Source: Candidatus Binataceae bacterium (GTDB lineage: Bacteria; Desulfobacterota; Binatia; Binatales; Binataceae). Taken from it: a stretch of DNA of 64,000 nt. A program made the translations under genes and the position numbers. The stretch is taken from contig JADMIL010000004.1 of assembly GCA_015478645.1 (NCBI GenBank), positions 34,555 through 98,554 on the forward strand, read 5' to 3'. Every line of letters begins with the position of its first letter. Position 1 is the first letter of the stretch. Positions 1 through 64,000 of the stretch are shown here, in pieces. The notes beneath the pieces are model-generated. The model was not told where the DNA came from. It did not search any database and saw only the letters and a program-made list of their open reading frames with translations.

Positions 1-226
1 CGCGCGGGCGGCGATGCGATCGATTAAGACTGACGCGGGATTACCCTTTGGCGCCCTGACCAGTCCGCGCGATGTATACCTGGTCGTTCCGCCCGCGCTG
101 GAAGAAGTCGCAGCGCAATTGCTGCATTCGGATTTCATGGCGGGCGCGGGAGCGAGCGCGAGCGTGCCGACCGGGAATATCTGGAAAAATACCGCGACAC
201 TGGTCGTGAGCGAATACCTGTCGTAA
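1..226 (+). CDS. Mu-like major capsid protein gpT, C-terminal fragment (5' end outside window)
   Basis: MRSIKTDAG..LVVPPALEEVAAQLL..N.WK....LVVSEYLS parallels the C-terminus of Mu gpT as recalled (MRSFEGDGG..IVVPVGLEKAAEQLL..NEMKGKLQLVVADYL). Confidence 0.85.
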   Translation, partial: ARAAMRSIKTDAGLPFGALTSPRDVYLVVPPALEEVAAQLLHSDFMAGAGASASVPTGNIWKNTATLVVSEYLS

Positions 227-343
227 AAGAAGGACGCGCGTTCGCTCCCGCGTGCGGCACCTATCAGCCGCATCTCCGCGCTCGCTGCGCGCAAGCCGAC
301 CCAACAGGGCGGAACCAACAAGTCACAAGCGGCACCGAAGACG

Positions 344-802
344 ATGGCATACGCATTACCAAGCGACATGGCGGCGCGATACCCAAATCGGGATCTTGTT
401 CAACTGACTAATGAGGATCCCACACAGACAACGGTCAACGCCACGGTGCTGCAGCAGGCGCTCGATGATGCGTCGGCAGAGCTCGACGGGTATCTCGAAA
501 GCCGCTTCTCACTGCCACTGAACGACCCGCCGGTGGTGCTGAACCGGCTGGCCTGCGATATCGCGATGTACCGGCTACAGGCGCTGCGTCCGCTGCACGA
601 CCTGGCGGACGCGCGCAAGCGATACGAAGACGCGGTCGAGCTGCTGGTGCGGGTGACGCGCGGCGAAGTGACACTGGGCCTCGCCGCGGACAATCTGGAA
701 CCGCCGTTGGCGCAGAGCGCGGTGGTGACACAAGCGGGAGGCGATCCGAGCGGCGTGCTACCGGCGCGGGTTTTCGATCGGGGTACGCTGAAGAGCTTCT
801 GA
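344..802 (+). CDS. Mu gp36-like head-tail adaptor (DUF1320)
   Basis: MAYA...DM..RY....LVQLT, DGYL..R..LPL, RLACDIAMYRL, RYEDA..LL..V..G.V.LGL motifs. Confidence 0.88.
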   Translation: MAYALPSDMAARYPNRDLVQLTNEDPTQTTVNATVLQQALDDASAELDGYLESRFSLPLNDPPVVLNRLACDIAMYRLQALRPLHDLADARKRYEDAVELLVRVTRGEVTLGLAADNLEPPLAQSAVVTQAGGDPSGVLPARVFDRGTLKSF

Positions 803-848
803 CTATTATAGACGTGCCAGCATCCTGGTCGGGTAAAGGAGAATAGTA

Positions 849-1121
849 ATGCGTGTGACTTTCATCTGCGTGCGAGCCGAACGGCGCAACGAATGGCATC
901 CTGGTTATCTGGCGCATTCCGCGCGGCTGGTGCCGGTAGTCGATGGAGCACCGCCAGCGCGCGAATACTTTGTCGAGCCGCCAGTGGGCGTGATCGAACT
1001 GAGCGGCCTCGCGGCCGAACATTTCACGGTTGGGCGGACGTACGTGGTGCACTTCGACGAAGTAGGGCTTGACGAAAGCCGCGCTTCCCGCCGCAATGGT
1101 CCGCCGGCCGGGCGCGAGTAG
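849..1121 (+). CDS. Hypothetical protein (90 aa)
   Basis: Good RBS (AAGGAG) upstream; fills the gap between gp36 and gp37. Confidence 0.6.
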   Translation: MRVTFICVRAERRNEWHPGYLAHSARLVPVVDGAPPAREYFVEPPVGVIELSGLAAEHFTVGRTYVVHFDEVGLDESRASRRNGPPAGRE

Positions 1122-1130
1122 GAGGTATCG

Positions 1131-1970
1131 ATGGGCGCCGTAATCCTGGACAGTCCGTGGGCAGGGCAGAGCTACTCGCCGCCGACACCACTGGATATAC
1201 GGACGATCGAGTCCGCGATCGTCGCCCAGTTGATCGCGCAGATCAATGGCATCGAAGTCGCGCATTTTCCGGACAAGCCGGAGTCATACCGAATGATGCA
1301 TCGCGTCGGAGCGGCGCTTGTCCGCTACGACGGGGCGGAATACGGCCGGCTGATCGATACTGCGGCGGTGGTGCAGGAGCGCACTTTGAGATTCGAGATC
1401 ACGCTGATGATGCGCGACCTGGGCTGGAACTATGGCGGCGCGCCGGACGGTCCGAGTCCGGGAGCTTACGCTATGATCGAGAACGTGCGCGCAGCGCTGA
1501 CCGGGTACCGCGTTCCGGGATGCGCCAAGTGTTATCCGGTGCGCGAACGCTTCGTCGAACGGGATAAGCAAGGCGGCGCGTGGATATACGCGATCGTCTT
1601 CGCACTAAAGACGGCGGCGGTTGAAGCGTCGAGCACGGATAATTATCCGACCCTGGTGCTGGCGACTACTCAGGAACAGGGGGGCGTGACGAGCGTGAGC
1701 GTTAACGCGGCGGTCTATACGTTCAACTCGTCGGGAGCGATCCAACTGCCCAACGGGAATGTAACGGCCGTTGCATTGAGCAATATCACAAGCGGCGCAC
1801 CATACGCGTTGGGAACCGACTACACAGTCGACTCCGTCAACGGGGTACTCGACCAAGTTGCTAGCGGAACGCTTCCGCCGGGCGCAACGATCAACGTCGC
1901 ATACAGCTACGCCGAGATCGTCACAGCAAGCGCCGGTGGCAGGAGTGCTCCGTTGGCACCGCGAAACTGA
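1131..1970 (+). CDS. Mu gp37-like tail terminator/neck protein with an extra C-terminal beta-sandwich domain
   Basis: IE.AIV..L....VAHFPDKP..Y...HRVGAALVRY.G..Y, Q.R.L.FEIT...RDL, R.ALTGY, W.Y...F; RBS GGAGG; C-terminal GTDY..D..NG domain. Confidence 0.8.
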   Translation: MGAVILDSPWAGQSYSPPTPLDIRTIESAIVAQLIAQINGIEVAHFPDKPESYRMMHRVGAALVRYDGAEYGRLIDTAAVVQERTLRFEITLMMRDLGWNYGGAPDGPSPGAYAMIENVRAALTGYRVPGCAKCYPVRERFVERDKQGGAWIYAIVFALKTAAVEASSTDNYPTLVLATTQEQGGVTSVSVNAAVYTFNSSGAIQLPNGNVTAVALSNITSGAPYALGTDYTVDSVNGVLDQVASGTLPPGATINVAYSYAEIVTASAGGRSAPLAPRN

Positions 1971-2184
1971 TTACTCGGACGAAGGTGTGACGCAGTATCG
2001 TCGACGCTGACTGCACTCAGCGCACCGCACAATAGACAGAAGCTTGGCGGGAAGACGCTCATAACCGCACAGTTTAACACTCGAGTAAATGAGTAAAGTC
2101 ACCGCTAGCACCGGCGTCAACATCTATATGCATCGTCACGCGCAACAGACCACCGTTCCGCGGTGCGAATCAGAGGTAAACTAA

Positions 2185-3930
2185 ATGCCCGCATCGTTTT
2201 TGCATGGTGTCGAAGTAATCGAGGTCACGAGCGGTCCGGCACCGATAACCGTGGTCAAGTCGTCAGTCGTCGGTCTGATAGGCAGCGCGCCCCTGTGGTC
2301 TTCGAACGCCCCACCGTCGGTGAACTCGCCAACGCTGGTGAGTTCCGCGCAGCAGGGAGCAGTCTATGGTCCGGCGGTGCAGGGCTACACGATTCCATAT
2401 GCGCTCAACGCTATCCTTGCACAGGGAGCCGGCCAGGTGATCGTGGTCAACGTATTTGACCCGACGAGCCACTTCAGCGATATCGTCGCGTCACAAACGT
2501 TCAGCGCGGCCGGCGCGATCAATTTGGGCCACATGGGCATCTCCAATCTTTCGGTGTTGCCGACTAACACGACCGCGGTGAGCGCGGAATCACATACCTT
2601 TGGCGGAACGCCGGCAACGATCGAGCTTGCGCACGGAAATGTGCAAGCTTCGTCGATGGTAGTGACGAGTAATCCGGCGGGAACGACATACGTCCAGGGT
2701 ACTGACTATTTGGCTGACGCGCGTACGGGACTTATTACCCGGCTTTCGAGCGGAGCGCTAACGGCAACACAAGCCGTCCTCGTCGGCTACAGTTACTATT
2801 CCGGAACGCCGTATAGTGCCAGCACCGCGTACGCCGCCGACCTGGTCAACGGTGTAGTAACGTTGGTGGCGGGAGGAGCGATCGCGGCCGGAGCAACGGT
2901 AATCGCGTCATTCAGCTACGCGGACCCGAGCAAGGTTCAAGACTCGGACATTATCGGCACGGTCGGCTCCGGTGGCTATACGGGTTTGCAGGCGCTGCTG
3001 ACGACGTACGGCACAATGGGCTTTTTCGCGAAACTGTTGATCGCGCCAGGATACTCACAGAACGGGGACGTCGCGACGGCAATGCTGGCGACGGCGGCCA
3101 GTATACGGGCGATGGCACTGCTCGACGCTCCGCCGGGAACCGCGGCGGCGGCGGTGATCGCAAATCGGGGCGTCGCGGGCAATGCGTTCGACACGAGTTC
3201 GACCCGGGCGATCCTGTGTTATCCGCAGGAGACGTTTTACGATATTGGATTGGTGCCCACCGGAGTGACCTTGAACGGAACGACGCCGGTTCGGCTGGCC
3301 GCAAATCAAAACTCGATAGCACCCTATTCTCAGTGGGTAGCGGGGGCGATGGCCGCAAAGGACCTGTCCAAGGGCTATTGGTGGTCGCCATCGAACACCA
3401 TGGTGAATGGGATTCTTGGTCCGGATGTTACGCTCTATGCATCGATCCTCGATGCGTCATCGGATGTGAACAATCTCAATGCGGCGGGAATTGTGACAGC
3501 CTTCAACGCTTTCGGCACCGGCCTCAGAGTGTGGGGCAACCGGACGGCCGGTTTTCCGGACGTGACGACACCCGATAACTTTATCAGCGTGCGCCGGACC
3601 ATGGATGTAATTGAGGAATCGGTGGAGCTGTCGATGCTGCAGTTTATCGACCAGCCTATTAGCAATGCACTGATTACCGCGATCCTGGCAAGCGCAAACG
3701 CGTTTATACGAACGCTTATTCAACGCGGCGCACTGGTCGCGGGATCGGCCAGCTACAATCCAGCGGAGAATCCGGCCAACCAGATTACAGCAGGCCAGTT
3801 GGTATTCGATATTGATGTGATGCCGCCGCCGCCGGCAGAGCGACTGACCTTCAACGTCTATATCGACTCGACTTTGCTCAGCCAGCTAGGAACAGCGAGT
3901 GCGTTGACCAGTACGACGCTCAACGCATAA
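2185..3930 (+). CDS. Contractile tail sheath protein (P2 FI-like)
   Basis: FLHGVEVIEV..G..PI..V.S.V.GLIG, LIAPG, GYWWSPSN, G.RVWGNRT, FISVRRT.D.IEES, PPPPAERLTF. Confidence 0.95.
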   Translation: MPASFLHGVEVIEVTSGPAPITVVKSSVVGLIGSAPLWSSNAPPSVNSPTLVSSAQQGAVYGPAVQGYTIPYALNAILAQGAGQVIVVNVFDPTSHFSDIVASQTFSAAGAINLGHMGISNLSVLPTNTTAVSAESHTFGGTPATIELAHGNVQASSMVVTSNPAGTTYVQGTDYLADARTGLITRLSSGALTATQAVLVGYSYYSGTPYSASTAYAADLVNGVVTLVAGGAIAAGATVIASFSYADPSKVQDSDIIGTVGSGGYTGLQALLTTYGTMGFFAKLLIAPGYSQNGDVATAMLATAASIRAMALLDAPPGTAAAAVIANRGVAGNAFDTSSTRAILCYPQETFYDIGLVPTGVTLNGTTPVRLAANQNSIAPYSQWVAGAMAAKDLSKGYWWSPSNTMVNGILGPDVTLYASILDASSDVNNLNAAGIVTAFNAFGTGLRVWGNRTAGFPDVTTPDNFISVRRTMDVIEESVELSMLQFIDQPISNALITAILASANAFIRTLIQRGALVAGSASYNPAENPANQITAGQLVFDIDVMPPPPAERLTFNVYIDSTLLSQLGTASALTSTTLNA

Positions 3931-3996
3931 TCGAACAGAGACTAACGGCGGACGCAGAACCAGCCGTGTCCGCATGAAAGCGGCAAGGATGATGCG

Positions 3997-4515
3997 ATGG
4001 ACATTTCGGTAAATCGTATAACGAATGCGAATATTTATATGGACGGCGCGGGTTTGCTTGGAAGGGCTGAAGAAGTCGAGGTGGCACAGCCGCGCCATCG
4101 CATGGTCGACCATAAGGGCCTGGGGATGGCAGGGACGGCCGAATTCTGGGCGGGGGTCGACAAGCTCGAAGCCAAGATCAAGTGGGCATCGCTGTATCCG
4201 GAAGCGTTAACGGCGGCGGCCAGTCCCTTTACGTCGCATTCGTTCCAGGTTCGCGGCAGCCTCGAGCAATACACCAGCCAGGGAAGGAGCGCCGAGCTGC
4301 CAGTGGTCTATTTGATGACGGCGGTATTCAAGGATGCGGGCGCCTTTCGCTTCCGGCAGCACGAGAACGTGGATTCCACGTCCAGCCTTACGGTCTACCA
4401 TTCGGAGCTCTACGTAGCGGGAACGCAAATCCATTTGTACGATGTACTCGCCAATATATACGTGGTGAACGGTGTCGATCAGCTAGCCGTATTTCGTGCG
4501 AACCTCGGCGGATGA
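3997..4515 (+). CDS. Major tail tube protein (P2 FII-like)
   Basis: NANIY.DG...LG.AEEV, GLGM.G......G.DKLEA, ...YDV..NIY.VNGVD.LA..R.NLG; follows the sheath. Confidence 0.92.
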   Translation: MDISVNRITNANIYMDGAGLLGRAEEVEVAQPRHRMVDHKGLGMAGTAEFWAGVDKLEAKIKWASLYPEALTAAASPFTSHSFQVRGSLEQYTSQGRSAELPVVYLMTAVFKDAGAFRFRQHENVDSTSSLTVYHSELYVAGTQIHLYDVLANIYVVNGVDQLAVFRANLGG

Positions 4516-4604
4516 TTATTTTGCGCTCAACTTTAAGCAGAATTAACTAGCGAGTAAGGCATTCGGAATTATAGTTATAGCCGCGGGGCGCGAGAGCAGA
4601 TGAT

Positions 4605-4676
4605 GCGGCGGCGGAAACACGTGTTTTCAGTTCATCCGGTGCGACGGTTCGAAGCGATAGGCATTTCCGCCGCCGC
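4605..4676. repeat. 13-bp perfect inverted repeat in the tube-chaperone spacer (possible RNA stem)
   Basis: GCGGCGGCGGAAA (4605-4617) / TTTCCGCCGCCGC (4664-4676). Confidence 0.6.
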
Positions 4677-4738
4677 GCGCATTTCGGCCCCGACGCCGGC
4701 GGGGCGCCGCAAGCAAAAAAGAAGAGGAGTTGCATTCG

Positions 4739-5068
4739 ATGGCCGATGAAGTGAAGGCGATTATGCTTCCATCTGGGAGAGCTGCGACAATACGCAAGGG
4801 AAAAGGGCGCGACCTGATGCGCGCGCATCGCGCAGTCGCAGGAAATCAGGAGCCTATGGCCGTCTCGTTCGCACTAGTGGCCGAATTGGCCCAAGTGGAA
4901 GGAAGACCGATCGTTTACGAGGACGTGTTGGCGATGGACCTGGAGGACGTGCTTGTGCTCGAAGCTGAAGTAATGGGGGCGGCTGAGGGCGAACCAAATT
5001 TTACCGTGAGGCCGGAGGACCGCACCGAAGAATCGAACTACCTGGAGCGGCCGCGGTCGTCAGATTAA
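4739..5068 (+). CDS. Tail assembly chaperone (gpE/gp41-like), 0-frame product
   Basis: Position after the tube; LPSG..ATIR...GRDL..A, ..EDV..MDLED motif; RBS GAGGAG 9 nt before ATG 4739. Confidence 0.85.
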   Translation: MADEVKAIMLPSGRAATIRKGKGRDLMRAHRAVAGNQEPMAVSFALVAELAQVEGRPIVYEDVLAMDLEDVLVLEAEVMGAAEGEPNFTVRPEDRTEESNYLERPRSSD

Positions 5069-5184
5069 TCGGATTTGGTTTCGCACTGACGGAGCTGGAT
5101 TCCATGACGCTGGAGGAACTCGAGTACTGGGCGCGAACCACCGCCGAATACTTACTGGCTAACGAACACGGGCACCAAGGATGA
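4996..5184 (+). CDS. -1 frameshift extension of the tail chaperone (gpE+E'-like)
   Basis: In-frame slippery heptamer A AAT TTT at 4996-5002; the -1 frame is open to TGA 5182-5184 and encodes ..GFALTELDSMTLEELEYWARTT.., a gpE'-like motif. Confidence 0.8.
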   Translation, partial: KFYREAGGPHRRIELPGAAAVVRLIGFGFALTELDSMTLEELEYWARTTAEYLLANEHGHQG

Positions 5185-5224
5185 TGAGCGGACGACGATC
5201 ATGAATGCGCGAGGAAGCGAGGGT

Positions 5225-5521
5225 ATGAGTAAGCGGTTATACGCAGGCAACTTGCATTTTGACTTAACCGACACGGCGCTCCAGCAGGTATTTGGGCACG
5301 TCGGCGGAGTTGAGAAGGCAGAGGTAATTAAGGACCGGGCGACCGGCCTGTCGCGCGGTTTCGGCTTCGTCGAAATGATGACGATCGAAGATGGCGAAGC
5401 GGCGATCGCGGAACTGGATGGTGCCGACGTAATGGGGCGGGTATTACGGGTGGCGCCGGCCAAGCCGCACGAGCCCCCGCGGCGTGGGCGATCAGCCGCG
5501 TACGAAACAGGAATAGAATGA
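5225..5521 (+). CDS. RNA-binding protein, single RRM domain
   Basis: RNP2 LYAGNL, RNP1 RGFGFVEM, AI.ELDG....GR.LRV..A; stop overlaps next start (ATGA). Confidence 0.93.
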   Translation: MSKRLYAGNLHFDLTDTALQQVFGHVGGVEKAEVIKDRATGLSRGFGFVEMMTIEDGEAAIAELDGADVMGRVLRVAPAKPHEPPRRGRSAAYETGIE

Positions 5522-6792
5522 AGTCGCGGGCCGACATGGTGCATGCGTCACGCTTTGCAGATCACGTCGTCGTGCGGTCGGCGACGATAGCGGGGCGTAT
5601 CGGCGGACTAGCGGAGTCCACTCGCAAATTGTCGCTTGAATCGACCGAGACCGCACACGGGATCCTCGCGGCTGCGCGCAGGAGCCGCAGGGTGCCAATC
5701 GGCCGGTCGAGTAATCCCTCGAGCAGCGATAGTTTGATCAGCCGCGTCGAGGACATCCCGACTTGGCGCCAGGCGCCAGCGCGCATTCGCGATCTTGAAT
5801 CGAATGTAAATAGCCTTATCAGTGCCGCGGGACTAGCCACAGTCACCGAACGAGTCGGTTCCGTGATAGGCGATATCGTGACTCATACGACCCGAGCGTC
5901 GCTGGCGATGCCGTCATGGTTATCGATTAATAAGATGGAAAGAGCGTCTCGCAGGTCATTGAATGCCCAGTCGACCGAACCTCAACAACGCAATCGATTA
6001 AACAATACTTTCGTCGACACCCGCAGCAGCTCCGCCGCAATCCATACTAACTACCTCGGCTTGAGCGCACCTGACGTTATGTCGCCCGCAGGACCCGCAC
6101 GGGATCAGCCCGCGGTGTATCCGTCGTCGTCAGGGTTCGATCCGAAGCGTCCAAATGGATATAACGCTCCCCGCTGGGGCGAGATGGGCTTTATACCTCT
6201 GACGGCAGCGAATACCCAAGGAGTTGCGCGCCACCGCAGTTTTTCGACGCATCGGAATCGGCTTACTACCCTAGAAGCAGACGCCCGCAATAGAGGCCTT
6301 GTGCGCGCCGCGCAACGCTCTGCAAGCGACGCTTTCGACACTACCTACACGAGATCAAAGACGTCACCCGCAGCGAATGTCGAGAACGCTGCGCGTCACG
6401 CTGCGCGACTTGGCTCGGCTGTTTACGCAAAAGGCGGTGCGCCGCACGGAAATGGAGTCTCTTCAGACCGCGAATGGAGAAGCAATCGGCTGCGAAGGAA
6501 CCGCGTTGAGGCTTGGGACCTCGATAATCGGTTTGCACGAGATTACCGAAGGCCGAACGAATATTCGAGCGGCGGCGCGAATGACTATCTGAAGGGAAGA
6601 GAACGCAGCGCGTCGGGATACCGTGGCGAGAGCGTTCCGCTAATCGTGAACTACTCGCCCACGGTGACGCTGTTTGACGCCCCGCCTGGGGAGATGGAGC
6701 GACGGTTGGTTGAAGCAATCGGCCGCCATGGCAGCGACCTGGTGCGCGTGCTGAACCGAGAGATGGAAAAGCGGCGACGCGCGGGATTCTAG
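5518..6792 (+). CDS. Atypical short protein in the tape-measure position
   Basis: Between chaperone and gpU; C-terminus (IVNYSPTVTL..D.....L......L..VL..EME.RRR..F) resembles TMP C-termini; the rest is R/S/A-rich and low complexity. Confidence 0.6.
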   Translation: MKSRADMVHASRFADHVVVRSATIAGRIGGLAESTRKLSLESTETAHGILAAARRSRRVPIGRSSNPSSSDSLISRVEDIPTWRQAPARIRDLESNVNSLISAAGLATVTERVGSVIGDIVTHTTRASLAMPSWLSINKMERASRRSLNAQSTEPQQRNRLNNTFVDTRSSSAAIHTNYLGLSAPDVMSPAGPARDQPAVYPSSSGFDPKRPNGYNAPRWGEMGFIPLTAANTQGVARHRSFSTHRNRLTTLEADARNRGLVRAAQRSASDAFDTTYTRSKTSPAANVENAARHAARLGSAVYAKGGAPHGNGVSSDREWRSNRLRRNRVEAWDLDNRFARDYRRPNEYSSGGANDYLKGRERSASGYRGESVPLIVNYSPTVTLFDAPPGEMERRLVEAIGRHGSDLVRVLNREMEKRRRAGF

Positions 6793-6861
6793 CGGGCGGA
6801 CCTCGTAACACGGCCACCGGCCAAGTTAAGGCATACTTCGAGGCCATAACTAAAGGATTGA

Positions 6862-7515
6862 ATGATGTTCGCGGTACTCGGCGAAATAGTCTTTGAAGTT
6901 CTAAGCTCACCCGAAAAGCTGGAATACACGCGCGACTGGGATTACGCGGAACTTCGTGTGATCGAGGATCGTCCGCGGCTTCAGTGGATAGCGGATAACC
7001 TGGCGTTGATCACGATCGATTTGCGCTTTCACGCCAGCTTTACCGTGCCCGAACTACAACTGGCCGCACTGATTGCGGCGGGTGACGATCACATTGCACG
7101 CCCGCTGGTGTTCGGAAACGGAATTCATCGCGGTTACTTTGTCGTGACTTCACTTCGAACGATTGCGACGCAGATGACGGCGGCCGGCGACCTTGCGGGA
7201 ATTACCGTGCGGACGACGCTTAAGGAATGGGCACTGAGTATTGAAATAGATCCGGGGGCGCCGCCCATCGCTCTGTTCCCCCTGCTTGGCGTGGTAGCGG
7301 CTCCGGCGGGAACTTCGACCGCATTGGTGTCATACCCCGGAGCAGGTGGAGTCGCTGAGACGCTCAGCGCATTGATCCCGGTTTACGCATCACCGGCAAT
7401 TCCCGCTCCAGGAGTCTCACCGATCCTCGACAACCCGGCCGCGACCGGCGCGGGATCGCCGCATCTGGTAGCCAATGATGTACCGCCGGGCACAATAGTG
7501 CGGGCGCCAAGATGA
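6862..7515 (+). CDS. P2 gpU-like tail tube initiator with Pro/Ala-rich extension
   Basis: MFA.LG.I.F, YAE...I..RPRLQW....L..I.I...FH..F..P, PLVFGNG...G.FV. Confidence 0.85.
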   Translation: MMFAVLGEIVFEVLSSPEKLEYTRDWDYAELRVIEDRPRLQWIADNLALITIDLRFHASFTVPELQLAALIAAGDDHIARPLVFGNGIHRGYFVVTSLRTIATQMTAAGDLAGITVRTTLKEWALSIEIDPGAPPIALFPLLGVVAAPAGTSTALVSYPGAGGVAETLSALIPVYASPAIPAPGVSPILDNPAATGAGSPHLVANDVPPGTIVRAPR

Positions 7516-7585
7516 ATCGCCTCGCTCGGTTAGCAGGTTTTCCGACTGACAGTCATACTCTGCAAGTACTGAAGAAGACAACTCA

Positions 7586-7813
7586 ATGGTCCAAGCACAA
7601 TTCCTGACACACGTAACAATCCGGGGCGAGCGCTGGGATTCGCTTGCCTGGAAATACTACGGCGACGCCACCCTGTTTTCACCGATCGTGATGGCTAATC
7701 CGCAAATCGCGGTCGAACCGGTCTTCGAGGCAGGCCTGGTGATTGGTGTTCCGATATTACAGGTGAGCCAGGCGACCACCAGCGACCTGCCTCCGTGGAA
7801 ACGAACTTCATGA
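7586..7813 (+). CDS. Tail protein X (LysM-like)
   Basis: T..GERWD.LAWKYYGD......I..ANP.......F.AG..I.VP....LPPWK. Confidence 0.9.
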   Translation: MVQAQFLTHVTIRGERWDSLAWKYYGDATLFSPIVMANPQIAVEPVFEAGLVIGVPILQVSQATTSDLPPWKRTS

Positions 7814-8109
7814 TGAAGCGGCTGCGGAACTTGTGCGTGCGGTTTTTTCCAACGCGGCCGTTATGCGCGAAATGCGTGTCCGGACGCATGTCGCATCCGG
7901 TGTATTGTAAGGGCGAAGCGTGTGCTCATCGTCGGCAGAGAACCGTGTATTCATTACACGAGCATTTATACCTTCAATGCAGTAGATGTGGATACGTAGT
8001 CTGGTACCCGTGCGCTGATCATCGAGACATTGATCGGCATAAACGCAAGCGGTGTGCCGCTTCGCCGCTACTGCTAATAATCCGGCAGCGCTGTAAGGAT
8101 GCCCACTAG
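7810..8109 (+). CDS. Small Cys/His-rich putative zinc-binding protein
   Basis: ATGA overlap with the gpX stop; stop abuts gpD ATG; CxxC, CxxxxC, HxH, CxxC, C. Confidence 0.55.
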   Translation: MMKRLRNLCVRFFPTRPLCAKCVSGRMSHPVYCKGEACAHRRQRTVYSLHEHLYLQCSRCGYVVWYPCADHRDIDRHKRKRCAASPLLLIIRQRCKDAH

Positions 8110-9129
8110 ATGAGCGGCGCGAGTTTTTTTGCGGTGCGATCTCCGAGTTGGGTATTAACCTACCTTGGGGTCAACATCACGGCCGACATTTCTTCGATGG
8201 TCCTGTCGATCATCTATACGGACGCGCTGCAGGGCGAATCCGGACGCCTAGAAATTGAGATCGAGGATCATGACAAGCGCTGGCAGGGCCCCTGGTACCC
8301 GACTGAGGGAGATGCTGTCAATTTACTAATCGGCTATGCGGGCGAACCTATGCTGCCTTGCGGAGACTTTCAGGTCGATGAACTCGGGCTGGGCGGGATA
8401 TCATCGGGGCCGCCGGACGTGTTCCACTTGCGCTGTCTGGCCGCGTATATTACGCCGGCGATGCGCACACTCAATAGCGCGGGATATGAAAATCAGACAC
8501 TGCTTCAGATCGCGGGAACGATTGCAGGAAAATATGGATACAGCGTTGTCGGCGCGCCGGATGCGCTAAACCTATCGTTTGCACGGGTTACGCAGCGACA
8601 AGAGACCGACGTGGCGTTTCTCAATCGGCTTGCGCAAACGCACAATTACAATTTTACAATACGTGGTAGTCAACTCGTCTTCTATTCGCGCGCGACTCTC
8701 GAGGCCGCGGCACCGGTTGCGACAATCACGCGCAGCGACATAGTCACTTTCAACTTCACGAACAAGACGCATCGAGTTTACATGGGGGCGCAAGTCTCAT
8801 ACCAGGATCCAGCGACCAAGCAGTTGCTGACACAGCGATCAGTCGCCGCACCGACGACGCCCACCGGCGATACTCTAAAGCTTGCACGGCGTTGCGAAAA
8901 CCAGCAGCAGGCACTCCTTAAAGCGCAAAGCGCGCTGCATCGCGCCAACATGAAGCGCGCGACGGCTCAGCTCACAACAATTGGTGCGACGATTTACGTG
9001 GCAGGCAACAACGTCAATGTCGCGGGTTTTGGCGTCAATGACGGCGTCTACTTGATCGAAACGGCGCGTCATCGATTGACGCGGGCGACAGGCTATACGA
9101 CGGAACTAGAAGCGCGGCGCGTCGATTGA
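8110..9129 (+). CDS. Baseplate hub protein (P2 gpD/Mu gpP-like)
   Basis: IT.DIS..V.SI.YTD...G.S..LEI...D....W...WYP..GD, G.F.VDE, Q..ETD..FL.RLA, GYTT..E. Confidence 0.9.
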   Translation: MSGASFFAVRSPSWVLTYLGVNITADISSMVLSIIYTDALQGESGRLEIEIEDHDKRWQGPWYPTEGDAVNLLIGYAGEPMLPCGDFQVDELGLGGISSGPPDVFHLRCLAAYITPAMRTLNSAGYENQTLLQIAGTIAGKYGYSVVGAPDALNLSFARVTQRQETDVAFLNRLAQTHNYNFTIRGSQLVFYSRATLEAAAPVATITRSDIVTFNFTNKTHRVYMGAQVSYQDPATKQLLTQRSVAAPTTPTGDTLKLARRCENQQQALLKAQSALHRANMKRATAQLTTIGATIYVAGNNVNVAGFGVNDGVYLIETARHRLTRATGYTTELEARRVD

Positions 9130-9292
9130 TGGATCGGGGCGGCCATGGCAGTGGGGTAATATCATGATCACGCCCAGGCAGCAGGCATGGACCGTCGCGG
9201 ATGATCCGTCTGCACGGTTAAGCGCACACATCGGTACGGCACCTTTGCACACAACGATCTCCGCAACCCGACGCGGCTGACGAGAGGCCCCT

Positions 9293-9820
9293 GTGTTTCG
9301 AGTTGGCATAGTAAAGAGTCTGGATGCGACGAATGCCCGGGTGCGGGTGGTGTTTCCCGATCGCGATCAGATGCAGAGCTGGTGGCTCCCGGTAGTTTTT
9401 GCGAAGACGCAAAACGATAAAGAGTACTGGCTGCCGGATGTGGGCGAGCAAGTGGTCTGTGTAATGGATGAATACGACGAAGACGGCGCTGTGCTCGGAG
9501 CGATTTATTCGAGTGTGGATCGGCCGCCGGTGGCAAGCGCCGACAAGTTGCACTGGTCGGCAAAAGACGGGGCGGTATTCGAATACGATCGGGCGGCTCA
9601 CGCGTTCGCAGTGAGTATTCCCACAGGCGGAACGATAACAATAAGCGCGAACGGCGCGAATATCGCGATCGACGGCTCGGGCGACGTGTTAATCGCGGCC
9701 GCCGGAGAGATCACTCTCGCCGGCGGGGGGCCCGCTGTTGCACGCGTCGGAGATATAACGACTTGTCCCGCGGGTTCGGGACAGATAGTCAGTGGCAGCG
9801 CAAAGGTAAATGCCGGATGA
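9293..9820 (+). CDS. Baseplate central spike (gpV-like) with a C-terminal PAAR-like motif
   Basis: R.GIV..D....RVRV.FPD......S.WLPV, YWLPDVGEQV.C..D, G.VLGAIYS, DG...EYDR; ends ARVGD...C....G.I.SGS..V.AG. Confidence 0.9.
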   Translation: MFRVGIVKSLDATNARVRVVFPDRDQMQSWWLPVVFAKTQNDKEYWLPDVGEQVVCVMDEYDEDGAVLGAIYSSVDRPPVASADKLHWSAKDGAVFEYDRAAHAFAVSIPTGGTITISANGANIAIDGSGDVLIAAAGEITLAGGGPAVARVGDITTCPAGSGQIVSGSAKVNAG

Positions 9821-9925
9821 ACCCTCGACCGCTTTTTTCGCAGGGTTGGCGAACTTGCCAAAACGCAAGAGATGATCGTCGCGATGATCACGGTGTCAAC
9901 GATGTGTAAGGCGGGTAAATAGGCG

Positions 9926-10369
9926 ATGAGTGTCGGCGCAATCACCCTGGCGGACATCACGTCTGCCGACTGGTCGTTGGCCCTTGATCAATCCGGAATG
10001 CCGGGTACAGGGCTGGGCAACGTGGTCCAAGGTGTGGCGGACGTTAACCAATGTATCCGAATCATTCTGACGACTCCGCGCGGCAGCGACCCGCTGCGGC
10101 CGACGTTTGGAGCGGACATCTGGCAATACGTAGACTATCCAGTCAACTCGGCGATACCCGCGATTGTACGCGAGGTAACCCAGGCGATAGCACTCTGGGA
10201 ACCGCGGGTCACACTGCTGTCGGTTAGAGCAACGCCAGCGCAGGATGATACCGCGCAGTCGGGTGCGCATCTGGATATTGCGATCACCTGGCAGCTCAAA
10301 TTGAGCACCAAGAACGGAAAAATAATGACCACGCCAAACAGTACGACGGTGACTATACCGACCGCTTGA
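9926..10369 (+). CDS. Baseplate wedge/sheath initiator gpW/gp25-like
   Basis: DV.QCI.IIL.TP.GSDPLRP.FG.D...Y.D.P, AI..WEPRV. Confidence 0.92.
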   Translation: MSVGAITLADITSADWSLALDQSGMPGTGLGNVVQGVADVNQCIRIILTTPRGSDPLRPTFGADIWQYVDYPVNSAIPAIVREVTQAIALWEPRVTLLSVRATPAQDDTAQSGAHLDIAITWQLKLSTKNGKIMTTPNSTTVTIPTA

Positions 10370-10432
10370 ACGGCCTGGAGTCAGGCTGAGTTCATCGGGA
10401 GACGCGCCGATGACGGAATGGAGTGAAAGCTG

Positions 10433-11602
10433 ATGGCTGGTGGTATTCCGCTGCTGCCGCCGCCGGTGTTCGTCGACGACGCCGACGGCCTGGACCCCAA
10501 CCTGATCCTCGCCGACATGGTGTCGGCCTTTCAGACCGCCGCAGGCCGTACATTACAGCCTGCACAGGTCGAGCGATTGCTGATCAATCTGTATGCGTAT
10601 CGTGAATCGCTGATACGCAACGCAATTCAATACGCGGGGCAGCAGAATCTGCTGGCCTATGCCGCATTCCCGATGCTCGACTACCTCGGCCAGCTACTGA
10701 GTATTATCCGGCTGGGCGCACAGGGAGCCACGACGACGCTCCAGTTTACATTGGCCAACCCGCTCAGTATCGCCTATGTGATTGCGGCCGGCACACAGGT
10801 CGGGACCATTGACGGTCAATTTGTTTTCGCCACAATCGAGAGCCTTACGATCCCGGCCGGCTCAATCTCAGGTTCCGTGCAGGCCACCAGCACCACGCCG
10901 GGGACGGGCGGTAATGGCTATCTGGCCGGGCAGGTGAACGTCCAGATTAGCCCGAGTGTATTGATCTCCGCGGTGACCAACTCCGACACCAGCGCGGGCG
11001 GCGCGTCGCCTGAAACCGATGAGCACTTGCGTGCCCGGATCCAGGCGGCGCCCAATCAGTTCAGCACGGCGGGTCCGGAAGGCGCCTACCGTTTTTTTAC
11101 GCTTAGCGCCGACCCGTCGATTATTGACGCGCAGGTCGTGACGCCGGCGCCGGGACAGGTGGTGGTTTACGTACTGACCGGTCCGATCACGATCCAGCCG
11201 GCGCCGTCGCCGAATCCGGCGGCGATCGCGAGTTCCGGGCTGCTGGCGAAAGTGGCCATTGCACTCAGCGGCGACAGCGTGCGGCCATTGACTGACACGG
11301 TGAGTGTAATGGCGGTGACCGAGACTGACTATCAAATCTCCGGCACGATCACCATCTACTCCGACGCCGATCCGGCGGCCACGATGGCGGCGGCGAACGC
11401 CGCTGCCCAAAGCTATGCGATCGCGTTGGCCTCGCGTATCCAGCGCGACATCGTGCCCAGCCAGATTATCGAGGCGCTGTCAGTTACAGGCGTTTATGAG
11501 GTGGTGCTGACTTCGCCAAGCTACACTCAACTGCAACCCGGGCAATGGGCTAATTGCATCGCGGTGACGCTCAGCCAGGCAACCAGCTCGCAATTGAGTT
11601 GA
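10433..11602 (+). CDS. Baseplate J-like protein
   Basis: GRTL.PAQVERLLI...AYRE, ETDE.LR.RI..AP..FS.AGP.GAY.F, VRPLTD.V.V. Confidence 0.93.
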   Translation: MAGGIPLLPPPVFVDDADGLDPNLILADMVSAFQTAAGRTLQPAQVERLLINLYAYRESLIRNAIQYAGQQNLLAYAAFPMLDYLGQLLSIIRLGAQGATTTLQFTLANPLSIAYVIAAGTQVGTIDGQFVFATIESLTIPAGSISGSVQATSTTPGTGGNGYLAGQVNVQISPSVLISAVTNSDTSAGGASPETDEHLRARIQAAPNQFSTAGPEGAYRFFTLSADPSIIDAQVVTPAPGQVVVYVLTGPITIQPAPSPNPAAIASSGLLAKVAIALSGDSVRPLTDTVSVMAVTETDYQISGTITIYSDADPAATMAAANAAAQSYAIALASRIQRDIVPSQIIEALSVTGVYEVVLTSPSYTQLQPGQWANCIAVTLSQATSSQLS

Positions 11603-11725
11603 TGAGAATAGGGCTTAGCGGGTGGCAAATAATACCTCGTTATTCGATTACCTAACAGGCATTATCGCCGTGGCTGACAAGGCGCACGACGAAGTGTTTC
11701 AACCCGACAACACGGTCGAGCAGAA

Positions 11726-12562
11726 ATGGCGCAACTGACTATCCAACCTTCGATCAACGATATGCGCAGCAACACGCTGCTCGATCTTATTGAGCGGATG
11801 GATGCGCTCGACCTGACGCCAATTCTAGTCTATCGGCTGAACTCCACTCCGGATAGCGCATTGCTGCTGCTGGCGTGGCAGTTCGACATGCTTGGACCGC
11901 AATGGCAATTGGGCGCGCAGTTGACGGAGTCGGTCGACGCGCTAACCGCGATCGATCCGCTGATTGACATCGACACACTTAATTCGATCAATAGCATCCT
12001 CGGTCCGTCGGATTACGATTCGCTGCGAGCGCTGCTCAAGGTGGCGATTCCGTTGCATCGTACGCGCGGTACGCCGTATGCGATCAAGACGGCGCTGGCG
12101 TCGCTCGGTTGGGGAAGCGTTACGCTGGAGGAGGGTCAGTCGTCGTGGGGCGGTACGCAGTATCCGAGCGACCAGGGGTGGGCGGTGTTCCGCGCGCTGA
12201 TCAATCTCGCCAGCGGGCAGAGCGTTGACAGCGGCGCCGCGACGCGGGCGATCGCCACAATCAATTTTTTCAAACCGGTACGCGCGTGGCTGGACTCGAT
12301 ATGGTTTATCGGGGCGCCGATCGCTGACGGCGCGCCGGCGCCAGCCGATTTTGTTCTGTCAATTTTTATGCAGGGCGATCCGGTGCCGGAACCGGGAGAT
12401 ATCATCAACGCGCCGGGCTGGCCACTTGCGGATCTGAAGACTATCGCACCCCTTTACAACGATCACTTTACGCATGTCGGAATTACTTACGGCGCTAATC
12501 AGCCAGCGGTTGCGGACTCTGGTGTAATCGTGAACGGCGCCGCGATCGCCGCGCGCGCGTAA
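11726..12562 (+). CDS. Tail protein I (P2 gpI-like baseplate wedge)
   Basis: L..LAWQF, R.L.K.AI.LHR..GTP.AIK.AL..LG, WA.FR, KP.R..L. Confidence 0.88.
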   Translation: MAQLTIQPSINDMRSNTLLDLIERMDALDLTPILVYRLNSTPDSALLLLAWQFDMLGPQWQLGAQLTESVDALTAIDPLIDIDTLNSINSILGPSDYDSLRALLKVAIPLHRTRGTPYAIKTALASLGWGSVTLEEGQSSWGGTQYPSDQGWAVFRALINLASGQSVDSGAATRAIATINFFKPVRAWLDSIWFIGAPIADGAPAPADFVLSIFMQGDPVPEPGDIINAPGWPLADLKTIAPLYNDHFTHVGITYGANQPAVADSGVIVNGAAIAARA

Positions 12563-12599
12563 CGACGGAGCGAACCGTCAAAGCCAACGAGAGGGACCA

Positions 12600-13244
12600 A
12601 TGCGACCATCAGGGATTGTGACGCTATACAAGGGCGGGCGCCTCGTCTGGACGGGGCACAACCTTTATGTGAACGCGGGGCTGCCGCCGCTGGCTAATCT
12701 GATCGCGGGCGTGACCACGGGACAGTACGTTGCCGCGATGGGCTTCGGTTCCGGTGCGACCGCGCCGGCGGCGACCGATACAGGTCTGACCGCCTCGCCG
12801 ACGTACTATAATGCGATCGGATCGCACAGCTTTCCTTCGTCGGGAAGTGTGCAATTCAATTACTCACTGCTGGCGACCGATTACGGCGCAGCGGGCCTGA
12901 CAATTCAGGAACTCGGGCTCTTTGCCAATGCCAGCGCGCTGGCGTTGCCCGCGGCTATCGGGACGGCCAATCCCGCGTGGAACGCTGCGACTGCGTACGT
13001 CGTCGGCAACCTGGTGACCGATAGCAACGGCAATCTCCAGCGCTGCACGACCCTTGGGACCAGCGGCGGCAGCGCCCCGACGTGGTCAAGTATCGTCGGC
13101 GGGAGCACCTCGGATGGCTCCGCGGCATGGACACTGGTGGCGCTGCATACCGCGCCGGGACCGATTCTGGCGCACGTCGCGGTGCCGGCCTTCGCATATA
13201 CCGGAACGGGAAACTATTCAGGGACATGGACGCTTACTTTCTAA
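12600..13244 (+). CDS. Tail collar/fibre-attachment protein with an inserted CBM5/12-like module
   Basis: NL.VN.G...LA.L..G, G.G.G..AP...DT.L, I.ELGLF; insert W.A.TAY.VG..V....G....C...GTSG...P.W......DG...W. Confidence 0.7.
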   Translation: MRPSGIVTLYKGGRLVWTGHNLYVNAGLPPLANLIAGVTTGQYVAAMGFGSGATAPAATDTGLTASPTYYNAIGSHSFPSSGSVQFNYSLLATDYGAAGLTIQELGLFANASALALPAAIGTANPAWNAATAYVVGNLVTDSNGNLQRCTTLGTSGGSAPTWSSIVGGSTSDGSAAWTLVALHTAPGPILAHVAVPAFAYTGTGNYSGTWTLTF

Positions 13245-13351
13245 TAGCCGCGGCTTCGTAATAAGCGCGCGGCTGCGCCGAATCGCGCGCGCATCCTATA
13301 CCCGCTTGGCCTGGGACGTAGCGCGCAGATGATTAAAAGGATAATCAGCTA

Positions 13352-13924
13352 ATGGCGACATTGATCGATAGTCCCGAATTCAGCGCAAACGAGATTTACC
13401 AGATCCAACAGACCGATCCGGTCGAAGGGGCGGCCACTGGAGCGAGCTTCAATGGCGCCGGAGTCAGCAACCAGCCGCATCAGCAACTCGCCAACCGCAC
13501 CGCGCTGCTCAAACAGCGGCAGGATACGAATATCGCGAATATCGGTGTGCTGCAGGACTTCATGGCTGGGTTCATCGGTTCATTACAGACTAACGGCTAC
13601 CTGCAGATACCGATTGTGGACGTCCTGCGAGGGCCGATTACAGCGATAATTCAGTGGGGCTATTACGCATTGCCGCAGGTAGCCATTGCGTTAGACACCG
13701 AGTACTCAGTGACCTGGCCGCTGCGGTTTCCAAACACAATCCTGATCCCGCCGCTGGCGACAAATGTGTATTTCCAGACCAGCGGCCGAAATACCGCGGC
13801 GTCGGTGGTGACTTATAGCGAGCGCGGCGCGACCTTCGTGCTGGACGTACCCAACAGCAGTTACGGATCGTTCGCAGGCAACGAGAAATCCAATGGATTT
13901 TCGTGGCTTGCGATCGGTTTCTAA
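13352..13924 (+). CDS. Short tail-fibre protein (fibre N-terminal anchor plus gp53-like domain)
   Basis: IYQI...DPVEG....G.SN....QLANRT..LK; NGY..., IIQWG, V.WP..FPN, ..W.AIGF end. Confidence 0.78.
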   Translation: MATLIDSPEFSANEIYQIQQTDPVEGAATGASFNGAGVSNQPHQQLANRTALLKQRQDTNIANIGVLQDFMAGFIGSLQTNGYLQIPIVDVLRGPITAIIQWGYYALPQVAIALDTEYSVTWPLRFPNTILIPPLATNVYFQTSGRNTAASVVTYSERGATFVLDVPNSSYGSFAGNEKSNGFSWLAIGF

Positions 13925-14012
13925 GCGCGCTTAGCGGGTCGAATGGTGCAGATGCTCCACGGCGGCGAGGGACATCCAGCTGATCGCCCGCCGAGCAGGA
14001 CATGTAAAAATA

Positions 14013-17000
14013 ATGATGAGATTTCCATCGATGATACGAACTATACGAAGCGCGGGGGCGGGGCGGAAGCGGCTTGCGACCCTGATTTTTGCGGGCTTGA
14101 TTACGGCCGCCGCAGTCGCAATCGCGCAGGCGCAGTACCGGCCGATTCCGAACTACATTGGAATCGGCGCCGGGCAGGAATTCCGCAACGACATCAATAA
14201 TCATCTTTCCGGCGTTACACCGATAGCGCCGCGGATAGTGAGTATTCCGTTCGCGCAATTGCCAGCGGAGCAGGACGGCCAGGAGTATTGGGTGCCCAAT
14301 GCCACGCAGGCTAATCCTTGCACCGCCGGCGGATCAGGGGCGCTCGCGGTCGGGATACGGGGCCAGTGGAATTGCCTGTCCGGCGCGTCGGGCACGGCGC
14401 TCGGCGGCTTTCCGCTGACGGCGAACGTCAGTGCGGCGAGCCATAGTATCCAGAACTTGGCGGTGAATACGGCGACCGGTGATGCGCTCTCGCAGGGACA
14501 GTCGCACCTCAATGAGCTGGCACCGGCGCAGAACGTCTACAGCATGGGCAACAACAGGCTGCAATGGGTGCGCGGGGGCGCGCAGGCTCTCGACGCATTG
14601 AGCTATGGACAATCGGGCGCGCAACTCAACGGGCTGGATCTCAATAACAATCAGTTGGCTAATCTTTCGGCGGCGTCGGCCAGCGGACAGGCCTTGGCTT
14701 ACGCGCAGAATGGCGCGCAATTGACGACGAATCAGGCGGCGGGGGCGCTGGTCTCGTCGAGCCAGAACAACGCGAACGCCACGTCGGTGGCGATCAATGC
14801 ACCGGCGGGGATCGTCGCCGGGAATGCGCTGGTGGCCAATATCTTCTGGGTCTCGCCGACTGGCACGTTCACGCCGCCGGCCGGATGGACGCAGATTCGC
14901 GCGGATGCGACCAGTGTGAGCTATGGCTTGACGGCTGGGGTGTTCTGCAAGGTCGCGACGGGCAGCGAGCCAGCGAATTACACGTTCGGCTTTTCGGTCG
15001 CGCAGAACGTGGTCGGATCGATCAGCCAGATCAGCGGGATCACTTGTGCGACTGACGGAAGTTCCGTGAGTGCGGGCGGCGCGAATAGTATTACCGCGCC
15101 GGCGTTCGCCACGACGCATAGCAGCGACTACGTGGTTGCGCAGGGGTCGTCGTACAACCCGGCTTCTTTTACCGCTTCGATCGGCGGTCGGCTGATTTCC
15201 GACGGGAACGCCAACGGCGATCTGTTGGTCACCGGACGTATCAATCCGGGCGTAAACGTCCCGGCGGTTGTCTATTCGGGGACGTTGGCGAACGTCTCGC
15301 TGGCCTCGCAAGTCGCCTTTGTCACTGCGACGACGATTCAATCGCTCCCGGTGCTGAGCGGGCAGATCGGCGCGTCGATTCAATCGCTGACCGCAAGCAA
15401 TAGCCAGGTGCTCAACGTGCAGGCGGCGCCGTACAATGCGCAGGCCGACGGCAACACCGACGACGGTCCAGCGATTCAGCAGGCGATTTACGACGCCGAA
15501 AGAGCGGTGCCGCCAACGTTTCCTAATCCGAATCTCTATCCGGGAGGCTTCGGGGCCGTCTATCTGCCACGTTCGGCGACGGGCAAATGCTACGACATCG
15601 GCAAGCCGATCCGGGTGGCGTCGGGGGCGATCGAGATCAAGGGCGACGACGGCACGTGTATCCAGAAGCTGTATGCCGGGCCGACGATTATCAACGAAGG
15701 CTGGGGCATCGACTTTCTCCAGTACGGTCCGGCGCTGGTCGGGACGGGGCAATCGCTGAGCACGGTTGGCTATTTAAGCAGTAATACTAAAAACGGTTTC
15801 ATCGATCTTGCGCAGTTGCTCGACACGACGCAGATCAATCTTGCGACTCGCTTTGCCAGCGGCTTCGATATTGAGTTCTGGATGGAGCAGACGACTACGT
15901 TGGGGGGCAACGTTTTTCGCTCGAATCCGAATAATCCTGGCGGCGGCAACGGGATGGTTTCGATCACCGCGTCCGGCGGCGCCGGAAATCCGGTCGCGGC
16001 CAGCGTGAACACCACAGGCGGATTAGTCAGTCTGGCCGCGTGTCCTTCGCAGACCCAAAACACCGCCTACGACATGGCGCTCGATTGGGACGGCACGACC
16101 TACCGGCTGTTTCAGGGCGGCGTGCTGTGCTCGAGTGTGGCGTCGGCGAATGCGCCGGTGCTTGGGCCATTTGAATCGATGCAGCTACCGGCGCTCGGCG
16201 GTTTTGACTATTGGATGGCGGGGGGCAATATAAGTAGCCCGTTTCAGGGCTATCTCGACTCGATGAGATTTGAATCGGTCTCGGAGCATGTCGCGAACTA
16301 CACGCCGCCGACCGCGCGCTTTGCGGCCGACGGCAACACGGTGCTGCTGCTCAACTGGGATGCGTCGCTCGATGGAACGCAACTCGGCTATACGCAGAAC
16401 GCGGCGCCGGTCTATTTGCCGGTGTTGGGCGGCGGGCAAAATACGATCGGCACGTCGATGCATCTGCATAATCTGGAGCTTTGCGCCGACGATGGCCAAA
16501 TGGCGCATCGCGGTGACGGCCTGTTCTCGCAGTGGGCGGTCGGTTCGGAAATCGACCACGTCAGTTGCTCGAATGCGGTCTATGCGGGGCTGAACTTCTA
16601 CAACAATGACTTCGGCACGATTGAGCATAACAACACGGTGCTGAGCGGGATGCTCGGAATCCTCCACGGCGTCGCGTGGAATGGCGCGCGCGCCTACGAC
16701 GATGCGATGGATTCTCAGTCAATTGCGTGTGAGGAGACGGTTGGCGACGGCGGTGGCGGCTTCCACGATAGTCATCAGCTATGCACGAATCGCGGCACGC
16801 TGCGCTATTGCAAGATGTACATGGGGGAGGCGTTCACCGGGCAGGTGGACTTTGAGAATTGCGATCAGGAGGCGGGCGATAGCAACTTCGTCGCGTCGGA
16901 CCTGCTGCAAAACCCCCTGATTTCGCTGCAGTTCAATTCGCCCGATTTTGTCGGCGTCAGCGGCCATCCGTTTATCGAGCAGGACGGCGGCGGGATGGGA

Positions 17001-17762
17001 CCGACGCTGGTCGCGCCGCAATTCCAGGGTGGTGGGACGGCGATCATCAATTACGGGCAGACGCCGAGCGCTCCGGCGGTACTGATCAATCCGACACTGC
17101 CGGCCGGCGTGCCACTGTCGAACAACCTTTCCTTCGTCGAAGTGATTGGATCGAACTCGATTCTGAGCGCGCTGCAACTCCAATCGGTGCCGACCTTCAG
17201 CGCCGGACTGAACCATATCGCGGTCAATGCGATCGCCAATCCGGCGCCGGCGTCGATCGCCGTGGTCGGCGCGACCGGCAGCACCGGCTACGGACCGTAT
17301 TTCGTGGTCTGTCACGATATCAATGGCGGGGCGACGCTCCCGTCGAACTCGTCGAACACAGTGGCTAATGGGCCTGCGACGCTGAGCGGCAGTGACTATA
17401 TCCGAGTGACCTGGACGGGCCTGACCGGTTGCGCCTCGTGGGATGTTCTCAAGGGCAGCCTCACGACTTCAATCGCGACCGCGCTGCCGGCCGGCACGAC
17501 CTCGTACAACGATATCGGCGGATCGACCAGCGCGTACACGCCGCCCGTCCGCAACACTACTGGCGATATCAGTTATGGCTCTGTGCTGACCAGCGCCGGG
17601 ATGACCTATGCGAATCTGCCTTCTCCGACGGTCAACGGTGGGCGTTTCTATTGCAGCGATTGCGATCCGCCGGCGAATCCACCGGCCGCCTGTACGCATA
17701 CCGGGACCAAGACCGGCGCGTTCGCCGATGGCGTCAACGGCGTCTGGCTATGCGCACCGTGA
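14013..17762 (+). CDS. Large tail-spike/adhesin-like protein (neck repeats, pectate-lyase-like beta-helix, LamG-like insert) with a predicted signal peptide
   Basis: VLNV....Y.A.ADG.TDD..AIQ.AI beta-helix cap; FDIEFW..YRLFQGG..F.GYLD.MR LamG-like segment; N-terminal RKR-LATLIFAGLITAAAVAIAQA. Confidence 0.75.
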   Translation: MMRFPSMIRTIRSAGAGRKRLATLIFAGLITAAAVAIAQAQYRPIPNYIGIGAGQEFRNDINNHLSGVTPIAPRIVSIPFAQLPAEQDGQEYWVPNATQANPCTAGGSGALAVGIRGQWNCLSGASGTALGGFPLTANVSAASHSIQNLAVNTATGDALSQGQSHLNELAPAQNVYSMGNNRLQWVRGGAQALDALSYGQSGAQLNGLDLNNNQLANLSAASASGQALAYAQNGAQLTTNQAAGALVSSSQNNANATSVAINAPAGIVAGNALVANIFWVSPTGTFTPPAGWTQIRADATSVSYGLTAGVFCKVATGSEPANYTFGFSVAQNVVGSISQISGITCATDGSSVSAGGANSITAPAFATTHSSDYVVAQGSSYNPASFTASIGGRLISDGNANGDLLVTGRINPGVNVPAVVYSGTLANVSLASQVAFVTATTIQSLPVLSGQIGASIQSLTASNSQVLNVQAAPYNAQADGNTDDGPAIQQAIYDAERAVPPTFPNPNLYPGGFGAVYLPRSATGKCYDIGKPIRVASGAIEIKGDDGTCIQKLYAGPTIINEGWGIDFLQYGPALVGTGQSLSTVGYLSSNTKNGFIDLAQLLDTTQINLATRFASGFDIEFWMEQTTTLGGNVFRSNPNNPGGGNGMVSITASGGAGNPVAASVNTTGGLVSLAACPSQTQNTAYDMALDWDGTTYRLFQGGVLCSSVASANAPVLGPFESMQLPALGGFDYWMAGGNISSPFQGYLDSMRFESVSEHVANYTPPTARFAADGNTVLLLNWDASLDGTQLGYTQNAAPVYLPVLGGGQNTIGTSMHLHNLELCADDGQMAHRGDGLFSQWAVGSEIDHVSCSNAVYAGLNFYNNDFGTIEHNNTVLSGMLGILHGVAWNGARAYDDAMDSQSIACEETVGDGGGGFHDSHQLCTNRGTLRYCKMYMGEAFTGQVDFENCDQEAGDSNFVASDLLQNPLISLQFNSPDFVGVSGHPFIEQDGGGMGPTLVAPQFQGGGTAIINYGQTPSAPAVLINPTLPAGVPLSNNLSFVEVIGSNSILSALQLQSVPTFSAGLNHIAVNAIANPAPASIAVVGATGSTGYGPYFVVCHDINGGATLPSNSSNTVANGPATLSGSDYIRVTWTGLTGCASWDVLKGSLTTSIATALPAGTTSYNDIGGSTSAYTPPVRNTTGDISYGSVLTSAGMTYANLPSPTVNGGRFYCSDCDPPANPPAACTHTGTKTGAFADGVNGVWLCAP

Positions 17763-17815
17763 GGGTGTGGGGTGCGCGGGCATGGGACGCGGGCAAGTCT
17801 GCGCAGCAGCGATTA

Positions 17816-17858
17816 ATAAAAAAGAGGACAGGCAAGTGGAACCTCTGAGAGGTTCCAC
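17816..17858 (-). terminator. Hairpin between convergent spike and GT-C genes, probable terminator
   Basis: GTGGAACCTC-TGA-GAGGTTCCAC (17836-17858) with an A-run upstream (U-run on the minus strand, offset from the stem). Confidence 0.5.
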
Positions 17859-17936
17859 ACCTCCCGCAATAATCAGATGCGGGTCTGCTGCGGCCCTCGT
17901 TAGAGACGATTGAATCGGGCGCAGCGGGCACGGGGT

Positions 17937-19319
17937 TCAGGCGAATTTCAGTTTAAGGACAGGCGAGACGCGGAGGGCCGCACCCGACCATCCGATGCCC
18001 GCGAAGATCGCCAGTAGCGGAATCGCGGGCATCCGGTAGCGGGCGTAGGCTTCCGCTCCCGCAGCCAGCGCGATCATCGCGAGCGCGAGGCCCAGGGGAA
18101 TAAGCACGACGGCGACCTCGCGGGCGGACTTGCGGCGCACGGCGACCAGCGCAAAGGCCACGCCAATCCAGGTAAGGGCGGTCAGCGCCAGTTGGAATAT
18201 CACCAGCACAGTGAGTAATGGCGAATGCAATAGTTGATGGATTCTCGTACTCAATTGCCCGGTCGCGGCTAAATATACCGTCGCGCCGGCGTGAGTGCCG
18301 AGTAGTTCATTGAGACTGCCGCGGTCGGGCACCACGGCCAGCCACAGGAACGATCGCAGAGTCATCTCGATGGCGCCGCCCGGATCGTGGAGGAGAATTT
18401 GCTCGGCGTCGGCCGTCATACGCGAATCGAGCGCGGCCGGAGTGTCGGGATAATCGCGCGCGTCGGGCAGTCCAAGGCGGCGTGCGAGATCATCCATCAC
18501 GGCGGAAAAGTCCTTGTGGCCGCGGTACCAGATGACGCCGCCGGCCTTGAAGTAGTAAAGATCGATGGCGACGTCGTTGCTGACCGTCCAGACGCCAGTG
18601 CGCGCGGCATTGCGGGCGGCCCATCCGGCGCAAGTCAGTGCCGGCAGGGCGAAAGCCAGCAATGCCACCGCGGCCATCTGGCGCCGGCTGATCGCCGGCA
18701 GCATCAGAACCGGTAGCGGCGCGAGAATCGGCAGCAGCAGGCCCACCGGCCGCACTATGATCGCAAGCGCGAGCAACGCGGCGGCCGCGAAGATAGCGGC
18801 GAGCGCGCGCGCGTCAGATCTGCGGCGCGCGATTACCCACAACTGGGTAATGACGGCTACTGCAATAAGCGCCTGAAATAGTACATCGGAGAGAATTCGC
18901 GAGCCCTCCACGATCGATGAGAGGTCCAGCGCCACGATCGCTTCGGCGATTGCAGCGGCGCGAAGATCCCACCATACGGCGACGAAGTAGCCGACGGTGA
19001 GGCAGAGCGCCGCGCCGATCAGCGCCTGCACGGCGACCATCATGCGCAGCGACGGTAATACGGCCAGCAACAGCGGATAGCCGGGCGTGCGTAAGATCTC
19101 GGCGCCGGCGCAATGCCCGTCGACCAGCCGTGCGAAGCCGCATCCCGCGCGCAGGCCCTGCGCCAGCTCGACGTAGCGAGGCGAGTCGGCGTTAGCCATC
19201 GCCCACGCCGATCCGGGCCGCATCAGCGGAGCGAGGCGCAGCGCCAGTGCGAGCAGCGCCAGCGCCAAAAGAATCCAGACGCATCGCGCGCGGCGATCGA
19301 TCGCGCGGTCCGCGGACAT
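17937..19319 (-). CDS. Integral membrane GT-C-fold glycosyltransferase (ArnT/PMT-like)
   Basis: DS..Y...A, RTPGYP, VQ.L, ..LSD.LF, ..RP, W..RN, RYR.P; many TM segments. Confidence 0.75.
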   Translation of the reverse strand: MSADRAIDRRARCVWILLALALLALALRLAPLMRPGSAWAMANADSPRYVELAQGLRAGCGFARLVDGHCAGAEILRTPGYPLLLAVLPSLRMMVAVQALIGAALCLTVGYFVAVWWDLRAAAIAEAIVALDLSSIVEGSRILSDVLFQALIAVAVITQLWVIARRRSDARALAAIFAAAALLALAIIVRPVGLLLPILAPLPVLMLPAISRRQMAAVALLAFALPALTCAGWAARNAARTGVWTVSNDVAIDLYYFKAGGVIWYRGHKDFSAVMDDLARRLGLPDARDYPDTPAALDSRMTADAEQILLHDPGGAIEMTLRSFLWLAVVPDRGSLNELLGTHAGATVYLAATGQLSTRIHQLLHSPLLTVLVIFQLALTALTWIGVAFALVAVRRKSAREVAVVLIPLGLALAMIALAAGAEAYARYRMPAIPLLAIFAGIGWSGAALRVSPVLKLKFA

Positions 19320-19348
19320 CGAGGAACCTTGCGGGGGACCACCGGGCG

Positions 19349-20730
19349 TCAATCGATCGTCTCGCGAGTCATGCGTACGGCGTTCGACCATCCAACCCCC
19401 GCCAGCCTCGCGAGGAACGGGATCGCGGGAGTCCGCATACGCCCGGTGGCTTCCGGGCCAGCGGCCAAAACCATCATCAGCATTGCAACTACCAGCGGAA
19501 TGAGTAGGAGAAATGCCGGGGTGGCTTGCTCTTTTAGGAGTGCCAGGACTGCGCGCACGACACCGACCCAGACAAAGATCATCATCAGAACATCGAGTAT
19601 GATTAGCTCGGTCAGCGCGCGCGAATGGAATAGATCATGTAGCCGGCGTGTAATTCCAATGGCGGCCGGATACGTCACCGAGGTGCCGCCGTACAGCCCA
19701 AGAAATACGTTCAGATCGCTGCGGTCGGGAACAATGGTGAGCCAGAGAAACGATCGAATCGTCATCCGCACGGTGGCGATCGGGTCGGCGGTGAGTATGT
19801 GGATACTGCGGCGAATCGTTTCGTGGTAGAGCTCGGGCGAGTAGTACTCTGAAGGTTTTGGGAGGCCCGGTGCGTGAGCGAGAGAATTTATCGCGTCGGC
19901 CAGGGTACCACCTTCATGCACCCAAATGACGCCGCCAGCGCGGTAGTAATAAAGGTTGATGGCTCCGATTGTACTGAGCGTCCAAATGCCGGTGCTACGG
20001 CCGTTGCGAATTACCCAGGACCCCGCGATCAGCGCCGGCAGGAGGAAGGCGGCGGCACCAAGAGCTAGCTTGCGTTTGAGTTCGGCTTCGCGGACGAACA
20101 CGACCGGAACCGGCGCGAGCAGCGGCAGCAGAAAACCGATGGGCCGCACGAGCGCCGCCACACCCAGAATTAGCGCCGCGCCGAGGATGCACAGCGTGGC
20201 CGCGCGATTAAGGCGAGGCAACAACGCCGCCGAAAGGCCTAGCAGCGCAGCCGCAGTCAATAAATTTGGAATAGGCATTCGGTCATCAGGCTGCCGCTGG
20301 CGACGATTGACGGAAGGTCGCAGGCCAGGAGCAGTGCGGCGATGGCGCCGGCCGCGATGCCCCAGCGACGGTAGACAAAAGTTCCCAGGAGCGAGCAGAT
20401 CGCCGCGGACAGGCAGGCTTGCAACGCGATCGCGAATCGCGGCGACGGCATCAGGCGCAGGAAAACCGGATATCCAGGGGTGCGCAAGGTCTCCGGCGGG
20501 GCGCATTTTGAGTCCACCAGGCGGGCGAATCCGCAGCCATGGCGTAACCCGTCGGCCAACTCTGTGTACTGGACCGAATCGTACGATGAAAATGCCCAGC
20601 TGATACCCGGGCGCGCCAAGGTCAGGAGGCGCAGGCCCAGGGCAAGCAAGGTAATCGCATACAGTAGCGCGCGGGCTTTAACGGATGGGCGCAGTGACGC
20701 GGTAGTCACAAGGCCTCCGGTCGCACGCAA
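19349..20730 (-). pseudogene. Paralogous GT-C glycosyltransferase split by a frameshift near 20260-20268
   Basis: ORF 20257-20730 matches the neighbour's N-terminal half (DS.QY.ELA.GLR.GCGFARLVD..C....LRTPGYP); the C-terminal half continues in the -1 frame (LLTAAA..VRPIG..W..RN..GGVIW..VPDR). Confidence 0.75.
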
Positions 20731-20764
20731 TGCGGCGAAGCATGACGATCGATGACGCGGCGGG

Positions 20765-23146
20765 TCACGGCTTGACCGGCGGCACCGGAGCAGCTGGCGG
20801 CGCGGCGGGTGCGCCGCCTTCAGAGACCGCCGTGGCGGCGGCGACTCCGGCAGCGACTCCGGCGGCGCCGGCGGCGGCCTGCGCGATCGGCGTGAGTCCG
20901 GTGTGGGGATCGGCAGCGCCCGTGGCGCCAGCTGCGGCGGGGGTGGCCGACGCGTGATCTGCGCCGTCGGCGGCGTCCGCGCCGCGGCTTTTGTCGGGAG
21001 CGGCGGCCGACGCGCCTTCCCCGGCAGTGCGCTCGGCCACGGCCTGCAGCGCGGGCGTGCCTTGCATCGCCAGGCGCAGACCGGGCTCGCGATCGATAGC
21101 GTCGACCAGGCGGCGCGCGATTTCGTCGGCGCTCTGCACGGCGCTCTGCAGGGGCACCGGATAGCGCACGATGATCTCGAGCCCGGCCACGCCCAGGCGC
21201 AGGCGGCTCTGCGGACGGGGAGTCTCGAAGCGGACGTTGAGGGTGGATTCGGTGTTGCGGTAATCGCGCTGGACGGCGTCGCGATAGCGCGCGAAGACCG
21301 CGCCGACCACCTCCTCGAGGCGTTTCTCCGCCAGCCGGTAGTCGCAGTCGGGAGCCAGCGTGAGGCGCAGTTCGTTCCAGGAGTAATTCGAGCCCGGAAT
21401 CTGTTTGAAGAAATTGCCGTTGAACTGGAACACCGTCGAGTTGGGAAAGACCACCACGCGGCCGGTCGGCTGGCGTCCGTCGGCGTCCTCCGAAAGCTCC
21501 ATCAGGGTGAGCTTCAAGAGCCCGGTCTCGAGCACGTCACCGGTGATGCCGGAAAGCTGTACGCGCTCGCCCACGCGCACGCCAAAGCGGCCGCTCAAAT
21601 AGAAATAGCCGGCAAACGACAGGATGACGTTCTGCAGCGTAATCGCGATGCCGGCCGCCGCAAAGCCCATCACGGTGCCGAGCGTGCCCAGCTCATTGGC
21701 AAAGTCGAAAACCAGTATGAGTGCGATAATCACGGCGACCGCCAGGCGCCGCACCTGCATCAATTGATGGCGGCGCGACAGGTCGACGACGTAGCGAAAG
21801 GTGAGCGCGCGCCAGATGAAGGCCCCGGCAAAAACAATCGCGAGCAGCGCACCGAGTCCAAGCAGACGCATCATCAGCGTGCGCAATTCTTCGTGAACCT
21901 GGGAACTGAGCGCCGTCCGCCAGCGCGCGAGATTGGCGTTGTAGAGATTGAGCAGGACGATCGTCTTGGCCAGCGGCAGAATCGCGCTCGAGACCAGCTT
22001 GTGCCGCGCGTTCAGGGCCTGGAAGAGCTGCTGGCTCTGGCGCAGGGTGGCGATATCGCTCGAAGCGGTGGCGGCGGCCGCGCGCACGCCTTGTTGATCG
22101 ATATCGTGCAGGGTCGCGAGCAGCGGTGCGCGCTGGGTTTCGGTCGCGGCGAGGAGCTGGCGGGTGAGCGCCATGGCATCGGCGATCGTCTGATCTTTGC
22201 GCTGGAGGCGCAAAATCGCGTCGAGGCTGCCGAAGAAGCCGTCGGACGGCGCGCGGGCCGCGGCGGGCGCAGACGCCGGAACGCTAAGCGCGGGCGCCGG
22301 CGCGCCGGCCACCAGCGTGGTCGGCGCCGCCTGGCCCTGCGTAACGGCGACCGGCCGCACCGAGCGCTCGAGTTCGTCGATTTGTCCGCTGAGGCCGGTC
22401 TCGACGCCGGTTGCGGCCAACCCGGCGCCGCCCTCGAATTCGATCAGCGCGTTGAGCAAATCGACGTGCGACTGCGCCAGATCGAGTTCGCCCTGGGTGG
22501 CGACGATTTCGCGCGTGAGGCGATCGCGATCGTGCTTGGCGGCTTTCTGCAACCGCGCACGCAAATCCTTGAGATGGGCCTGGCTGGCGTCGATCGCGGC
22601 CTGCGCCTGAGCGCGGCGCGCGACCAATTGGTTATAGTCCGTGCCATCGACGCCGGCCCGCGGGCCAGGGGCGGCCGCCGCCCCGATACTGGCGGCTGGA
22701 TTCCGCGCTCCGCCGTCAGCCCTGATCAGGTCGGCCGCGGCGCGCGCATACTCGAAAGCCATCGTCAGCACTTCGCCGGCCATCTGGCGATCGTCGGCGA
22801 CGAACAGGATCTCCACCGGGTCGTGCGCCGTCTGCACCTCGATCGCCAGATGACGACTCCAGCCGATGACCGCGCTCAGATAGGTGATGACGCCGGCGCG
22901 CGCGGCCGCCGCGGGATCGAGGGCCGCCGCCGGGGCAATCGCCGTGGCGCCGGCCGACGGTGCGACGGACGGCGCGGGTGATCGCGCCGCACTCGCCTCG
23001 GCGGCCATTGACGCGGGCGATGCGGCGGGCGAGGCGATCACCGTCGGCGTCGCCGCGGCCGCACCGCCAAGCGGCACGCCGAGGATCGCCGCGATGAGCG
23101 CGCTCGCAAGCGCGATCGCGGTGCGGATATGACGTGGATGAAACAT
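20765..23146 (-). CDS. Large MscS-family mechanosensitive channel with periplasmic coiled-coil
   Basis: Signal peptide; GFAAAGIAITLQNVI, VRVGERV...GITGDV, TGR.V.FPNS. Confidence 0.85.
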   Translation of the reverse strand: MFHPRHIRTAIALASALIAAILGVPLGGAAAATPTVIASPAASPASMAAEASAARSPAPSVAPSAGATAIAPAAALDPAAAARAGVITYLSAVIGWSRHLAIEVQTAHDPVEILFVADDRQMAGEVLTMAFEYARAAADLIRADGGARNPAASIGAAAAPGPRAGVDGTDYNQLVARRAQAQAAIDASQAHLKDLRARLQKAAKHDRDRLTREIVATQGELDLAQSHVDLLNALIEFEGGAGLAATGVETGLSGQIDELERSVRPVAVTQGQAAPTTLVAGAPAPALSVPASAPAAARAPSDGFFGSLDAILRLQRKDQTIADAMALTRQLLAATETQRAPLLATLHDIDQQGVRAAAATASSDIATLRQSQQLFQALNARHKLVSSAILPLAKTIVLLNLYNANLARWRTALSSQVHEELRTLMMRLLGLGALLAIVFAGAFIWRALTFRYVVDLSRRHQLMQVRRLAVAVIIALILVFDFANELGTLGTVMGFAAAGIAITLQNVILSFAGYFYLSGRFGVRVGERVQLSGITGDVLETGLLKLTLMELSEDADGRQPTGRVVVFPNSTVFQFNGNFFKQIPGSNYSWNELRLTLAPDCDYRLAEKRLEEVVGAVFARYRDAVQRDYRNTESTLNVRFETPRPQSRLRLGVAGLEIIVRYPVPLQSAVQSADEIARRLVDAIDREPGLRLAMQGTPALQAVAERTAGEGASAAAPDKSRGADAADGADHASATPAAAGATGAADPHTGLTPIAQAAAGAAGVAAGVAAATAVSEGGAPAAPPAAPVPPVKP

Positions 23147-23303
23147 CGCGAACGCCGATTAGATTATCATTTGCCACCTGGCGCATCGATTGTTGCGCGA
23201 CCTGCGCGGTTTGCGCGGATCGCCTAGCAACACCCCTCAGCGTCGCGTCGCGCGCCATGACCGATCGCATGAGAGCAGCGCCCGAAGAAATTTTTCGCGC
23301 CGC

Positions 23304-23342
23304 AAAAAGAAAGAGGCAGGCAGTGGGGAGCCTGCCTGCCTC
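23304..23342 (-). terminator. Rho-independent terminator
   Basis: GAGGCAGGCAG/CTGCCTGCCTC stem followed by a U-rich tract on the minus strand. Confidence 0.7.
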
Positions 23343-23402
23343 CGGGGAAGGGAACGAAATGCGAGCGCTTGCGGGGTTCGCGCGCCTCGCCAGCGCGAAG
23401 AC

Positions 23403-23753
23403 TCAGCGTGAAACGCGCAGCGGCGCAATCAAGTTGGGAGTTTCGGGCAGCGTGGCCTCACCCTTTTCGGCATGGGCGACGGCTTCATCGTAATGGCCGA
23501 AGTCGTACATGCGCTCGGCCGCAAAATACTCGTGCTCGGCCTTGGGGCTGTAGAAGGCGTGCCTTTCCGCCGCCTGCAAATGCAGATGCAGTTCGAACAA
23601 TTGCCACAGGACCTGATCCTGGGTCGGCACGACCTCGGCGGTAACCTCCTGCATCTGCCCGGCCGGAGGATCAAACGACCAGGCGGGTACGACCGCGGCG
23701 CCGGCGATCGCGATCGCCGCGACGATCGAAGCTGAGGTGCGAACAACTCTCAT
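23403..23753 (-). CDS. Small secreted hypothetical protein
   Basis: Signal-like N-terminus (..SIVAAIAIAGAAVVPAWS), helical body, own terminator. Confidence 0.6.
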   Translation of the reverse strand: MRVVRTSASIVAAIAIAGAAVVPAWSFDPPAGQMQEVTAEVVPTQDQVLWQLFELHLHLQAAERHAFYSPKAEHEYFAAERMYDFGHYDEAVAHAEKGEATLPETPNLIAPLRVSR

Positions 23754-23840
23754 TGCGATGCTAATTCCTGCGCAAATTAAATTCGAGCTGGCGTCGGCTC
23801 GGAAAGAATCCGTACGCCGCTCGATTTGGATCAATGGTAG

Positions 23841-23856
23841 AGCGAAGAGCGTGCCA
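23841..23856 (-). promoter_or_regulatory. Putative sigma-54 promoter
   Basis: Minus strand TGGCACGCTCTTCGCT has GG-N10-GC spacing, ~90 nt upstream of the 23753 start. Confidence 0.5.
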
Positions 23857-24107
23857 TCGCCGGCGCGAAGTCCCGGGACGCGTTAGTCTACCCCTGTCGG
23901 CTGCCTGGCGATCGGCGAAACAACCGTGATTGCGGGCTTATTTGATCATTTGACGATCGATCGGACGATCTCGCGCGCGGCCGACCGAGGACTCAGTGCG
24001 AGCCGTGCGGGGTCGCGTTATGCGACGAAACTGACTATCGCCTCGCACGATGCGAATCACCGACGATACGAACCGTCAGCGGCGATGAATGATTCGCGGC
24101 GATGCCC

Positions 24108-24146
24108 AAAAAGCGCGGGCGGCGGGAAACCTCCCGCCGCCTGCGC
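24108..24146 (-). terminator. Rho-independent terminator of glnA
   Basis: GC-rich stem GCGCAGGCGGCGGGA/TCCCGCCGCCCGCGC then UUUUU. Confidence 0.8.
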
Positions 24147-24188
24147 GACTCAGTTCGACAATCCGCAATCGGCCGCAATCGGCCGCGA

Positions 24189-25628
24189 TCAGCCGTCGTA
24201 GTAGAGCGCGAACTCGTACGGATGCGGCCGCAGGCGAATCGCACTGACCTCTTTCGCCATCTTGTATTCGATCCAGGTCTCGATCAGCTCCTCGCTGAAG
24301 ACATCGCCCTTGAGCAGGAACTCATGATCCTTCTTCAGATTGGAGAGCGACTCCTCGAGCGACGCGGGCATACTCGGCACTTCGGCCAGTTCGGCGGGCG
24401 AGAGCGCGTAGATGTCCTTGTCGAGCGGTTTGCCCGGATCGAGCCGGCGCTGGATACCGTCGAGTCCCGCCATCAGCATCGCGGAGAACGCGAGATACGG
24501 GTTGCAGGTCGGATCGGGGAAGCGGACCTCGATCCGTTTGGCCTTGGGCGACGGCGAGTACATCGGGATGCGCACCGAGGCGGATCGATTGCGCGCCGAG
24601 TAGGCAAGATTGATCGGCGCCTCGAAGCCCGGGACCAGCCGGCGATAGGAGTTCGTGCCGGGATTGGTGAAGGCGGCGATCGACGGCGCGTGATGCAGGA
24701 TGCCCGCGATGTAGTGCATCGCGATCTCCGACATGCCGGCGTAGCCGTTGCCGGCGAACAGCGGCGTGTCGCCCTTCCAGATGCTCTGATGGGTATGCAT
24801 GCCGGTGCCGTTATCGCCGAAGATCGGCTTGGGCATGAAGGTCGCGGTCTTGCCATGGCGCACGGCGACGTTCTTGACGATGTATTTGTACCACATCAGC
24901 CAGTCGGCCATCTTGGTCAGCGGCTGGAAGCGCATGTCGATTTCCGCCTGGCCGGCGGTCGCGACCTCGTGATGCTGCTTCTCGATGCGGATGCCGATCT
25001 TCTGCATCTCCATCACCATTTCGGTGCGGATATCCTGCAAGGTGTCGACCGGCGGAACGGGAAAGTAGCCCTGCTTGTTCTTGATCGTGTAGCCGGGATT
25101 GTGGCCGCCGGCCAGGGTCTTTTCCTTGCCGCTGTTCCAGTTGCCCTCGTCGGAATCGATGAAGTGATAGCTCGAGTTCTGCGTGGTGTCGAAGCGCACG
25201 CTGTCGAAAATGAAGAACTCCGGCTCGGGTCCGATGTACGAAGTATCGCCGATGCCGGTCGATTTCAGATAGGCCTCGGCCTTGGCCGAAATGTTGCGCG
25301 GGTCGCGCGGGTACTTCTCGCGCGTGATGGCGTCTTCGACATTGCCCAGCAGGGTTAACGTCGGCTCCTTGTAGAAGGGATCGAGCACGGCGCTGTCGGG
25401 GTCGGGGATGATCAGCATGTCGCTGTTGTTGATCTCCGACCAGCCGCGAATCGACGAACCATCAAACCCGAGACCGGCTTCAAAGGCCTCCTCGTCCTTG
25501 AACTCGGAAATCGGGGCAGTAAAATGCTGCCACGTGCCGAGCAGGTCGATAAATTTTATATCGACCATCGCTACGCCCTTGTCCTTGATCATCTGTAAAA
25601 CTTGTTTCGGAGTCATCTGACGCGCCAT
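24189..25628 (-). CDS. glnA: Glutamine synthetase type I
   Basis: [62 protein letters not shown]. Confidence 0.98.
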
Positions 25629-26237
25629 CCTCCTGGCCGCTTGCGGGCGACCGGCCCTTCAGTTCACGTGAGTTTAATTGATACCCTTGGCACTTCCATC
25701 CGCCCGGCACGATCTCGCCCGCCCCGGCACCGCAGGGGGGGGGACCGCGCTTAGCGCGCCGGATCCCGGCAGGGCGGACGAGCGTGGCGGCGATCACGGA
25801 GTCGTTTTTCTCGAAATTCACCGTATCGCCACGCCTGCCAAATTGGCATCTGCCTCACCTGTGGGCAATCCACTATACGCTCCCGCCTTCGATCGAATGC
25901 TTTCGGCAATGCAAACGGCCCGATGGCCGCGGCATTACCGCCATTTGCAATGTCGGTAAGACCAAGTTGCCACTATCCACACGTCTGACGGAGCAAGATA
26001 AATGCCGTCGAGTGGCGCAGCGCCGCGCAGCACATTATCATATCCGCCGTTCGGGCGATCGCATACCGGGGAGTTTTCCGCCGGTTATCACGCCTGTGGC
26101 CTCAGCCAGCGTCGACCGGCTTCGAGAGATTGCGCTGCGGGGCGCCACCGCGCGATTATCAGCCCGTCGAGGGTCGCAGTCGAATCAGCCTGGTGGCGCG
26201 TAACCGATCGCCGATCCGGGCAGGGAGTGAGAGCGAG

Positions 26238-27401
26238 ATGGATTTCGAACTGAGCGAATCGCAGAATGAAATTATCGCCGGCGTGCGCGCGATGTGTCAG
26301 CGTTTCCCCGACGAATACTGGCGCGGCAAGGATCTGCGCGGCGAATTTCCCCACGAGTTCTACAAGGCGGTGGCGGAGGCCGGCTTCCTCGGGATCGCGA
26401 TACCCGAGGAATACGGCGGCAGCGGTCTTGGCATCACCGAGGCCGCGCTGGTCATGCAGCAGATCGCCTACGCCGGCGCGATGAACGCGGCGAGTGCGGT
26501 CCATCTGGGAATTTTCGGCCTCACCCCGCTCATCCGCCACGGCAGCGAGGAGCTCAAGCGGCGCTATCTGCCGCGCGTGATCAGCGGCGAGATGCATCTG
26601 TCGTTTGCGGTCACCGAACCCGACGCCGGCAACGACATCACGCATATCAAAACCTTTGCCCGGCGCGACGGCGACAACTACGTGATCAACGGCCGCAAGA
26701 TTTTCATCACCAAGGCCAAGGAAGCGCATCGGATGTTGCTGCTGACGCGCACCACGCCGATCGAAGACGTCAAGCGCAAGACCGACGGCATGACGCTGTT
26801 CTTCGTCGAACTCGATCGCGACGCGGTCGAGGTCCGCGAGCTGCGCAAGCTCGGCCGCCACGGCGTCGACACCAACATGCTCTTCATCGACAACCTGCGG
26901 GTCTCGGCCAGCGAGGTCGTCGGCGAGGTCGGCCGCGGCTTCCATACGCTGCTCGACGGACTCAATCCCGAGCGCATCCTGATTGCCGCCGAGGGTATCG
27001 GGATGGGCCGCGCGGCGATCGACAAGGCCGTGCGCTACGCCAAGGAGCGGGTGGTCTTCGGCCGGCCGATCGGCCAGAACCAGGCGATCGCGCATCCGCT
27101 TGCCGACGCCTATTCCAAGCTCGAAGTGGCCGAACTGATGATGCTCAAGGCGGGCTGGCTGTTCGACCATCACAAGCCCTGCGGCGCCGAATCCAATATC
27201 GCCAAGCTGCGCTCCGCCGACGCCTCGTTCGAGGCCTGCGATCGCGCCGTGCAGACGCTTGGCGGCTACGGCTACATGCAGGAGTACGACGTCGAACGCT
27301 ACTTCCGCGAATGCCGCCTGCTCAAGATCGCGCCGGTCTCGCAGGAGATGGTGCTCAACTCGATCAGCGAACACGTGCTGATGCTGCCGCGGTCGTATTG
27401 A
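26238..27401 (+). CDS. Acyl-CoA dehydrogenase
   Basis: IPEEYGGSG, FAVTEPDAG, INGRKIFIT, ERILIAA, FGRPIGQNQ, GGYGY..EY.VER. Confidence 0.95.
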   Translation: MDFELSESQNEIIAGVRAMCQRFPDEYWRGKDLRGEFPHEFYKAVAEAGFLGIAIPEEYGGSGLGITEAALVMQQIAYAGAMNAASAVHLGIFGLTPLIRHGSEELKRRYLPRVISGEMHLSFAVTEPDAGNDITHIKTFARRDGDNYVINGRKIFITKAKEAHRMLLLTRTTPIEDVKRKTDGMTLFFVELDRDAVEVRELRKLGRHGVDTNMLFIDNLRVSASEVVGEVGRGFHTLLDGLNPERILIAAEGIGMGRAAIDKAVRYAKERVVFGRPIGQNQAIAHPLADAYSKLEVAELMMLKAGWLFDHHKPCGAESNIAKLRSADASFEACDRAVQTLGGYGYMQEYDVERYFRECRLLKIAPVSQEMVLNSISEHVLMLPRSY

Positions 27402-27459
27402 TTCGGCGGCGTCGATGGCGAATCGCGAGTAACCGGCGGTGCCCGCCCGGCCGTGACCG

Positions 27460-27813
27460 ATGAAACGTGGCGGATGGATCATGCTGGCCGGCGCGCTGGC
27501 CTTCGGCGGCTTCGTCTTTTACTCCCTGGCCACGGTCGAGCCGGTGCGCGTGGTGCGCAGCCAGCTCGACCGTGCCGGCGATCGCGTCTGCGTGGCGGGC
27601 GCGGTGCGCAATACCGCCAATTCGGCCCGCGCGATCGACCTCGAAGTGCACTATTTCGACCGTCAGGGGCGCCCGTTGGGGCAGGATACGGTGGTAATCG
27701 CCGACCTGGCGCCCGGCGCAGTGCGCGACTTCAAGACTCCCGCGCACATCATCACGGGCGTAGCCGACTTCTCGATCTACATGAATAAGGGGCGCAATCC
27801 CTACGGTAATTGA
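27460..27813 (+). CDS. FxLYD-like domain membrane-anchored protein
   Basis: N-terminal TM; V.G.VRN, V.YFD..G..LG, .L.PG....F. Confidence 0.65.
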   Translation: MKRGGWIMLAGALAFGGFVFYSLATVEPVRVVRSQLDRAGDRVCVAGAVRNTANSARAIDLEVHYFDRQGRPLGQDTVVIADLAPGAVRDFKTPAHIITGVADFSIYMNKGRNPYGN

Positions 27814-28212
27814 GCCCCGGCGGACGCGGCGGGGAAGCCCCCGGGCGGCCGGGGTAACCATCGGCTGGCCCATTCGTGTTCGATCTGCGATTGGCCCGCG
27901 GCGACCCCGTGGATATGCTTGCCCAACGCTCTTCGGTAAGGCTTAATAGTTCCGACGTTGAGAGACATCCAGACACGGATTATTACTTTTAGGCAATTCC
28001 ACAGGGTGCAGGATCGGTTAATCTGGCCATATGGATGCTGACCCGGGTTTGGGATAGATAAATGCTGGCGAGTGGTGTGATTGCGCGGCCTAAAAGTAGT
28101 TGCGCAAATGCATTGAGCGTCACACTCAGACCAATTCCGGGGCCGCTTTGATGGCACCCTGTAGATCACAATCCGCGGGCACCGGGGCTCGCCTAGCTTG
28201 ATCGGACGGTCG

Positions 28213-28641
28213 ATGGCAAAACGCAAAGAGCGACAATTTGGTCCGGTAATTCGGGAACGGCGGCGGCAACTCGATCTCACCCAGCAAGAGGTCGCCCACC
28301 GCATCAAGACGTCGACGCCTTATGTCGGCCATCTCGAATCGGGCAAAAGACACCCCTCGGACAAGGTTCTGAGCAAGCTTGCCGAGGTGCTCGGCCTGGA
28401 TCGCCGCGATCTGTTTTTTCTCGCCAATCCGCGCGCGGTCGAGCTGCTGCGCACGCCCACCGAGGGCGGCAAGGAGTCCGCCTGGACGGCCTTTCGCAAG
28501 GACGAGCGCATCCGCCGTGTCCATAATATCGCGGCTGACGAGATGGAGCTGCTGGGGCGCGTCGCCGCGATGGGCGAAATTGGCTCGGCGCGCGATTTGA
28601 TTTACCTGCTGACGACCGTGCGCCACGTACTCGGCCGCTAG
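28213..28641 (+). CDS. XRE-family HTH transcriptional regulator
   Basis: IRERR..L.LTQ.EVA......YV..LESG.R.PS..VL.KLA.VL. Confidence 0.9.
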   Translation: MAKRKERQFGPVIRERRRQLDLTQQEVAHRIKTSTPYVGHLESGKRHPSDKVLSKLAEVLGLDRRDLFFLANPRAVELLRTPTEGGKESAWTAFRKDERIRRVHNIAADEMELLGRVAAMGEIGSARDLIYLLTTVRHVLGR

Positions 28642-28750
28642 GGAACCTTCTGCGCAAGTTAGGTCGTCATTCTGAGCGTAGCGAAGAATCCCGGATCCGG
28701 GACCCATGCGCTTCGCTCAGGGTGACAGCAGAGCCTTGTGCAGAGGTTCC
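28642..28750. mobile_element. MITE with IS5-like terminal inverted repeats enclosing a REP-like hairpin (copy 1)
   Basis: GGAACCTTCTGCGCAAG ... CTTGTGCAGAGGTTCC flanked by CTAG on both sides; near-identical copy at 48276-48383. Confidence 0.8.
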
Positions 28751-28800
28751 CTAGGCCGCTCGCGCCACGCCGGCGGACCGGCCGCACCGCGCGCGAGGTC

Positions 28801-29706
28801 ATGCGTCGCGCCGCCCAATCGGCTACGCTGGACGGCCGGATGAGAGTGCGCATTCTCCATGCGAGCGCCCCGCAATGGTCGGCCGCCGCCGGGCATCTCG
28901 ACGAGCTGATCGCCGGGTCCGGCTTCCAGACCGTCAAGCGCACGGCGCGCACCGTCGCCGGCTTCATCGAGGTTGCCGGCGCCCGCGCCTTCGTCAAGCG
29001 CGTGGCCGAAGATTCCTGGATCAAGGGCTGGATGAGTAATTTTGCCGGCGCCCGTGCGCGGCGCGTCCTGCGTGGCGCGGCGATGCTCGAGGCCGTCGGC
29101 TTCGCCCATCCGCGACCGCTGGCCGCGGTCGAGTTCGTGCGCCTGGGGGCGGTTCGCGCCAGCGCGGTTATCAGCGAGGAACTGGCCGGCGCCGAGATCC
29201 TGAGCAAGGTCGCCTTCGCCGGCGGACGAGTCCGTTTCCGCCATCGCGTGGCGGTCTCGCGTGCCGTCGCCGACGCGGTTCGCCGTCTGCACGACGCGGG
29301 CATCTACACCCGCGATCTGCAAGAGACCAATCTGTTGCTCGCGCGCGCGGCCGGTGCCGAAGCAGGCTCGGGCGCCGCCCAATCCGCCAGCGATGCGGCC
29401 ACGCGATGGACGATCAATTTTGTCGACCTCGAGGACTTTCGCCGCGTTCGCACGGTCTCCGATCGCCGCCGTATGCTCAACCTGGTCCATCTCGACCGCA
29501 GCATCGGGCGCTTTGTCTCGCGCAGCCAGCGCCTGCGTTTTTTCTACTTTTACCTTGGCGAACGACCGCCGCGCGCCGAGGCGCGCCGCCGCGTGCATCG
29601 CTTCATTGCCCTGCGCAGGCGCATCGACGATCGCGCGCGCCGCAATCATCGGCCGGCCGGCACTGCCGCGATCGCACCGGCCACGCCGCATTCGCGCGCC
29701 GGCTGA
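28801..29706 (+). CDS. Lipopolysaccharide kinase (Kdo/WaaP/InaA family)
   Basis: FVKR, P.PLA, LH.AGIY.RDL...NLL, FVDLE, R..NL..L, RLRF...Y; start uncertain. Confidence 0.8.
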   Translation: MRRAAQSATLDGRMRVRILHASAPQWSAAAGHLDELIAGSGFQTVKRTARTVAGFIEVAGARAFVKRVAEDSWIKGWMSNFAGARARRVLRGAAMLEAVGFAHPRPLAAVEFVRLGAVRASAVISEELAGAEILSKVAFAGGRVRFRHRVAVSRAVADAVRRLHDAGIYTRDLQETNLLLARAAGAEAGSGAAQSASDAATRWTINFVDLEDFRRVRTVSDRRRMLNLVHLDRSIGRFVSRSQRLRFFYFYLGERPPRAEARRRVHRFIALRRRIDDRARRNHRPAGTAAIAPATPHSRAG

Positions 29707-29725
29707 ACCACGGGAGCGGACGATC

Positions 29726-30451
29726 ATGGCGCTGGGCGCATGGAAACGCGAATACGATCATCACACCGAGCAAATTCACGCCGTCGGCGGCCCCAGCCTG
29801 CGCGACGTGATGCTGGGCCTCAACGACGGCCTGGTGGCCTCGTTCGCGGTTACTTCGGGCGTTGCCGGGGCCTTCAGCGCGGCCAATATCGTGATCATGG
29901 CGGGGCTCTCCGAGATGCTCGGCGGGGCGGTCGCGATGGGGCTCGCGGCCTACGCCTCGGCGCGCGCGCAAGTCGAGTTCTACCAGAGCGAAATCGAGCG
30001 CGAGCGCGATGAAATCGAGCGCTGGCCCGAACGCGAGCGCGACGAAGTCAGCTCGATCTACCGCAAAAAGGGCTTCGCCGGTCCGCTGCTCGATCAGATC
30101 GTCGCGCATATCACGGCCGACCCGGCGCGCTGGAGCAGCGTCATGATGCGCGAGGAGCTGGGTTTCGGCACCGACATCGATCAGCCGCCGCTGCGCTCAG
30201 GCCTGACCGTCGGCCTGTCCTATCTGCTCGGCGCGATGGTGCCGGTGATGCCGTATCTGCTGGTGGCGCCGCCGCACGGCATTCTCGCCTCGGCAATCGC
30301 CACGGTCGTCGTGCTCTTCGGCGTCGGCGCGGCCAAGACCGCGATCACCTCGCGCTCATGGTGGCGCAGCGGCCTCGAAAGCATGGCCATCGGCATCGCC
30401 GCCGCCGCCGTCACTTATGGCGCCGGCAAACTCTTCGCCAGCCGCCACTAA
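29726..30451 (+). CDS. VIT1/CCC1 family Fe/Mn transporter
   Basis: LRD..LG.NDGLV.F, G.....G..AMG...Y.S, M..EELG, S...GA.VP. Confidence 0.92.
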   Translation: MALGAWKREYDHHTEQIHAVGGPSLRDVMLGLNDGLVASFAVTSGVAGAFSAANIVIMAGLSEMLGGAVAMGLAAYASARAQVEFYQSEIERERDEIERWPERERDEVSSIYRKKGFAGPLLDQIVAHITADPARWSSVMMREELGFGTDIDQPPLRSGLTVGLSYLLGAMVPVMPYLLVAPPHGILASAIATVVVLFGVGAAKTAITSRSWWRSGLESMAIGIAAAAVTYGAGKLFASRH

Positions 30452-30619
30452 CCCGGGCCGCCTGCACGGGCGTTCCACGCAGTCAGGTCGCGGTCGATAA
30501 TCGATCCCGCGTCTCCATCGAAAGTATTAGCTACACTGGGAGACGAAAAGCACGTTTTAGTAGTATCTGAGGTCGCTTTATGCCTAACTAGGGCTAATTC
30601 GATTTTTTAAGAGGGGCTC

Positions 30620-31555
30620 ATGCCCAGATTCGCCAAGGAACGTGTGGATGAAGGGGCAGCCTTGCCCAACTTTATCGGCGTGGGGCCGCCGCGTACCGGT
30701 ACGACCTGGCTGGATCAGATTCTGCGCGGGCACGTAAATCTACCGGCCGGGATCAAAGAGACGTTGTTTTTCGATGTGCGCTATCCACGCGGCATCGAAT
30801 GGTACGCCTACCATTTCAGAAACCGGCGGCCGGGGGTGCCCACTGGCGAGTTCGGGCCTTCGTACTTTTCCTCGGACGCGGCGCGCGAGCGCCTCGCGCG
30901 GCATATCCCGGACTGCAAAATCATCTGCACCCTGCGCGAGCCCGTCGCCCGGCACTACTCGAACTACAAAATGTGGCGCAAGATGGCGCTGGTCAAGGAG
31001 CCCTTCGCACGGATCGCCGAACGGCATAAGGATTTGCTCGCGTACGCCAGGTACACGGAAAATATAACGGAGTGGCAGCGCATCTTCGGGCGGGAGAACG
31101 TCCTGGTGCTGATTCTCGAGGACGCGCGGCGTAGCCCGCAGCAGTATATCGATACTATTTGTAGCTTTATCGGCGCCGAAAGATTGAACCTGGCGGGAGT
31201 GGCGCACGTTGGCGACTCGGTCAATGGCGTGGACCGCGCGCCCAAGTACCGCCGGATGGCGCGGCGGGCGCGCAAACTCAGAGGCTTCCTCGGCGACCAT
31301 CGGTATTGGCGCACGCGCCGCGTGATGAATCCGGTATTCGATTACTGGATGGGACGCGGAGCGGAATTTCCGCCGCTCGATCCGGCGCTGGAAAGCCGGT
31401 TGCGCCAGCGTTTCAAACCCGAGATCGCGGCGCTCGAAGAATTGCTCGGGCGCGACCTTTCGTGCTGGCGCGAGACCCTCGCCCAAGCGTCGATGGCGCA
31501 AACCTCGGACAGCCGGCGGACGGGCGTTCGCGTCGGCGAGCGCGGCTCCGCCTGA
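30620..31555 (+). CDS. Sulfotransferase (Sulfotransfer_1/3)
   Basis: PNFIGVGPPRTGTTWL, KE..FFD, G..WY, LREPV.R.YS. Confidence 0.88.
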   Translation: MPRFAKERVDEGAALPNFIGVGPPRTGTTWLDQILRGHVNLPAGIKETLFFDVRYPRGIEWYAYHFRNRRPGVPTGEFGPSYFSSDAARERLARHIPDCKIICTLREPVARHYSNYKMWRKMALVKEPFARIAERHKDLLAYARYTENITEWQRIFGRENVLVLILEDARRSPQQYIDTICSFIGAERLNLAGVAHVGDSVNGVDRAPKYRRMARRARKLRGFLGDHRYWRTRRVMNPVFDYWMGRGAEFPPLDPALESRLRQRFKPEIAALEELLGRDLSCWRETLAQASMAQTSDSRRTGVRVGERGSA

Positions 31556-31583
31556 ACGCTAGGGAACCGGCGGCCGCGCGCCG

Positions 31584-32465
31584 CTAGACCGGATCAGGCC
31601 GTGCGCGCGGTCGCGTCCAGGCCGTCAGGTCGCGGCCGATCAGCCCCTCGAGCGCCTCGATTTCCGGGCGCAGGCGCTCGCGCAAAGCGGCTTCGGTCGC
31701 CGGATGCATCGGTGCAAAAGGCTCGCCGCCCTCCGCACAGAACGTGAATACCGGCTTGAGGAACTCGCGCATCCGCGGCATCCCCCGCTGCTCGAGCGCG
31801 ACCCGCAGCTTGCGCGCGCCGCGGGCCAGCCGCGGGCTGCGCGGCGCCCGCGTCATCCGATTGACGCGCGCGTGTGCAAAGCGCGAGTTCGCCAGATTAA
31901 CCGGCGCGATGCCGATGAAGCCGCATACGCGATCGAGATATTCCTGCGGATGCGCCTCCAGGTCGTCATAGATCATGACCAGCGTGCGCGCGGCCCCGAA
32001 GACCTCGAGCCAGCGGCCCAGATGATACGCGTAGCGGCTGTTGGAGAGCAGATTGCCGGCGCGCTCGGCCCACCGCTCATGGTCGGCCAGCGCCGCCTCG
32101 AACGAGATCGCGCCGAGCCAGCCTTCACGCCTGAGCAACTGGTAATGCGAATAGATCCGATCGACCGGATCGCGCAGCGTCACCAGGATCTGGCAGTGCG
32201 GGATATGCTCGACGATGCGTTCCGGAGCCCGCGGCCATTCGAAGTAGACCGGTCCAAACTCGAGCACCGGCAGCGCCGGGTCGCAGTCGCGGAAATGCGC
32301 GCGATACCATTCGATCCCGAGCCCATAGTTGAGCGAAAAGAAATCCGTCTCCTTGATCCCGCTGGGCAGTCCCACGTGCCCGCGCAGCACCGCGTCGAGC
32401 CAGGTGGTCGCCGTGCGCGGCGGCCCCACGCCGATCGTGCCGGGCAGCCGGGTCGCCGCACTCAT
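31584..32465 (-). CDS. Sulfotransferase
   Basis: GVGPPRTATTWL, KETDFF, LRDPVDRIYS. Confidence 0.87.
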   Translation of the reverse strand: MSAATRLPGTIGVGPPRTATTWLDAVLRGHVGLPSGIKETDFFSLNYGLGIEWYRAHFRDCDPALPVLEFGPVYFEWPRAPERIVEHIPHCQILVTLRDPVDRIYSHYQLLRREGWLGAISFEAALADHERWAERAGNLLSNSRYAYHLGRWLEVFGAARTLVMIYDDLEAHPQEYLDRVCGFIGIAPVNLANSRFAHARVNRMTRAPRSPRLARGARKLRVALEQRGMPRMREFLKPVFTFCAEGGEPFAPMHPATEAALRERLRPEIEALEGLIGRDLTAWTRPRARPDPV

Positions 32466-32475
32466 GAGACGTGCT

Positions 32476-33408
32476 TCATCGCGCGGCCCGCGTGCGTCCG
32501 GAGAGCGCCCGCGCCAGCCGCAGCGGCAGATAGGTCTTGGCGTAGCGCAGCAGATTCTTCATCCGCCACGGATCGAACTCCAGGGCGCGGCGAAACGCCT
32601 CGCGCGCCTCGCCACGATCGCCCCGGTCGAGCGCGCGCAGCCCAATATAGCCGAGCAGGCTGCGCGACGCGCGCCCGCGCGACTTCCTCAGATGATCCGC
32701 GCCGACGTGGTAGCGCTCGCGCAGGATCCGGTCGAAGGTTACAAACGCTTCGGGCTTGATCCAGCCAACCTTGAGCGGCCGCGGAAAGAGCGCAAAGCGC
32801 CATTTGACCAGCGGCTCCGGAATGTAGCAAAACGCGCCTTGCTCGCGCACCCGCAGCCAGAAAATCACGTCCTCGAAGCCGTACGACCGGAACTCCTCGA
32901 TAAATCCGCCGCACGCCGCATACGCCGCGCGCCGCATCACCACCGCGCTCGGCATGATCGGCCACAGCCGCGCAAGCATCTCCTCGAGCGTCGGCGCATG
33001 ATCGGCGCCCGCGCCCACCAATGCCGAGCCCAGGTCGCCGCCCTCGCTGTCGATCACCGCGCAGTTGCAGTAGGCGAGCACGCAGGCCGGATCGCGGTCG
33101 AGGGCCGCGACCGCGCGCGCAACCATCGTCGGCATCCAGATATCGTCACAGTCGAGGAACGCGAGATATTCACCGGTGGCCGCGGAGGCACCGCTGTTGC
33201 GCGCCGCCGCGATTCCGCCGTTGGGCCGTTCGATGATCCGGATCCGCCCGTTGTAGCGGCGCAGCACCGCGGCCGTCGCATCGGTCGAGCCGTCGTCGAC
33301 CACGATCACTTCGAGCGCGGCAAAGCTCTGCGCGAGCGCGCTGTCGATCGCCGCGGCCACCGTCGCCGCGCCGTTGTACACCGGGATTATCGCCGAGACG
33401 CGCGCCAT
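32476..33408 (-). CDS. Glycosyltransferase family 2
   Basis: VSAIIPVYNG, VVDDGSTD, ARN.G, FLDCDD, ED. Confidence 0.93.
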   Translation of the reverse strand: MARVSAIIPVYNGAATVAAAIDSALAQSFAALEVIVVDDGSTDATAAVLRRYNGRIRIIERPNGGIAAARNSGASAATGEYLAFLDCDDIWMPTMVARAVAALDRDPACVLAYCNCAVIDSEGGDLGSALVGAGADHAPTLEEMLARLWPIMPSAVVMRRAAYAACGGFIEEFRSYGFEDVIFWLRVREQGAFCYIPEPLVKWRFALFPRPLKVGWIKPEAFVTFDRILRERYHVGADHLRKSRGRASRSLLGYIGLRALDRGDRGEAREAFRRALEFDPWRMKNLLRYAKTYLPLRLARALSGRTRAAR

Positions 33409-33443
33409 CGAACCGAGCTTACCGCAATGCGCCGCGGACTGCT

Positions 33444-34319
33444 TCAGCCGCGCGCGCCGGCCGGCGGCGGCGGCGCGGATGGTTCCACAGCGCCGCGCGG
33501 CCGCGTCCACGCCGAGAGGTCGCGGCCAATCAGCGCCGCCAGCGCCTCGACCTCGGGGCGAAAGCGCTCGCGCAGGCGCGCCTCGACGGCCGGATCGAGC
33601 GCCGTGAATTCGGCGCCGCCCTCGAAGCAATAGCGCCACACGCCGGCGCGGCCGAGCAGGTTCATCGCCCGATAGGCCTCGCGCGCCTTGAGCCAGTCGC
33701 GCAGCTTGCGCGCCCGCCGTGCGAGGCGTTGATTGCGGGGCGGCGCCCTGAAGGTGTTGACCCGCCGATCGCCGACCGGCGAATCCGCGAGCGGGAACGG
33801 CGCGATGCCGATAAAGCGGCATACGCGGTCGAGATAGCCCTGCGCGTCGGCCTCGAGGTCGTCATGGATCAGCACGAGCACGTTGTCGCGCCCGAACGTG
33901 TCGAACCAGGCCTTGAGCCCGCCGTCGTTGTTGGCCGGATTTTTCATCACCCACGTTTCGAAGTCGTCGCGGGTCCACGCATTGCGCAAGGCGAGCTTGT
34001 AGAACGAGTAGCGCCTTTCGACCGGATCGCGAAATGTGCAGATGATGCGGCAGTGCGGCAGATGCAGCGCGATGCGCTCGCGGGCGATCGCCGAATAGTA
34101 ACTCGGACAGATCTCGCCGGCCGGCCGCGCCGGATCGCATTCGCTGAAATAGCCCTTGTACCATTCGATGCCGCGCGCGTAGTTCTCAACGAAAAAGTCC
34201 ACTTCCTTGATCTCGCGCGGCAGGCCCACGTGCCCGCGCAGCACCGCGTCGAGCCATGAGGTCGCCGCGCGCGGCGGCCCCACGCCGAGAAAATCCGGCA
34301 GCCGGCCGCCGGCCGTCAT
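33444..34319 (-). CDS. Sulfotransferase
   Basis: PDFLGVGPPRAATSWL, KEVDFF, RDPVERRYS. Confidence 0.87.
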   Translation of the reverse strand: MTAGGRLPDFLGVGPPRAATSWLDAVLRGHVGLPREIKEVDFFVENYARGIEWYKGYFSECDPARPAGEICPSYYSAIARERIALHLPHCRIICTFRDPVERRYSFYKLALRNAWTRDDFETWVMKNPANNDGGLKAWFDTFGRDNVLVLIHDDLEADAQGYLDRVCRFIGIAPFPLADSPVGDRRVNTFRAPPRNQRLARRARKLRDWLKAREAYRAMNLLGRAGVWRYCFEGGAEFTALDPAVEARLRERFRPEVEALAALIGRDLSAWTRPRGAVEPSAPPPPAGARG

Positions 34320-34627
34320 ACTTCCACCAGCACGTCGTCGCCCTCGAGCCGCACGGCAAAGCAGCTCACACGCATCGCCGGATCGTCGACGTTCGCGCCG
34401 GTGGTGAAGTCGAACTCCCATCCGTGCCACGGACAGATCACGCGCGTGCCATAGACTTCGCCCGCGCCGAGCGGACCGCCCAGATGGCGGCAGGAGTTGT
34501 CGATCGCATGGAAGCTGCCGCCCGCGTTGAAGATCGCGATAGTGCGGCCGCCCGCCTCGACCACCTTGGCGCCGCCCTCGGGAATCTCGCCGCGCCGCGC
34601 CGCCTTGACGAAACCGGCCATGGCCAA
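34316..34627 (-). CDS. Rieske [2Fe-2S] ferredoxin
   Basis: CRH.GGPL..G....CPWHGW.FD..TG. Confidence 0.93.
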   Translation of the reverse strand: MAMAGFVKAARRGEIPEGGAKVVEAGGRTIAIFNAGGSFHAIDNSCRHLGGPLGAGEVYGTRVICPWHGWEFDFTTGANVDDPAMRVSCFAVRLEGDDVLVEV

Positions 34628-34655
34628 TACTCACTCGGCGCGTCCGGGCGCCGGA

Positions 34656-35852
34656 TCAGGTCGTGTACTCGGCGTTGATCTTGACGTAATCGAAACTTAG
34701 ATCGCAGGTCATGATCGACGCCGCGCCCTTGCCCTGCTTCAGATCGATCAGCAGTCCGAACTCGCGTTTCTTCATCTGCGCAGCGGCGCGCTCGAGCGCG
34801 CCGACCCGCAGCGCGCCACGGCTGGCCAGCTTGATCCCGCCGAGGCTGACTTCGAGCCGCTCGAGATCGAGCGCGACGCCGGCCTTGCCCGCTGCCATCA
34901 GGATGCGCCCGAAGTTCGGGTCGCAGCCGAAAAACGCGGTCTTGACCAGCGGCGAATTGGCAATCTGCCGCGCCACCCGATCGGCCTCGGCCGCCGTCCG
35001 CGCGCCGCGCACCTCGACCGTCACCAGCTTGGTCGCGCCCTCGCCGTCGCGCACCAGTTCGCGCGCCAGCGCGTCCGCCACCGCGGCCACCGCCGCCTCG
35101 AAAGCGCCGACCTCGCGCCCCCTAAGCGGTCGGTTGCCGGCCGCTCCTGAAGCCATCAGCAGCAGCGTGTCGTTGGTCGACATGTCGCCGTCGATGGTGA
35201 TTGCATTGAAGCTCGCCGGCAGCGCCCGCGCCAGCGTATGCCGCAACATCGGCGCGGCGCACGCGGCGTCGGTCACGATAAAGGCGAGCATCGTCGCCAT
35301 CTTGGGCTCGATCATTCCGGCGCCCTTGGCGCAACCCGCGATCGTCACCTCGGCGCCGCCCAGCTCGAGCACCATCGACGCGGTCTTCGGACGCGTATCG
35401 GTGGTCATGATCGCGCGCGCGAAATCGCCCAGCCGGTCGGGTCCGAGCATCGCGACCGCCTCACGGATTCCGGAGCGATATCGCGCCAGGTTGTAGGCCC
35501 GGCCGATCACCCCGGTCGAGCACGGCGCGATCAGCTCGGGCGCGCATTTGAGCGCCCCGGCCAGGGCCTTCGCCGAGTCGTGCGCGAGCTTCAGGCCAGC
35601 GTTGCCGGTGAAGCAGTTGGCCGAACCCGAGTTGGCCGCGATCGCCTGCAGCCGGCCGCGCCGCACATGCTGGTGCGCAACGATTACCGGTGCCGCCTTA
35701 ACCAGATTGGTGGTGAACACGCCGGCCGCCGCCACCGGCCAGTCCGCCGCGATTACGCCGAGATCCAGACGTCCCGGCTCGTTTCTTAGCCCCGCGCTCA
35801 CGCCGGCAAAGCGAAAGCCGCGCACCGGCGCGGGTTCGAGTCGTACCTTCAT
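34656..35852 (-). CDS. argJ: Ornithine acetyltransferase / N-acetylglutamate synthase
   Basis: GVFTTN, NSG.ANC.TG, STGVIG, AIMTTDT, KGAGMI.P.MATML, DGDMSTND, DGEGATK, INAEYTT. Confidence 0.97.
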   Translation of the reverse strand: MKVRLEPAPVRGFRFAGVSAGLRNEPGRLDLGVIAADWPVAAAGVFTTNLVKAAPVIVAHQHVRRGRLQAIAANSGSANCFTGNAGLKLAHDSAKALAGALKCAPELIAPCSTGVIGRAYNLARYRSGIREAVAMLGPDRLGDFARAIMTTDTRPKTASMVLELGGAEVTIAGCAKGAGMIEPKMATMLAFIVTDAACAAPMLRHTLARALPASFNAITIDGDMSTNDTLLLMASGAAGNRPLRGREVGAFEAAVAAVADALARELVRDGEGATKLVTVEVRGARTAAEADRVARQIANSPLVKTAFFGCDPNFGRILMAAGKAGVALDLERLEVSLGGIKLASRGALRVGALERAAAQMKKREFGLLIDLKQGKGAASIMTCDLSFDYVKINAEYTT

Positions 35853-35975
35853 CAGCTCCTCCAGGCGCCGATTTAACACGGCACCCGAACCACCTCGCAA
35901 GTACCCCGCGGCGCGCCGGGCGACGCCCGCATCCGCCGCGCCGCGTTACCGCGCGCCCGCCTTCCCGCGCGAGGC

Positions 35976-38654
<2,679 letters not shown>

Positions 38655-38802
38655 ATGGTCCGCGTAAGCTTTAGCTTGAGTTGTCCGAATCAGCTCAAAT
38701 GAAAGTAGCGCCGCTGGTCAGTCGCGGGCAAATTTTCATCAATTGTAGCCTACCGCCCGGCATATTTCAGCGTGCTCCGCCGCGGCTCGCAACGCTCGAT
38801 CT

Positions 38803-39696
38803 TCACCGCTCGATCCTCACCGCCGACTCGACCCGCGGGCCGATAAACCGCCGCCCCACCCGCACAAACCGCTCCGGCGTCTCGGTGACGAAAAAACTCT
38901 GCGCGCCCCGCCCGCCGCCGCGCCGCCCGAGCTTCAGCGCGGCCAGCCGCGCGCTCACCGCCGCCGCCGTCGCCGTCGCCGAATCGACGATCTTCACCCG
39001 CGGCCCCAGCACCCGCTCGAACAGCCCCGTCAGCAGCGGGTAATGCGTGCAGCCGAGCAGCAGCGTGTCGATCCCGCTCGCCTTCAGGCTCTCCAGGTAA
39101 TAGGCCACCGCGCGCTCGGCGATCTCGTTGTCGACAAAGCCCTCCTCGACCAGCGGCACCAGCAGCGGACAGGCGCGCGTGTAAATCTCGGCCCGTGGCC
39201 GCAGCCGCTGGATCGCGCGCGTGTAGGCGCCCGACGCGATCGTCGCCTCGGTGCCGATCACGCCAATTTTGCCCGAGCGCGACGCCTTGACCGCCGCCCC
39301 CGCGCCCGGCTCGATCACCCCGGCCACCGGCACCATCGTATGGCGTTCGATTTCGTCCAGCGCCACCGCGCTCGAGGTGTTGCACGCCACCACCAGCAGC
39401 TTGACCCCCTTGGCCAGCAGGAACTCGGTGTTCTCGCGCGAGTAGCGCACGATTATCTCGTTCGACTTGGTGCCATAGGGCAGGCGCGCCGTGTCGCCCA
39501 GGTAGATAAAATCCTCGCCCGGCAGAATCGCGACCAGCGCCTTGAGCACCGTGAGCCCGCCGATACCGGAATCGAACACGCCGATCGGCCGGGCGCGGGC
39601 GTCGGTCGCGCGCGCCGGCGCCGCCCGCGCGCGCGTCCCGCGTCCGTTCGCCCCGCCTTTGCCGCGGACGTCTGGCGCGCCGCTTCGCCCCGCCAT
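38803..39696 (-). CDS. murI: Glutamate racemase
   Basis: IGVFDSG.GGLTV, D.AR.PYG.K, VACNT.S, LGCTHYP. Confidence 0.97.
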   Translation of the reverse strand: MAGRSGAPDVRGKGGANGRGTRARAAPARATDARARPIGVFDSGIGGLTVLKALVAILPGEDFIYLGDTARLPYGTKSNEIIVRYSRENTEFLLAKGVKLLVVACNTSSAVALDEIERHTMVPVAGVIEPGAGAAVKASRSGKIGVIGTEATIASGAYTRAIQRLRPRAEIYTRACPLLVPLVEEGFVDNEIAERAVAYYLESLKASGIDTLLLGCTHYPLLTGLFERVLGPRVKIVDSATATAAAVSARLAALKLGRRGGGRGAQSFFVTETPERFVRVGRRFIGPRVESAVRIER

Positions 39697-39699
39697 CGC

Positions 39700-40800
39700 T
39701 CAGCTCCCGGCCAGCCGCGCGCCCAGCGCATGCGGCGCCGGCGGCGCTGCGCCAAAGACCCGGCGATGCACGCTTGGGCTTTCCATGCACAAGTACGCCG
39801 CGAGGTTCGCATCCGCCAGCTTGATTCGTTCACGTAACTTTTCGTAGAGTCCCACGCGCAGCGGCGTAAACGCGCGCATCCGCCCGTCCGGCGCCATCAC
39901 CTCTTCGCCCACCAGCATCGGATCGCGCGGAAAGCGCCGCCGCGCCGCGCCGCGCAGCCCCGGCGTCATCCGCAGCCCGCCCATGCTGATAAAGGCGATC
40001 CGCCCCGGATCGATCGCGTCGAACAGATCATCCAGCAGCGCCAGGTAATCGCGCGCCGCGCCCTCGTACGCGATGATCGGGTCCAGATGAAACGCGACCT
40101 TGTAGCCCGCCTCCAGCACCCGGCACGCCGCCGCGATCCGCGCCACGGGCGGCGCCGTGCGATGCTCCGTCGTGGTGAAGACCCGCGCGGGCGAAAGCGT
40201 CCACGAAACCAGCGTGCGGCCGCGCGGATCGATCGCCAGCAGATTTTCGATCTCGTCGGTCTTGGTCTTGAATTCCAGCAGCAGCCCCTCGCGCCGCGCG
40301 AAATAATCGACCAGGTCGCGGCTGATTCCGGTCAGCCGGTCGAAGGCCAGCGAATCGGCCAGCTCGCCCGTGCCGACCCGGATCGCGCGCGCGGGCGCGT
40401 TGCGCCCGATTCGATCGAGCTCGCCGAACAGATCGGCGTAGTTGGCGTAAATCTGGAAGCCGGGATTGTCGGCCAGATATTCCTGCAAAAAACAGTAGCC
40501 GCAATCCATCGGGCAGTTCGAGGCGAGTGCCGCGATCAGATAGCCGCAGCAGGCGAATTCGCTCGACCCCGCCGGACACGCCATCACGAACGGCGACCGC
40601 CGCCGCAGGATAATCATGCGCCGCTTGCCCGCGCCAAACGGGTCGGCCGCGCCCGCCGCGGGCCGCGCCGCCACGCGCCCGTCGGCCACGTAGCGCACCG
40701 CCACGCCCGCCGGCAGGCCCGCGATCACCCGCGCGGCCAGCGCGCTCGAACGCTCGCCTTCCTCTATATAGAGCGCGTCAAGTTCAAATCTCGTCGTCAT
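39700..40800 (-). CDS. Spore photoproduct lyase-like radical SAM protein
   Basis: NCPMDCGYCFLQ (CxxxCxxC), GTGE..DSL, E.KTK, RI.AA, H.DP, YLCME. Confidence 0.8.
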   Translation of the reverse strand: MTTRFELDALYIEEGERSSALAARVIAGLPAGVAVRYVADGRVAARPAAGAADPFGAGKRRMIILRRRSPFVMACPAGSSEFACCGYLIAALASNCPMDCGYCFLQEYLADNPGFQIYANYADLFGELDRIGRNAPARAIRVGTGELADSLAFDRLTGISRDLVDYFARREGLLLEFKTKTDEIENLLAIDPRGRTLVSWTLSPARVFTTTEHRTAPPVARIAAACRVLEAGYKVAFHLDPIIAYEGAARDYLALLDDLFDAIDPGRIAFISMGGLRMTPGLRGAARRRFPRDPMLVGEEVMAPDGRMRAFTPLRVGLYEKLRERIKLADANLAAYLCMESPSVHRRVFGAAPPAPHALGARLAGS

Positions 40801-41353
40801 CGCTATGCGCGCCGCCTACCATCTCGGCGATCTTGCCCAGTCCGGCGCGATGGCCCGCAATTGCTGCGATCAGCCGCTCGAGCTGCGCGCCGCCATGCGC
40901 CGAAATTTCGACCCTGACCTCATCAGAGCCCAGCTCGCGCGGCAAGACCACGCGGATTTCAGCCGGCAGGCCGAGCGCCGCCACCGCCGCCGCGATCCGC
41001 TCGGCTGCAACCTTGAGCCGCGGAAAGCGCATCGCGCGCAGCGCCTCGAGCAGCTCCCGCGCGCGGCCCGGCGCCGATCCGATCCCGTCAAGTATCCGCC
41101 GAATCTCGCCTCCGGCAAGGATCGTCGCGGGCGGCACGCCCGCACGCACCGCAAGCTCCTCGATCAGATCGAACGCCGCGGCGAACTGTCCCGTGCGCAG
41201 ACGCAGCGCACTCGCGACGTTATACAGGGCGGCGCGATCGCCCTCGCCCAGCGCATGCCAGCGCGCGCGATAGGCCTCCGGCAGCCGCCGCTCCGCCGCC
41301 CAGGCATCGATCGCGGCGTCGATCGCCGCCGCCTCCGTTCGCTCCGCATTCAT
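40784..41353 (-). CDS. Hypothetical protein
   Basis: Overlaps the SPL-like start; helical, L..MRFPRL motif; host-like codon usage. Confidence 0.65.
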   Translation of the reverse strand: MNAERTEAAAIDAAIDAWAAERRLPEAYRARWHALGEGDRAALYNVASALRLRTGQFAAAFDLIEELAVRAGVPPATILAGGEIRRILDGIGSAPGRARELLEALRAMRFPRLKVAAERIAAAVAALGLPAEIRVVLPRELGSDEVRVEISAHGGAQLERLIAAIAGHRAGLGKIAEMVGGAHSDDDEI

Positions 41354-41368
41354 TGCTTTGCTCCGCAT

Positions 41369-42340
41369 TCATCGCGCGCCACTCACGCCGCCATCGCGGC
41401 GAATTTGCGCGCGCATCGCCGCGGCCGCCGCGATTGCGCTCGGCTGCGCGCCGTCCGCGCGCCACGCGCTGTCCGCCTCGGCGGCAAAGCCCAATATCAG
41501 TTGCGCAGCCTCGCCGCGCCCGCGCCGCATCAGACCCTGCGCGTAGATCCCGCACTTCTCGGCAATCACATCGCAGACCGCATCGCGCCGCATCGGATTC
41601 AGATCGTGCCCGCCCAGCAGTTTGAGCAAAGCCAGGATACGAAACCGATCGATCGCCGGGACCGTCGCCGAGAGTTGTCCGCGATGCCCCGCGTGGCGCG
41701 TCGCGTGATACTCGGCGAGGTAGCCGATCTCGTGGCGCACGAGGATGCGCAGCCACAGGTCGTAGTCCTCGGCCGCCGTCAGATCCTCGTCGAAGCCACC
41801 GGCCTCGCGCAGCGTCGCGTTACGGATCATCACGGTCGACGGCGTCACCAGGCAGGTGCGCAGCGCGTCGATAAAGATATCGCCCGCGCGCTTGCGATGC
41901 CGCGCCGGCGGATTCACGCGTACGCCATCCCTCACCCACCATTCGTCGGTCTGCGCGATTGCGTACTCCGGATGCGCGCGCATGTACGCGAGCTGGCGTG
42001 CCAGCTTGTCCGGCCCCCAGCAATCGTCGGAATCCAGCAACGCGATCAGCGGCGCCGCCGCCAGCGCGATACCGCAATTGCGCGCCGCCGCCACGCCGCG
42101 ATTTTCCGTGCGCGCGATCCGCATCGTCAAACGCTCGCCCAGCGCGCGATTGACCGTCGCCGCCGTCCGCTCGAGTTCACGCCAGGTGCCGTCGGCCGAG
42201 CCGTCGTCGATCACGATCAGCTCAAACGAAAATTCGCCGTCCGCCACGCGCTGCGCGATCACCGACGCGATCGCCGCGCCGACCATCGCCGCCCGGTTGC
42301 AGGTCGGAATAATCACGCTGACGGCCGGCCGCATGCGCAT
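41369..42340 (-). CDS. Glycosyltransferase family 2
   Basis: VSVIIPT.NR, IDDGS.D, GV.AARN.G, LDSDD.W..KL..Q, EDYDLWLR. Confidence 0.92.
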   Translation of the reverse strand: MRMRPAVSVIIPTCNRAAMVGAAIASVIAQRVADGEFSFELIVIDDGSADGTWRELERTAATVNRALGERLTMRIARTENRGVAAARNCGIALAAAPLIALLDSDDCWGPDKLARQLAYMRAHPEYAIAQTDEWWVRDGVRVNPPARHRKRAGDIFIDALRTCLVTPSTVMIRNATLREAGGFDEDLTAAEDYDLWLRILVRHEIGYLAEYHATRHAGHRGQLSATVPAIDRFRILALLKLLGGHDLNPMRRDAVCDVIAEKCGIYAQGLMRRGRGEAAQLILGFAAEADSAWRADGAQPSAIAAAAAMRAQIRRDGGVSGAR

Positions 42341-42350
42341 CGCGCGCACT

Positions 42351-42959
42351 CTACTCCGCTCCGAACGCGCGTAGCCGCCGTGCACCGCCACCGTCCCTCG
42401 CGCAGGCTAATATGCGCCCGCGCAACTGGTCGAGCCCGGCGCCGTCGAGCACCGAGCACATGATCGGATCGTCGCTCAGCGCGGCAAATCGTTTGCGCGC
42501 CTCGACCCGTCCCGCATTGCGGATTTTGTCGAATTTGGTCGCCACCGCGATAATCTCGCAGCCGCGCGCACGCACCATCGCCGCCAGCTCCAGCTCCTCG
42601 CGCTCCGGTCCGCGCCGCGCGTCGGCCAGCATCACCAGCGCACCCAGGTGCTCGCGATACTCCAGGTACTCGCGCAGCATCGCGGCGATCTTCACCGCGT
42701 CCGTGCGCGCCATTTTGGCGTAGCCGAAGCCCGGCAGATCGACCAGCGCGAGGTTCGTTCCCACCGCGAAGAAGTTCACGCAGCGCGTGCGCCCCGGCGT
42801 TTTGCTGGTCCGCGCGAGACCCTTGGCGCCCGCCAGCGCGTTGAGCAGCGAACTCTTGCCGACGTTCGAGCGCCCGGCCAGCGCGACTTCGACGCGCGAC
42901 CACTTTGGCGCGTCGCTCAACGCAAACGCCGAGCTGATAAATTGCGCCTCGAGTCGCAT
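42351..42959 (-). CDS. engB: GTP-binding protein EngB/YihA
   Basis: GRSNVGKSSL.N, SKTPGRT, DLPG.GY, TK.DK. Confidence 0.95.
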   Translation of the reverse strand: MRLEAQFISSAFALSDAPKWSRVEVALAGRSNVGKSSLLNALAGAKGLARTSKTPGRTRCVNFFAVGTNLALVDLPGFGYAKMARTDAVKIAAMLREYLEYREHLGALVMLADARRGPEREELELAAMVRARGCEIIAVATKFDKIRNAGRVEARKRFAALSDDPIMCSVLDGAGLDQLRGRILACARDGGGARRLRAFGAE

Positions 42960-43071
42960 CACCGTGTTCTAGCATTACCGCGCCGCGCATGCCGACCCGC
43001 CATCAGCGCCGCGCGATTGGCGCGCGCCACCCGATCGCGACGCACCGGCAAACCGCCGCGCGCAAATTCGC

Positions 43072-43626
43072 TCAGCGCGCAAACGTGCCGATCAAGTCGC
43101 CGCGCGCCAGCACGTGTCCGGCCATTGCGCGTTTAAGCGTCGCCGCATCGACCCCGGGTTTCAGATCGAGCGTCGTATCGAGCGCATACAGCCGAAAGTT
43201 GTAGTGATGCGCCCGGCCGGGCGGCGGACATGGCCCATGGTAGCCAATCTCACCACGTTGATTCATGCCCTGCACACCACCGCCAGCGATCGTCGGTGCG
43301 ATCGCCACGCCGGCCGGCAGCACCGTGCGCCTGGCGGGCAAATTATAGACCACCCAATGGATAAAGATTCCGCCCGGCGCGTCGGGATCCTCGACGAGCA
43401 GAGCAAAGCTGGCGGTATCCGACGGCCCCTCTGTCCACGTTAGCCCAGGCGACTTGTTTTCGCCCGAGCAGGTGTATACAGCGGGTATCGGCGCATTCGC
43501 ATCAAAACCCGAGCTATGTATCAACAATGCGGGTGCCGCTGTCTCGGCCGGGCATAGCGACGCCACAACACCGATAAAGATAAAGAAAGACGCGAAAAGG
43601 ACGCCACCGCTACGTAAGGTTTGCAT
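43072..43626 (-). CDS. YbhB/YbcL (PEBP) family protein, secreted
   Basis: C.G.N.SP.L.W, DPDAP, HWV.YN, GY.GPCPP....HHY.F. Confidence 0.92.
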   Translation of the reverse strand: MQTLRSGGVLFASFFIFIGVVASLCPAETAAPALLIHSSGFDANAPIPAVYTCSGENKSPGLTWTEGPSDTASFALLVEDPDAPGGIFIHWVVYNLPARRTVLPAGVAIAPTIAGGGVQGMNQRGEIGYHGPCPPPGRAHHYNFRLYALDTTLDLKPGVDAATLKRAMAGHVLARGDLIGTFAR

Positions 43627-43903
43627 GTTTCCACCTATCGAGGTCTTGCTAAACAAAAAGTTTCCGCATTAAACGTAAAGGAGATAAGCGAAGTAGAACC
43701 GATAGAGTGCGACAACACCCAAAGAAGCATCGAACAAACTGTTGAAAGTGCGACATATCCCTCTTGACCCGCAATTATACTTTTCGATACGCTTGGTGTT
43801 GTCAAAGCTGGCTTACTAAAGCAAGGTGCCTAGAGCGACCGAAGCAGCTCACAATCTTTGCCGACGGGGAATGCGACGGGTCGGCACGCACTGGAGAAAG
43901 AAC

Positions 43904-44122
43904 GTGGCAGAACCCAAGTACAACTTGCCCCGCGTGATGACCGTGAGGGAGCTCTCGGCTTACCTTCGCGTACATCCGTCCACCATTTACAAGCTGCTTC
44001 GCCGTGGCGAGCTGCCGGGATTTCGCATCGGCACGGATTGGCGCTTTAACGCCGAGGTTATCGACCGCTGGTGCCTCGAGCGGAATATGAAGCCGGCCGA
44101 CGAGCAGATGCGCGGCAACTGA
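43904..44122 (+). CDS. Excisionase-like HTH_17 DNA-binding protein
   Basis: MTV.ELS.YLRVH.STIY.L...G.LPGFRIG..WRF....ID.W; RBS GGAG before GTG. Confidence 0.85.
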   Translation: MAEPKYNLPRVMTVRELSAYLRVHPSTIYKLLRRGELPGFRIGTDWRFNAEVIDRWCLERNMKPADEQMRGN

Positions 44123-44231
44123 ATCGCGCGCTTAGTTGCGCTTCGATCAGTCTTGATTCGTCGAGTGAAAAGCTGCGGCGTTCGCCTGGAATCTGGTGAA
44201 CGCCGCAGTTGGTTTTGGTTTCGCCTCCGGT

Positions 44232-45011
44232 TCAGTCGGCGCGGCGCCGGGTGCCGGGCGCGGCGGGCGTGTCGACCAGGCGCGGGCCTGACGGCCGCAC
44301 CTCGAGCGCGCGGCCGAACAGACTGTCGTCGGTGATCAGGGTCAGCACGGCCGCTGCGATCGCCGACGGCTGAATGATCGTCGCCGGAATCCCGGCGCTG
44401 TGACCCGCGCGCTTCGCCTCCTCGATCCCCTTGCGCACCAGCGGCGTGTCGACCACGCCCGGACAAACGCAGTTGGCGCGGATATTGCGCTTGGCCGCCC
44501 ATGGTGCGAGCGAATAGGTGAAGTTCACAACGCCGGCCTTGGCCGCGCCGTAAACCGGATCGTCCTTGTACGGATAGAGCCCCGCCATCGACGCCGTGTT
44601 GACGATCGCCCCGCCCTTCGGATCCATCAGCGGCGCCGCCAGGTAGCAGCCTAGGATTACCGCCTGAAGATCGATATCGATCACCCGCCGCCAGCGCTGG
44701 ATCGAAGCCGCCGGATAGCCGGGCAGGCCCACCGCGATACCGGCGTTGTTGTAGAGAATATCCAGCCCGCCAAAGCGCTGGACCGCGGTGTCGAGCATCC
44801 GCCGGGTGTCGTCCTCGCCGGTCACGTCGACCTTGACGAACACGGCGCGGCCCCCGGCGGCGGTGATTTCCGCAACGGTTTCAGCGCCGCGCGCTTCGGC
44901 CAGATCGGCAATCACGATCGCGGCACCGCACGCGGCGAGCAATTGCGCGGTGGCGCGGCCGATACCCGACGCGCCGCCAGTGATAACTGCGACTTTTCCC
45001 TTTGGATCCAT
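44232..45011 (-). CDS. Short-chain dehydrogenase/reductase
   Basis: TGGASGIG, NNAG, S..G....YGAAK, CPG.VDT. Confidence 0.95.
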   Translation of the reverse strand: MDPKGKVAVITGGASGIGRATAQLLAACGAAIVIADLAEARGAETVAEITAAGGRAVFVKVDVTGEDDTRRMLDTAVQRFGGLDILYNNAGIAVGLPGYPAASIQRWRRVIDIDLQAVILGCYLAAPLMDPKGGAIVNTASMAGLYPYKDDPVYGAAKAGVVNFTYSLAPWAAKRNIRANCVCPGVVDTPLVRKGIEEAKRAGHSAGIPATIIQPSAIAAAVLTLITDDSLFGRALEVRPSGPRLVDTPAAPGTRRRAD

Positions 45012-45067
45012 CTTTGACCTCGCGCTTTGATCTCGCGGAAATTCTGGCGGCAATCCGCGCCGCGGCT

Positions 45068-45469
45068 CTAGCCGATCCGCCCGAGCATCACGCCGAAGAT
45101 CAGTCCCGCGAGCACGTAGGCGGTGGCGGCGACAAAAACATAATCGCGCTCTTTAAGAAAAAGAAAAAACGTAAACGCGACGCGGGCCAGCGGCACCAGT
45201 GTCAGGATATAGAGGCCGATCGTCATAATGGCGTGCGGGTCGCCGCGGTGGGCGCCCTGAACCAGTTGCGCCCAGCCTTCGTTCTCATGGATGTGGCCGT
45301 GCTGAACGGCGTGATAACGGGCCACATAGTAGCCGGGCGCCTGCGTCGCCATCGCGACCATTCCGGCGACCAGCACCACGGTGCTCATGACCAGCGTGGT
45401 GCGCAGAATCCGCGGCGTCCAGATTCTGAGAACGCGATCTTCTTCGCTGGTAACCGAATCTTTCGCCAT
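45068..45469 (-). CDS. DUF1634 family membrane protein
   Basis: Three TMs, G...L.L.P..RV; usual partner of TauE/SafE. Confidence 0.75.
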   Translation of the reverse strand: MAKDSVTSEEDRVLRIWTPRILRTTLVMSTVVLVAGMVAMATQAPGYYVARYHAVQHGHIHENEGWAQLVQGAHRGDPHAIMTIGLYILTLVPLARVAFTFFLFLKERDYVFVAATAYVLAGLIFGVMLGRIG

Positions 45470-45472
45470 GGT

Positions 45473-46345
45473 TCAAAACCCCGAGAGCGCGCGCCAGCCC
45501 ATTTCAATCGCGATCAGGATGAGAATGACGATGAAGAGCTTTCTCAGCGCCGTCACGTTGAGGTGCGGCAATAAGCGGCTGCCGACGAGCGCGCCGGCGG
45601 TGACGCCAAGAGCCACCGGTGCGGCGACCGCGGTGGCAATATCGCCGCGGGCCAGGAAGACCAGCGCACCCGCACCGGCGGTAACGCCAATCATGAAATT
45701 GCTGGTCGCGCTCGAAACTTTGAGCGGCAACTTCATCAGATAATCCATCGCGGCAACCTTAAGCGCGCCCGATCCGACGCCGAGCAGCCCGGACATCACG
45801 CCCGCCACGACCATCAGCGCCGCGCCGCCCGGCAAATTGACGACGCCGTAGGTTCGCTCGACGCCATCGTCGCCGATCACGACTCCGCCCATCCGCAAAC
45901 GCGCGCACAGCCGATCGCTGGTGGGGACCAATTCATCACCATGCTTGGTGATCGAGAAATACGCCGATTGCAGCATCATCAGCGCAAAGAGCATCTCGAG
46001 CATGGGTGCCGAAATGACTCCGGCCATGTAAGCGCCGGTCACCGCGCCGGTGACCGTGGCGCATTCCAGGATCATCGCGACGCGCAGATTGGTCCAGCCG
46101 TCGCGCACGAAGGCCACGCTGGCGCCGGCGCTGGTCGCGACCACCGAGATCAGGCTCGCACCGACCGCGATATGCATCGGCACGTGAGCCAGGATGACCA
46201 GCCCCGGAACGATGAAAACCCCGCCGCCCAGACCGGACAGCGCGCCGACGAAGCCGGCGCCGATTGCCAAGGCGAATAATCCAGCGACGATCGTCAGCAC
46301 AAGGTGTGCTCTGGTGAACGATGACTCATACAATCCCCTCTGCAT
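45473..46345 (-). CDS. TauE/SafE sulfite exporter family protein
   Basis: G.LSGLGGG.F.VP, A.GASL..V.ATS, SGLLG.GSG..KV, S.ATSNFMIGVTA; start may be at 46300. Confidence 0.9.
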   Translation of the reverse strand: MQRGLYESSFTRAHLVLTIVAGLFALAIGAGFVGALSGLGGGVFIVPGLVILAHVPMHIAVGASLISVVATSAGASVAFVRDGWTNLRVAMILECATVTGAVTGAYMAGVISAPMLEMLFALMMLQSAYFSITKHGDELVPTSDRLCARLRMGGVVIGDDGVERTYGVVNLPGGAALMVVAGVMSGLLGVGSGALKVAAMDYLMKLPLKVSSATSNFMIGVTAGAGALVFLARGDIATAVAAPVALGVTAGALVGSRLLPHLNVTALRKLFIVILILIAIEMGWRALSGF

Positions 46346-46390
46346 GCCGCCCGGGAGCCTGCCCCGCAGCGGCCGATGCGGCCCCGCGGC

Positions 46391-47674
46391 CTAGCGCCGA
46401 AAGACCTCCGCTTCGCCGATCGGCAAGCCCAATGCGTGCCGGCGCAGCCAGTCGAGCGCGACCTGCGACGTGAGCAGCTTGACCCAGTCGCGCGTGCCGC
46501 GAAACTGGTAGCGGCGCGAGGTGCTGACGCCCTCGGCCGCAAGCGCGATACACACCGTGCCCACCGGATGCTCGGCGCTGCCGCCACCCGGCCCGGCGAT
46601 GCCCGAGGTCGCGACCGCAAGGTCGGCGCCGGTCCGCGCGCGCGCCCCCGCGGCCATCTCGCGCACGCATTCCTCGCTCACCGCGCCATGATTTTGCAGC
46701 GTCTCTTCACGCACGCCGAGCACGCTGATCTTCAATTTATTGGAGTAAGTGACGAGGTCGCCCTCGAAATAGCTCGACGAGCCGGCGACGTTGGTCAGGC
46801 GATGGCCGATCAGGCCGCCGGTGCACGATTCGGCAATCGCGAGCTTGAGCTTGCGCTCGGTCAGCAGACGCCCGACGACCTCTTCCATCGAGCATTCGCC
46901 CTCGCCGTAGATATAGCTGCCGACGCGGCCGCGCACCCGCTCGCTCAATTCGTCGAGCCGCTGCTCGGCGCGTCCCGGCACGTCTTCGACCATCACCTTC
47001 ATCGAGATCTGCGGAAAGCTCGCGCGAAAGCCGACCTTGGCCTCTTCGGGTTTGATCAGTCCGGCGACCGCTTCGTCGAGTCCCGATTCGCTGATGCCGA
47101 AGGTCTGGAAAATGCGCGTGGCGAAGACCTTGTCGCTGCCGCGATTGAGGCGAATCCACGGGATGACTTCGTTCTCCATCATCGGCTTCATCTCGCGCGG
47201 CACGCCCGGCATCACCACCAGATGCGCGGTATGGCGCGCCTGCGGCACCGCCATGCGAAAGCCCGGCGCGGTGCCGATGGGATTCGTGATGACCTCGGCG
47301 GTCTCGGGAAATAGCGCCTGCTTGATGTTGTTCTCGGGCATCACGCGGCCGATCGATTCGAACATCCGCTTCATCTGCACGACCGAGGGCTCGTGGCGCC
47401 ACAGCGCCTTGCCGGTCAGCCGCGCGACGATCTCGGTGGTCAGATCGTCGGCGGTCGGACCGATACCGCCGGTCGAGAGCACCAGGTCCGCCATCTCCAT
47501 CGCCGTGCGCCAGGCCCATTCCAGGCGCTCGGGCACATCGCCGACGGTCAGCACGGCGATCAGGTCGACGCCGATTTCATTGAGCTTGTCGGCGAGATAG
47601 TTGGAGTTGCTGTCGACCACCTTGCCGGTGGTGATTTCGTCGCCGGTTGAGAGGATCACCGCTCGTTGGATCAT
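46391..47674 (-). CDS. cinA: Competence/damage-inducible protein A (MoCF-like plus NMN deamidase)
   Basis: GDEI..G...D.N, GG.GPT.DD.T, PGVP.EM, AESCTGG, GAVS, GIAGPGGG. Confidence 0.95.
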   Translation of the reverse strand: MIQRAVILSTGDEITTGKVVDSNSNYLADKLNEIGVDLIAVLTVGDVPERLEWAWRTAMEMADLVLSTGGIGPTADDLTTEIVARLTGKALWRHEPSVVQMKRMFESIGRVMPENNIKQALFPETAEVITNPIGTAPGFRMAVPQARHTAHLVVMPGVPREMKPMMENEVIPWIRLNRGSDKVFATRIFQTFGISESGLDEAVAGLIKPEEAKVGFRASFPQISMKVMVEDVPGRAEQRLDELSERVRGRVGSYIYGEGECSMEEVVGRLLTERKLKLAIAESCTGGLIGHRLTNVAGSSSYFEGDLVTYSNKLKISVLGVREETLQNHGAVSEECVREMAAGARARTGADLAVATSGIAGPGGGSAEHPVGTVCIALAAEGVSTSRRYQFRGTRDWVKLLTSQVALDWLRRHALGLPIGEAEVFRR

Positions 47675-47734
47675 CGAGGTCTCCTGCGCGGGCGTCGCGC
47701 GACGCCGCGATCGGAATAATGCACGCCGCCGGAT

Positions 47735-48196
47735 TCACAAAATGCGGCGGGCGATTTGCAGCACGAGGTTGGCATAGATGCCCGCGGCCAGATCGTCAAG
47801 CATCACGCCGGCGCCGCCGCCGACCTGGCGATCGAAATAGCTCGCCGGAAACGGCTTGATAATATCGAAGATGCGGAACACGACGAAACCGCCGACCAGC
47901 CAAATCCATCCGGTCGGATTCATGAACATCGCCGCGATCATGCCGAGCACTTCGTCGAGCACAATCCGTGAGCTGTCGTGCTCGCTGAAAATCTTCTCGG
48001 CGCTGCCCGCCACCCAGCACGACGCGATGAAGACCGCTATGAAGATCATTACGAAGGCGGCGGGCGAACGCATCCACAGAGGCGCGCAGACGAAGTATCC
48101 CACGATGAGGCCGACGACCGAACCCGCCGTGCCCGAGGCCACGGGCGCGTAGCCGCTGTAGGCTCCGGTGGCGAGGAAAATAATGAACTGGCGCAT
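47735..48196 (-). CDS. pgpA: Phosphatidylglycerophosphatase A
   Basis: GY.P..SGT.GS, HD...IV.DEV.G, FR.FDI.KP.P, GVM.DD..AG. Confidence 0.95.
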   Translation of the reverse strand: MRQFIIFLATGAYSGYAPVASGTAGSVVGLIVGYFVCAPLWMRSPAAFVMIFIAVFIASCWVAGSAEKIFSEHDSSRIVLDEVLGMIAAMFMNPTGWIWLVGGFVVFRIFDIIKPFPASYFDRQVGGGAGVMLDDLAAGIYANLVLQIARRIL

Positions 48197-48275
48197 CGCG
48201 ATCCGTACGAAGGCGCGACCATAGCACGGCGGCGCGCGGGTGGTAAGCGCGCGCCCGCGAGCGCCCCTACGCTAG

Positions 48276-48383
48276 GAAACCTCTGCGCAAGTTAGGTTGT
48301 CATTCTGAGCGCAGCGAAGCATCCCGGATCCGGGACCCATGCGCTGCGCTCAGGGTGACAGCAGAGCCTGGTGCAGAGGTTCC
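48276..48383. mobile_element. MITE copy 2
   Basis: CTAG-GAAACCTCTGCGCAAG ... GTGCAGAGGTTCC-CTAG; near-identical to 28642-28750. Confidence 0.8.
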
Positions 48384-48465
48384 CTAGTGCGATCACCCGC
48401 GCGCCCTGGTCGTTGGCGGCGGCCTGGGCGCGCCAGCGTCGATCGCGATCAGGCGGGAGGGCGCG

Positions 48466-49287
48466 CTAGCCCGGACGGACCGGCGCCGGCGTCTCCTCGG
48501 CCACCACTTCGACCGACGCGACGCCCTCGACCTGGCGTGCGACGTTGCCGATTAGATCGTCCCACGGCGGCACCAGGCCCGGACCGTTGACGTGCACCGC
48601 GCCGCCGTCGCAATTCACTTCGAGCGGCGCATGGCCGATCTTCGGATGGATCAGCAGCGTGGCGCGGACTTCGGCCGCGAGCGCCAGGTCGCGCATCTGG
48701 CGCCATTGCGCGGGCGTCACCGTGCGATCGATTTCGGCCGCCGCCGCCGCCACCATCCCAATCAGCACCGGCATCGGCGTGTCGAAAGTATTGAGCGTCA
48801 GATGATGCGCGACCGGATCCTCGATATCGACGTTGAACAGGGTCTGGATGCGCGCGCGCACCTCACGATCGTAGTCGCGCACGCGCCGCTCGGCCACCGC
48901 CGGCGTGAGCTTTTCCTCGGCCGCCACTTCGGCCACGCGATGCTTAAGCGGCGCCGACAGGCGCAGGCGCAGGACGCAGCCGAAGTCGGGCGTCAAATGG
49001 GCGACCGACTTGCCGATCACCACGATGCGATCCTGCGCCATGTGCTTGATCGCGGTCGCGCGGAACACCGGAATGAAGCGCGCCGTGTCGGTCTTCAGCC
49101 GCTCCCAGAAATGCGGCCGGCGCTCGTCGACCACCACCAGTTGTTCAGGCGTGACGTGGTAAGTGATCGATGCCTCGTCGATGATCGCCTGCGCGGTCAT
49201 AAAACGGTAGCCAAGATGCTGCGCCAGCAGACGCCCGAACAACTCGCCCCGCGTGCCGAGATGCTGGGTAATCGCGATTACCGCCAT
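48466..49287 (-). CDS. Cytidylate-kinase-like protein with C-terminal BON-like domain
   Basis: IAI....G..G......LA..LG, L.APL..RV, D..R, DP....L.LN; C-terminal V....G.V.V.G..V.GV..V. Confidence 0.7.
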   Translation of the reverse strand: MAVIAITQHLGTRGELFGRLLAQHLGYRFMTAQAIIDEASITYHVTPEQLVVVDERRPHFWERLKTDTARFIPVFRATAIKHMAQDRIVVIGKSVAHLTPDFGCVLRLRLSAPLKHRVAEVAAEEKLTPAVAERRVRDYDREVRARIQTLFNVDIEDPVAHHLTLNTFDTPMPVLIGMVAAAAAEIDRTVTPAQWRQMRDLALAAEVRATLLIHPKIGHAPLEVNCDGGAVHVNGPGLVPPWDDLIGNVARQVEGVASVEVVAEETPAPVRPG

Positions 49288-49384
49288 GGTCTGTCCCCCG
49301 AGCCGGGCTGGTCCCCGTGGCGATAATCTTAGGGCGCGCGCGCGCCTTGCGCAAACCTTAAGGAACCGCAACCGAACGCCCATG

Positions 49385-49448
49385 TGTCATTCTGAGCGCA
49401 GCCAAGAATCCCGGGATTCTTCACGGCGCGGACTTCGTTCAGCATGAC
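49385..49448. repeat. REP-like hairpin related to the MITE core, without IS-like ends
   Basis: TGTCATTCTGAGCGCAGCCAAGAATCCCGGGATTCTT...TTCGTTCAGCATGAC. Confidence 0.7.
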
Positions 49449-49620
49449 CACCTGACCTGCGCGGAAATAGCTTTACGCGCCGGTGATGGAATCCTGCGGC
49501 GGCGCCCGCTAGGATTGTCGCGCCCAACTCTTTAACCCTTGAGCGACGTGGCTGCGTGCGCACGGCGGCGATCGACCCGCCCGGCGGCCCGCGCCCCGGC
49601 ATAACGAAAGACGGATAACG

Positions 49621-50796
49621 ATGGCCCAGAAAAAAGCGCCCGTGGAGCGCGTCGCCGGCGCGCAGATCAATCCGGCCGCGGTGACCGGACGGATGACCGC
49701 GGCCGACCTGGTCGACACCGCCTTTCTCGCCTACAACGGCCGGCGCCTGCGCGACGCCTGCCGCCTGTTCGCGGAAAAAATGCTCGAGGAAGATACGCTC
49801 GTCGGCATGAGCCTGACTGGCGCCCTGACGCCGGCCGGACTCGGCATGTCGTGCCTCATCCCGCTGATCGAAAACGGCTTCGTCGACTGGATGGTCTCGA
49901 CCGGCGCCAACCTCTACCACGACACCCATTTCGGCCTCGGGCTCAAGATGTACCAGGGCTCGGCCGAAGCCGACGATATCGCGCTGCGCAAGGCCGGCGT
50001 CGTGCGCATCTACGATATTTTCTTCGACTACCGCGTGCTGCTCTCGACCGACGCGTTCTTTCGCGAAATCGCGCGCCAGCCGGAGTTCCAGCGCGCGATG
50101 GGCACGGCGGAGTTTCATTACATGGCCGGCCGCTACGTCGCCGAACGCGAGCGCGTGCTCAAGCTCGATCGGCGCTCGCTGCTGGCGGCGGCCTACAAGC
50201 AGGCGCTGCCGATCTACACTTCGTCGCCCGGCGACTCCTCGATCGGCATGAACCTGGCCGCGCTCGAGCTCGAGGGCTACGAGTTGCGGCTGGACCCGCT
50301 GGCCGACGTCAACGAGACCGCGGCGATCGTCTACGCGGCCAAATCGGCCGGGCTCAAGAGCGCGGTCTTTATCCTGGGCGGCGGATCGCCCAAGAATTTC
50401 ATCCTGCAGACCGAGCCGCAGATCCAGGAGGTGATGGGCGTGGCCGAAAAGGGCCACGACTATTTCCTCCAGGTGACCGACGCGCGCCCCGACACCGGCG
50501 GACTCTCCGGCGCGACTCCCAACGAGGCCGTGAGCTGGGGCAAGATCGACCCCGATCGGTTGCCCGACTCGGTCGTCTGCTACGTCGATTCGACGGTCGC
50601 GCTGCCGCTGATCACGGCCTACGCGCTGGCCCGGCGCAAGGCGCGCAAGCCGCGCCGCCTGCTCGAGCGGCGCGAAGAGATGATGGCGCATCTGACGGAC
50701 GCCTACGCCAAGGTGCTGCGCAAGCGCGGCGCCGCCGAGGCGGCAAAATCCGCGCGGGGCAAAACCGCGGCGCGCAAGCGGCCAACCTCGGCTTAA
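49621..50796 (+). CDS. Deoxyhypusine-synthase-like (homospermidine synthesis, SpeY-type) protein
   Basis: [40 protein letters not shown] with catalytic Lys. Confidence 0.88.
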
Positions 50797-50805
50797 CGGT
50801 AATTC

Positions 50806-51620
<815 letters not shown>

Positions 51621-51624
<4 letters not shown>

Positions 51625-52916
51625 ATTTTGCGCTCGCCGCTGGCCATCGCGAGGTAGCAAATTGCGCCGATCGTGTAGATCGCCGCAGTGAGAAAGAACG
51701 CCGCCGAAAACGACTTGGTCGCCTCGACGATAAATCCGGTCGCCGCCACGCCGACGATCCCGGGCAGCGTCGCCGCCGTGTTCGACATCCCCATCAGGAT
51801 TCCCGCGTAGCGCGGCGCTACGTCCAAATGATTCACCGCGAAGGCGCCCGAGCCGATCGCCGTGCCGCCGATCGAGAGCGTCACCAGCGCGATCGCCATC
51901 TCGGGCGTGCGCGCCGAGGGCAGCGCGAGCAGCGGGATCGCGCCAACCATAAATGCGGTCGTCTGAAACAGCTTGCGCACGGTGGTCAGGCCGACGCCGC
52001 GGCGATGAATCCCGTCGGCCATCCAGCCGCTCAAGTTCTGCATGCAGAACGCGACGATCCACGGAATCACGGAGAAAAATCCCAGCCGCGCCATCGGCAC
52101 GCCAAAAGTCTTGCTCAAATAGGTCGGCAGCCACAGCAGGACGATATAGAAGCCAAAGTTGTTGCAGGTATGCGCGATGATGATCGCCCAGACCGCCTTC
52201 TCGCGCAGGATTGTGCTCCACGGAATGCGGTCGGCGAGACTGACTTCGCCGCGGCCCGCGTCGATCAGCGCAAGCTCGTCGGGCGCCACGCCGGGACATT
52301 TCTCCGGACCGTCGGCGGCCTTGATATACCACGCGGCCAGCCACACGATTCCGGTCGCGCCCGAGATATAGAAGACCGACGGCCAGCCGAAGCCAATCAC
52401 CAGGGCCGGGCTGATCAGCAGCGCGACCACGGTGCCGAAGGCGACCCCGCTGAAATGCAGCGAGATTGCCCGCGCGCGCTCGGCGGCGATCGTCCAGCGC
52501 GCGGCGATACTGTGCACGGCCGGGAAATGCACCGCCTCGCCGGCGCCCAGCAACACGCGCATCGCCAGCAGCACGCCAAACGAGATCGACGCGGCGGGCG
52601 GCGTCAGCAGCGTCGCGATCGACCAGGTGGCCACGCCGGCGGCCAGGATACGCTTGCCGCCGAACCGATCGGCCATCCATCCGCCGAGCATCTGTAGCCA
52701 CAGATAGCCCCAGAAAAACGACGACAGGATCAGTCCCTGCTTGCCCGAATCGTAACCGCGAGCGCGCGCCAGCGGGATAATCGCAATCGAGATATTGACG
52801 CGGTCGACGTAGCAGAGCGCGGTCGCCAGCGCGAACAGCACGACGATCGTATAGCGCCGCGGCCACGCCCACGCCGGCGCAATCGCCTCCGCGATCGGAA
52901 TTGACGGTTCTGCCAT
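51621..52916 (-). CDS. MFS transporter, ACS family
   Basis: CY.DRVN.S.AI, SSFF.GY...Q..GG..ADRFG.K, WLPTY, N.LD.AP.YAG..MG.SNT. Confidence 0.92.
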
Positions 52917-53065
52917 GCCGTGCTCTCCCCCGCCGCGAGCTTAGCCACGCGCCCGTCGATTTACCATCGTGGAGCGCGCGCGCCGCCGGCGCGAGTATGG
53001 TTCGAGGCGGCATGCCGGCGCGGCGATCACGGAGCGCGCGGCGCGTTATGCTAACCTCGCCCACG

Positions 53066-54019
53066 ATGGCGCGCGTGTCGGTAATTATCCCGGTCTTCAA
53101 TGGCGCGGCGACGGTCGGCCGGGCGATCGCCAGCGCGCTCGCCCAAAGCTACGACGGCAGCCTCGAGGTGATCGCCGTCAATGACGGCTCGACCGACGCG
53201 ACCGCCGAAGTGCTCGCCGGCTTCGGCGATCGCCTCCGCGTGATCGATCAGGACAATCGCGGGCCGGCCGCCGCGCGCAACGCCGGTGCGTTGGCCGCGC
53301 ACGGCGAGTATCTGGCCTTCCTCGATGCCGACGACGAATGGCTGGACGGAATGCTCGCCGCGACCGTGCCGATCCTCGACGCCAATCCGGCCGTGGTGCT
53401 GGTCTTTTGCGACGCCCTTGCGGTCGACGCCGCCGGCCATCCGGCGGGCGAAACCTACGTCACCCCCGCTTGCGCCCACGCCCCTTCGATGGCGGAACTG
53501 CTCGAGCGCTGGTGGCCGATCATACCGAGTACCACCGTGATGCGCCGGGCGGCCTTTGCTGCCTGCGGCGGCTTCGCCGAGGAGTTCCGCTCGGCCGCTT
53601 ACGAAGACCCCTATCTCTTTCTGCTCGCGCGCGAGCAGGGCGAGTTTGCCTACGTGCCGCGTGCGCTGGTGCGCTATCGCCATCAATCGCCGGGCACGCG
53701 GATGGAAAAATACGTGCGCTCGCGCGAGGTCTTTATCCGCCGGGTGAGCGAGCGCTACGGTGACCGCGCGCGCGGTCTGATCCGAGGCACGCAGCGCGCC
53801 TATGCCAGTGCGCTCGGCTACGAGGGATTGATCGCGATGCGAGCGGGCGATCGGCTCGCGGCGCGGCGCTATTTCGCCCGCGCGATCCGCGAACGGCCAC
53901 TCGACCTCAAGCATGCATTGCGCCTGCTGCGCACCTTTTTGCCGGCGGCGCTGGCGCGCGCACTCAGCGGGCGCACCGGCCGCGCCCCGGCCGCCTCGGC
54001 GCGGCGCGCCGGGCCGTGA
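53066..54019 (+). CDS. Glycosyltransferase family 2 (paralog of 32476-33408)
   Basis: MARVSVIIPVFNG, DGSTD, ARN.GA, FLDADD, WPIIPS..VMRR. Confidence 0.93.
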   Translation: MARVSVIIPVFNGAATVGRAIASALAQSYDGSLEVIAVNDGSTDATAEVLAGFGDRLRVIDQDNRGPAAARNAGALAAHGEYLAFLDADDEWLDGMLAATVPILDANPAVVLVFCDALAVDAAGHPAGETYVTPACAHAPSMAELLERWWPIIPSTTVMRRAAFAACGGFAEEFRSAAYEDPYLFLLAREQGEFAYVPRALVRYRHQSPGTRMEKYVRSREVFIRRVSERYGDRARGLIRGTQRAYASALGYEGLIAMRAGDRLAARRYFARAIRERPLDLKHALRLLRTFLPAALARALSGRTGRAPAASARRAGP

Positions 54020-54055
54020 ACCGCCGCGGCACCGGCCTCATCCGCGCGATCGGCC

Positions 54056-55072
54056 TCAGCCGTTGATCTGCTTGCAGACCTTGCGCCAGGTGGCGTCGTC
54101 GAAGGCACTCTTGTACGGCACGTAAAAGCCCACCCGGTCGAGCAATCCGTCGAACCGCTCGCGCACCTTCTCGGCGATATTTTCGTAGGTGCCGGTGACC
54201 GCGTACACCTCGAGCATCTCGTCGGTGATCAGCTTCGGCATAGCGGCCCAATCGCCCTTGGCGGCAAGCTCGTTGAGCTTGGGCGCGACGTCGCCCCAGC
54301 CGTGGGTCTCGAGCACGATCTGGTAGGTACGGGTCGAGGCGTAAAACGAGATCTGCTGGCGCACGCCGGCGCGCGCGCGTTCGATTTCGTCCTGGTTGCG
54401 CCCAACGATCACGAACGGCGTGGTCGTGATCGCAAAATCCTTGCGCGCGCGGCCGGCCTTCTTGAGCCCCTCGTTAACGTGCGGCAGCACGTACTCGCGC
54501 AGATACTTGGCCGAGGTAAACGGATGGGCGTGCAGGCCGTCGCACAGCTCGCCGGCCATGCGCAGGATCAGATTGTTGAGGCCGGCAATATAGATCGGAA
54601 TGTCGTAATTGTGCGGCTTGGGCGCAAAGAACGGCGTCATCAGCGAGAAATTGTAATACTTGCCCGCGTAGGTGAGCTTCTTGCCGCCCTCCTGCCAGCA
54701 TTTGAAGATGGCGCGCAGCGACTCGATATATTCGCGCAGCTTGGGCACCGGCGGCTCCCATTTGAAGCCGTAACGGCGCTCGATATGGCCTTTGACCTGC
54801 GTGCCGAGGCCAAGGATGAAGCGTCCCTTCGAGAGCGCGGCGAGATCCCACGAGGCGTAGGCGATCGACATCGGGCTGCGTGGAAAGGCGATCGCCACGG
54901 CCGGTCCCAGCTTCACCCGGCTGGTATGTTCCGCGGCCAGAGCGAGCGGCAGAAAGCCGTCATTGCCGGCCTCCATCGACCAGACCGCATCGAAGCCCTG
55001 GTCCTCGGCGAGTTTCGCCGCCGCCGGCACTTCGCTCAGATCGCGCGTGGTGAGCGTGGTATCAAGCTTCAT
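54056..55072 (-). CDS. F420-dependent LLM oxidoreductase (TIGR03617-like)
   Basis: AIAFPRSPM, GRF.LGLG.Q.K.HI..R, GE.CDG..HP, QI.FYAST..Y. Confidence 0.88.
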   Translation of the reverse strand: MKLDTTLTTRDLSEVPAAAKLAEDQGFDAVWSMEAGNDGFLPLALAAEHTSRVKLGPAVAIAFPRSPMSIAYASWDLAALSKGRFILGLGTQVKGHIERRYGFKWEPPVPKLREYIESLRAIFKCWQEGGKKLTYAGKYYNFSLMTPFFAPKPHNYDIPIYIAGLNNLILRMAGELCDGLHAHPFTSAKYLREYVLPHVNEGLKKAGRARKDFAITTTPFVIVGRNQDEIERARAGVRQQISFYASTRTYQIVLETHGWGDVAPKLNELAAKGDWAAMPKLITDEMLEVYAVTGTYENIAEKVRERFDGLLDRVGFYVPYKSAFDDATWRKVCKQING

Positions 55073-55339
55073 CGCAGACCGCCTCCGTCAAATGGCTGGG
55101 AAAGCGCACGCATCCTAACAGATGGGCGAGCGGGCTGAAAAGGCAATCCGCCGCAGCCCGCGCCGCGCTATCGCCGGTATCTGACAATCGGATTGTGGGG
55201 ACCGTGGGAATCCGTTGCATGAGGCTGCGACCAGAAGCAGTCAAAAAGTTGACCTTGATTAACGTATTTGGCAGATGCGAGCGATTTTGATAAGCAACTA
55301 TCCATCGCCAGCCAACCAGACCGCTAATCCAGGATTGGT

Positions 55340-56797
55340 ATGATGCCGATGAATGCAAACCCACCCCGGTCCAAAACACATCACTTGCTGGTCATGTCGA
55401 TGGTAGCGCTGTTCACGGCGATGACGCTGACGCGATGCAAATGCCTATCAGACCTGGTGGGTCTTAAGCTCCAGTATCAGGTCGAATTTGCTTCTGAAGT
55501 GCCCGCCGCCGCGGATTCTTCGGCCCTGCTCGCCAAGCACAAGACGTTTGCCAAACCCCTGCCCGGGGACGTTGTCGTATTCGGCGGCGCCAAAGCCTTC
55601 ACTAAGACGATCGCCAACGCCGAGTTCTACAATCCGCTAACCCAAAAATGGACGGCTACCGCGCCGCTGCCCGCAGCCGGAGCGGGCTCGTTAGCCACGG
55701 AGCTCGGTATTCCGCTCGCGGGCCAGATATTCCTGGGCCAGGATGTGGTCGGCAAAATCACCATACCGCACGGCAAACTTACCATAAACGTCACCGCGAA
55801 TAACGCCGAACTTTTCAACCCGTCTGGACCGTCGTTCGGTTCTCTAGGCCAATTTATCGATCCTCGGGCCGGGTATACCCAGACGCTGCTGCCCAACGGC
55901 ATGGTGCTCATCACCGGTGGCATCGACGCGTCGCGCGCGCCGACCAACACGGCGGAAATCTTCGATCCCGCGACCTCGACATTCACCGCGACCGGCAACA
56001 TGACGATGCCACGCGCGCTGCATACCGCAACCCTGCTCAACGACGGCACGGTGCTGATCGCCGGTGGAGTGACCGATACGGCCAATGACACGACGGACAC
56101 CGCCGAGATTTATGATCCCACCGCGGGCACCTTCACCGCCCTGTTGGCGACCATGTCTATTACCGTGAACAACCCTCCAACCAGCGTGAACGTCGCGGGC
56201 CATACGGCGACCCTGATTTCCTGCGGCGGCTGCGCGATCGACGGCGACGTGTTAATCGCCGGTGGCTATGAAGGATTCGCGTCCACTCCATCAACGAGTG
56301 GCAACACTGCCGTGCTCTACGATTCGGCTTTGCAAAGCTTCATTACGCCAACCGGTCAGATGACCGACTCCCGCACCTTCCATACGGCGACGGCGCTGCC
56401 CGGCGGGAAAGTCCTGCTGGCGGGCGGAATCTACGGCCAGGCTGAGATCGGTAGTGGCAGCGCCGCGTTTGGAATCTTTGGCGGGGTGCTCAATTCCGCG
56501 GAGATATTCGATCCGGCTACCGAAACCTTCACCTGCGTCAATGGGGGCAGCACAACCGCATGTAACAAAAGCATGGTAAACAGCCGCGCCGGCCACAGTG
56601 CGATCGTTTTTACCTCGGGTTCAATTGCGGGCGAGGTGCTGTTGGCGGGTGGCATGGGCGGAAAGACCGCAACCACCCGCGGCCATGCCTCCGCGCTAAA
56701 GACCGCTGAGCTCTACGACCCGGTGGCCAATAAGTTCACCACGACCGGGAGTATGCTCTCGGCCCGCAGCGCCTTCGCCGCCATCCTGCTGCAATAA
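55340..56797 (+). CDS. Kelch/galactose-oxidase-type beta-propeller protein
   Basis: Repeated R..HTATLL.DG.VLIAGG...AEIYDP....F..TG.M; hydrophobic N-terminus. Confidence 0.88.
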   Translation: MMPMNANPPRSKTHHLLVMSMVALFTAMTLTRCKCLSDLVGLKLQYQVEFASEVPAAADSSALLAKHKTFAKPLPGDVVVFGGAKAFTKTIANAEFYNPLTQKWTATAPLPAAGAGSLATELGIPLAGQIFLGQDVVGKITIPHGKLTINVTANNAELFNPSGPSFGSLGQFIDPRAGYTQTLLPNGMVLITGGIDASRAPTNTAEIFDPATSTFTATGNMTMPRALHTATLLNDGTVLIAGGVTDTANDTTDTAEIYDPTAGTFTALLATMSITVNNPPTSVNVAGHTATLISCGGCAIDGDVLIAGGYEGFASTPSTSGNTAVLYDSALQSFITPTGQMTDSRTFHTATALPGGKVLLAGGIYGQAEIGSGSAAFGIFGGVLNSAEIFDPATETFTCVNGGSTTACNKSMVNSRAGHSAIVFTSGSIAGEVLLAGGMGGKTATTRGHASALKTAELYDPVANKFTTTGSMLSARSAFAAILLQ

Positions 56798-56845
56798 CGG
56801 TGCAGCCGGCGCCCCACGGCGCGAACACCCTGATTGCGCGGCGCC

Positions 56846-57655
56846 TCATGAGGCGGCCGCATCCAGGATCGCCAAAGCGCAGGCCGGGTAATCCGTGATA
56901 ATTCCGTCGGCGCCGGCCGCAAGCATCGCGCGCATCGCGGACGCGTCGTTGACCGTCCAGACGTGGACCTCGACGCCCAGGCGATGCGCCGCGGCGACGC
57001 TCTCCGCCGTGACGATCTTCCATCCCTCATGCTCGGGCGGCACCTGTAGCGCGTCTCCGCGCGGGACCAGCGGTGGCGCGCCCGGCGCCAGCGACATCAT
57101 GAACGCGGCGACCTCGGGCGTCGGGAAATTGGTCGGCAGCGACGGTGCGGCGGCGCGAACCTCGTCGATCGGCCCCTGAAGTTCACTCGCAATCAGCACC
57201 CGCCGGCCCATCGCGGCGCGATCGATCACGTCGAGCAGCGCCGGCACAAGGCTCGGTCTTGTCTGCTTGATCTCGACGATAAAGTGCTGGCCTGGGCACG
57301 CGGCAAAGACCTCCGCGAGCTCGGGAACGCGAATCCCGCGGCCGCGAAATGGAAACCCGGCGACCCCCGCCGGAGCGAAGTTATGGGCCGCGTCAATCGT
57401 GCTCAGCTCGGCCAGCGTGAGCTCGCGAATCAGGCCGCCCCGCCCGGCGACCCGGCCTAGGTCCTCGTCGTGCGCGACGACCACGCGGCCCTCGCGCGTC
57501 ATCCGCACGTCCAGCTCGATATAGGGCGCGCCCAGGTCGCGGGCGGCCGCAAACGCAATCAGCGTATTTTCAGGATAGTCGCCGCTGGCACCGCGATGGG
57601 CGATCGCGCGGGGCGGCGATTCGGCGAAAAAATCGGTGGCAAGACCGGGGCGCAT
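56846..57655 (-). CDS. Glycerophosphodiester phosphodiesterase
   Basis: AHRGASG..PENT..AF, ELDV, HD, EIK, WTVN, GIITDYP. Confidence 0.93.
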   Translation of the reverse strand: MRPGLATDFFAESPPRAIAHRGASGDYPENTLIAFAAARDLGAPYIELDVRMTREGRVVVAHDEDLGRVAGRGGLIRELTLAELSTIDAAHNFAPAGVAGFPFRGRGIRVPELAEVFAACPGQHFIVEIKQTRPSLVPALLDVIDRAAMGRRVLIASELQGPIDEVRAAAPSLPTNFPTPEVAAFMMSLAPGAPPLVPRGDALQVPPEHEGWKIVTAESVAAAHRLGVEVHVWTVNDASAMRAMLAAGADGIITDYPACALAILDAAAS

Positions 57656-57715
57656 CGCTGGAGCGTTTCGATCCGTCGCGAGCGGTTGGGGAGTTTATTA
57701 ATCCAATCGAATCGA

Positions 57716-59182
57716 TCAGGGGGCGCCAGGCGCGCCAACCGCGACCACGCGCATCGCCGCAGGCCGCGCACCCGGGGCCGTAGCGCTCGCCGGGCTGACA
57801 CCGGAACTCGCGGCGACACCTGGCCCGTCGGCCCCGCGCGCGAGCGCCGTGCTGGCGCCATGGCCGACCATGAAATGGCTGCCGAACTCGGGCATCCGGT
57901 CGAACGCCGCCATATATTCCTGCTTGAAGCGCTCGAACACCGAGCGCATCCGCGGCGACACATGATGATTCTCGCCGAGGCTCTGGGTCATCGGATTGAC
58001 GAACTGGCCGTTCTTTTCCATCGCAAAATGGAGATGCGGCCCGGTCGACAGGCCGCTGGTCCCGACCCGTCCAATCACTTCGCCGACGCGCACGGCGCAT
58101 CCCGGCGTCAGCCCCGCGGTAATCGTGGAGAGATGGCCATAGATGCTGACCATGCCACCCTCATGCTGGATGCGGACGCAACGCCCGAGCTCGCCGCACC
58201 ATCCGGCGCTCTCGAGGCGGCCGTCGCCGATCGCCTTGACCGGTGTGCCGTATTGGGCCGCCAGGTCGACGCCGACGTGAGGCCGGTACTCGTGCAGGAT
58301 CGGATGGTAGCGATGGAAGGAGAAGCCCGACGAGATGTATTGAAATTTAAGCGGAAAGCGTAATGCCTGCGGACCCAGAACGAGCCCATCGGCGTCGTAG
58401 AGATGGGAGAGACCGTTCTCGTCGCGAAAGGCAAAGGCGGTCAGCGTCTTGTCGCCGAAATGAATCTGCGCCGCCTCGAGCCCGGTCACGGTATGCGAAG
58501 TGCCGTCGCGGCTGACCCGCTCCTGGTAGATGAGCTTGACGTCCGATCCGCGCGGCAGGGCGCTCAGCGGATGGCGATCGCGGAAGGCGTCCTGCAGGGT
58601 AACGATGATCGGTTGCGGCAGGTCGTTGAGCGCGGCGGCGCGCGAAAAGTCGCCGTTGAGCTGAAAGGCAACCGCGACCGGCCTTGTCACATATTTGATC
58701 AAGTCTTGTGACGCCCGAATGACCCCTTCGCCGTAGGTCTGCTCGCGCACGGCGATGCGATCATCGAGATTGTACTTGAGTTCGCGCAAGGTACCGTCTT
58801 CGGGATCTTTGTACAGGGTCAGCGAATGGCCCTGCTGGAGGCTCCGGCTGGCGCTGGTCTTCGCAAAGAATGAAGCCCAGCGCTGGGCTTCATCGCGATC
58901 CAGCCCCGCCTCCTCGAGATAATCGAGCACCGGCGCGGTGCGATCAATCTGTAGCGTAATAACCACCGGTTCGGGCGCGGCCCGGACCACCGCCGGCTCG
59001 TCAACGTACTCGCGATCGATTCGCCCGGCGACGGCGTCAAGCTGATGGGTCACACTGTACGGAGCTGTGTCGCGATCGGTAGCGGTAACGAACAGCCGCA
59101 CCGAGGCGACCGTCGCGAACGTGGCCACGATGACAGCGGTAATGACCCTCAGCCGGAGGCTGCCCTGGTTCATCCGACGCAT
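57716..59182 (-). CDS. M23 family peptidoglycan endopeptidase (MepM/Csd-like)
   Basis: SS.F...R.HPI....PHVGVDL (HxxxD), YGHL, G.VG.SG.STGPHLH. Confidence 0.93.
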   Translation of the reverse strand: MRRMNQGSLRLRVITAVIVATFATVASVRLFVTATDRDTAPYSVTHQLDAVAGRIDREYVDEPAVVRAAPEPVVITLQIDRTAPVLDYLEEAGLDRDEAQRWASFFAKTSASRSLQQGHSLTLYKDPEDGTLRELKYNLDDRIAVREQTYGEGVIRASQDLIKYVTRPVAVAFQLNGDFSRAAALNDLPQPIIVTLQDAFRDRHPLSALPRGSDVKLIYQERVSRDGTSHTVTGLEAAQIHFGDKTLTAFAFRDENGLSHLYDADGLVLGPQALRFPLKFQYISSGFSFHRYHPILHEYRPHVGVDLAAQYGTPVKAIGDGRLESAGWCGELGRCVRIQHEGGMVSIYGHLSTITAGLTPGCAVRVGEVIGRVGTSGLSTGPHLHFAMEKNGQFVNPMTQSLGENHHVSPRMRSVFERFKQEYMAAFDRMPEFGSHFMVGHGASTALARGADGPGVAASSGVSPASATAPGARPAAMRVVAVGAPGAP

Positions 59183-59302
59183 CGCGGGTCAGGCTACGAT
59201 ACGGGAATATGACAAGCAACCCCCGCGCGGGTGTTTATTCACAGATATAATCTGTATGGTGATTGGCAAAAGCGTGCGCGTTAATATTAGTCTTACTACT
59301 AG

Positions 59303-59740
59303 ATGTCTATAGCTGCTCTGGACCTTGGCCGACGCCGTATCGGCTTGGCCATCGCCGATGATGACGGCCTCGCGGCGCATCCGCTGGGCGCAATCGAACG
59401 CCGTTCAATCCGTCGCGACATCGAACAATTGATCGTCCGTATGGCCGGCTACGAAGTCACCCGGGTGGTCGTCGGCCTGCCGCTCAACATGGACGGATCG
59501 GCCGGCCCGGGCGCCCGCATGGCCGAGGCCTTCGCCGCGCATCTGCGCCAGGCGACCGGGCTGATAGTCGATCTGTTCGACGAACGGCTGACCAGTTTCG
59601 AAGCGGAGGAGCGGCTCAAGGAGATCGGCGGGCGCGGTCTGCGCAACAAGGCCGCGATCGACGCGGTCGCGGCCTGCGTGATTCTCGAAGGATGGATCGA
59701 ACAGCGGCGGCGCGCGATGACGGGAAAGCCGCGCGCTTGA
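59303..59740 (+). CDS. ruvX: YqgF/RuvX RNase H-fold nuclease
   Basis: LDLG.RRIG.A, VVGLPLNMDG, DERLTS, D.VAA..IL. Confidence 0.95.
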   Translation: MSIAALDLGRRRIGLAIADDDGLAAHPLGAIERRSIRRDIEQLIVRMAGYEVTRVVVGLPLNMDGSAGPGARMAEAFAAHLRQATGLIVDLFDERLTSFEAEERLKEIGGRGLRNKAAIDAVAACVILEGWIEQRRRAMTGKPRA

Positions 59741-59810
59741 CGGGAGAGCCTTAGCACGCGGCGATCGCCTCCGCACATGCAAACGACTTCTGTTAGTCTG
59801 AGTTGCGGTG

Positions 59811-60824
59811 ATGAAACGGATCGCATCGGCATTGGCGGTGCTTGCGCTGATCGCGGTCGTCGGCCTGCTCGCGGTGTGGCACGTGGTGCAGGCGCCGACG
59901 GCGGTCTTCGCCCCGCCGCGCGTCGTCTCGTTCCGTCCGGGCGACTCGATGACGATCGCGGCGCGGCGGCTCGCGACCGCCGGCGTGGTGCGCAGCGCGA
60001 CGCTCTTTGCGATCTATGCGGAGCTCAGCGGGCGAGCCAATCGGCTGCAGCCGGGCGACTACGCCTTCAAGGGCGGCGAGGCGATGCCGCAGGTGCTCGC
60101 GCATCTGAACAACGGCGATTACATGGTCGTGACCGTGGTGATTCCAGAAGGTATGACGGTGCGCCAGATTGGCGAGCGACTCGAACAGGCGGGCCTGGTT
60201 TGCGACTATGACTTCGACGACGGGGCGCGCCGCGGCGCGCTGCCCCAGGCGCTCGGGCTGGGTCCGCTGGGGGCGGAGGGCTACCTGTTCCCGGCGACCT
60301 ACCGCTTCTCGCCGCTGGCCCGGATGAACGACATTCTGGCGGCGATGCTCGGGCGGTTCTTCGCGATCCTGACGCCGGCGGTCGAGGAGCGGCTGTTCGA
60401 GTTGAATTTGAGCACGCGCGAGATGGTGACGATGGCCTCGATGGTCGAGAAAGAGGCCAAGGCGCCCGGCGAGCGGCCGCTGATCGCAAGCGTCTTTTAC
60501 AATCGTCTGCGGATCGGGATGCCGCTGCAATCCGACCCCACGGCGCAATACAATACCCAGGGCGTGACCGAGCGCGCGGCGACGGCGGTGCGCATCCCGT
60601 CGGCCTTTAACACCTACGCGATTGCGGGCCTGCCGCCGGGGCCGATCGCCAATCCGGGACTCTCGTCGATTCGCGCGGCGCTCTATCCCGCGCATACCGA
60701 TTACCTGTATTTTGTTGCACGCAATGACGGCACGCATATCTTTTCGCGCTCGTTCGCGGAGCATCAACGGGCGATTGCGGAAATCAAACGAATGACGGCG
60801 CATCCGCACGTCCCCAACGGCTAG
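59811..60824 (+). CDS. mltG: Endolytic transglycosylase MltG
   Basis: V.IPEG, EGYLFP.TY, ASMVEKE, VFYNRL, LQSDPT, GLPPGPIANPG, YLYFV. Confidence 0.96.
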   Translation: MKRIASALAVLALIAVVGLLAVWHVVQAPTAVFAPPRVVSFRPGDSMTIAARRLATAGVVRSATLFAIYAELSGRANRLQPGDYAFKGGEAMPQVLAHLNNGDYMVVTVVIPEGMTVRQIGERLEQAGLVCDYDFDDGARRGALPQALGLGPLGAEGYLFPATYRFSPLARMNDILAAMLGRFFAILTPAVEERLFELNLSTREMVTMASMVEKEAKAPGERPLIASVFYNRLRIGMPLQSDPTAQYNTQGVTERAATAVRIPSAFNTYAIAGLPPGPIANPGLSSIRAALYPAHTDYLYFVARNDGTHIFSRSFAEHQRAIAEIKRMTAHPHVPNG

Positions 60825-60860
60825 CCGGCCGGAGCAACTTCCCGCATTCCGGATCGCAAA

Positions 60861-62384
60861 ATGGTCAACCCCGTTGAGCAAATCGGCAAGTCGCGGCTGC
60901 GCCTGGCGCGCCTGGCGGCGGCGCGCGCGGCGATCGGCGGCGCACTGCCGTGCGGGCTGACGGTGGCGATCGCGCTCAGCCTCGATTGGGTCGGCGCGAT
61001 GACCTGGGAGCGCTTCGGCTATATCCTCTCGCCGGACAGCGAATTGTCCCTCGGCGAAGCGCTGCTCGGGTTGGCGGTGGCCGAACTGGTGGTGCTGGGG
61101 CTGCTGGCGTGGCGCGCCTATCGCAAGGCCAACGACTTTCTCGCGACCGCGGAAGTAATCGACCGGCACGTCGGCGGTCATCAGGAGATAATCACTCTGG
61201 CGACGCTGGCCGACCCGGCCAATCCGGACAGCCGGGCGCGGCGATCGCCGCTGTTCCCGATGCTCTGGCGGCGCACGATCGCGTATCTCGATCTGTTCGA
61301 TCCGCGGCGCGAGTTCCGCCTCGAGCCGGGGCCGCCGCTCAAGCGATCGTCGCTGGCCGCCGCGGCGACGCTCGCGGTCTTGAGCCTGGCGATGCTCGCC
61401 TTCGTCGAAATTCCCACGCCCGCCCAAGCGATCGCGCATCGCTTGCGCGCGGTTGCACGCGGCCTCGAGAGCGCGGGCGCGTCGTCCGCCGATCGCGCGC
61501 TGGCTGCCGCGATGATCGGGGTGGCCAAAGATCTCGATAATCCGCATCTGCCGCCTGAACAGAAGCTCGCCGAGCTGCAGGCGATCAAGCGCGAACTCGA
61601 GCAGCATCAGGATCAGCGCCAGAGCGGCAGCGGCGCCGCCCAGAGCGCCGCGGGCAATTCGGCCGGCGGTTCGGGCAGCGGGTCCGGCAGTGGTGACAGC
61701 AAGGGCAGCGGCAACGGCAGTGGATCCGGGGCGGGACAAGGTGCGGGTCAAGGCGCCGGCAGCGGCAAGGGCAGCGGTCCCGGCCAGGACGCCGGCAGCG
61801 GCGGCAAGGGCAAGCAGAAAGGCCAGCAGATGGTCGAGCTGGGCAACGATATCGCGAAAGCGCAGGCGCAAATTCAGGCCGCGGCCCGCGCGCCCGATCC
61901 GGCCAAAGGCCAGGGCCAGGATAAAGGCGGCACCGGCGCCGCGCCCAAGGCGGGCGACAATCCCAACGCCTCCGGGCCCAACCAACTCGCCAACAGCGCC
62001 GGCAACGCGACCCTGCCCCAGCCCGGCAGCGCGATGCGCAGTAATCTGCCGGCGCCCTCGAGCGGCACGCCGAGCGGTCGGCGCGACGACAAGGGCGCGA
62101 TGGGCGACACGCATCTGGGCGAGACGCCCAAGGCGGGCAACTACGAACGCTACTACAAGGCCGGTGACGGGCCGCCGCTCGAGATTCGCGACGCGCGCTA
62201 TGTGACCTTTCGGCTGCCCGGCGCGGCGGCCAATAATGCGGGTGCGGGGCGCACGGTGGCCGACCGCGAGCATCAGCAGGCCAGCGCCGCCTATACCAAC
62301 GCGCCGCTCAAACAGGAGCGGCTGACCGACACCCCCGACGAGCGCCAACTGGTGCCGCCGCGTTACCGCGATTTGATCAATTAG
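60861..62384 (+). CDS. Membrane protein with coiled coil and Gly/Ser-rich linker (MoxR-operon associated)
   Basis: Three N-terminal TMs, GS-rich tract, C-terminal VPPRYRDLI. Confidence 0.7.
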   Translation: MVNPVEQIGKSRLRLARLAAARAAIGGALPCGLTVAIALSLDWVGAMTWERFGYILSPDSELSLGEALLGLAVAELVVLGLLAWRAYRKANDFLATAEVIDRHVGGHQEIITLATLADPANPDSRARRSPLFPMLWRRTIAYLDLFDPRREFRLEPGPPLKRSSLAAAATLAVLSLAMLAFVEIPTPAQAIAHRLRAVARGLESAGASSADRALAAAMIGVAKDLDNPHLPPEQKLAELQAIKRELEQHQDQRQSGSGAAQSAAGNSAGGSGSGSGSGDSKGSGNGSGSGAGQGAGQGAGSGKGSGPGQDAGSGGKGKQKGQQMVELGNDIAKAQAQIQAAARAPDPAKGQGQDKGGTGAAPKAGDNPNASGPNQLANSAGNATLPQPGSAMRSNLPAPSSGTPSGRRDDKGAMGDTHLGETPKAGNYERYYKAGDGPPLEIRDARYVTFRLPGAAANNAGAGRTVADREHQQASAAYTNAPLKQERLTDTPDERQLVPPRYRDLIN

Positions 62385-62409
62385 GCGCGACCCGGTGGCC
62401 TGGGCAAGA

Positions 62410-62437
62410 TCTGGTTCATAAGGTCTGGTTCATAAGG
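62410..62437. repeat. Perfect 14-bp tandem duplication
   Basis: TCTGGTTCATAAGG x2 immediately upstream of the moxR RBS. Confidence 0.85.
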
Positions 62438-62448
62438 AAGGATTATCG

Positions 62449-63462
62449 ATGGGAGCCGCTCCCCAAATTTCACCCAATGAACGCGTCACCGATTTCCGCA
62501 AGACCTTCGCCCGCGCCGAGGCCGAGGTCGGGCGCGTAATCGTCGGCCATCGCGACGTTGTCCGCAAGCTGCTCACGGCGCTGTTTTGCGGCGGCCATAT
62601 CCTGATCGAGGGCGTGCCCGGCCTGGGCAAGACGCTGATGGTCAAGACGGCCGCCGAAACCCTGGGCTTAAGCTTCAAGCGGATCCAGTTCACGCCCGAC
62701 CTGATGCCCTCGGATATCGTCGGCACGCAGGTGCTGGCGGAGAGCGACGGCAAGCGCGAGTTCAACTTCAAGGCCGGACCAATCTTCGCCCACGTGGTGC
62801 TCGGCGACGAGATCAACCGGGCGACGCCCAAGACCCAGTCGGCGGTGCTCGAAGCGATGGAGGAGCGTCAGGTCACGGTCTTCGGCACGACCTACCAGCT
62901 CGATCCGCCGTTCTTCGTGCTGGCGACGCAAAATCCGATCGAGCTCGAAGGCACCTATCCGCTGCCTGAGGCGCAGATGGATCGCTTTCTGTTCAAGGTC
63001 GTGCTCGGGCCGCCCAAGCCCGACGAATTGCGCGAGATTCTTACCCGCACGACCGGCGCCGCGACCTACAAGGTCCAATCGATCTTCGAGAGTGGGCTGG
63101 CGCCGCAGAAGATCGAGGCGCTCAAGGCGCTGGTGCGCGAGGTGATGGTCGGCGAGCCGATCGAGCGCTATATCATCGCGATCATGGGCGCCTGCACGCC
63201 GGGCGGTCCCGACGCGATTCCGGAGGTCTCGCAGTACCTGCGCTTCGGGCCGAGTCCGCGCGGCGCGCAATCGATCATCCTGTGCGCCAAGGTCAACGCG
63301 CTGCTCGAGGGGCGGGTGACGGTCAGCTACGAGGACGTCGAGGATGCGACGACTCCGGCGCTGCGCCATCGCCTGCTGCGCAACTTCCAGGCCGAGGCCG
63401 AAAACGTCAGCGCCGAAGCGATCCTCGAGCAGGCGCTCAAGCGCCTCAAGCGGCCGCGCTAG
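62449..63462 (+). CDS. MoxR-family AAA+ ATPase
   Basis: EGVPGLGKT, RIQFTPDLMPSDI, DEINRA.PK.QSA.LEAM.E, ATQNPIE.EGTYPLPEAQ.DRF. Confidence 0.96.
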   Translation: MGAAPQISPNERVTDFRKTFARAEAEVGRVIVGHRDVVRKLLTALFCGGHILIEGVPGLGKTLMVKTAAETLGLSFKRIQFTPDLMPSDIVGTQVLAESDGKREFNFKAGPIFAHVVLGDEINRATPKTQSAVLEAMEERQVTVFGTTYQLDPPFFVLATQNPIELEGTYPLPEAQMDRFLFKVVLGPPKPDELREILTRTTGAATYKVQSIFESGLAPQKIEALKALVREVMVGEPIERYIIAIMGACTPGGPDAIPEVSQYLRFGPSPRGAQSIILCAKVNALLEGRVTVSYEDVEDATTPALRHRLLRNFQAEAENVSAEAILEQALKRLKRPR

Positions 63463-63466
63463 CGCG

Positions 63467-64000
63467 ATGCTTGGATTGCCCGAAGAGTTCACGCCGGAAT
63501 TTATCGCCCGGCTCGATCAGCTGCGGATCAAGACGCGGCGCGAGTTCGCCGGCCTCGGCAAGGGGACGCATCTGTCGCCCCGGCGCGGATCGTCGCTGGA
63601 ATTCAGCGACTTCCGCCACTACTCCGAGGGCGACGATTTCCGCTATATCGACTGGGGGCTCTACGGCCGCACCGACAAGCTCTACATCAAGCTGTTCAAG
63701 GAGGAAGAAGACCTCCTGACCTATATTTTCATCGACGCCAGCGCCTCGATGGGCTATCCGGAGCGCGATCGCAAGTTCGGCGTGGCGGTCGCGACGGCGC
63801 TCGCGCTGGCCTATATCGCGCTGGCCTCGGGCGATCGCGTGATGATCCGGGTGCTCGCCGGCCGCGGTCATCCGCCGCCGCCGGCGTTCGTCGTCGGACG
63901 CCATCGGATCGTCGATCTGGCGCGCAGCCTGACCGCGATTGCGCCGGGCGGCGAAGTCGATCTGGCGCCGGCGCTGGCCCGCGAGATGGTCGCAATCCGG
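63467..64000 (+). CDS. DUF58 (vWA-like) protein, runs off the window end
   Basis: Read from the sequence: MLGLPEEF..G.H.S.RRGSSLEFSDFRHY..GDDFRYIDW..YGRTDKLYIK.F.EE..DASASM. Confidence 0.9.
   Translation, partial: MLGLPEEFTPEFIARLDQLRIKTRREFAGLGKGTHLSPRRGSSLEFSDFRHYSEGDDFRYIDWGLYGRTDKLYIKLFKEEEDLLTYIFIDASASMGYPERDRKFGVAVATALALAYIALASGDRVMIRVLAGRGHPPPPAFVVGRHRIVDLARSLTAIAPGGEVDLAPALAREMVAIR

Follow-up and report, generated by a model that had tools for sequence, protein, structure and literature searches.

Gene content of the locus

The DNA analysed here (the window; 64,000 nt) lies on contig C34 of the Binataceae genome G000, which, like all genomes compared, is a metagenome bin (completeness 91.9%). 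Its positions 1 to 17762 form the right two thirds of a cluster of about 30 kb (C34:22.2-52.3 kb) that encodes an S24/cI-type repressor, a DnaA-C-like protein, a Mor-like activator, a lysis cassette (GH108 endolysin and spanin pair), a terminase, a Mu-type head, a P2/Mu-type contractile tail and an RRM gene. The G000 copy is uninterrupted and compact, with a full set of head, tail, packaging and lysis genes; by our own sum, non-coding sequence makes up about 9.5% of the cluster. The Mu-type head genes gp27, Portal_Mu, gpI protease, gpT, gp36 and gp37 are all present (Pfam E 3e-31 to 3e-102). All ORFs named in an earlier sequence-only reading of this DNA were recovered with open reading frames, and the gene map of the window, based on Pfam and PHROGs profile searches, is given in Table 1.

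Table 1. Features of the cluster and its right end in the window.
Positions	Strand	Feature	Evidence
1..226	+	Mu gpT-type major capsid, 3' end	Pfam Mu-like_gpT 2.9e-8 on fragment; whole gene C34:33824-34780, 1.7e-94
344..802	+	Mu gp36-type head-tail adaptor	Pfam Phage_Mu_Gp36 7.7e-33
849..1121	+	90-aa ORF, genus-conserved	no family match; relatives 55-64% identity; dN/dS 0.18
1131..1970	+	Mu gp37-type tail terminator or neck protein, C-terminal Ig-like domain	Pfam Gp37 9.3e-34; PHROG 807 Ig domain
2185..3930	+	contractile tail sheath	Pfam Phage_sheath_1 and 1C; PHROG 23 6.8e-91
3997..4515	+	tail tube, P2 FII type	Pfam Phage_tube 2.2e-37
4730..5185	+	tail assembly chaperone (ORF to 5068) with E'-like overlapping-frame extension ending near 5185	Pfam Phage_TAC_7 weak; PHROG 21320 3.3e-20
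5201..5521	+	RRM protein, 106 aa	Pfam RRM_1 2.4e-18; NCBIfam Rbp_regulator 2.6e-24, below cut-off
5518..6792	+	424-aa Arg/Ala/Ser-rich ORF, tape-measure position	no family match
6862..7515	+	P2 gpU-type tail protein	Pfam Phage_P2_GpU 9.8e-21
7586..7813	+	P2 gpX-type tail protein	Pfam Phage_tail_X 1.3e-11
7795..8109	+	104-aa Cys-rich ORF, poorly conserved	no family match; matches only in G008 and G010, 37-47%
8110..9129	+	P2 gpD-type baseplate hub or late control protein	PHROG 52 3e-92; Pfam Phage_GPD below cut-off
9293..9820	+	gpV-type spike, OB domain, weak PAAR-like end	Pfam Phage_base_V 5.1e-7; PAAR 2.6e-4, below cut-off
9926..10369	+	gpW/gp25 baseplate wedge	Pfam GPW_gp25 1.3e-16
10433..11602	+	gpJ baseplate wedge	Pfam Baseplate_J 7.1e-49
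11726..12562	+	P2 gpI-type baseplate protein	Pfam Tail_P2_I 2.7e-13
12600..13244	+	214-aa ORF, likely distal tail or fibre component	PHROG 5417 4.3e-12; 68-73% identity within genus
13352..13924	+	190-aa short tail fibre-like protein	Pfam Gp53-like_C 2e-7; PHROG 4209 tail fibre 4.2e-14
14013..17762	+	1249-aa protein, conserved Sec-type signal peptide, weak pectate-lyase-like middle	Pfam Pect-lyase below cut-off
17763..17936	.	right boundary spacer with REP-like hairpin	pieces recur on other contigs
17937..20506	-	paralogous pair of multi-pass membrane proteins (484 and 385 aa); variable cargo at right end	hydrophobic segments, shared motifs

The repressor, of cI/LexA type, is transcribed away from the operon. 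Its S24 self-cleavage motif is present in most relatives; in the lineage of G000 a Phe occupies the position of the nucleophile Ser, so that another inactivating signal would be needed there. As the cluster carries its own repressor and Mor-like activator, the earlier suggestion that it is host-regulated is not supported.

Within the tail module, the alternate-frame E' peptide of the chaperone (LIGFGF.LTEL..M.L.E..YWA) is conserved in all eight genomes examined. The RRM gene is indeed coupled into the operon, translationally, its stop overlapping the ATG of the ORF in tape-measure position, and orthologues occupy the same place in 11 other genomes with dN/dS of 0.06-0.10 in three pairs and 0.28 in a pair that includes the degenerate copy of G010. 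The tape-measure-position ORF itself has no match in Pfam, PHROGs or NCBIfam, and its orthologues (363-475 aa) share 19-25% identity, with conservation confined to the C-terminal ~60 residues. It had been described as non-helical, which was not confirmed: an AlphaFold2 prediction (8 orthologues) placed 205 of 424 residues in helices at a pLDDT of 46.9, and the argument is a weak one. Its absence from G015 and G174, genomes of two genera in which the tail genes are otherwise retained, counts against domestication.

The 1249-aa last ORF had been read as a terminal spike with a signal peptide. The signal peptide is real, with an AxA site followed by Q in 5/5 aligned orthologues, but the protein may not be part of the particle, and its membership is uncertain. 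It persists in G001, a genome with deleted particle genes, and its Atlas score of 0.84 to viral Laminin_G_3/DUF1565 proteins is a lead only. Likewise, the four spacers cited as a sign of domestication lie exactly where they had been placed but are a poor argument for it: they are not conserved, each occurs only once in the genome, and they show no similarity to one another or to the spacers at orthologous positions in relatives, which range from 6 to 229 bp. Nor does the cluster end directly against host genes, since the REP-like hairpin and the two membrane genes precede the conserved flank. Pieces of this boundary (31-38 bp) recur at 100% identity on C37, C97, C94, C39 and C1 and at 91-94% on C70, with many copies in G003. 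The membrane proteins contain 10 and 6 hydrophobic segments with motifs in common, have no Pfam or NCBIfam match, and have homologues that adjoin the last ORF in G063 and G001.

Mobility genes, position and inheritance

The 34 kb of contig upstream of the window contain no MuA, MuB or integrase, and the other phage genes sought there (repressor, terminase, portal and lysis genes) were found in the cluster. Neither the cluster nor its immediate surroundings contain a recombinase or transposase. The Mu transposase family PF02914 has no match in G000; it occurs in 2/41 relatives and in nine of 164 family genomes, in none of these nine on the contig that bears the capsid gene (by comparison of the capsid and transposase results), and tblastn with two Binataceae MuA proteins gave no match in G000 or any fetched locus. 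In 46 loci, 371-2125 bp separate the repressor start from the Mor match, too little to accommodate both A and B. No AAA or Phage-MuB_C match was obtained for the ORFs that lie between repressor and lysis genes, and G000 has no Phage_Mu_F match, the portal stop overlapping the protease start.

Free Mu-like myophages share with the cluster the order Mor-terminase-Mu portal-protease-gpT-gp36-sheath-tube-chaperone (IMG/VR contigs L192, L195, L196 and L199; Alteromonadaceae phage B23; Rhodovulum phage vB_RhkS_P1), and the four IMG/VR contigs served as positive controls. Portal identity is 61% to L192, 51-53% to the other three contigs, and 39-43% to cultured phages such as B23 and vB_RhkS_P1. MuA is present in all four contigs, and Pfam searches of L192 and L195 detected MuB in L195 (AAA_22 and Phage-MuB_C matches) and Mu_F between portal and protease in both, whereas the Binataceae cluster lacks all three. 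Conversely, the RRM gene of the cluster was found in none of the compared free phages and, unlike them, the cluster occupies a fixed chromosomal site.

At that site, the cluster lies between ECH-SnoaL-amidohydrolase on one side and r793-glnA-ACAD on the other in G000, G005 and G006. G008 and G010 have the right flank in common with G000, and in G001 and G004 this position holds what deletions have left of the cluster. The portal tree matches the RpoB tree, as vertical descent of the locus had been expected to show: both contain the pairs (G005,G006), (G008,G010) and (G009,G012), and both place G014 and G015 outside the genus. The distribution is not patchy, the capsid gene being present in 120 of 164 Binataceae genomes, in 76 of the 95 of high quality, in 22 of 30 genera and in every one of the 47 genomes of one genus. 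It is nearly always single-copy, with identities in narrow genus-specific bands.

Selection, splitting and losses

Purifying selection is evident throughout, with dN/dS of 0.02-0.32 across comparisons, in line with the low values predicted earlier. Against a 91%-identical IMG/VR contig (dS 0.09-0.34), all 20 genes compared are open, at dN/dS spanning this same range. In comparisons between species, where dS is above 1, about 25 genes are still open and most structural genes show 0.02-0.2; terminase, portal and capsid are among the best conserved (0.02-0.13). Two observations on divergence and composition count against domestication. Between the two closest species, head and tail genes reach a dS of 1.1-2.0 while flanking host genes stay at 0.37-0.65, which may reflect weaker codon bias in the cluster (GC3 0.58-0.81 versus 0.79-0.89) or could stem from allele replacement. 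In addition, the G+C content of the cluster is below that of the host.

The head module is interrupted or split in many genomes, where the cluster would by its layout not be packageable as a unit. Among 60 loci with enough DNA downstream of the portal gene, the protease follows directly in 14, is separated from the portal by 3-8 kb of inserted genes in 13, and was not found within at least 9.6 kb in 33. The inserts are host-type genes (NHL repeats, ABC ATPase, EamA, DUF1329). G063 carries the portal at 2.71 Mb and the capsid at 3.96 Mb of one contig, a closed chromosome, and G174 carries them on different contigs. The two halves of the cluster are 13-24 kb or 1.25 Mb apart in some genomes. The compact 30 kb of G000 would fit a Mu-sized head, which counts against domestication.

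Losses are frequent across lineages and also count against domestication. G005 has no capsid gene and a split sheath gene, hardly any particle genes remain in G001 and G004, the RRM copy of G010 is degenerate, the tube-to-gpJ segment is missing from G085, and at least six family genomes have fragmented capsid matches.

Relation to known particle systems and possible function

We propose that the cluster is probably a domesticated, immobile phage-particle system that descends from a Mu-like myophage and is passed on with the Binataceae chromosome under purifying selection. Within this reading, the ancestor likely lost MuA and MuB, the transposition and replication module, together with the Mu F head gene. 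This agrees with the sequence-only reading, which had suggested a domesticated Mu/P2-derived particle; the evidence on mobility genes, locus and distribution falls in its favor. A phage head-and-tail set that is immobile yet kept family-wide in uncultured soil bacteria looks like a phage turned bacterial tool.

Three established classes do not describe it. R-type tailocins are rejected because capsid, portal and terminase are present and conserved; an eCIS of the Afp/PVC type is rejected because capsid genes are present and none of 44 ORFs scanned has an AAA+ (Afp15-type ATPase) match; and a transposable Mu-like prophage is rejected by the absence of MuA, MuB and Mu F despite Mu-type head genes. 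The particle had been called unlike known eCIS and tailocins in keeping a capsid. The capsid is kept and neither class fits, but capsid-bearing domesticated particles have precedent in PBSX and gene transfer agents (GTAs), both of which keep heads.

We infer its induction, particle formation, packaged content and effect on a target cell as follows. The repressor would keep the cluster silent until inactivated, upon which the small DnaA-domain-IV-like protein and the Mor-like activator would activate late gene expression. DNA-filled Mu-type heads would then be built by terminase, portal, protease and capsid, and the P2/Mu-type sheath, tube, chaperone with its conserved frameshift product, baseplate and short fibre would form contractile tails. 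The GH108 endolysin and spanin pair would lyse the cell that made the particles. As the cluster has no way to replicate or excise, only chromosomal DNA would be available to fill the heads.

Among possible functions we tentatively favor a GTA-like delivery of host DNA. GTAs (RcGTA type, BaGTA, CcGTA) are likewise chromosomal, vertically inherited and incapable of self-multiplication; in many genomes their genes are scattered over several loci, and the particles leave the cell by lysis. The cluster too consists of chromosomally fixed phage-like structural genes that are inherited vertically without genes for self-propagation. It differs in its phage ancestor (Mu head, contractile tail), its host phylum and its own cI-type repressor. 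GafA is described as an activator with a DnaA-like DNA-binding part that in some cases is divided between two genes, one of them small and DnaA-like (PMC9638019), a form that parallels the DnaA_C-like and Mor-like pair of the cluster; the Mor-like protein matched no GafA-related Pfam family at E 0.01. It is conceivable, if doubtful, that GTAs arose here independently, as a Mu-derived, contractile-tailed type fixed in Binataceae (Binatota), with a multi-locus "genome" in many species and a captured RRM protein in the tail module. If so, a compact cluster with a Mu-type headful start at a fixed site would be an obligate lateral transducer of genes on the glnA side.

Alternatively, and with somewhat lower probability, the locus could encode a killing particle like PBSX, in which the contractile tail kills competing Binataceae and the DNA-filled head is merely an assembly requirement, with no useful transfer of DNA. 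PBSX of Bacillus has a head and contractile tail, a repressor and late activator and lysis genes, lacks replication and integration genes, and occupies a fixed locus in related species. The cluster has the same layout, including a terminase, but the likeness is of layout only, as the structural genes are unrelated in sequence and the host is Gram-negative. Its S24 repressor, late activator and lysis cassette are consistent with killing, a similar set being found in SOS-induced pyocins and PBSX, as are the fast-diverging distal genes (within the genus, identity is 45-48% for the last ORF versus 89-91% for the capsid), expected for target specificity, and the variable membrane proteins beside the last ORF, which may modify the cell surface. 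Known tailocins, which have shed their head and packaging genes, point the other way. R-syringacin of Pseudomonas syringae derives from a phage with a Mu-like tail that was co-opted independently at a fixed locus and lost its replication genes and all head and packaging genes (PMC4542187), whereas in Binataceae these genes are retained under the strong purifying selection noted above.

An old defective prophage, functionless and slowly decaying, with a conservation that reflects only shared ancestry, is an improbable explanation. Independent deletions or broken genes in G001, G004, G005, G010 and G085, several fragmented capsid matches, the foreign composition and the lost repressor nucleophile of the G000 lineage are all as expected of decay. 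However, decay does not accord with some 25 genes that stay open under constraint between species at dS >1, with intact genes in the recent comparison, with a preserved overlapping-frame E' peptide, or with a capsid gene found throughout one genus. Finally, a still-active temperate phage moving by an unrecognised mechanism is very unlikely: the G000 copy is complete and small enough for a Mu-sized head, and prediction tools have placed related contigs in IMG/VR, but the cluster occupies the same site across species with a tree that follows the host, has no recombinase or transposase, and has a head module split by host genes, with halves 1.25 Mb apart in G063.

Gene content and mobility genes

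The genes of window 1-17762 form the right part of a Mu-like head and contractile-tail gene set of about 30 kb, and the upstream gene series together with the window genes sets the extent of this cluster at approximately C34:22.2-52.3 kb, where C34 is contig JADMIL010000004.1 of the source genome (G000; 98 contigs, 3.06 Mb, 65% G+C) and the window covers C34:34555-98554. Pfam and PHROGs scans of 20 plus-strand ORFs confirmed the gene list that the sequence-only reading had drawn up for this part. Along the 34 kb upstream on the contig, host genes with GC3 up to 0.87 continue until C34:21718 (amidohydrolase, porin-like barrel, SnoaL-like protein, and enoyl-CoA hydratase, or ECH); G+C and GC3 of the cluster are lower than the host's. 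The cluster still encodes head, packaging, tail, and lysis functions. Its tail chaperone has an overlapping-frame extension whose peptide is kept in 8 of the 8 genomes examined, as would be expected of a P2 E/E'-type frameshift product.

Table. Features of the cluster, its right boundary, and inserts at the portal-protease junction of related loci (L numbers are loci compared; G016 is a relative's genome)
Feature	Position	Strand	Remark
cI/LexA-type repressor (HTH_3 + Peptidase_S24)	L002:5502-6113 (C34:22501-23112)	minus (leftward)	first cluster gene after host flank; long GTG-started ORF over-extended, real start = Met of MQQFGS
AT-rich divergent promoter region	after repressor
DnaA-domain-IV-like protein, 125 aa	after divergent promoter region
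Mor-like activator, 223 aa	after DnaA-domain-IV-like gene
GH108 endolysin	after Mor-like gene
Small membrane proteins	after GH108 endolysin		include spanin-like pair (N-terminal membrane helix protein + overlapping lipoprotein)
Mu gp27, large terminase, Mu portal	after small membrane proteins
gpI protease, Ig-bearing decoration-like protein, gpT	after portal		protease start overlaps portal stop
End of Mu gpT capsid gene; gp36 adaptor; gp37 with Ig domain	window 1-17762	+	Pfam/PHROGs
Sheath, tube, tail chaperone	window 1-17762	+	Pfam/PHROGs
RRM_1 protein	window 1-17762	+	E 2.4e-18
424-aa ORF without family, tape-measure position	window 1-17762	+	Pfam/PHROGs scan
gpU, gpX, gpD, gpV, gpW, gpJ, gpI	window 1-17762	+	Pfam/PHROGs
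Cys-rich 104-aa ORF	window 7795-8109		between gpX and gpD
214-aa ORF; 190-aa fibre-like ORF; 1249-aa ORF	window 1-17762	+
REP-like hairpin	window 17763-17936		just behind 1249-aa ORF
Two paralogous multi-pass membrane proteins (484, 385 aa)	window 17937-20506	minus	no family match
NHL-repeat proteins + antisense ABC ATPase	L050:11223-19611		portal-protease junction insert
EamA transporter + DUF1329 protein	G016, L019:15500-18100		portal-protease junction insert

No transposase, MuB, integrase, or replication gene was found within or beside the cluster (C34:22.2-52.3 kb and the upstream contig), including the 34 kb of upstream sequence in which the sequence-only reading had proposed to look for such genes. 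No match to the Mu DDE family PF02914 occurs in the source genome, which is 91.9% complete, and the sole rve match there is a fragment of an IS located where a contig ends. PF02914 is present in 2 of 41 relatives and in 9 of 164 family genomes, in the latter always on a contig other than that of the capsid gene, and tblastn with two Binataceae MuA proteins gave no match in any locus examined or in the source genome. MuA is present in the nearest IMG/VR relatives outside the Binataceae band, free Mu-like elements with portal identities of 61% (L192) and 51-53% (L195, L196, and L199); when scanned with Pfam, L192 and L195 both showed Phage_Mu_F between portal and protease, and L195 also showed MuB. 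Genes A, B, and F are missing in the cluster yet detected in these free relatives, so that the Binataceae cluster amounts to a Mu-like myophage from which these three genes are gone. The possibility that Mu F is hidden in extra DNA behind the portal was rejected, as the ORFs there in locus L050 and genome G016 are host-type or without a match. In L192, the C-terminus of the Mu_F head protein (L192:13192-14538) weakly resembles an ADP-ribosyltransferase (Pfam ART 1.5e-4, below cut-off).

A second, partial Mu-like cluster lies outside the window in the source genome (C39:64500-74400, equivalent to L153:6500-16400). It carries Mor-like, gp27-like, and 561-aa unknown ORFs, a large terminase (51%), a chaperone-like gene (54%), a Mu portal (63-65%), and a gp36 adaptor (65%); protease, capsid, and tail genes were not found within C39:64500-74400. 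A second portal (60%) is also present in genome G010.

Vertical inheritance and selection

The sequence-only reading had proposed a possibly domesticated particle rather than an ordinary prophage, and that central idea is borne out by the lack of mobility genes, a shared locus, matching trees, and low dN/dS, the last three being comparisons it had itself suggested. Together, these sequence comparisons argue that the cluster is an immobile Mu-like phage derivative, inherited with the chromosome and kept by selection. In G000 and two relatives of its genus (G005 and G006), the cluster is flanked by the same host genes: the left side has ECH, SnoaL, and amidohydrolase, and the right side has genes for a 793-aa membrane protein, glnA, and acyl-CoA dehydrogenase. 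The right flank is also common to G008 and G010, of the same genus. The left flank differs between genera (carboxyl transferase and DoxX in 14 loci, AlgH and an HTH protein in 4-5, a methyltransferase in 3, and ECH in the genus of G000), and the immediate left neighbor of the repressor is always a host metabolic gene across loci of all genera compared. RpoB and portal trees (quick IQ-TREE, SH-aLRT 82-100 on shared branches) agree on the pairs (G005,G006), (G008,G010), and (G009,G012); both trees also unite the first two of these pairs, set G000 apart from them, and place G014 and G015 outside.

The carriers are Candidatus Binataceae. Among portal relatives in genome_contigs, the best 80 of 215 bear, with few exceptions, the label of Binataceae, Binatus, or "delta proteobacterium" bins. 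The capsid gene occurs in 120 of 164 family genomes, 76 of 95 high-quality genomes, and 22 of 30 genera (tallies that take in seven genomes flagged as unpublished); in one genus, 47 of 47 genomes carry it. The gene is nearly always a single full-length copy per genome, and its identity to that of G000 lies in narrow genus bands (87-91% within the genus of G000, 77-81% within the one with 47 species). Genome G043, whose bin shows 4% contamination, has two full-length copies, with 87% and 78% identity to G000, and may be a mixed bin.

Relative to a 91%-identical IMG/VR contig, for which dS is unsaturated (0.09-0.34), each of the 20 genes compared has an open frame, and dN/dS lies at 0.02-0.32 (capsid 0.02, GH108 0.04, sheath 0.07, portal 0.09). 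Between species, where dS is about 1 or above 1, dN/dS is likewise low, at 0.02-0.2 in most structural genes; five cells with dN above 1.8 were set aside as misaligned segments (repS24 and protease in G008-G010 and G006-G008, and u150 in G005-G006). In the closest species pair, dS is higher for head and tail genes (1.1-2.0) than for flanking host genes (0.37-0.65). This excess may stem from weaker codon bias in the head and tail genes, to which allele replacement by recombination is the alternative.

Interruption, loss, and comparison with known particles

Many relatives carry the cluster in interrupted form. Among 60 loci with enough sequence behind the portal, the protease follows directly in 14, as in G000; 3-8 kb are inserted between the two genes in 13; and 33 have no protease in at least 9.6 kb downstream of the portal. 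The inserts are host-type genes, and the portal-protease junction is a hot spot for their insertion. From 3.5 kb in G000, the portal-to-capsid distance grows to 13.5 kb (G176), 16.6 kb (G079), 23.6 kb (G060), and 1.25 Mb (G063, where the two lie on opposite strands of a single 4.58-Mb contig); in G174 the two genes are on different contigs. Genomes of the closest relatives, whether cultured or from IMG/VR, measure 34-44 kb, and by layout a phage genome would not be packageable from such split or stretched arrangements. Both the inserts and the separation of portal from capsid are signs of long residence in the chromosome.

Losses, like the low G+C and the high dS of head and tail genes noted above, weigh against the domesticated-particle reading; they are common and, in some lineages, repeated. 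At the same chromosomal site in G001 (L249, G001:C14:84000-98000), about 24 kb are deleted and a broken repressor is fused directly to the 214-aa ORF; this remnant keeps the 214-aa ORF, the fibre gene, the full-length signal-peptide ORF, and a membrane protein, and all other regulators and the lysis, head, and tail genes are gone. The remnant in G004 is reduced to repressor, DnaA_C, and Mor beside ECH, in G005 the capsid gene is missing and the sheath gene is split, G085 lacks the tube-to-gpJ stretch, and capsid matches are fragmented in several family genomes. G003, the nearest relative, was dropped as a candidate empty site because its contig ends within the left flank and the right flank is unassembled.

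By layout, the cluster would work like PBSX or the gene transfer agents (GTAs). It is not a tailocin or an eCIS, given the presence of head genes, and the defining tests of a transposable Mu-like phage set it apart from one. We know of only a handful of independent whole-phage-particle domestications (RcGTA type, BaGTA, VSH-1, Dd1, VTA, and PBSX), and these shape ideas on gene exchange and phage-host co-option. The cluster would add a domestication whose source, a transposable Mu-like myophage, belongs to another phage lineage and whose host phylum to our knowledge has no cultured member. Its stages stand side by side in the genomes as compact, host-gene-interrupted, and chromosome-split clusters and deletion remnants, and it offers a concrete target for particle-fraction metagenomics in Binataceae-rich soils and peat. 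Judged by title and abstract, the literature on Binatota and Binataceae yielded no account of phage elements or of the cluster, and the papers listed for GTAs and Mu-like phages yielded no Mu-derived GTA. The closest described co-option of a Mu-like phage is R-syringacin, which kept only the tail (PMC4542187).

Regulators, RRM gene, and the right boundary

About 40 of 48 repressor orthologues carry the nucleophile motif GDSM.P. The copies in G000 and the 91%-identical IMG/VR contig read GDFM (GDFMSP), and a few others GDAM; since the nucleophile Ser is replaced by Phe, RecA-type self-cleavage has probably been lost in the lineage of G000. Homology of the DnaA_C-like and Mor-like pair to GafA/GafYZ was reduced to analogy, with no Pfam or NCBIfam match to the GafA family, and a PDB sequence search with the Mor-like protein returned nothing below E 0.39. 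The DnaA_C-like gene is present in only 9 of 80 loci, and a 143-aa ORF at its position in L050 proved unrelated.

In 11 other genomes, an orthologue of the RRM gene separates the chaperone gene from the tail gene that follows; the orthologues keep RNP2 (LY.GNL) and RNP1 (RGFGFVEM) and lack a Gly-rich tail, and the copy in G010 has lost the RNP motifs. Three host RRM paralogues in G000 are 40-49% identical and have Gly-rich tails. The gene was not found in the free relatives L192, L195, L196, and L199, and for this reason we regard it as an addition to the Mu-like gene set; its pattern fits one old capture of a host-type gene. RRM matches occur in 3 of 50,697 phage records, none in a tail module. 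We know of no described counterpart of a canonical RRM protein within a tail operon, and our literature search found no report linking RNA recognition motif proteins to prophage tape-measure genes.

Other features that the sequence-only reading had singled out fared less well. The ORF in the tape-measure position (363-475 aa, Arg/Ala/Ser-rich) is 19-25% identical between genomes, with conservation confined to the last ~60 residues; the description "non-helical" is not established, as a low-confidence AlphaFold2 model has about half of its residues helical. This ORF is absent in G015 and G174 (L028 and L167), of two genera, which retain chaperone, RRM, and gpU, with gpU directly behind the RRM gene. 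In G015, a 4.3-kb gap also separates gpD from gpV. The "repeated" spacers are neither conserved nor repeated, and their role as regulatory or anti-termination elements was dropped: a consensus scan gave no terminators, sequence and length are unconserved, and they are unique in the genome. As for the "terminal spike with a signal peptide," the Sec-type signal peptide holds in 5 of 5 orthologues of the 1249-aa ORF; it ends in an AxA|Q site, and the mature N-terminus is highly conserved in all five. The spike role is less certain: the ORF is kept in G001 without particle genes and so may be an exported protein that acts independently of the particle instead of a tail spike. A protein atlas gave a weak pointer (0.84) to large viral Laminin_G_3/DUF1565 proteins.

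The Cys-rich ORF within the tail operon has a low GC3 (0.59) and matches only in G008 and G010. Pieces of 31-38 bp of the REP-like hairpin recur on six other contigs of the source genome, and the nearest relative, G003, has many copies. Finally, homologues of the two paralogous membrane proteins adjoin the 1249-aa ORF in G063 and G001, and PMT_2 (GT-C) glycosyltransferase genes lie beside the cluster in G016; these cluster-side genes may modify the cell surface.

Follow-up and report, generated by a model that had tools for sequence, protein, structure and literature searches.

An RRM gene kept within the contractile-tail operon of a family of Binatia prophages

A prophage with a Mu-type head and a P2-type tail

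The window, by which we mean the whole stretch of 64,000 nucleotides that was analysed, is part of one contig of a Binataceae MAG of 3.06 Mb, assembled in 98 contigs. Its first 17.8 kb, together with some 14 kb located upstream on the same contig, make up a complete prophage. The element is a whole phage and not a tailocin, associating a head of Mu type with a contractile tail of P2 type. Upstream of the window are found the genes for a Mor-type late activator, a GH108 endolysin and the terminase large subunit, the latter adjacent to a small-terminase-like gene, as well as those for a Mu-type portal, Mu protease I and the Mu gpT capsid protein. Within the window, the order is that of Mu gp36 and gp37, sheath, tube, gpE-like chaperone, a gene coding for an RNA-binding protein of the RRM type, a gene for a protein of 424 residues, then gpU, gpX, gpD, V, W, J, I and the fibre genes. 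The closest related loci belong to Candidatus Binataceae or Binatia MAGs.

The tail operon starts with the sheath gene (2185..3930, + strand; Pfam Phage_sheath_1 and Phage_sheath_1C; phrog_23, E 6.8e-91) and continues with a tube gene of the P2 FII type (3997..4515, + strand; Pfam Phage_tube, E 2.2e-37), the product of which was used as an RRM-independent anchor for gathering related loci. The spacer between tube and chaperone is 223 nt long in the window, which is atypical; in RRM-bearing loci these spacers are short and variable (median 47 nt), and no conserved element was found in them. The zero-frame product of the next gene (4739..5068, + strand) is a gpE-like tail assembly chaperone according to phrog_21320 (E 3.3e-20), its match to Pfam PF10109 staying under the cut-off of 25 (E 0.0049, 17.3 bits) and BLASTP aligning it with P2 gpE at an E-value of 0.006. 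A slippery heptamer, A_AAT_TTT, can be read in the zero frame of the chaperone at 4996..5002 (+ strand), where a −1 frameshift would open into an E′-like extension (4996..5184, + strand) running for 62 codons up to a TGA at 5182–5184. This extension is conserved at the protein level in most related loci (31–59% identity, tblastn), and 134 of 146 related loci, RRM-less ones included, have an A_AAT_TTY heptamer associated with a −1 open reading frame of 35 codons or more. Having both the family match and a slippery site followed by a conserved −1 extension, the gene can be predicted from its sequence to be a chaperone gene of the gpE/E+E′ kind.

The RRM gene itself (5225..5521, + strand) extends from an ATG at 5225 to a TGA at 5519–5521 and codes for 98 residues. 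It is tightly packed in the operon, on the same strand as the tail genes and just as the original prediction had described it: its start follows the stop of the frameshift product after 40 nt (TGA 5182–5184 to ATG 5225), and its end overlaps the beginning of the next reading frame (5518–6792) through an ATGA at 5518–5521. A second in-frame ATG exists upstream, at 5201; since 95% of 101 unique homologues share a methionine at position 1, in an opening of the form M-S/G-x-R-L-F/Y, the start at 5225 is the likely one. Promoter- and terminator-like sites do not exceed shuffle expectation, and none frames the RRM gene. We also considered whether the gene might be a moron, as such genes come with their own promoter and terminator and often with an opposite orientation or an odd composition; the orientation and the lack of framing signals just mentioned speak against it.

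The general layout is that of phage P2 (FI-FII-E/E+E′-T-U-D), with the same succession of sheath, tube, −1 frameshift chaperone, long gene, gpU and gpD. In P2, however, the start of T lies within the last part of E+E′ and no gene separates the two, whereas the window prophage has there a gene for a 98-residue RRM protein. Because E+E′ and T of P2 overlap directly, this gene is a true departure from the reference layout.

The gene that occupies the tape-measure position (5518..6792, + strand), the start of which overlaps the RRM stop, codes for a protein of 424 residues rich in arginine, serine and alanine, with a pI of 11.1 and a net charge of +24; it is followed by the gene for a P2 gpU-like tail protein (6862..7515, + strand; Pfam Phage_P2_GpU, E 9.8e-21). 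The family of proteins found at this position has a median pI of 11.5 and lengths of 261–498 residues. Between phages whose tubes are 82–90% identical the 424-residue protein has 14–23% identity, its conserved part being limited to the last 55 residues or so. An AF2 model, made of long helices and disorder, has a mean pLDDT of 48.9, which is too low to say more. The protein found no match in Pfam, PHROG, NCBIfam or the PDB, its C-terminus has no similarity to solved structures and no detectable similarity to the C-terminal 150 residues of P2 gpT, and the atlas leads were weak (0.83). It also differs from gpT in length (424 versus 815 residues) and in arginine content (13.4% versus 4.9%). Its C-terminal motif is again found at the end of a protein of locus L155, an acidic protein of 414 residues that follows the chaperone there and matches a tape-measure family (phrog_167, E 2.9e-4). 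The name of tape-measure gene, under which the reading frame 5518–6792 had been announced, is supported by its position in the module and not by any family match in the four collections just cited.

The RRM protein and its kin

The RRM is defined by an RNP1 octamer on the third beta strand and an RNP2 hexamer on the first, both involving aromatic residues. In the window protein, RNP2 reads LYAGNL (residues 5–10) and RNP1 reads RGFGFVEM (residues 44–51), while Pfam RRM_1 (PF00076) matches over its entire profile (1–70 of 70; E 1.9e-18, 66.5 bits for a cut-off of 20.7). The canonical RNP1/RNP2 gene that had been announced is therefore there, with both motifs intact. An AF2 model built with 40 sequences (pLDDT 80.8) displays the beta-alpha-beta-beta-alpha-beta succession (E3–8, H16–26, E29–36, E43–51, H54–64, E75–78), and the best Foldseek matches of this model in the PDB are the RRMs of RBM39, Fox-1, HuR, TIA-1 and the plant GR-RBP1, with a target-normalised TM of about 0.9 and an rmsd of about 1 Å. 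A disordered tail begins around residue 80; its sequence, PAKPHEPPRRGRSAAYETGIE, is neither Gly-rich nor RGG-like. The same compact organization prevails in the family, as 101 of 106 unique tail-module RRM proteins have a total length of 90–98 residues, and a Gly-rich tail is present in none. Taking sequence and model together, the gene encodes a true single-domain RRM protein, for which RNA binding is predicted.

Among NCBIfam models, the best one for the window protein is Rbp_regulator (NF058537), an equivalog domain with a curated cut-off of 100 bits. The window RRM scores 85.6 bits and five other tail RRMs 80.9–90.9 bits, all six under the cut-off, while the three RRM paralogues carried by the host genome score above it, at 106.5–109.6 bits. 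These paralogues are 36–42% identical to the phage protein and all end with a Gly-rich tail. The phage protein resembles the bacterial single-RRM proteins (NF058537; cyanobacterial Rbp, Bacteroides RRM-1) in being small, with one RRM_1 domain of about 80 residues and canonical RNP1 and RNP2; it differs from them in staying under the cut-off, in having no Gly-rich tail and in belonging to a separate clade. Moreover, the genes of the bacterial proteins are free-standing and cellular, whereas that of the window lies inside a phage tail operon. Passages of two reports present the bacterial single-RRM proteins as post-transcriptional regulators and RNA chaperones (PMC13370968, PMC12232666).

Canonical RRM proteins are almost unrecorded in phages. 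With the RRM fold as a query, BFVD returned 11 significant matches (E <= 0.001), ten from giant viruses of eukaryotes and one nameless, without any named phage among them; tblastn against 50,697 phage records matched 3 records, none of them in a tail module; no PHROG family was matched, and searches of the literature turned up no report of an RRM gene located in the tail module of a phage. The 18 IMG/VR RRMs that were met in other contexts group with host RRMs. For 11 of these 18 loci examined, the RRM gene is located in accessory regions, and its neighbours are toxin-antitoxin genes, transposases, genes for tail, lysis or head-connector functions, or regions without family matches.

Phages do possess small RNA-binding proteins that regulate translation and are encoded beside their targets, such as Com of Mu (for mom) and RegA of T4, where the targets are known. 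The parallel is one of functional analogy only: it rests on a small RNA-binding protein produced from the same transcript as the genes that it would control, and the folds of Com (a zinc finger) and of RegA (the RegA fold) are unrelated to the RRM.

Conservation, descent and loss

The distribution of the gene was followed along several routes. With the 424-residue protein as a query, 60 relatives were searched and 8 genomes gave a match. Six of these have an RRM reading frame at the equivalent place, five at 64–70% identity and the sixth at 32% and deprived of both RNP motifs; of the remaining two, one has no RRM, and the other cannot be assessed, as an IS element cuts the gene and the contig comes to an end. 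When IMG/VR was scanned with an RRM alignment, the context tube, chaperone, E′, RRM, (long gene), gpU was recovered in 62 of the best 80 of 149 relatives, the other 18 of these 80 placing the RRM elsewhere. Scans by the tube alone do not presuppose an RRM. In a species-representative collection of genomes, the best 80 of 134 tube relatives yielded 77 assessable loci, with an RRM at the position in 67 and none in 10; in IMG/VR, the best 80 of 119 tube relatives yielded 67 assessable loci, with an RRM in 49 and none in 18, one of the latter (L241) keeping a decayed remnant in place. The loci are mutually related, and these counts are not to be read as independent samples. In all 152 tail-context loci collected by the RRM or the tube searches, the RRM lies between tube/chaperone and (tape-measure)/gpU. 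Absence from this place in all related loci, which would be expected of a one-off insertion, clearly fails as a description: the gene is position-conserved across the phage family, and the search proposed in the original prediction, for RRM genes next to tail chaperone or gpU genes in genomes and viromes, finds them in well over 100 loci.

The loci without an RRM (10/77 and 18/67) retain tube, chaperone and gpU, and gpD too where the locus reaches it. We considered the gene as a core component of the tail module and rejected this status, as a core component should be present in all intact members. Decayed copies persist in place in two lineages, L018/L111 and L241. In view of the repeated losses and of the decay seen in these two lineages, the RRM gene is accessory: although most loci conserve it, the tail can do without it.

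Its position is also independent of that of its neighbours. A gpU gene beginning no more than 113 nt past the RRM is present in 17 of the 77 assessable genome loci, and gpU directly follows the RRM in 7 tube-selected IMG/VR loci as well. Five genomes with this arrangement were searched for the protein carrying the C-terminal motif, and it was found in each, 15–20 kb upstream of the tube and on the same strand in four of the five. In L213 and L216 the relocated gene is inserted between a small-terminase-like gene and that of the terminase large subunit, which are adjacent in the window prophage, while in L214 and L215 the match adjoins the terminase large subunit; the proteins of L212, L213 and L216, which could be read whole, are equally Arg-rich, with a pI of 11.6–11.8. 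In L155 and L182 it is the chaperone gene that is located elsewhere, upstream of gp36, and the RRM stays between tube and gpU. Since the RRM stays when either neighbour has moved, its place is not tied to the tape-measure-like gene or to the chaperone. The association with the tape-measure gene that had been put forward is accordingly not obligatory, as the subclade in which this gene has moved beside the terminase keeps its RRM. A relation between the presence of the RRM and the charge of the tape-measure-like protein was likewise rejected, the proteins of RRM-less loci being equally basic (pI 10.3–11.9).

A comparison with the host paralogues had been suggested as a check, and the resulting tree sets the tail RRMs apart. 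It comprises 81 representatives at 90% identity, drawn from 194 domains (44 from tail modules, 22 from hosts and 15 from other viral contexts), and the 44 tail-module RRMs form one clade (SH-aLRT 99), separate from host and from other viral RRMs. The two main subclades of this group mirror the two main clades of a tree of tube and gpD (66 loci), on which five loci forming a clade, and three others standing singly, have no RRM. Such a distribution agrees with a single early acquisition and several later losses, with vertical descent, the order of events being deduced on an unrooted tree. RRM genes were present in 25 of 25 Binatia genomes searched, with 1–6 matches each, so that a host-type donor was at hand.

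Where it is kept, the RRM gene is under strong purifying selection. Pairwise dN/dS values over 62 loci have a median of 0.09 for the RRM, 0.05 for the tube, 0.13 for gpX and 0.22 for both the chaperone and gpU. In 101 unique tail RRMs the positions of RNP1 (R-G-F-G-F-V-E-M) are each 89–100% conserved, F46 being present in 97% and F48 in 100%. The aromatic residue of RNP2, at position 6 of the protein, is a phenylalanine or a tyrosine in 97%, and the positions of RNP2 are conserved at 86–98% when F/Y and V/A/I are taken as equivalent at its positions 2 and 3. Outside of the two motifs, R20, E33, R/K36 and R75 are conserved in a clade-specific manner.

Possible roles for an RNA-binding protein in the tail operon

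The reading that we favour, with a probability of roughly 0.4, is that the protein is a late-expressed RNA chaperone or a translational regulator of phage mRNA. Post-transcriptional control had been part of the original prediction. An RNA-directed role in the late phase of tail-gene expression can fairly be deduced, because the gene is located in the operon and its RNA-binding motifs are constrained, while a control of the frameshift ratio is not supported, since the same heptamer is found in RRM-less relatives, no unusual structure lies downstream of it and a trend in hairpin strength, discussed below, is confounded by phylogeny. Furthermore, as the gene is conserved yet repeatedly lost, a conditional accessory role is to be preferred to a core structural one.

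The scenario would be the following. The ancestor of the Binatia prophage family would have taken the RRM once from a host-type Rbp gene, and the acquired gene would since have been inherited vertically inside the tail operon. Made with the tail proteins late in infection, the RRM protein would bind single-stranded RNA by its beta-sheet face and act post-transcriptionally on the late mRNA of the phage itself, which is long and GC-rich, where it may help to set the output of low-copy downstream genes, those of the tape-measure-like protein, gpU and the baseplate hub. Its advantage would be conditional, and tail assembly would not need it.

Several observations argue against a regulator. An Rfam search at E <= 1 returned no match in positions 1–20000 of the window, no conserved non-coding element was found, and the segment after the frameshift site has no unusual structure; in addition, the host already owns three RRM paralogues, which leaves the need for a phage copy unexplained. 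The fixed place of the gene in the tail module, despite the rearrangements of L155 and L182, would also suit a partner of tail proteins, and R20, E33, R/K36 and R75 may reflect contacts with a protein partner instead of with RNA.

The protein might be directed at the host rather than at the phage. Being a copy of the host Rbp domain devoid of its Gly-rich tail, it would then vie with the host Rbps for RNA or sequester an RNA necessary to the defence of the host, and would be useful only in hosts that have a matching system; we regard this reading as unlikely. Patchy retention, loss and decay in place, together with strong constraint where the gene is kept, are nevertheless the usual pattern of conditional accessory genes. 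The contrast between host paralogues, Gly-rich-tailed and passing the Rbp_regulator cut-off, and tail RRMs, six of six failing it and having no such tail, goes in the same direction, and so does the fact that the junction between chaperone and tape-measure genes accommodates other accessory genes, in the form of antisense membrane-protein reading frames in L122 and L129. This interpretation has however to cope with a location in a late structural operon with no promoter-like signal above chance, which is late for blocking a defence unless the protein is packaged, and no defence genes were found nearby.

That the RRM fold serves in the particle or in its assembly is quite doubtful in our opinion. 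It would bind the tube, gpU, the chaperone, the Arg-rich tape-measure-like protein or some nucleic acid in the particle, and it would perhaps be ejected with the DNA. Such a role would account for a position that is fixed in all 152 tail-context loci and is kept when chaperone and tape-measure genes move (L155, L182 and the clade with the relocated gene), as well as for the clade-specific conserved charged residues outside RNP1 and RNP2. It is at odds with the 10/77 and 18/67 loci where all other tail genes are intact in the absence of an RRM, with the decayed copies lodged within otherwise intact modules, and with the fact that the conserved features are RNA-binding motifs. A search of longer proteins for fused forms of the RRM gave 4 matches, of which one comes from a phage (P0001, which is locus L038): in this single contig the zero frame of the chaperone reads into the RRM, as might be expected of a partner of the tail proteins, but the apparent fusion is accompanied by a stop in the E′ frame, and it is a weak case which may be an error.

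Protein-dependent frameshifting is known in cardioviruses and arteriviruses. An RRM protein acting in trans as a roadblock a few bases past A_AAT_TTY, and setting thereby the ratio of E to E+E′, is for us an improbable modulator, even though its gene comes directly after the frameshift product. We measured hairpins as the best closed hairpin starting 3–9 nt after the slippery site, leaving out L114, the contig of which ends before the RRM position. Most RRM-bearing loci have weak hairpins, those of clade B with a median of −8.9 kcal/mol (n=73), whereas the RRM-bearing loci of clade A are intermediate (−18.2 kcal/mol, n=23). Strong hairpins characterize clade A where the RRM is lacking (median of −24.0 kcal/mol, n=7), and in the L119 clade a GC stem of 7 bp lies some 6 nt past the heptamer. 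This contrast is a trend and a lead, not support, for the seven RRM-less values go back to some two losses and spread over part of the range of their RRM-bearing relatives, and the comparison is confounded by phylogeny. Compared with shuffled sequences, the 60 nt after the slippery site have a median z-score of 0.05 in 96 RRM-bearing segments and of −0.44 in 9 segments where no RRM was detected, and the members of the family have no sequence motif in common past the heptamer. Besides, RRM-less phages have the same heptamer, the chaperone gene has moved in L155 and L182 and the RRM has not, and the frameshifts of phage chaperone genes generally proceed without any trans factor.

A bolder proposal is that the RRM makes tail morphogenesis RNA-dependent, either in replacing the frameshift hairpin of RRM-less relatives or in bringing RNA into tail assembly; we give it a slim chance. 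In its first form, this would be the first protein-dependent stimulator of −1 frameshifting in a phage; in its second form, RNA would be brought in alongside a tape-measure-position protein that is unusually short, Arg-rich (pI about 11.5) and fast-evolving. Finally, a neutral passenger, that is, a copy of a host gene that landed in the operon with no role for the phage, might be thought of in view of the many RRM genes of host genomes and of the dispensability of this one in some lineages, yet it is already disfavoured, and indeed hardly tenable, given a median dN/dS of 0.09, under the values of chaperone and gpU, a nearly invariant RNP1, a single old clade diverging in step with the tail genes and a size held to 90–98 residues in 101 of 106 unique copies, no overlapping gene being supported as a source of artefact for this purifying selection.

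Coming back to the late-mRNA reading, its biological setting deserves emphasis. Binatota form a phylum of soil and peat with no cultured member. A prophage family widespread among them keeps, in most of its loci, an RRM inside a contractile-tail operon, under a constraint stronger than that of the adjacent chaperone and gpU genes. The family comes with natural controls, since it has lineages with the RRM, lineages without it and lineages with a decayed copy. If regulation of late mRNA or of the frameshift were true, a protein layer would have been added to the control of tail-gene stoichiometry; if the protein acted instead against the host, a host RNA chaperone would have given rise to a new kind of phage take-over factor.

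Location of the tape-measure-position and chaperone genes

The gene that follows the RRM gene in the window, at what is normally the position of the tape measure (5518-6792, +), is not found there throughout the family: in one subclade, represented by the prophage loci L126, L131, L133, L143 and L125, the RRM gene and gpU are directly consecutive, with no intervening gene. The same five genomes were searched for the conserved C-terminal motif of the family, and in all five a protein bearing it is encoded elsewhere (L212-L216). This protein is Arg-rich, with a pI of 11.6-11.8, in the three instances that were read whole (L212, L213 and L216); its gene lies 15-20 kb upstream of the tail tube gene in four of the five genomes, and in L213 and L216 it is flanked by a small-terminase-like gene and by that of the terminase large subunit. 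The tape-measure-position gene seems to have been relocated into the packaging module in the subclade where RRM and gpU are neighbours.

The chaperone gene, too, may be found away from the tail tube. In two relatives it is placed upstream of the Mu-type gene gp36 (L155:803-3133; L182:2536-2925) and not 3' of the tube gene; the RRM gene is still located between tube and gpU. In L155 the chaperone gene is followed by that of an acidic 414-aa protein, which weakly matches a PHROG of tape-measure proteins (E 2.9e-4) and carries the C-terminal motif of the family at its end.

Spacers and additional genes in the tail module

In one clade devoid of the RRM gene, the chaperone and the tape-measure-like gene are separated by 0.9-1.2 kb in which antisense ORFs encode small membrane proteins that have the motif WVTGAKD...RF..W in common (L129:7122-8056, -; L122:7357-7728, -). 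This junction appears to accept insertions of accessory genes. In the window, the spacer between tube and chaperone (4516-4738) extends over 223 nt, versus a median of 47 nt among relatives that carry the RRM gene; its sequence includes an AT-rich stretch, as well as a GC hairpin (GCCCCG...CGGGGC) that precedes an A-rich run.

Further downstream, a gap of about 300 nt between gpX and gpD is filled by a Cys-rich ORF of 104 aa with CxxC pairs (7795-8109, +), for which Pfam and PHROG returned no match; a comparable gap is present in some relatives and missing in others. Pairs of ORFs with signal-peptide-like N-termini, absent from the window, occur as insertions between gpD and the V/W baseplate genes in some relatives (L123:9604-11606; L155:8709-10646; L131:10003-11390; L182:9270-10825). 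At the end of the module, a 1249-aa protein (14013-17762, +), with a weak, below cut-off, pectate-lyase-like match (E 0.0037), is probably a fibre with a receptor-binding or depolymerase role.

Length and integrity of the tape-measure-position protein

Copies of the gene are apparently broken in L136, L150, L151, L160 and L167, and in L017, a related prophage, the tape-measure-like gene (G004:C2, about 516000-520798, close to where the contig ends) is split by an ORF whose likeness to IS transposases was judged by reading its sequence, not by a family search. In the window and in the same slot of related loci, the length of the protein varies between 261 and 498 aa, whereas the tube is always 172 aa long and the remaining tail proteins are closely related. 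If the tape-measure-position protein sets tail length, this would mean an almost two-fold spread of tail lengths within the family.

Follow-up and report, generated by a model that had tools for sequence, protein, structure and literature searches.

Introduction

In tailed phages, tailocins and gene transfer agents, folding and assembly of the fibres and spikes are regarded as cytoplasmic events. Several described systems offer points of comparison for a spike-like protein that carries an export signal. According to the passages cited, the mosaic adhesive trimer (MAT) fibres of Bdellovibrio bacteriovorus are chromosomally encoded, are exported to the cell surface, and have an N-domain of ≈100–130 residues (PMC10769870), which the authors proposed to bind a surface element (PMC10769870). 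Phage T5 encodes the exported protein Llp directly downstream of its receptor-binding gene (PMC9586334), and the endolysin of phage fOg44 is described as being exported by the Sec pathway (PMC6116005). For the gene transfer agent RcGTA, the target given in the cited passages is an extracellular polysaccharide (PMC5026251, PMC10218006).

Here, we describe a spike-like gene that is the last gene of the tail module across ≈70 genomes, and that yet encodes a conserved export signal and predicted disulfide pairs. Such an arrangement was not found described among the matches listed in the literature on tailspike and tail-fibre signal peptides, secretion and virion assembly, and the names Binatia and Binatota were absent among the matches listed in the literature on prophages, gene transfer agents and tailocins.

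The Tail Cluster and Its Last Gene

The DNA analyzed (the window) is a stretch of 64,000 nucleotides from an uncultured soil bacterium. The spike gene follows a tail module and a short fibre gene on the same strand:

344–13244, + strand: contractile-tail and baseplate module of a Mu-like element
13352–13924, + strand: short tail-fibre gene (190 aa), adjoining the spike gene upstream; PF21882, E = 2e-7
13925–14012, + strand: gap of 88 nt between the fibre and spike genes, with AGGA at 13997–14000
14013–17762, + strand: spike ORF, 1249 aa
17836–17858, no strand assigned: 10-bp perfect hairpin, z = −3.5 for a 191-nt stretch

The module consists of genes for gp36, gp37, sheath, tube, gpU, gpD, gpV+PAAR, gp25/W, J and I, and an ORF at 12600–13244; the head, lysis and Mor genes belong to the same contig and lie upstream of the window. 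The fibre protein matches the tail fibre family phrog_4209 (E = 4e-14), combines a conserved fibre N-terminus with a Gp53-like C-terminal domain, and is 66–81% identical in six syntenic loci.

A scan of 13925–14012 found no terminator-like site. The hairpin at 17836–17858 precedes a convergent gene (17937–19391, − strand), with an A-run before it on the + strand and a T-run on the − strand, and is likely to be the end of the transcription unit. Because the gap is short, with no terminator before the spike gene and a hairpin after it, we infer that the tail transcription unit ends with the spike gene, which is co-transcribed with the genes before it.

The capsid protein of the Mu-like particle is 49–91% identical (74–91% for most matches) in 106 of 150 genomes; the particle is strongly conserved and may have been domesticated. 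A search for the Mu transposase family PF02914 found no match in the element's own genome, but the control genomes were also unmatched, making this result uninformative.

The Start Codon and the Export Leader

The ATG at 14013 is the first start codon after an in-frame stop that ends at 13934, 26 codons upstream. It is preceded at a distance of 12 nt by AGGA, and AGG-type motifs were seen by eye 10–12 nt upstream of the ATG in four of six orthologous spike loci. Two alternative starts, M2 and M7, both retain the entire leader. The sole alternative that cuts the hydrophobic core is a TTG at 14097, which corresponds to the public gene call (P0002, 1221 aa, beginning at L29). Because no SD-like motif is found upstream of this TTG, while an AGGA-preceded ATG lies upstream in an open frame, the public start within the hydrophobic core is probably wrong. 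The ATG start lies upstream of the hydrophobic segment.

The N-terminus thus defined has the following feature:

14013–14132, + strand: Sec-type leader, residues 1–40, with a basic n-region, a hydrophobic core and A-Q-A; predicted cleavage before Q41

The leader was called by rule-based criteria together with conservation. Its n-region (residues 1–23) carries a net charge of +6, the most hydrophobic 12-residue window begins at residue 24 (mean Kyte–Doolittle value 2.48), and the c-region A-Q-A is followed by Q41-Y42. All the elements of a Sec-type leader that had been claimed (basic n-region, hydrophobic core, and AQA followed by Gln) are thus present, and they are kept in kind in the homologs. 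An IPN[YF] motif occurs within the first 140 residues in 39 of 44 database homologs. It is preceded by a hydrophobic core, defined as a best 12-residue mean Kyte–Doolittle value of ≥1.7, in 38 of these 39, the exception being P0021, in which the start is cut short. A cut-off of 1.8 was passed by 107 of 112 testable family representatives. A small-x-small sequence followed by Gln is found within the 18 residues before the motif in 146 of 149 family proteins (A-x-A in 99 of the 146), so that the likeness to a signal peptide is not a matter of chance. Neither a Tat-like motif nor a lipobox was found in any of the 149 proteins. The mean identity to the window spike is 0.34 over residues 1–50, which include the leader, compared to 0.71 over residues 51–100, in the domain that follows. 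Across the spike family, the leader varies in sequence and is kept in kind.

As a control, the 13 tail proteins and seven head and lysis proteins of the same element were inspected, and no such leader was found, while the flanking host OMP does carry one. Since the leader has the marks of a genuine export signal, the spike probably leaves the cell interior, which is the site of assembly of such particles.

Cysteine Pairs

The spike contains 20 Cys (1.6%), compared to 0–3 per protein in the 13 tail proteins and 0–5 per protein among the head and lysis proteins. Fourteen of the spike Cys are invariant among the aligned homologs. Others come and go in local pairs: the pair at positions 94/97 is lost jointly in the two closest relatives, that at 496/537 is complete in 17 and wholly missing in six of 23 aligned homologs, and that at 933/950 is complete in four and wholly missing in 19 of the 23. 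The many paired Cys noted in the first-pass annotation are thus confirmed as pairs that are present or absent jointly. The pairs are gained and lost together, as would be expected for disulfides formed outside the cytoplasm; to our knowledge, such covariation is not expected in a cytoplasmic bacterial protein. Export, as originally proposed, is well supported at the level of sequence, both by the conservation of the leader and by the covariation of the Cys pairs.

The same evidence bears on the possibility that the spike is not exported at all, starting at TTG 14097 or keeping its hydrophobic stretch on the cytoplasmic side, and is an ordinary tail spike assembled in the cytoplasm. The public call starting at L29 would agree with this, as would P0024, a leaderless relative that retains all the body Cys (see below). 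However, the lack of an SD-like motif at the TTG compared to the AGGA-preceded ATG upstream in an open frame, the full leader in nearly all relatives and the Cys pairs make this explanation highly improbable.

Domain Organization of the Spike

Downstream of the leader, the spike is divided as follows:

14133–14417, + strand: conserved N-domain, residues 41–135; IPNY..GAG..FRNDINNHLSG followed by a Cys module in the alignment
14418–14762, + strand: fibre-type repeats (GDALSQGQSHLN-like), residues 136–250
14763–15392, + strand: variable region, residues 251–460; mean identity 0.27–0.44, the lowest conservation in the mature spike
15393–17162, + strand: predicted β-helix body with an inserted ConA-like lectin domain, residues 461–1050
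17163–17759, + strand: conserved C-terminal region, residues 1051–1249; identity 0.55–0.70

The family layout is a leader, a Cys-containing N-domain of ≈95 residues and swappable, predicted β-helix bodies. The N-domain profile matched 214 cluster representatives at E ≤ 1e-10, and profile searches assigned it to no Pfam or PDB family; NCBIfam and PHROGs had no family for the spike. In the window spike, the CxxC pair of the N-domain is lost, while C103 and C121 are kept. PDB matches of the N-domain to antibody light chains were spurious, and a Pfam match to DUF2793 (E = 0.005, in one of 14 members) was rejected as chance. In the ESM Atlas, the N-domain scored 0.84–0.91 to viral clusters, among them the T4 gp9/10 N-terminal domain at 0.89, values that we treat as leads only.

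The body was analyzed in an alignment of 26 sequences, comprising the C-terminal piece of the window spike and 25 homologs. PF12708 matches 21 of the 26 (best E = 5.8e-9) and PF13385 matches seven. In the window spike itself, these families are located at residues 473–661 and at about residues 615–753, respectively, the PF12708 match being below the Pfam cut-off (E = 0.0018–0.0037; 17.5–18.5 bits versus 27). The family profile matched PDB entries for GH55 β-1,3-glucanases (E = 6e-10 and 1.4e-8) and pectin lyase (E = 3e-6). In GH55 enzymes, which have two β-helix domains, the second one carries the catalytic residues. The match is confined to the N-terminal β-helix (3eqn chain residues 54–324). 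The label “tail-spike-like” given to the protein in the first-pass annotation thus holds as a description of its sequence, based on PF12708 in the alignment, the GH55 profile match and the fibre-type repeats.

A second copy of the four-Cys module is found at the C-terminal end (residues 1196–1248). Alignment of the N-domain Cys module with this C-terminal module by hhalign gave a probability of 95.3% (E = 2.3e-8). No S74 domain was detected in the spike by Pfam. No close homologue was found among 50,697 records of isolated phages; the matches were limited to eight of these records, mostly cyanophage structural proteins, with ≈31–41% identity over spike residues 666–796.

Distribution of the Family and Its Genomic Context

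All family members with a source name are from Candidatus Binataceae. The gene order J, I, ORF12600, fibre, spike is identical in six species-level genomes, five of which also share the host flank (d20765, d24102 and d26088); in the sixth, the contig ends within the spike gene. Across these loci, the tail proteins are 52–88% identical (J, I, ORF12600, fibre 66–81%), compared to 42–48% for the spike. Among 150 family genomes, 99 contain a match to the N-domain and 105 one to the fibre, with both in 97, the N-domain alone in two and the fibre alone in eight; these genomes are related, and the counts are hence not independent. The first-pass annotation had named an unlinked gene in relatives among the findings that would speak against its inference. 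This applies only in part: the gene is unlinked in 28 of the 97 genomes with both genes; in the other 69, which include many genera, the N-domain lies directly behind the fibre gene. Counted by matches, 70 of 122 N-domain matches are directly behind a fibre gene, and in 65 of these 70 the distance from the end of the fibre match to the start of the N-domain match is ≤330 nt, leader codons included. In a further set of loci, 50 of 80 are tail-linked, and a leader was seen by eye in 48 of the 50.

The unlinked copies often head Wza/Wzc polysaccharide-export operons. Thirteen of the 80 loci adjoin homologues of the neighbor set of locus L009 (a small CarboxypepD_reg protein, Wza and Wzc), and in L009 and one other locus type the spike opens a Wza/Wzc or Wzz/flippase operon. 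On the N-domain tree, tail-linked copies are intermingled with unlinked ones, with at least five changes of context, and both body types occur in tail-linked as well as unlinked loci. One genome has a deletion of its head and tail genes and retains intact fibre and spike genes. Three genomes without the particle have spike-body homologues, a number too small to show whether the N-domain alone follows the particle. Seven tail-linked copies are shortened to 122–385 aa; the tail-linked copy is therefore dispensable in some lineages.

Much of this could be explained if the spike were a host surface fibre or adhesin that is independent of the particle. An ancestral prophage spike would have been captured and, once equipped with a leader and an anchoring N-domain, would have come to serve in adhesion or matrix remodelling, its position behind the fibre gene being a historical remnant. 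The layout of a signal peptide, an invariant N-domain and a variable, phage-fibre-like body is that of the Bdellovibrio MAT fibres, as described in the cited passages (PMC10769870), and the repeated changes of context, the occurrence of both body types in both settings, the genome that has lost head and tail genes and the shortened tail-linked copies are all consistent with such independence. However, an independent spike would be expected in some of the 45 genomes that lack the fibre, and only two have it. The tight, same-strand position after the fibre gene has also been retained in 69 genomes of many genera. The likeness to MAT is one of layout, and no S74 domain was found. We consider this explanation unlikely.

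A Possible Physical Link to the Particle

A metagenomic protein, P0024, consists of the first 56 residues of the fibre, 93% identical to the window fibre, fused directly to spike residues 135–1249. The fibre C-terminus, the leader and the N-domain are missing, and all of the body Cys are kept. P0024 is a singleton (one of 28 hits, on one 6.7-kb contig, with one member sequence). No further fibre–spike fusion was found among the 28 hits, and the open frames that hold the fibre matches in 105 genomes did not exceed 413 aa. The fusion suggests that the body can sit on a baseplate. In two genomes of genus g2 (G001 and G031), a leader-bearing PF12708/PF13385 protein adjoins a phage capsid gene; in G031, the surrounding structural module is phage-like but unrelated, and the gene stands between those for the capsid and the head–tail adaptor.

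These observations raise the possibility that final assembly of the particle takes place outside the cytoplasm. In that case, the spike would be exported, folded oxidatively in the periplasm and docked on the particle after lysis, its N-domain binding the distal domain of the short fibre, which would make it the polysaccharide-specific receptor-binding protein of a particle whose own fibre has only 190 residues. Conservation is highest in the N-domain, and the body behind it can be exchanged, a pattern shared with phage spikes whose attachment domain is conserved. The fibre is present in 97 of the 99 genomes with the N-domain, while the N-domain is present in two of the 45 without the fibre. 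The pattern of deletions in P0024 is that expected if the fibre C-terminus and the N-domain were interacting adaptors, and the proteins next to the capsid genes in G001 and G031 point in the same direction. For RcGTA, too, the cited passages describe recognition proteins that are encoded at separate loci and bind the capsule (PMC5026251, PMC10218006).

On the other hand, no tailed phage or gene transfer agent that adds a Sec-exported protein to its virion was found among the literature matches listed. As a singleton, P0024 may result from a chance in-frame deletion or from an error of assembly, and the N-domain likeness to T4 gp9/10 (0.89) is a lead only. The copies in Wza/Wzc operons and the 28 genomes with unlinked copies need no particle, and fibre and spike remain intact in the genome with the head–tail deletion. 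Docking of the spike thus appears fairly unlikely. The broader proposition, in which tailed particles of the Binataceae are finished outside the cytoplasm, with the spike clipping onto fibres only at lysis and the unrelated G031-type element of the same bacterial family doing likewise, is one that we doubt.

Proposed Role of the Spike

The explanation that we prefer, and to which we give about an even chance of being correct, is that the protein is an exported, disulfide-bonded spike that binds or cleaves polysaccharide and acts in the envelope of the producing cell and is co-expressed with the particle. The first-pass annotation had offered three fates for the exported protein: joining the particle outside the cytoplasm, tethering it to the envelope, or being repurposed by the host as a depolymerase or adhesin that is expressed along with the particle. 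The last of these fits best; the same leader, N-domain and body are also found away from tail genes, often at the head of polysaccharide-export operons.

According to this model, the spike would not be assembled in the cytoplasm. Its leader, of the Sec and signal peptidase I type, would be cut before Gln41, and the protein would be moved across the inner membrane and folded with about ten disulfides. The mature spike would then consist of the family-specific N-domain, the fibre repeats, the variable region, the β-helix with its lectin insert and the Cys-capped C-terminus. Encoded by the gene that closes the tail unit of a vertically inherited, Mu-like particle cluster, it would be delivered to the periplasm or surface of the producer late in particle production, where it would presumably bind or cleave the producer's own extracellular polysaccharide. 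A polysaccharide target is favored by the PF12708 and PF13385 matches in the alignment of bodies, by the GH55 and pectin lyase profile matches and by the copies at Wza/Wzc operons; the sub-threshold PF12708 match of the window spike and the restriction of the GH55 match to the N-terminal β-helix count against it. The polysaccharide layer that the short fibres of the particle must cross or recognize would thereby be cleared or altered, leading to easier release and less re-adsorption to producer debris. The spike would then be a polysaccharide-directed counterpart of the exported phage proteins that are encoded beside a receptor-binding gene, and the paralogues in Wza/Wzc operons, with the same leader, N-domain and body, might do the same job in routine polysaccharide processing. 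The near-perfect co-occurrence with the particle even when the genes are unlinked, together with the conserved N-domain, would fit a physical partner of the particle equally well, and the fusion in P0024 also counts against the model.

If this model is correct, a phage-like element routinely ships a polysaccharide-directed spike into the envelope of its producer, which would be a new accessory function, comparable to that of receptor-masking proteins but aimed at polysaccharide. If instead the particle is completed outside the cytoplasm, this would be new for tailed particles. In either case, the leader, Cys N-domain and swappable, predicted β-helix bodies define an undescribed family of predicted exported proteins in an uncultured phylum.

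Comparison with Known Systems

The spike resembles the MAT fibres of B. bacteriovorus in its succession of Sec signal peptide, family-wide N-domain and variable body (PMC10769870). Unlike the spike, MAT genes are not described in the cited passages as lying within a phage-like particle cluster, and an S74 chaperone-protease, undetected by Pfam in the spike, forms the end of many MATs. The body of the spike also differs from MAT in being a predicted PF12708 β-helix with a ConA insert, and the spike has Cys modules at both ends.

Like the tailspike depolymerases of the P22 gp9 type, as described in part in PMC6116005, the spike is large and has a predicted β-helix body and a conserved N-terminal part. 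It shares with tailspikes its position at the end of the tail module beside the fibre gene and its faster evolution than other tail proteins. Tailspikes, however, are leaderless and join the virion in the cytoplasm, whereas the spike has a conserved leader and about ten likely disulfides.

In its predicted export and its position directly 3′ of the fibre gene, the spike is similar to T5 Llp and Cor, which are described as acting on the envelope of the producer. The lipoproteins Llp and Cor are small and act by blocking a protein receptor, while the spike has 1249 residues and no lipobox and would act on polysaccharide. With RcGTA, as presented in the passages cited, the element has in common a vertically inherited particle whose recognition genes may be located in the main cluster or elsewhere, and an extracellular polysaccharide as the target, which for the spike is proposed; unlike for the spike, an export signal is not mentioned there for the RcGTA fibres and head spikes (PMC5026251, PMC10218006). 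Finally, Vibrio RbmB (in the cited part of PMC11451748) and the GH55 glucanases (PDB 3eqn and 5m5z) are exported β-helix proteins of the pectin-lyase type with a genomic link to polysaccharide loci, as is predicted for the spike, but they are without fibre repeats, a family N-domain and a phage-tail context, all three of which are found in the spike.

Genomic setting of the spike gene

The spike gene closes a contractile-tail module within a Mu-like head-tail-lysis cluster that begins upstream of the window on the same contig:

G000:C34:34555-98554: the window
G000:C34, about 20,600-52,300 (window 1-17762 plus 14 kb upstream; L008): whole Mu-like head-tail-lysis cluster
13352-13924, plus: fibre gene, 190 aa, with a Gp53-like C-domain
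14013-17762, plus: spike gene, 1249 aa, last plus-strand gene of the tail module

The tail module is ordered Mu gp36, gp37, sheath, tube, gpU, gpD, gpV with PAAR, gp25/W, J, I, an unassigned 214-aa ORF (ORF12600) and the fibre. Upstream of the window lie a Mor-type late activator, a GH108 endolysin, a lipoprotein, TerL, the Mu portal, Mu protease I and the gpT capsid, and a host amidohydrolase and an OMP gene border this part of the cluster. No transposase or integrase was seen in the cluster; one targeted search for the Mu transposase family gave no match, but the control genomes gave none either. The host flank is the same in several species, and a capsid match of 49-91% identity (mostly 74-91%) is present in 106 of the 150 family genomes, which fits a vertically inherited element. 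The cluster may represent a domesticated Binataceae particle resembling a GTA. All genomes used were metagenome-assembled. One congeneric genome (G096:C12), 100% complete, has portal, tail, fibre and spike genes and gave no capsid match at E ≤ 1e-10.

Leader and start codon

The first-pass annotation had described a Sec-type leader on this tail-spike-like protein. Its elements are all present: residues 1-40 comprise a basic n-region (net charge +6), a hydrophobic core (mean Kyte-Doolittle value 2.48) and A-Q-A ahead of Q41. A true start further downstream, considered in the same annotation, was not borne out. The public call of the spike (P0002, 1221 aa) does begin downstream, at TTG 14097, and thereby hides the signal peptide; however, this TTG lies within the hydrophobic core and is preceded by no SD-like motif. 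We take the call to be a mis-call. ATG 14013 is the earliest start codon in the open frame and has AGGA 12 nt 5' of it; by eye, an AGG-type motif lies 10-12 nt before the ATG in four of six orthologous loci. The homologs P0017, P0021 and P0029 are also called short in the database.

The leader is conserved in kind across homologs. The IPN[YF] motif of the N-domain occurs within the first 140 residues of 39 of 44 database homologs, preceded by a hydrophobic core in 38 of these; the other five comprise two with different leaders, two that are start-truncated and one fusion (P0024). Among 149 family proteins, drawn from the homologs and 140 further cluster representatives, small-x-small followed by Gln lies no more than 18 residues from the motif in 146, and neither a Tat-like motif nor a lipobox occurs in any. 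The leader-holding residues 1-50 are among the least conserved parts of the spike (mean identity 0.34), and residues 51-100, in the domain behind, are the most conserved stretch (0.71). No comparable leader was found in 13 tail and 7 head/lysis proteins of the element, unlike the flanking host OMP, which has one. Export of the spike, as predicted from its sequence, is well supported, and a spike that is not exported, as the shortened public call would suggest, is very unlikely.

Domain organization and cysteines

In the mature spike, the N-domain is followed by fibre-type repeats and a variable stretch, then by a predicted beta-helix into which a ConA-like domain is inserted, and finally by a conserved C-terminal region. 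Of 26 aligned sequences, 21 matched PF12708 and seven PF13385, and the family profile matched GH55 glucanases at E 6e-10. The second half of the N-domain (about 95 aa) is a 4-Cys module of about 50 aa that is repeated at the very end of the protein (hhalign probability 95.3%, E 2.3e-8), capping both N-domain and C-terminus:

14241-14378: 4-Cys module of the N-domain
17598-17756: 4-Cys module of the C-terminus

No relative of the N-domain was found in Pfam, NCBIfam or PDB. Its profile matched 1986 cluster representatives at E ≤ 0.001, of which 214 pass a threshold of E ≤ 1e-10 and 90 one of E ≤ 1e-30. In nearly all cases, the domain begins 20-45 residues into the protein, and all named family members come from Candidatus Binataceae. 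Many of the 1986 weak hits seem to have the 4-Cys module alone, directly after a leader.

The spike contains 20 Cys, compared to 0-3 per tail protein (n = 13) and 0-5 in head/lysis proteins. Fourteen are invariant across 23 aligned homologs, and the variable ones change pairwise, bearing out the many paired Cys noted previously: 496/537 occur together in 17 homologs and are jointly missing from six, and 933/950 occur together in four and are jointly missing from 19. Of the 23, 20 keep the N-domain CxxC pair (94/97; window 14292-14303); both residues are gone in the window spike and its closest relative, although the window spike retains the C103/C121 pair. Such pairwise gain and loss is the pattern of structural disulfides and fits folding outside the cytoplasm.

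Linkage to the fibre gene

The order J, I, ORF12600, fibre, spike is common to six species-level genomes. Host genes downstream are also kept in five, and the sixth locus stops at a contig end inside the spike gene. Across these loci, tail proteins are 52-88% identical (66-81% for J, I, ORF12600 and fibre), the spike just 42-48%. Among the 150 family genomes, which are related and non-independent and include seven unpublished ones (G017, G042, G044, G058, G071, G086 and G140), 99 have the N-domain and 105 the fibre (97 have both, two the N-domain alone and eight the fibre alone). Linkage in relatives, on which the proposed co-expression with the particle had been made to depend, thus holds in part: 70 of 122 N-domain matches, spread over 69 genomes, immediately follow the fibre gene on its own strand, yet in 28 genomes both genes are present and unlinked. 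In a further sample of 80 loci, 50 copies were tail-linked, 13 lay beside homologues of a Wza/Wzc neighbour set and the remaining 17 had other surroundings. Visual inspection showed the leader in 48 of the 50 tail-linked copies; seven of the 50 are shortened to 122-385 aa.

Scanning the gap between fibre and spike genes revealed no terminator-like site, and a 10-bp hairpin lies 3' of the spike stop codon, ahead of a convergent gene. The GC content of the spike gene (0.60-0.63) is nearer that of the tail genes (0.56-0.63) than that of the right flank (0.63-0.72). Two convergent ORFs further downstream, 17937-19391 (minus; with an N-terminal membrane helix) and 19349-20506 (minus), could be assigned to no Pfam, PHROGs or NCBIfam family; they are kept in some orthologous loci, and elsewhere an MscS-like gene (20765-23146) directly follows the spike gene.

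Evidence for and against a virion role

A virion role is favoured by P0024, a metagenomic protein of 1176 aa in which fibre residues 1-56 (93% identical to the window fibre) are fused in frame to spike residues 135-1249, without leader or N-domain. Since P0024 is a singleton on one 6.7-kb contig, with a body near-identical to P0016 over the compared stretch just beyond the join, the fusion is suggestive only. Further support comes from genus g2, which lacks the Mu-like particle. In two of its genomes (G001 and G031), a PF12708/PF13385 (beta-helix/ConA) protein adjoins an SU10-type capsid gene:

G031:C1, about 1,846,000-1,868,000, minus (L105/L106): second, unrelated phage-like cluster with TerL, portal, SU10-type capsid, head-tail adaptor and minor tail protein

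The G031 protein (1679 aa) has a leader-like, basic-then-hydrophobic start, and its gene sits between the capsid and head-tail adaptor genes; the short G001 contig (locus L102, G001:C170) shows just the capsid gene and the adjoining body match, in an open frame of 1379 aa. Leader-bearing spike genes therefore seem to have a place in two phage-like elements of Binataceae that are unrelated to each other. Docking of the spike onto particles after lysis, which would agree with these observations, is a possibility that we regard as doubtful.

Other findings speak against a role in the virion only. Unlinked copies share their leader, N-domain and body types with tail-linked ones: body cluster A includes 18 tail-linked, 10 polysaccharide-linked and five other copies, and cluster B 22 tail-linked and seven other copies. 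Well-supported branches of the N-domain tree require at least five context changes. Unlinked copies, with no tail genes within about 9 kb, often head operons with Poly_export/SLBB (Wza) and Wzz/GNVR/AAA_31 (Wzc), or with Wzz and a flippase. In two genomes, the tail cluster ends with the fibre gene. Finally, fibre and spike genes are intact at a locus that has lost head and tail genes amounting to about 27 kb:

G121:C14:77000-95000 (L101): head-tail deletion locus, on the same contig as L002

This locus, on a single contig, holds in this order an amidohydrolase, two early ORFs, a frameshifted ORF12600 and the intact fibre and spike genes; gpJ, portal and capsid were not found elsewhere in the genome (65% complete). 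The host amidohydrolase is also split in this genome, so sequencing indels may account for the frameshifts.

Proposed role and comparison with known systems

The reading that we favour, and to which we give about an even chance, is that an exported, disulfide-bonded spike would act on the producer's own polysaccharide layer while particles form; we infer both that its target is polysaccharide and that it is co-expressed with the tail genes. In function, such a spike would be analogous to exported proteins whose genes adjoin the receptor-binding gene in T5 and related phages (PMC9586334), as well as to Sec-exported phage enzymes (PMC6116005). A particle-independent surface fibre of the Bdellovibrio MAT kind (PMC10769870) is a reading that we regard as unlikely. 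The closest described layout is that of the MAT family, which combines a signal peptide, an invariant N-domain and a variable, phage-like body. Unlike MAT as described, the spike has a fixed place in the tail module, a predicted beta-helix/ConA body and Cys modules at both ends.
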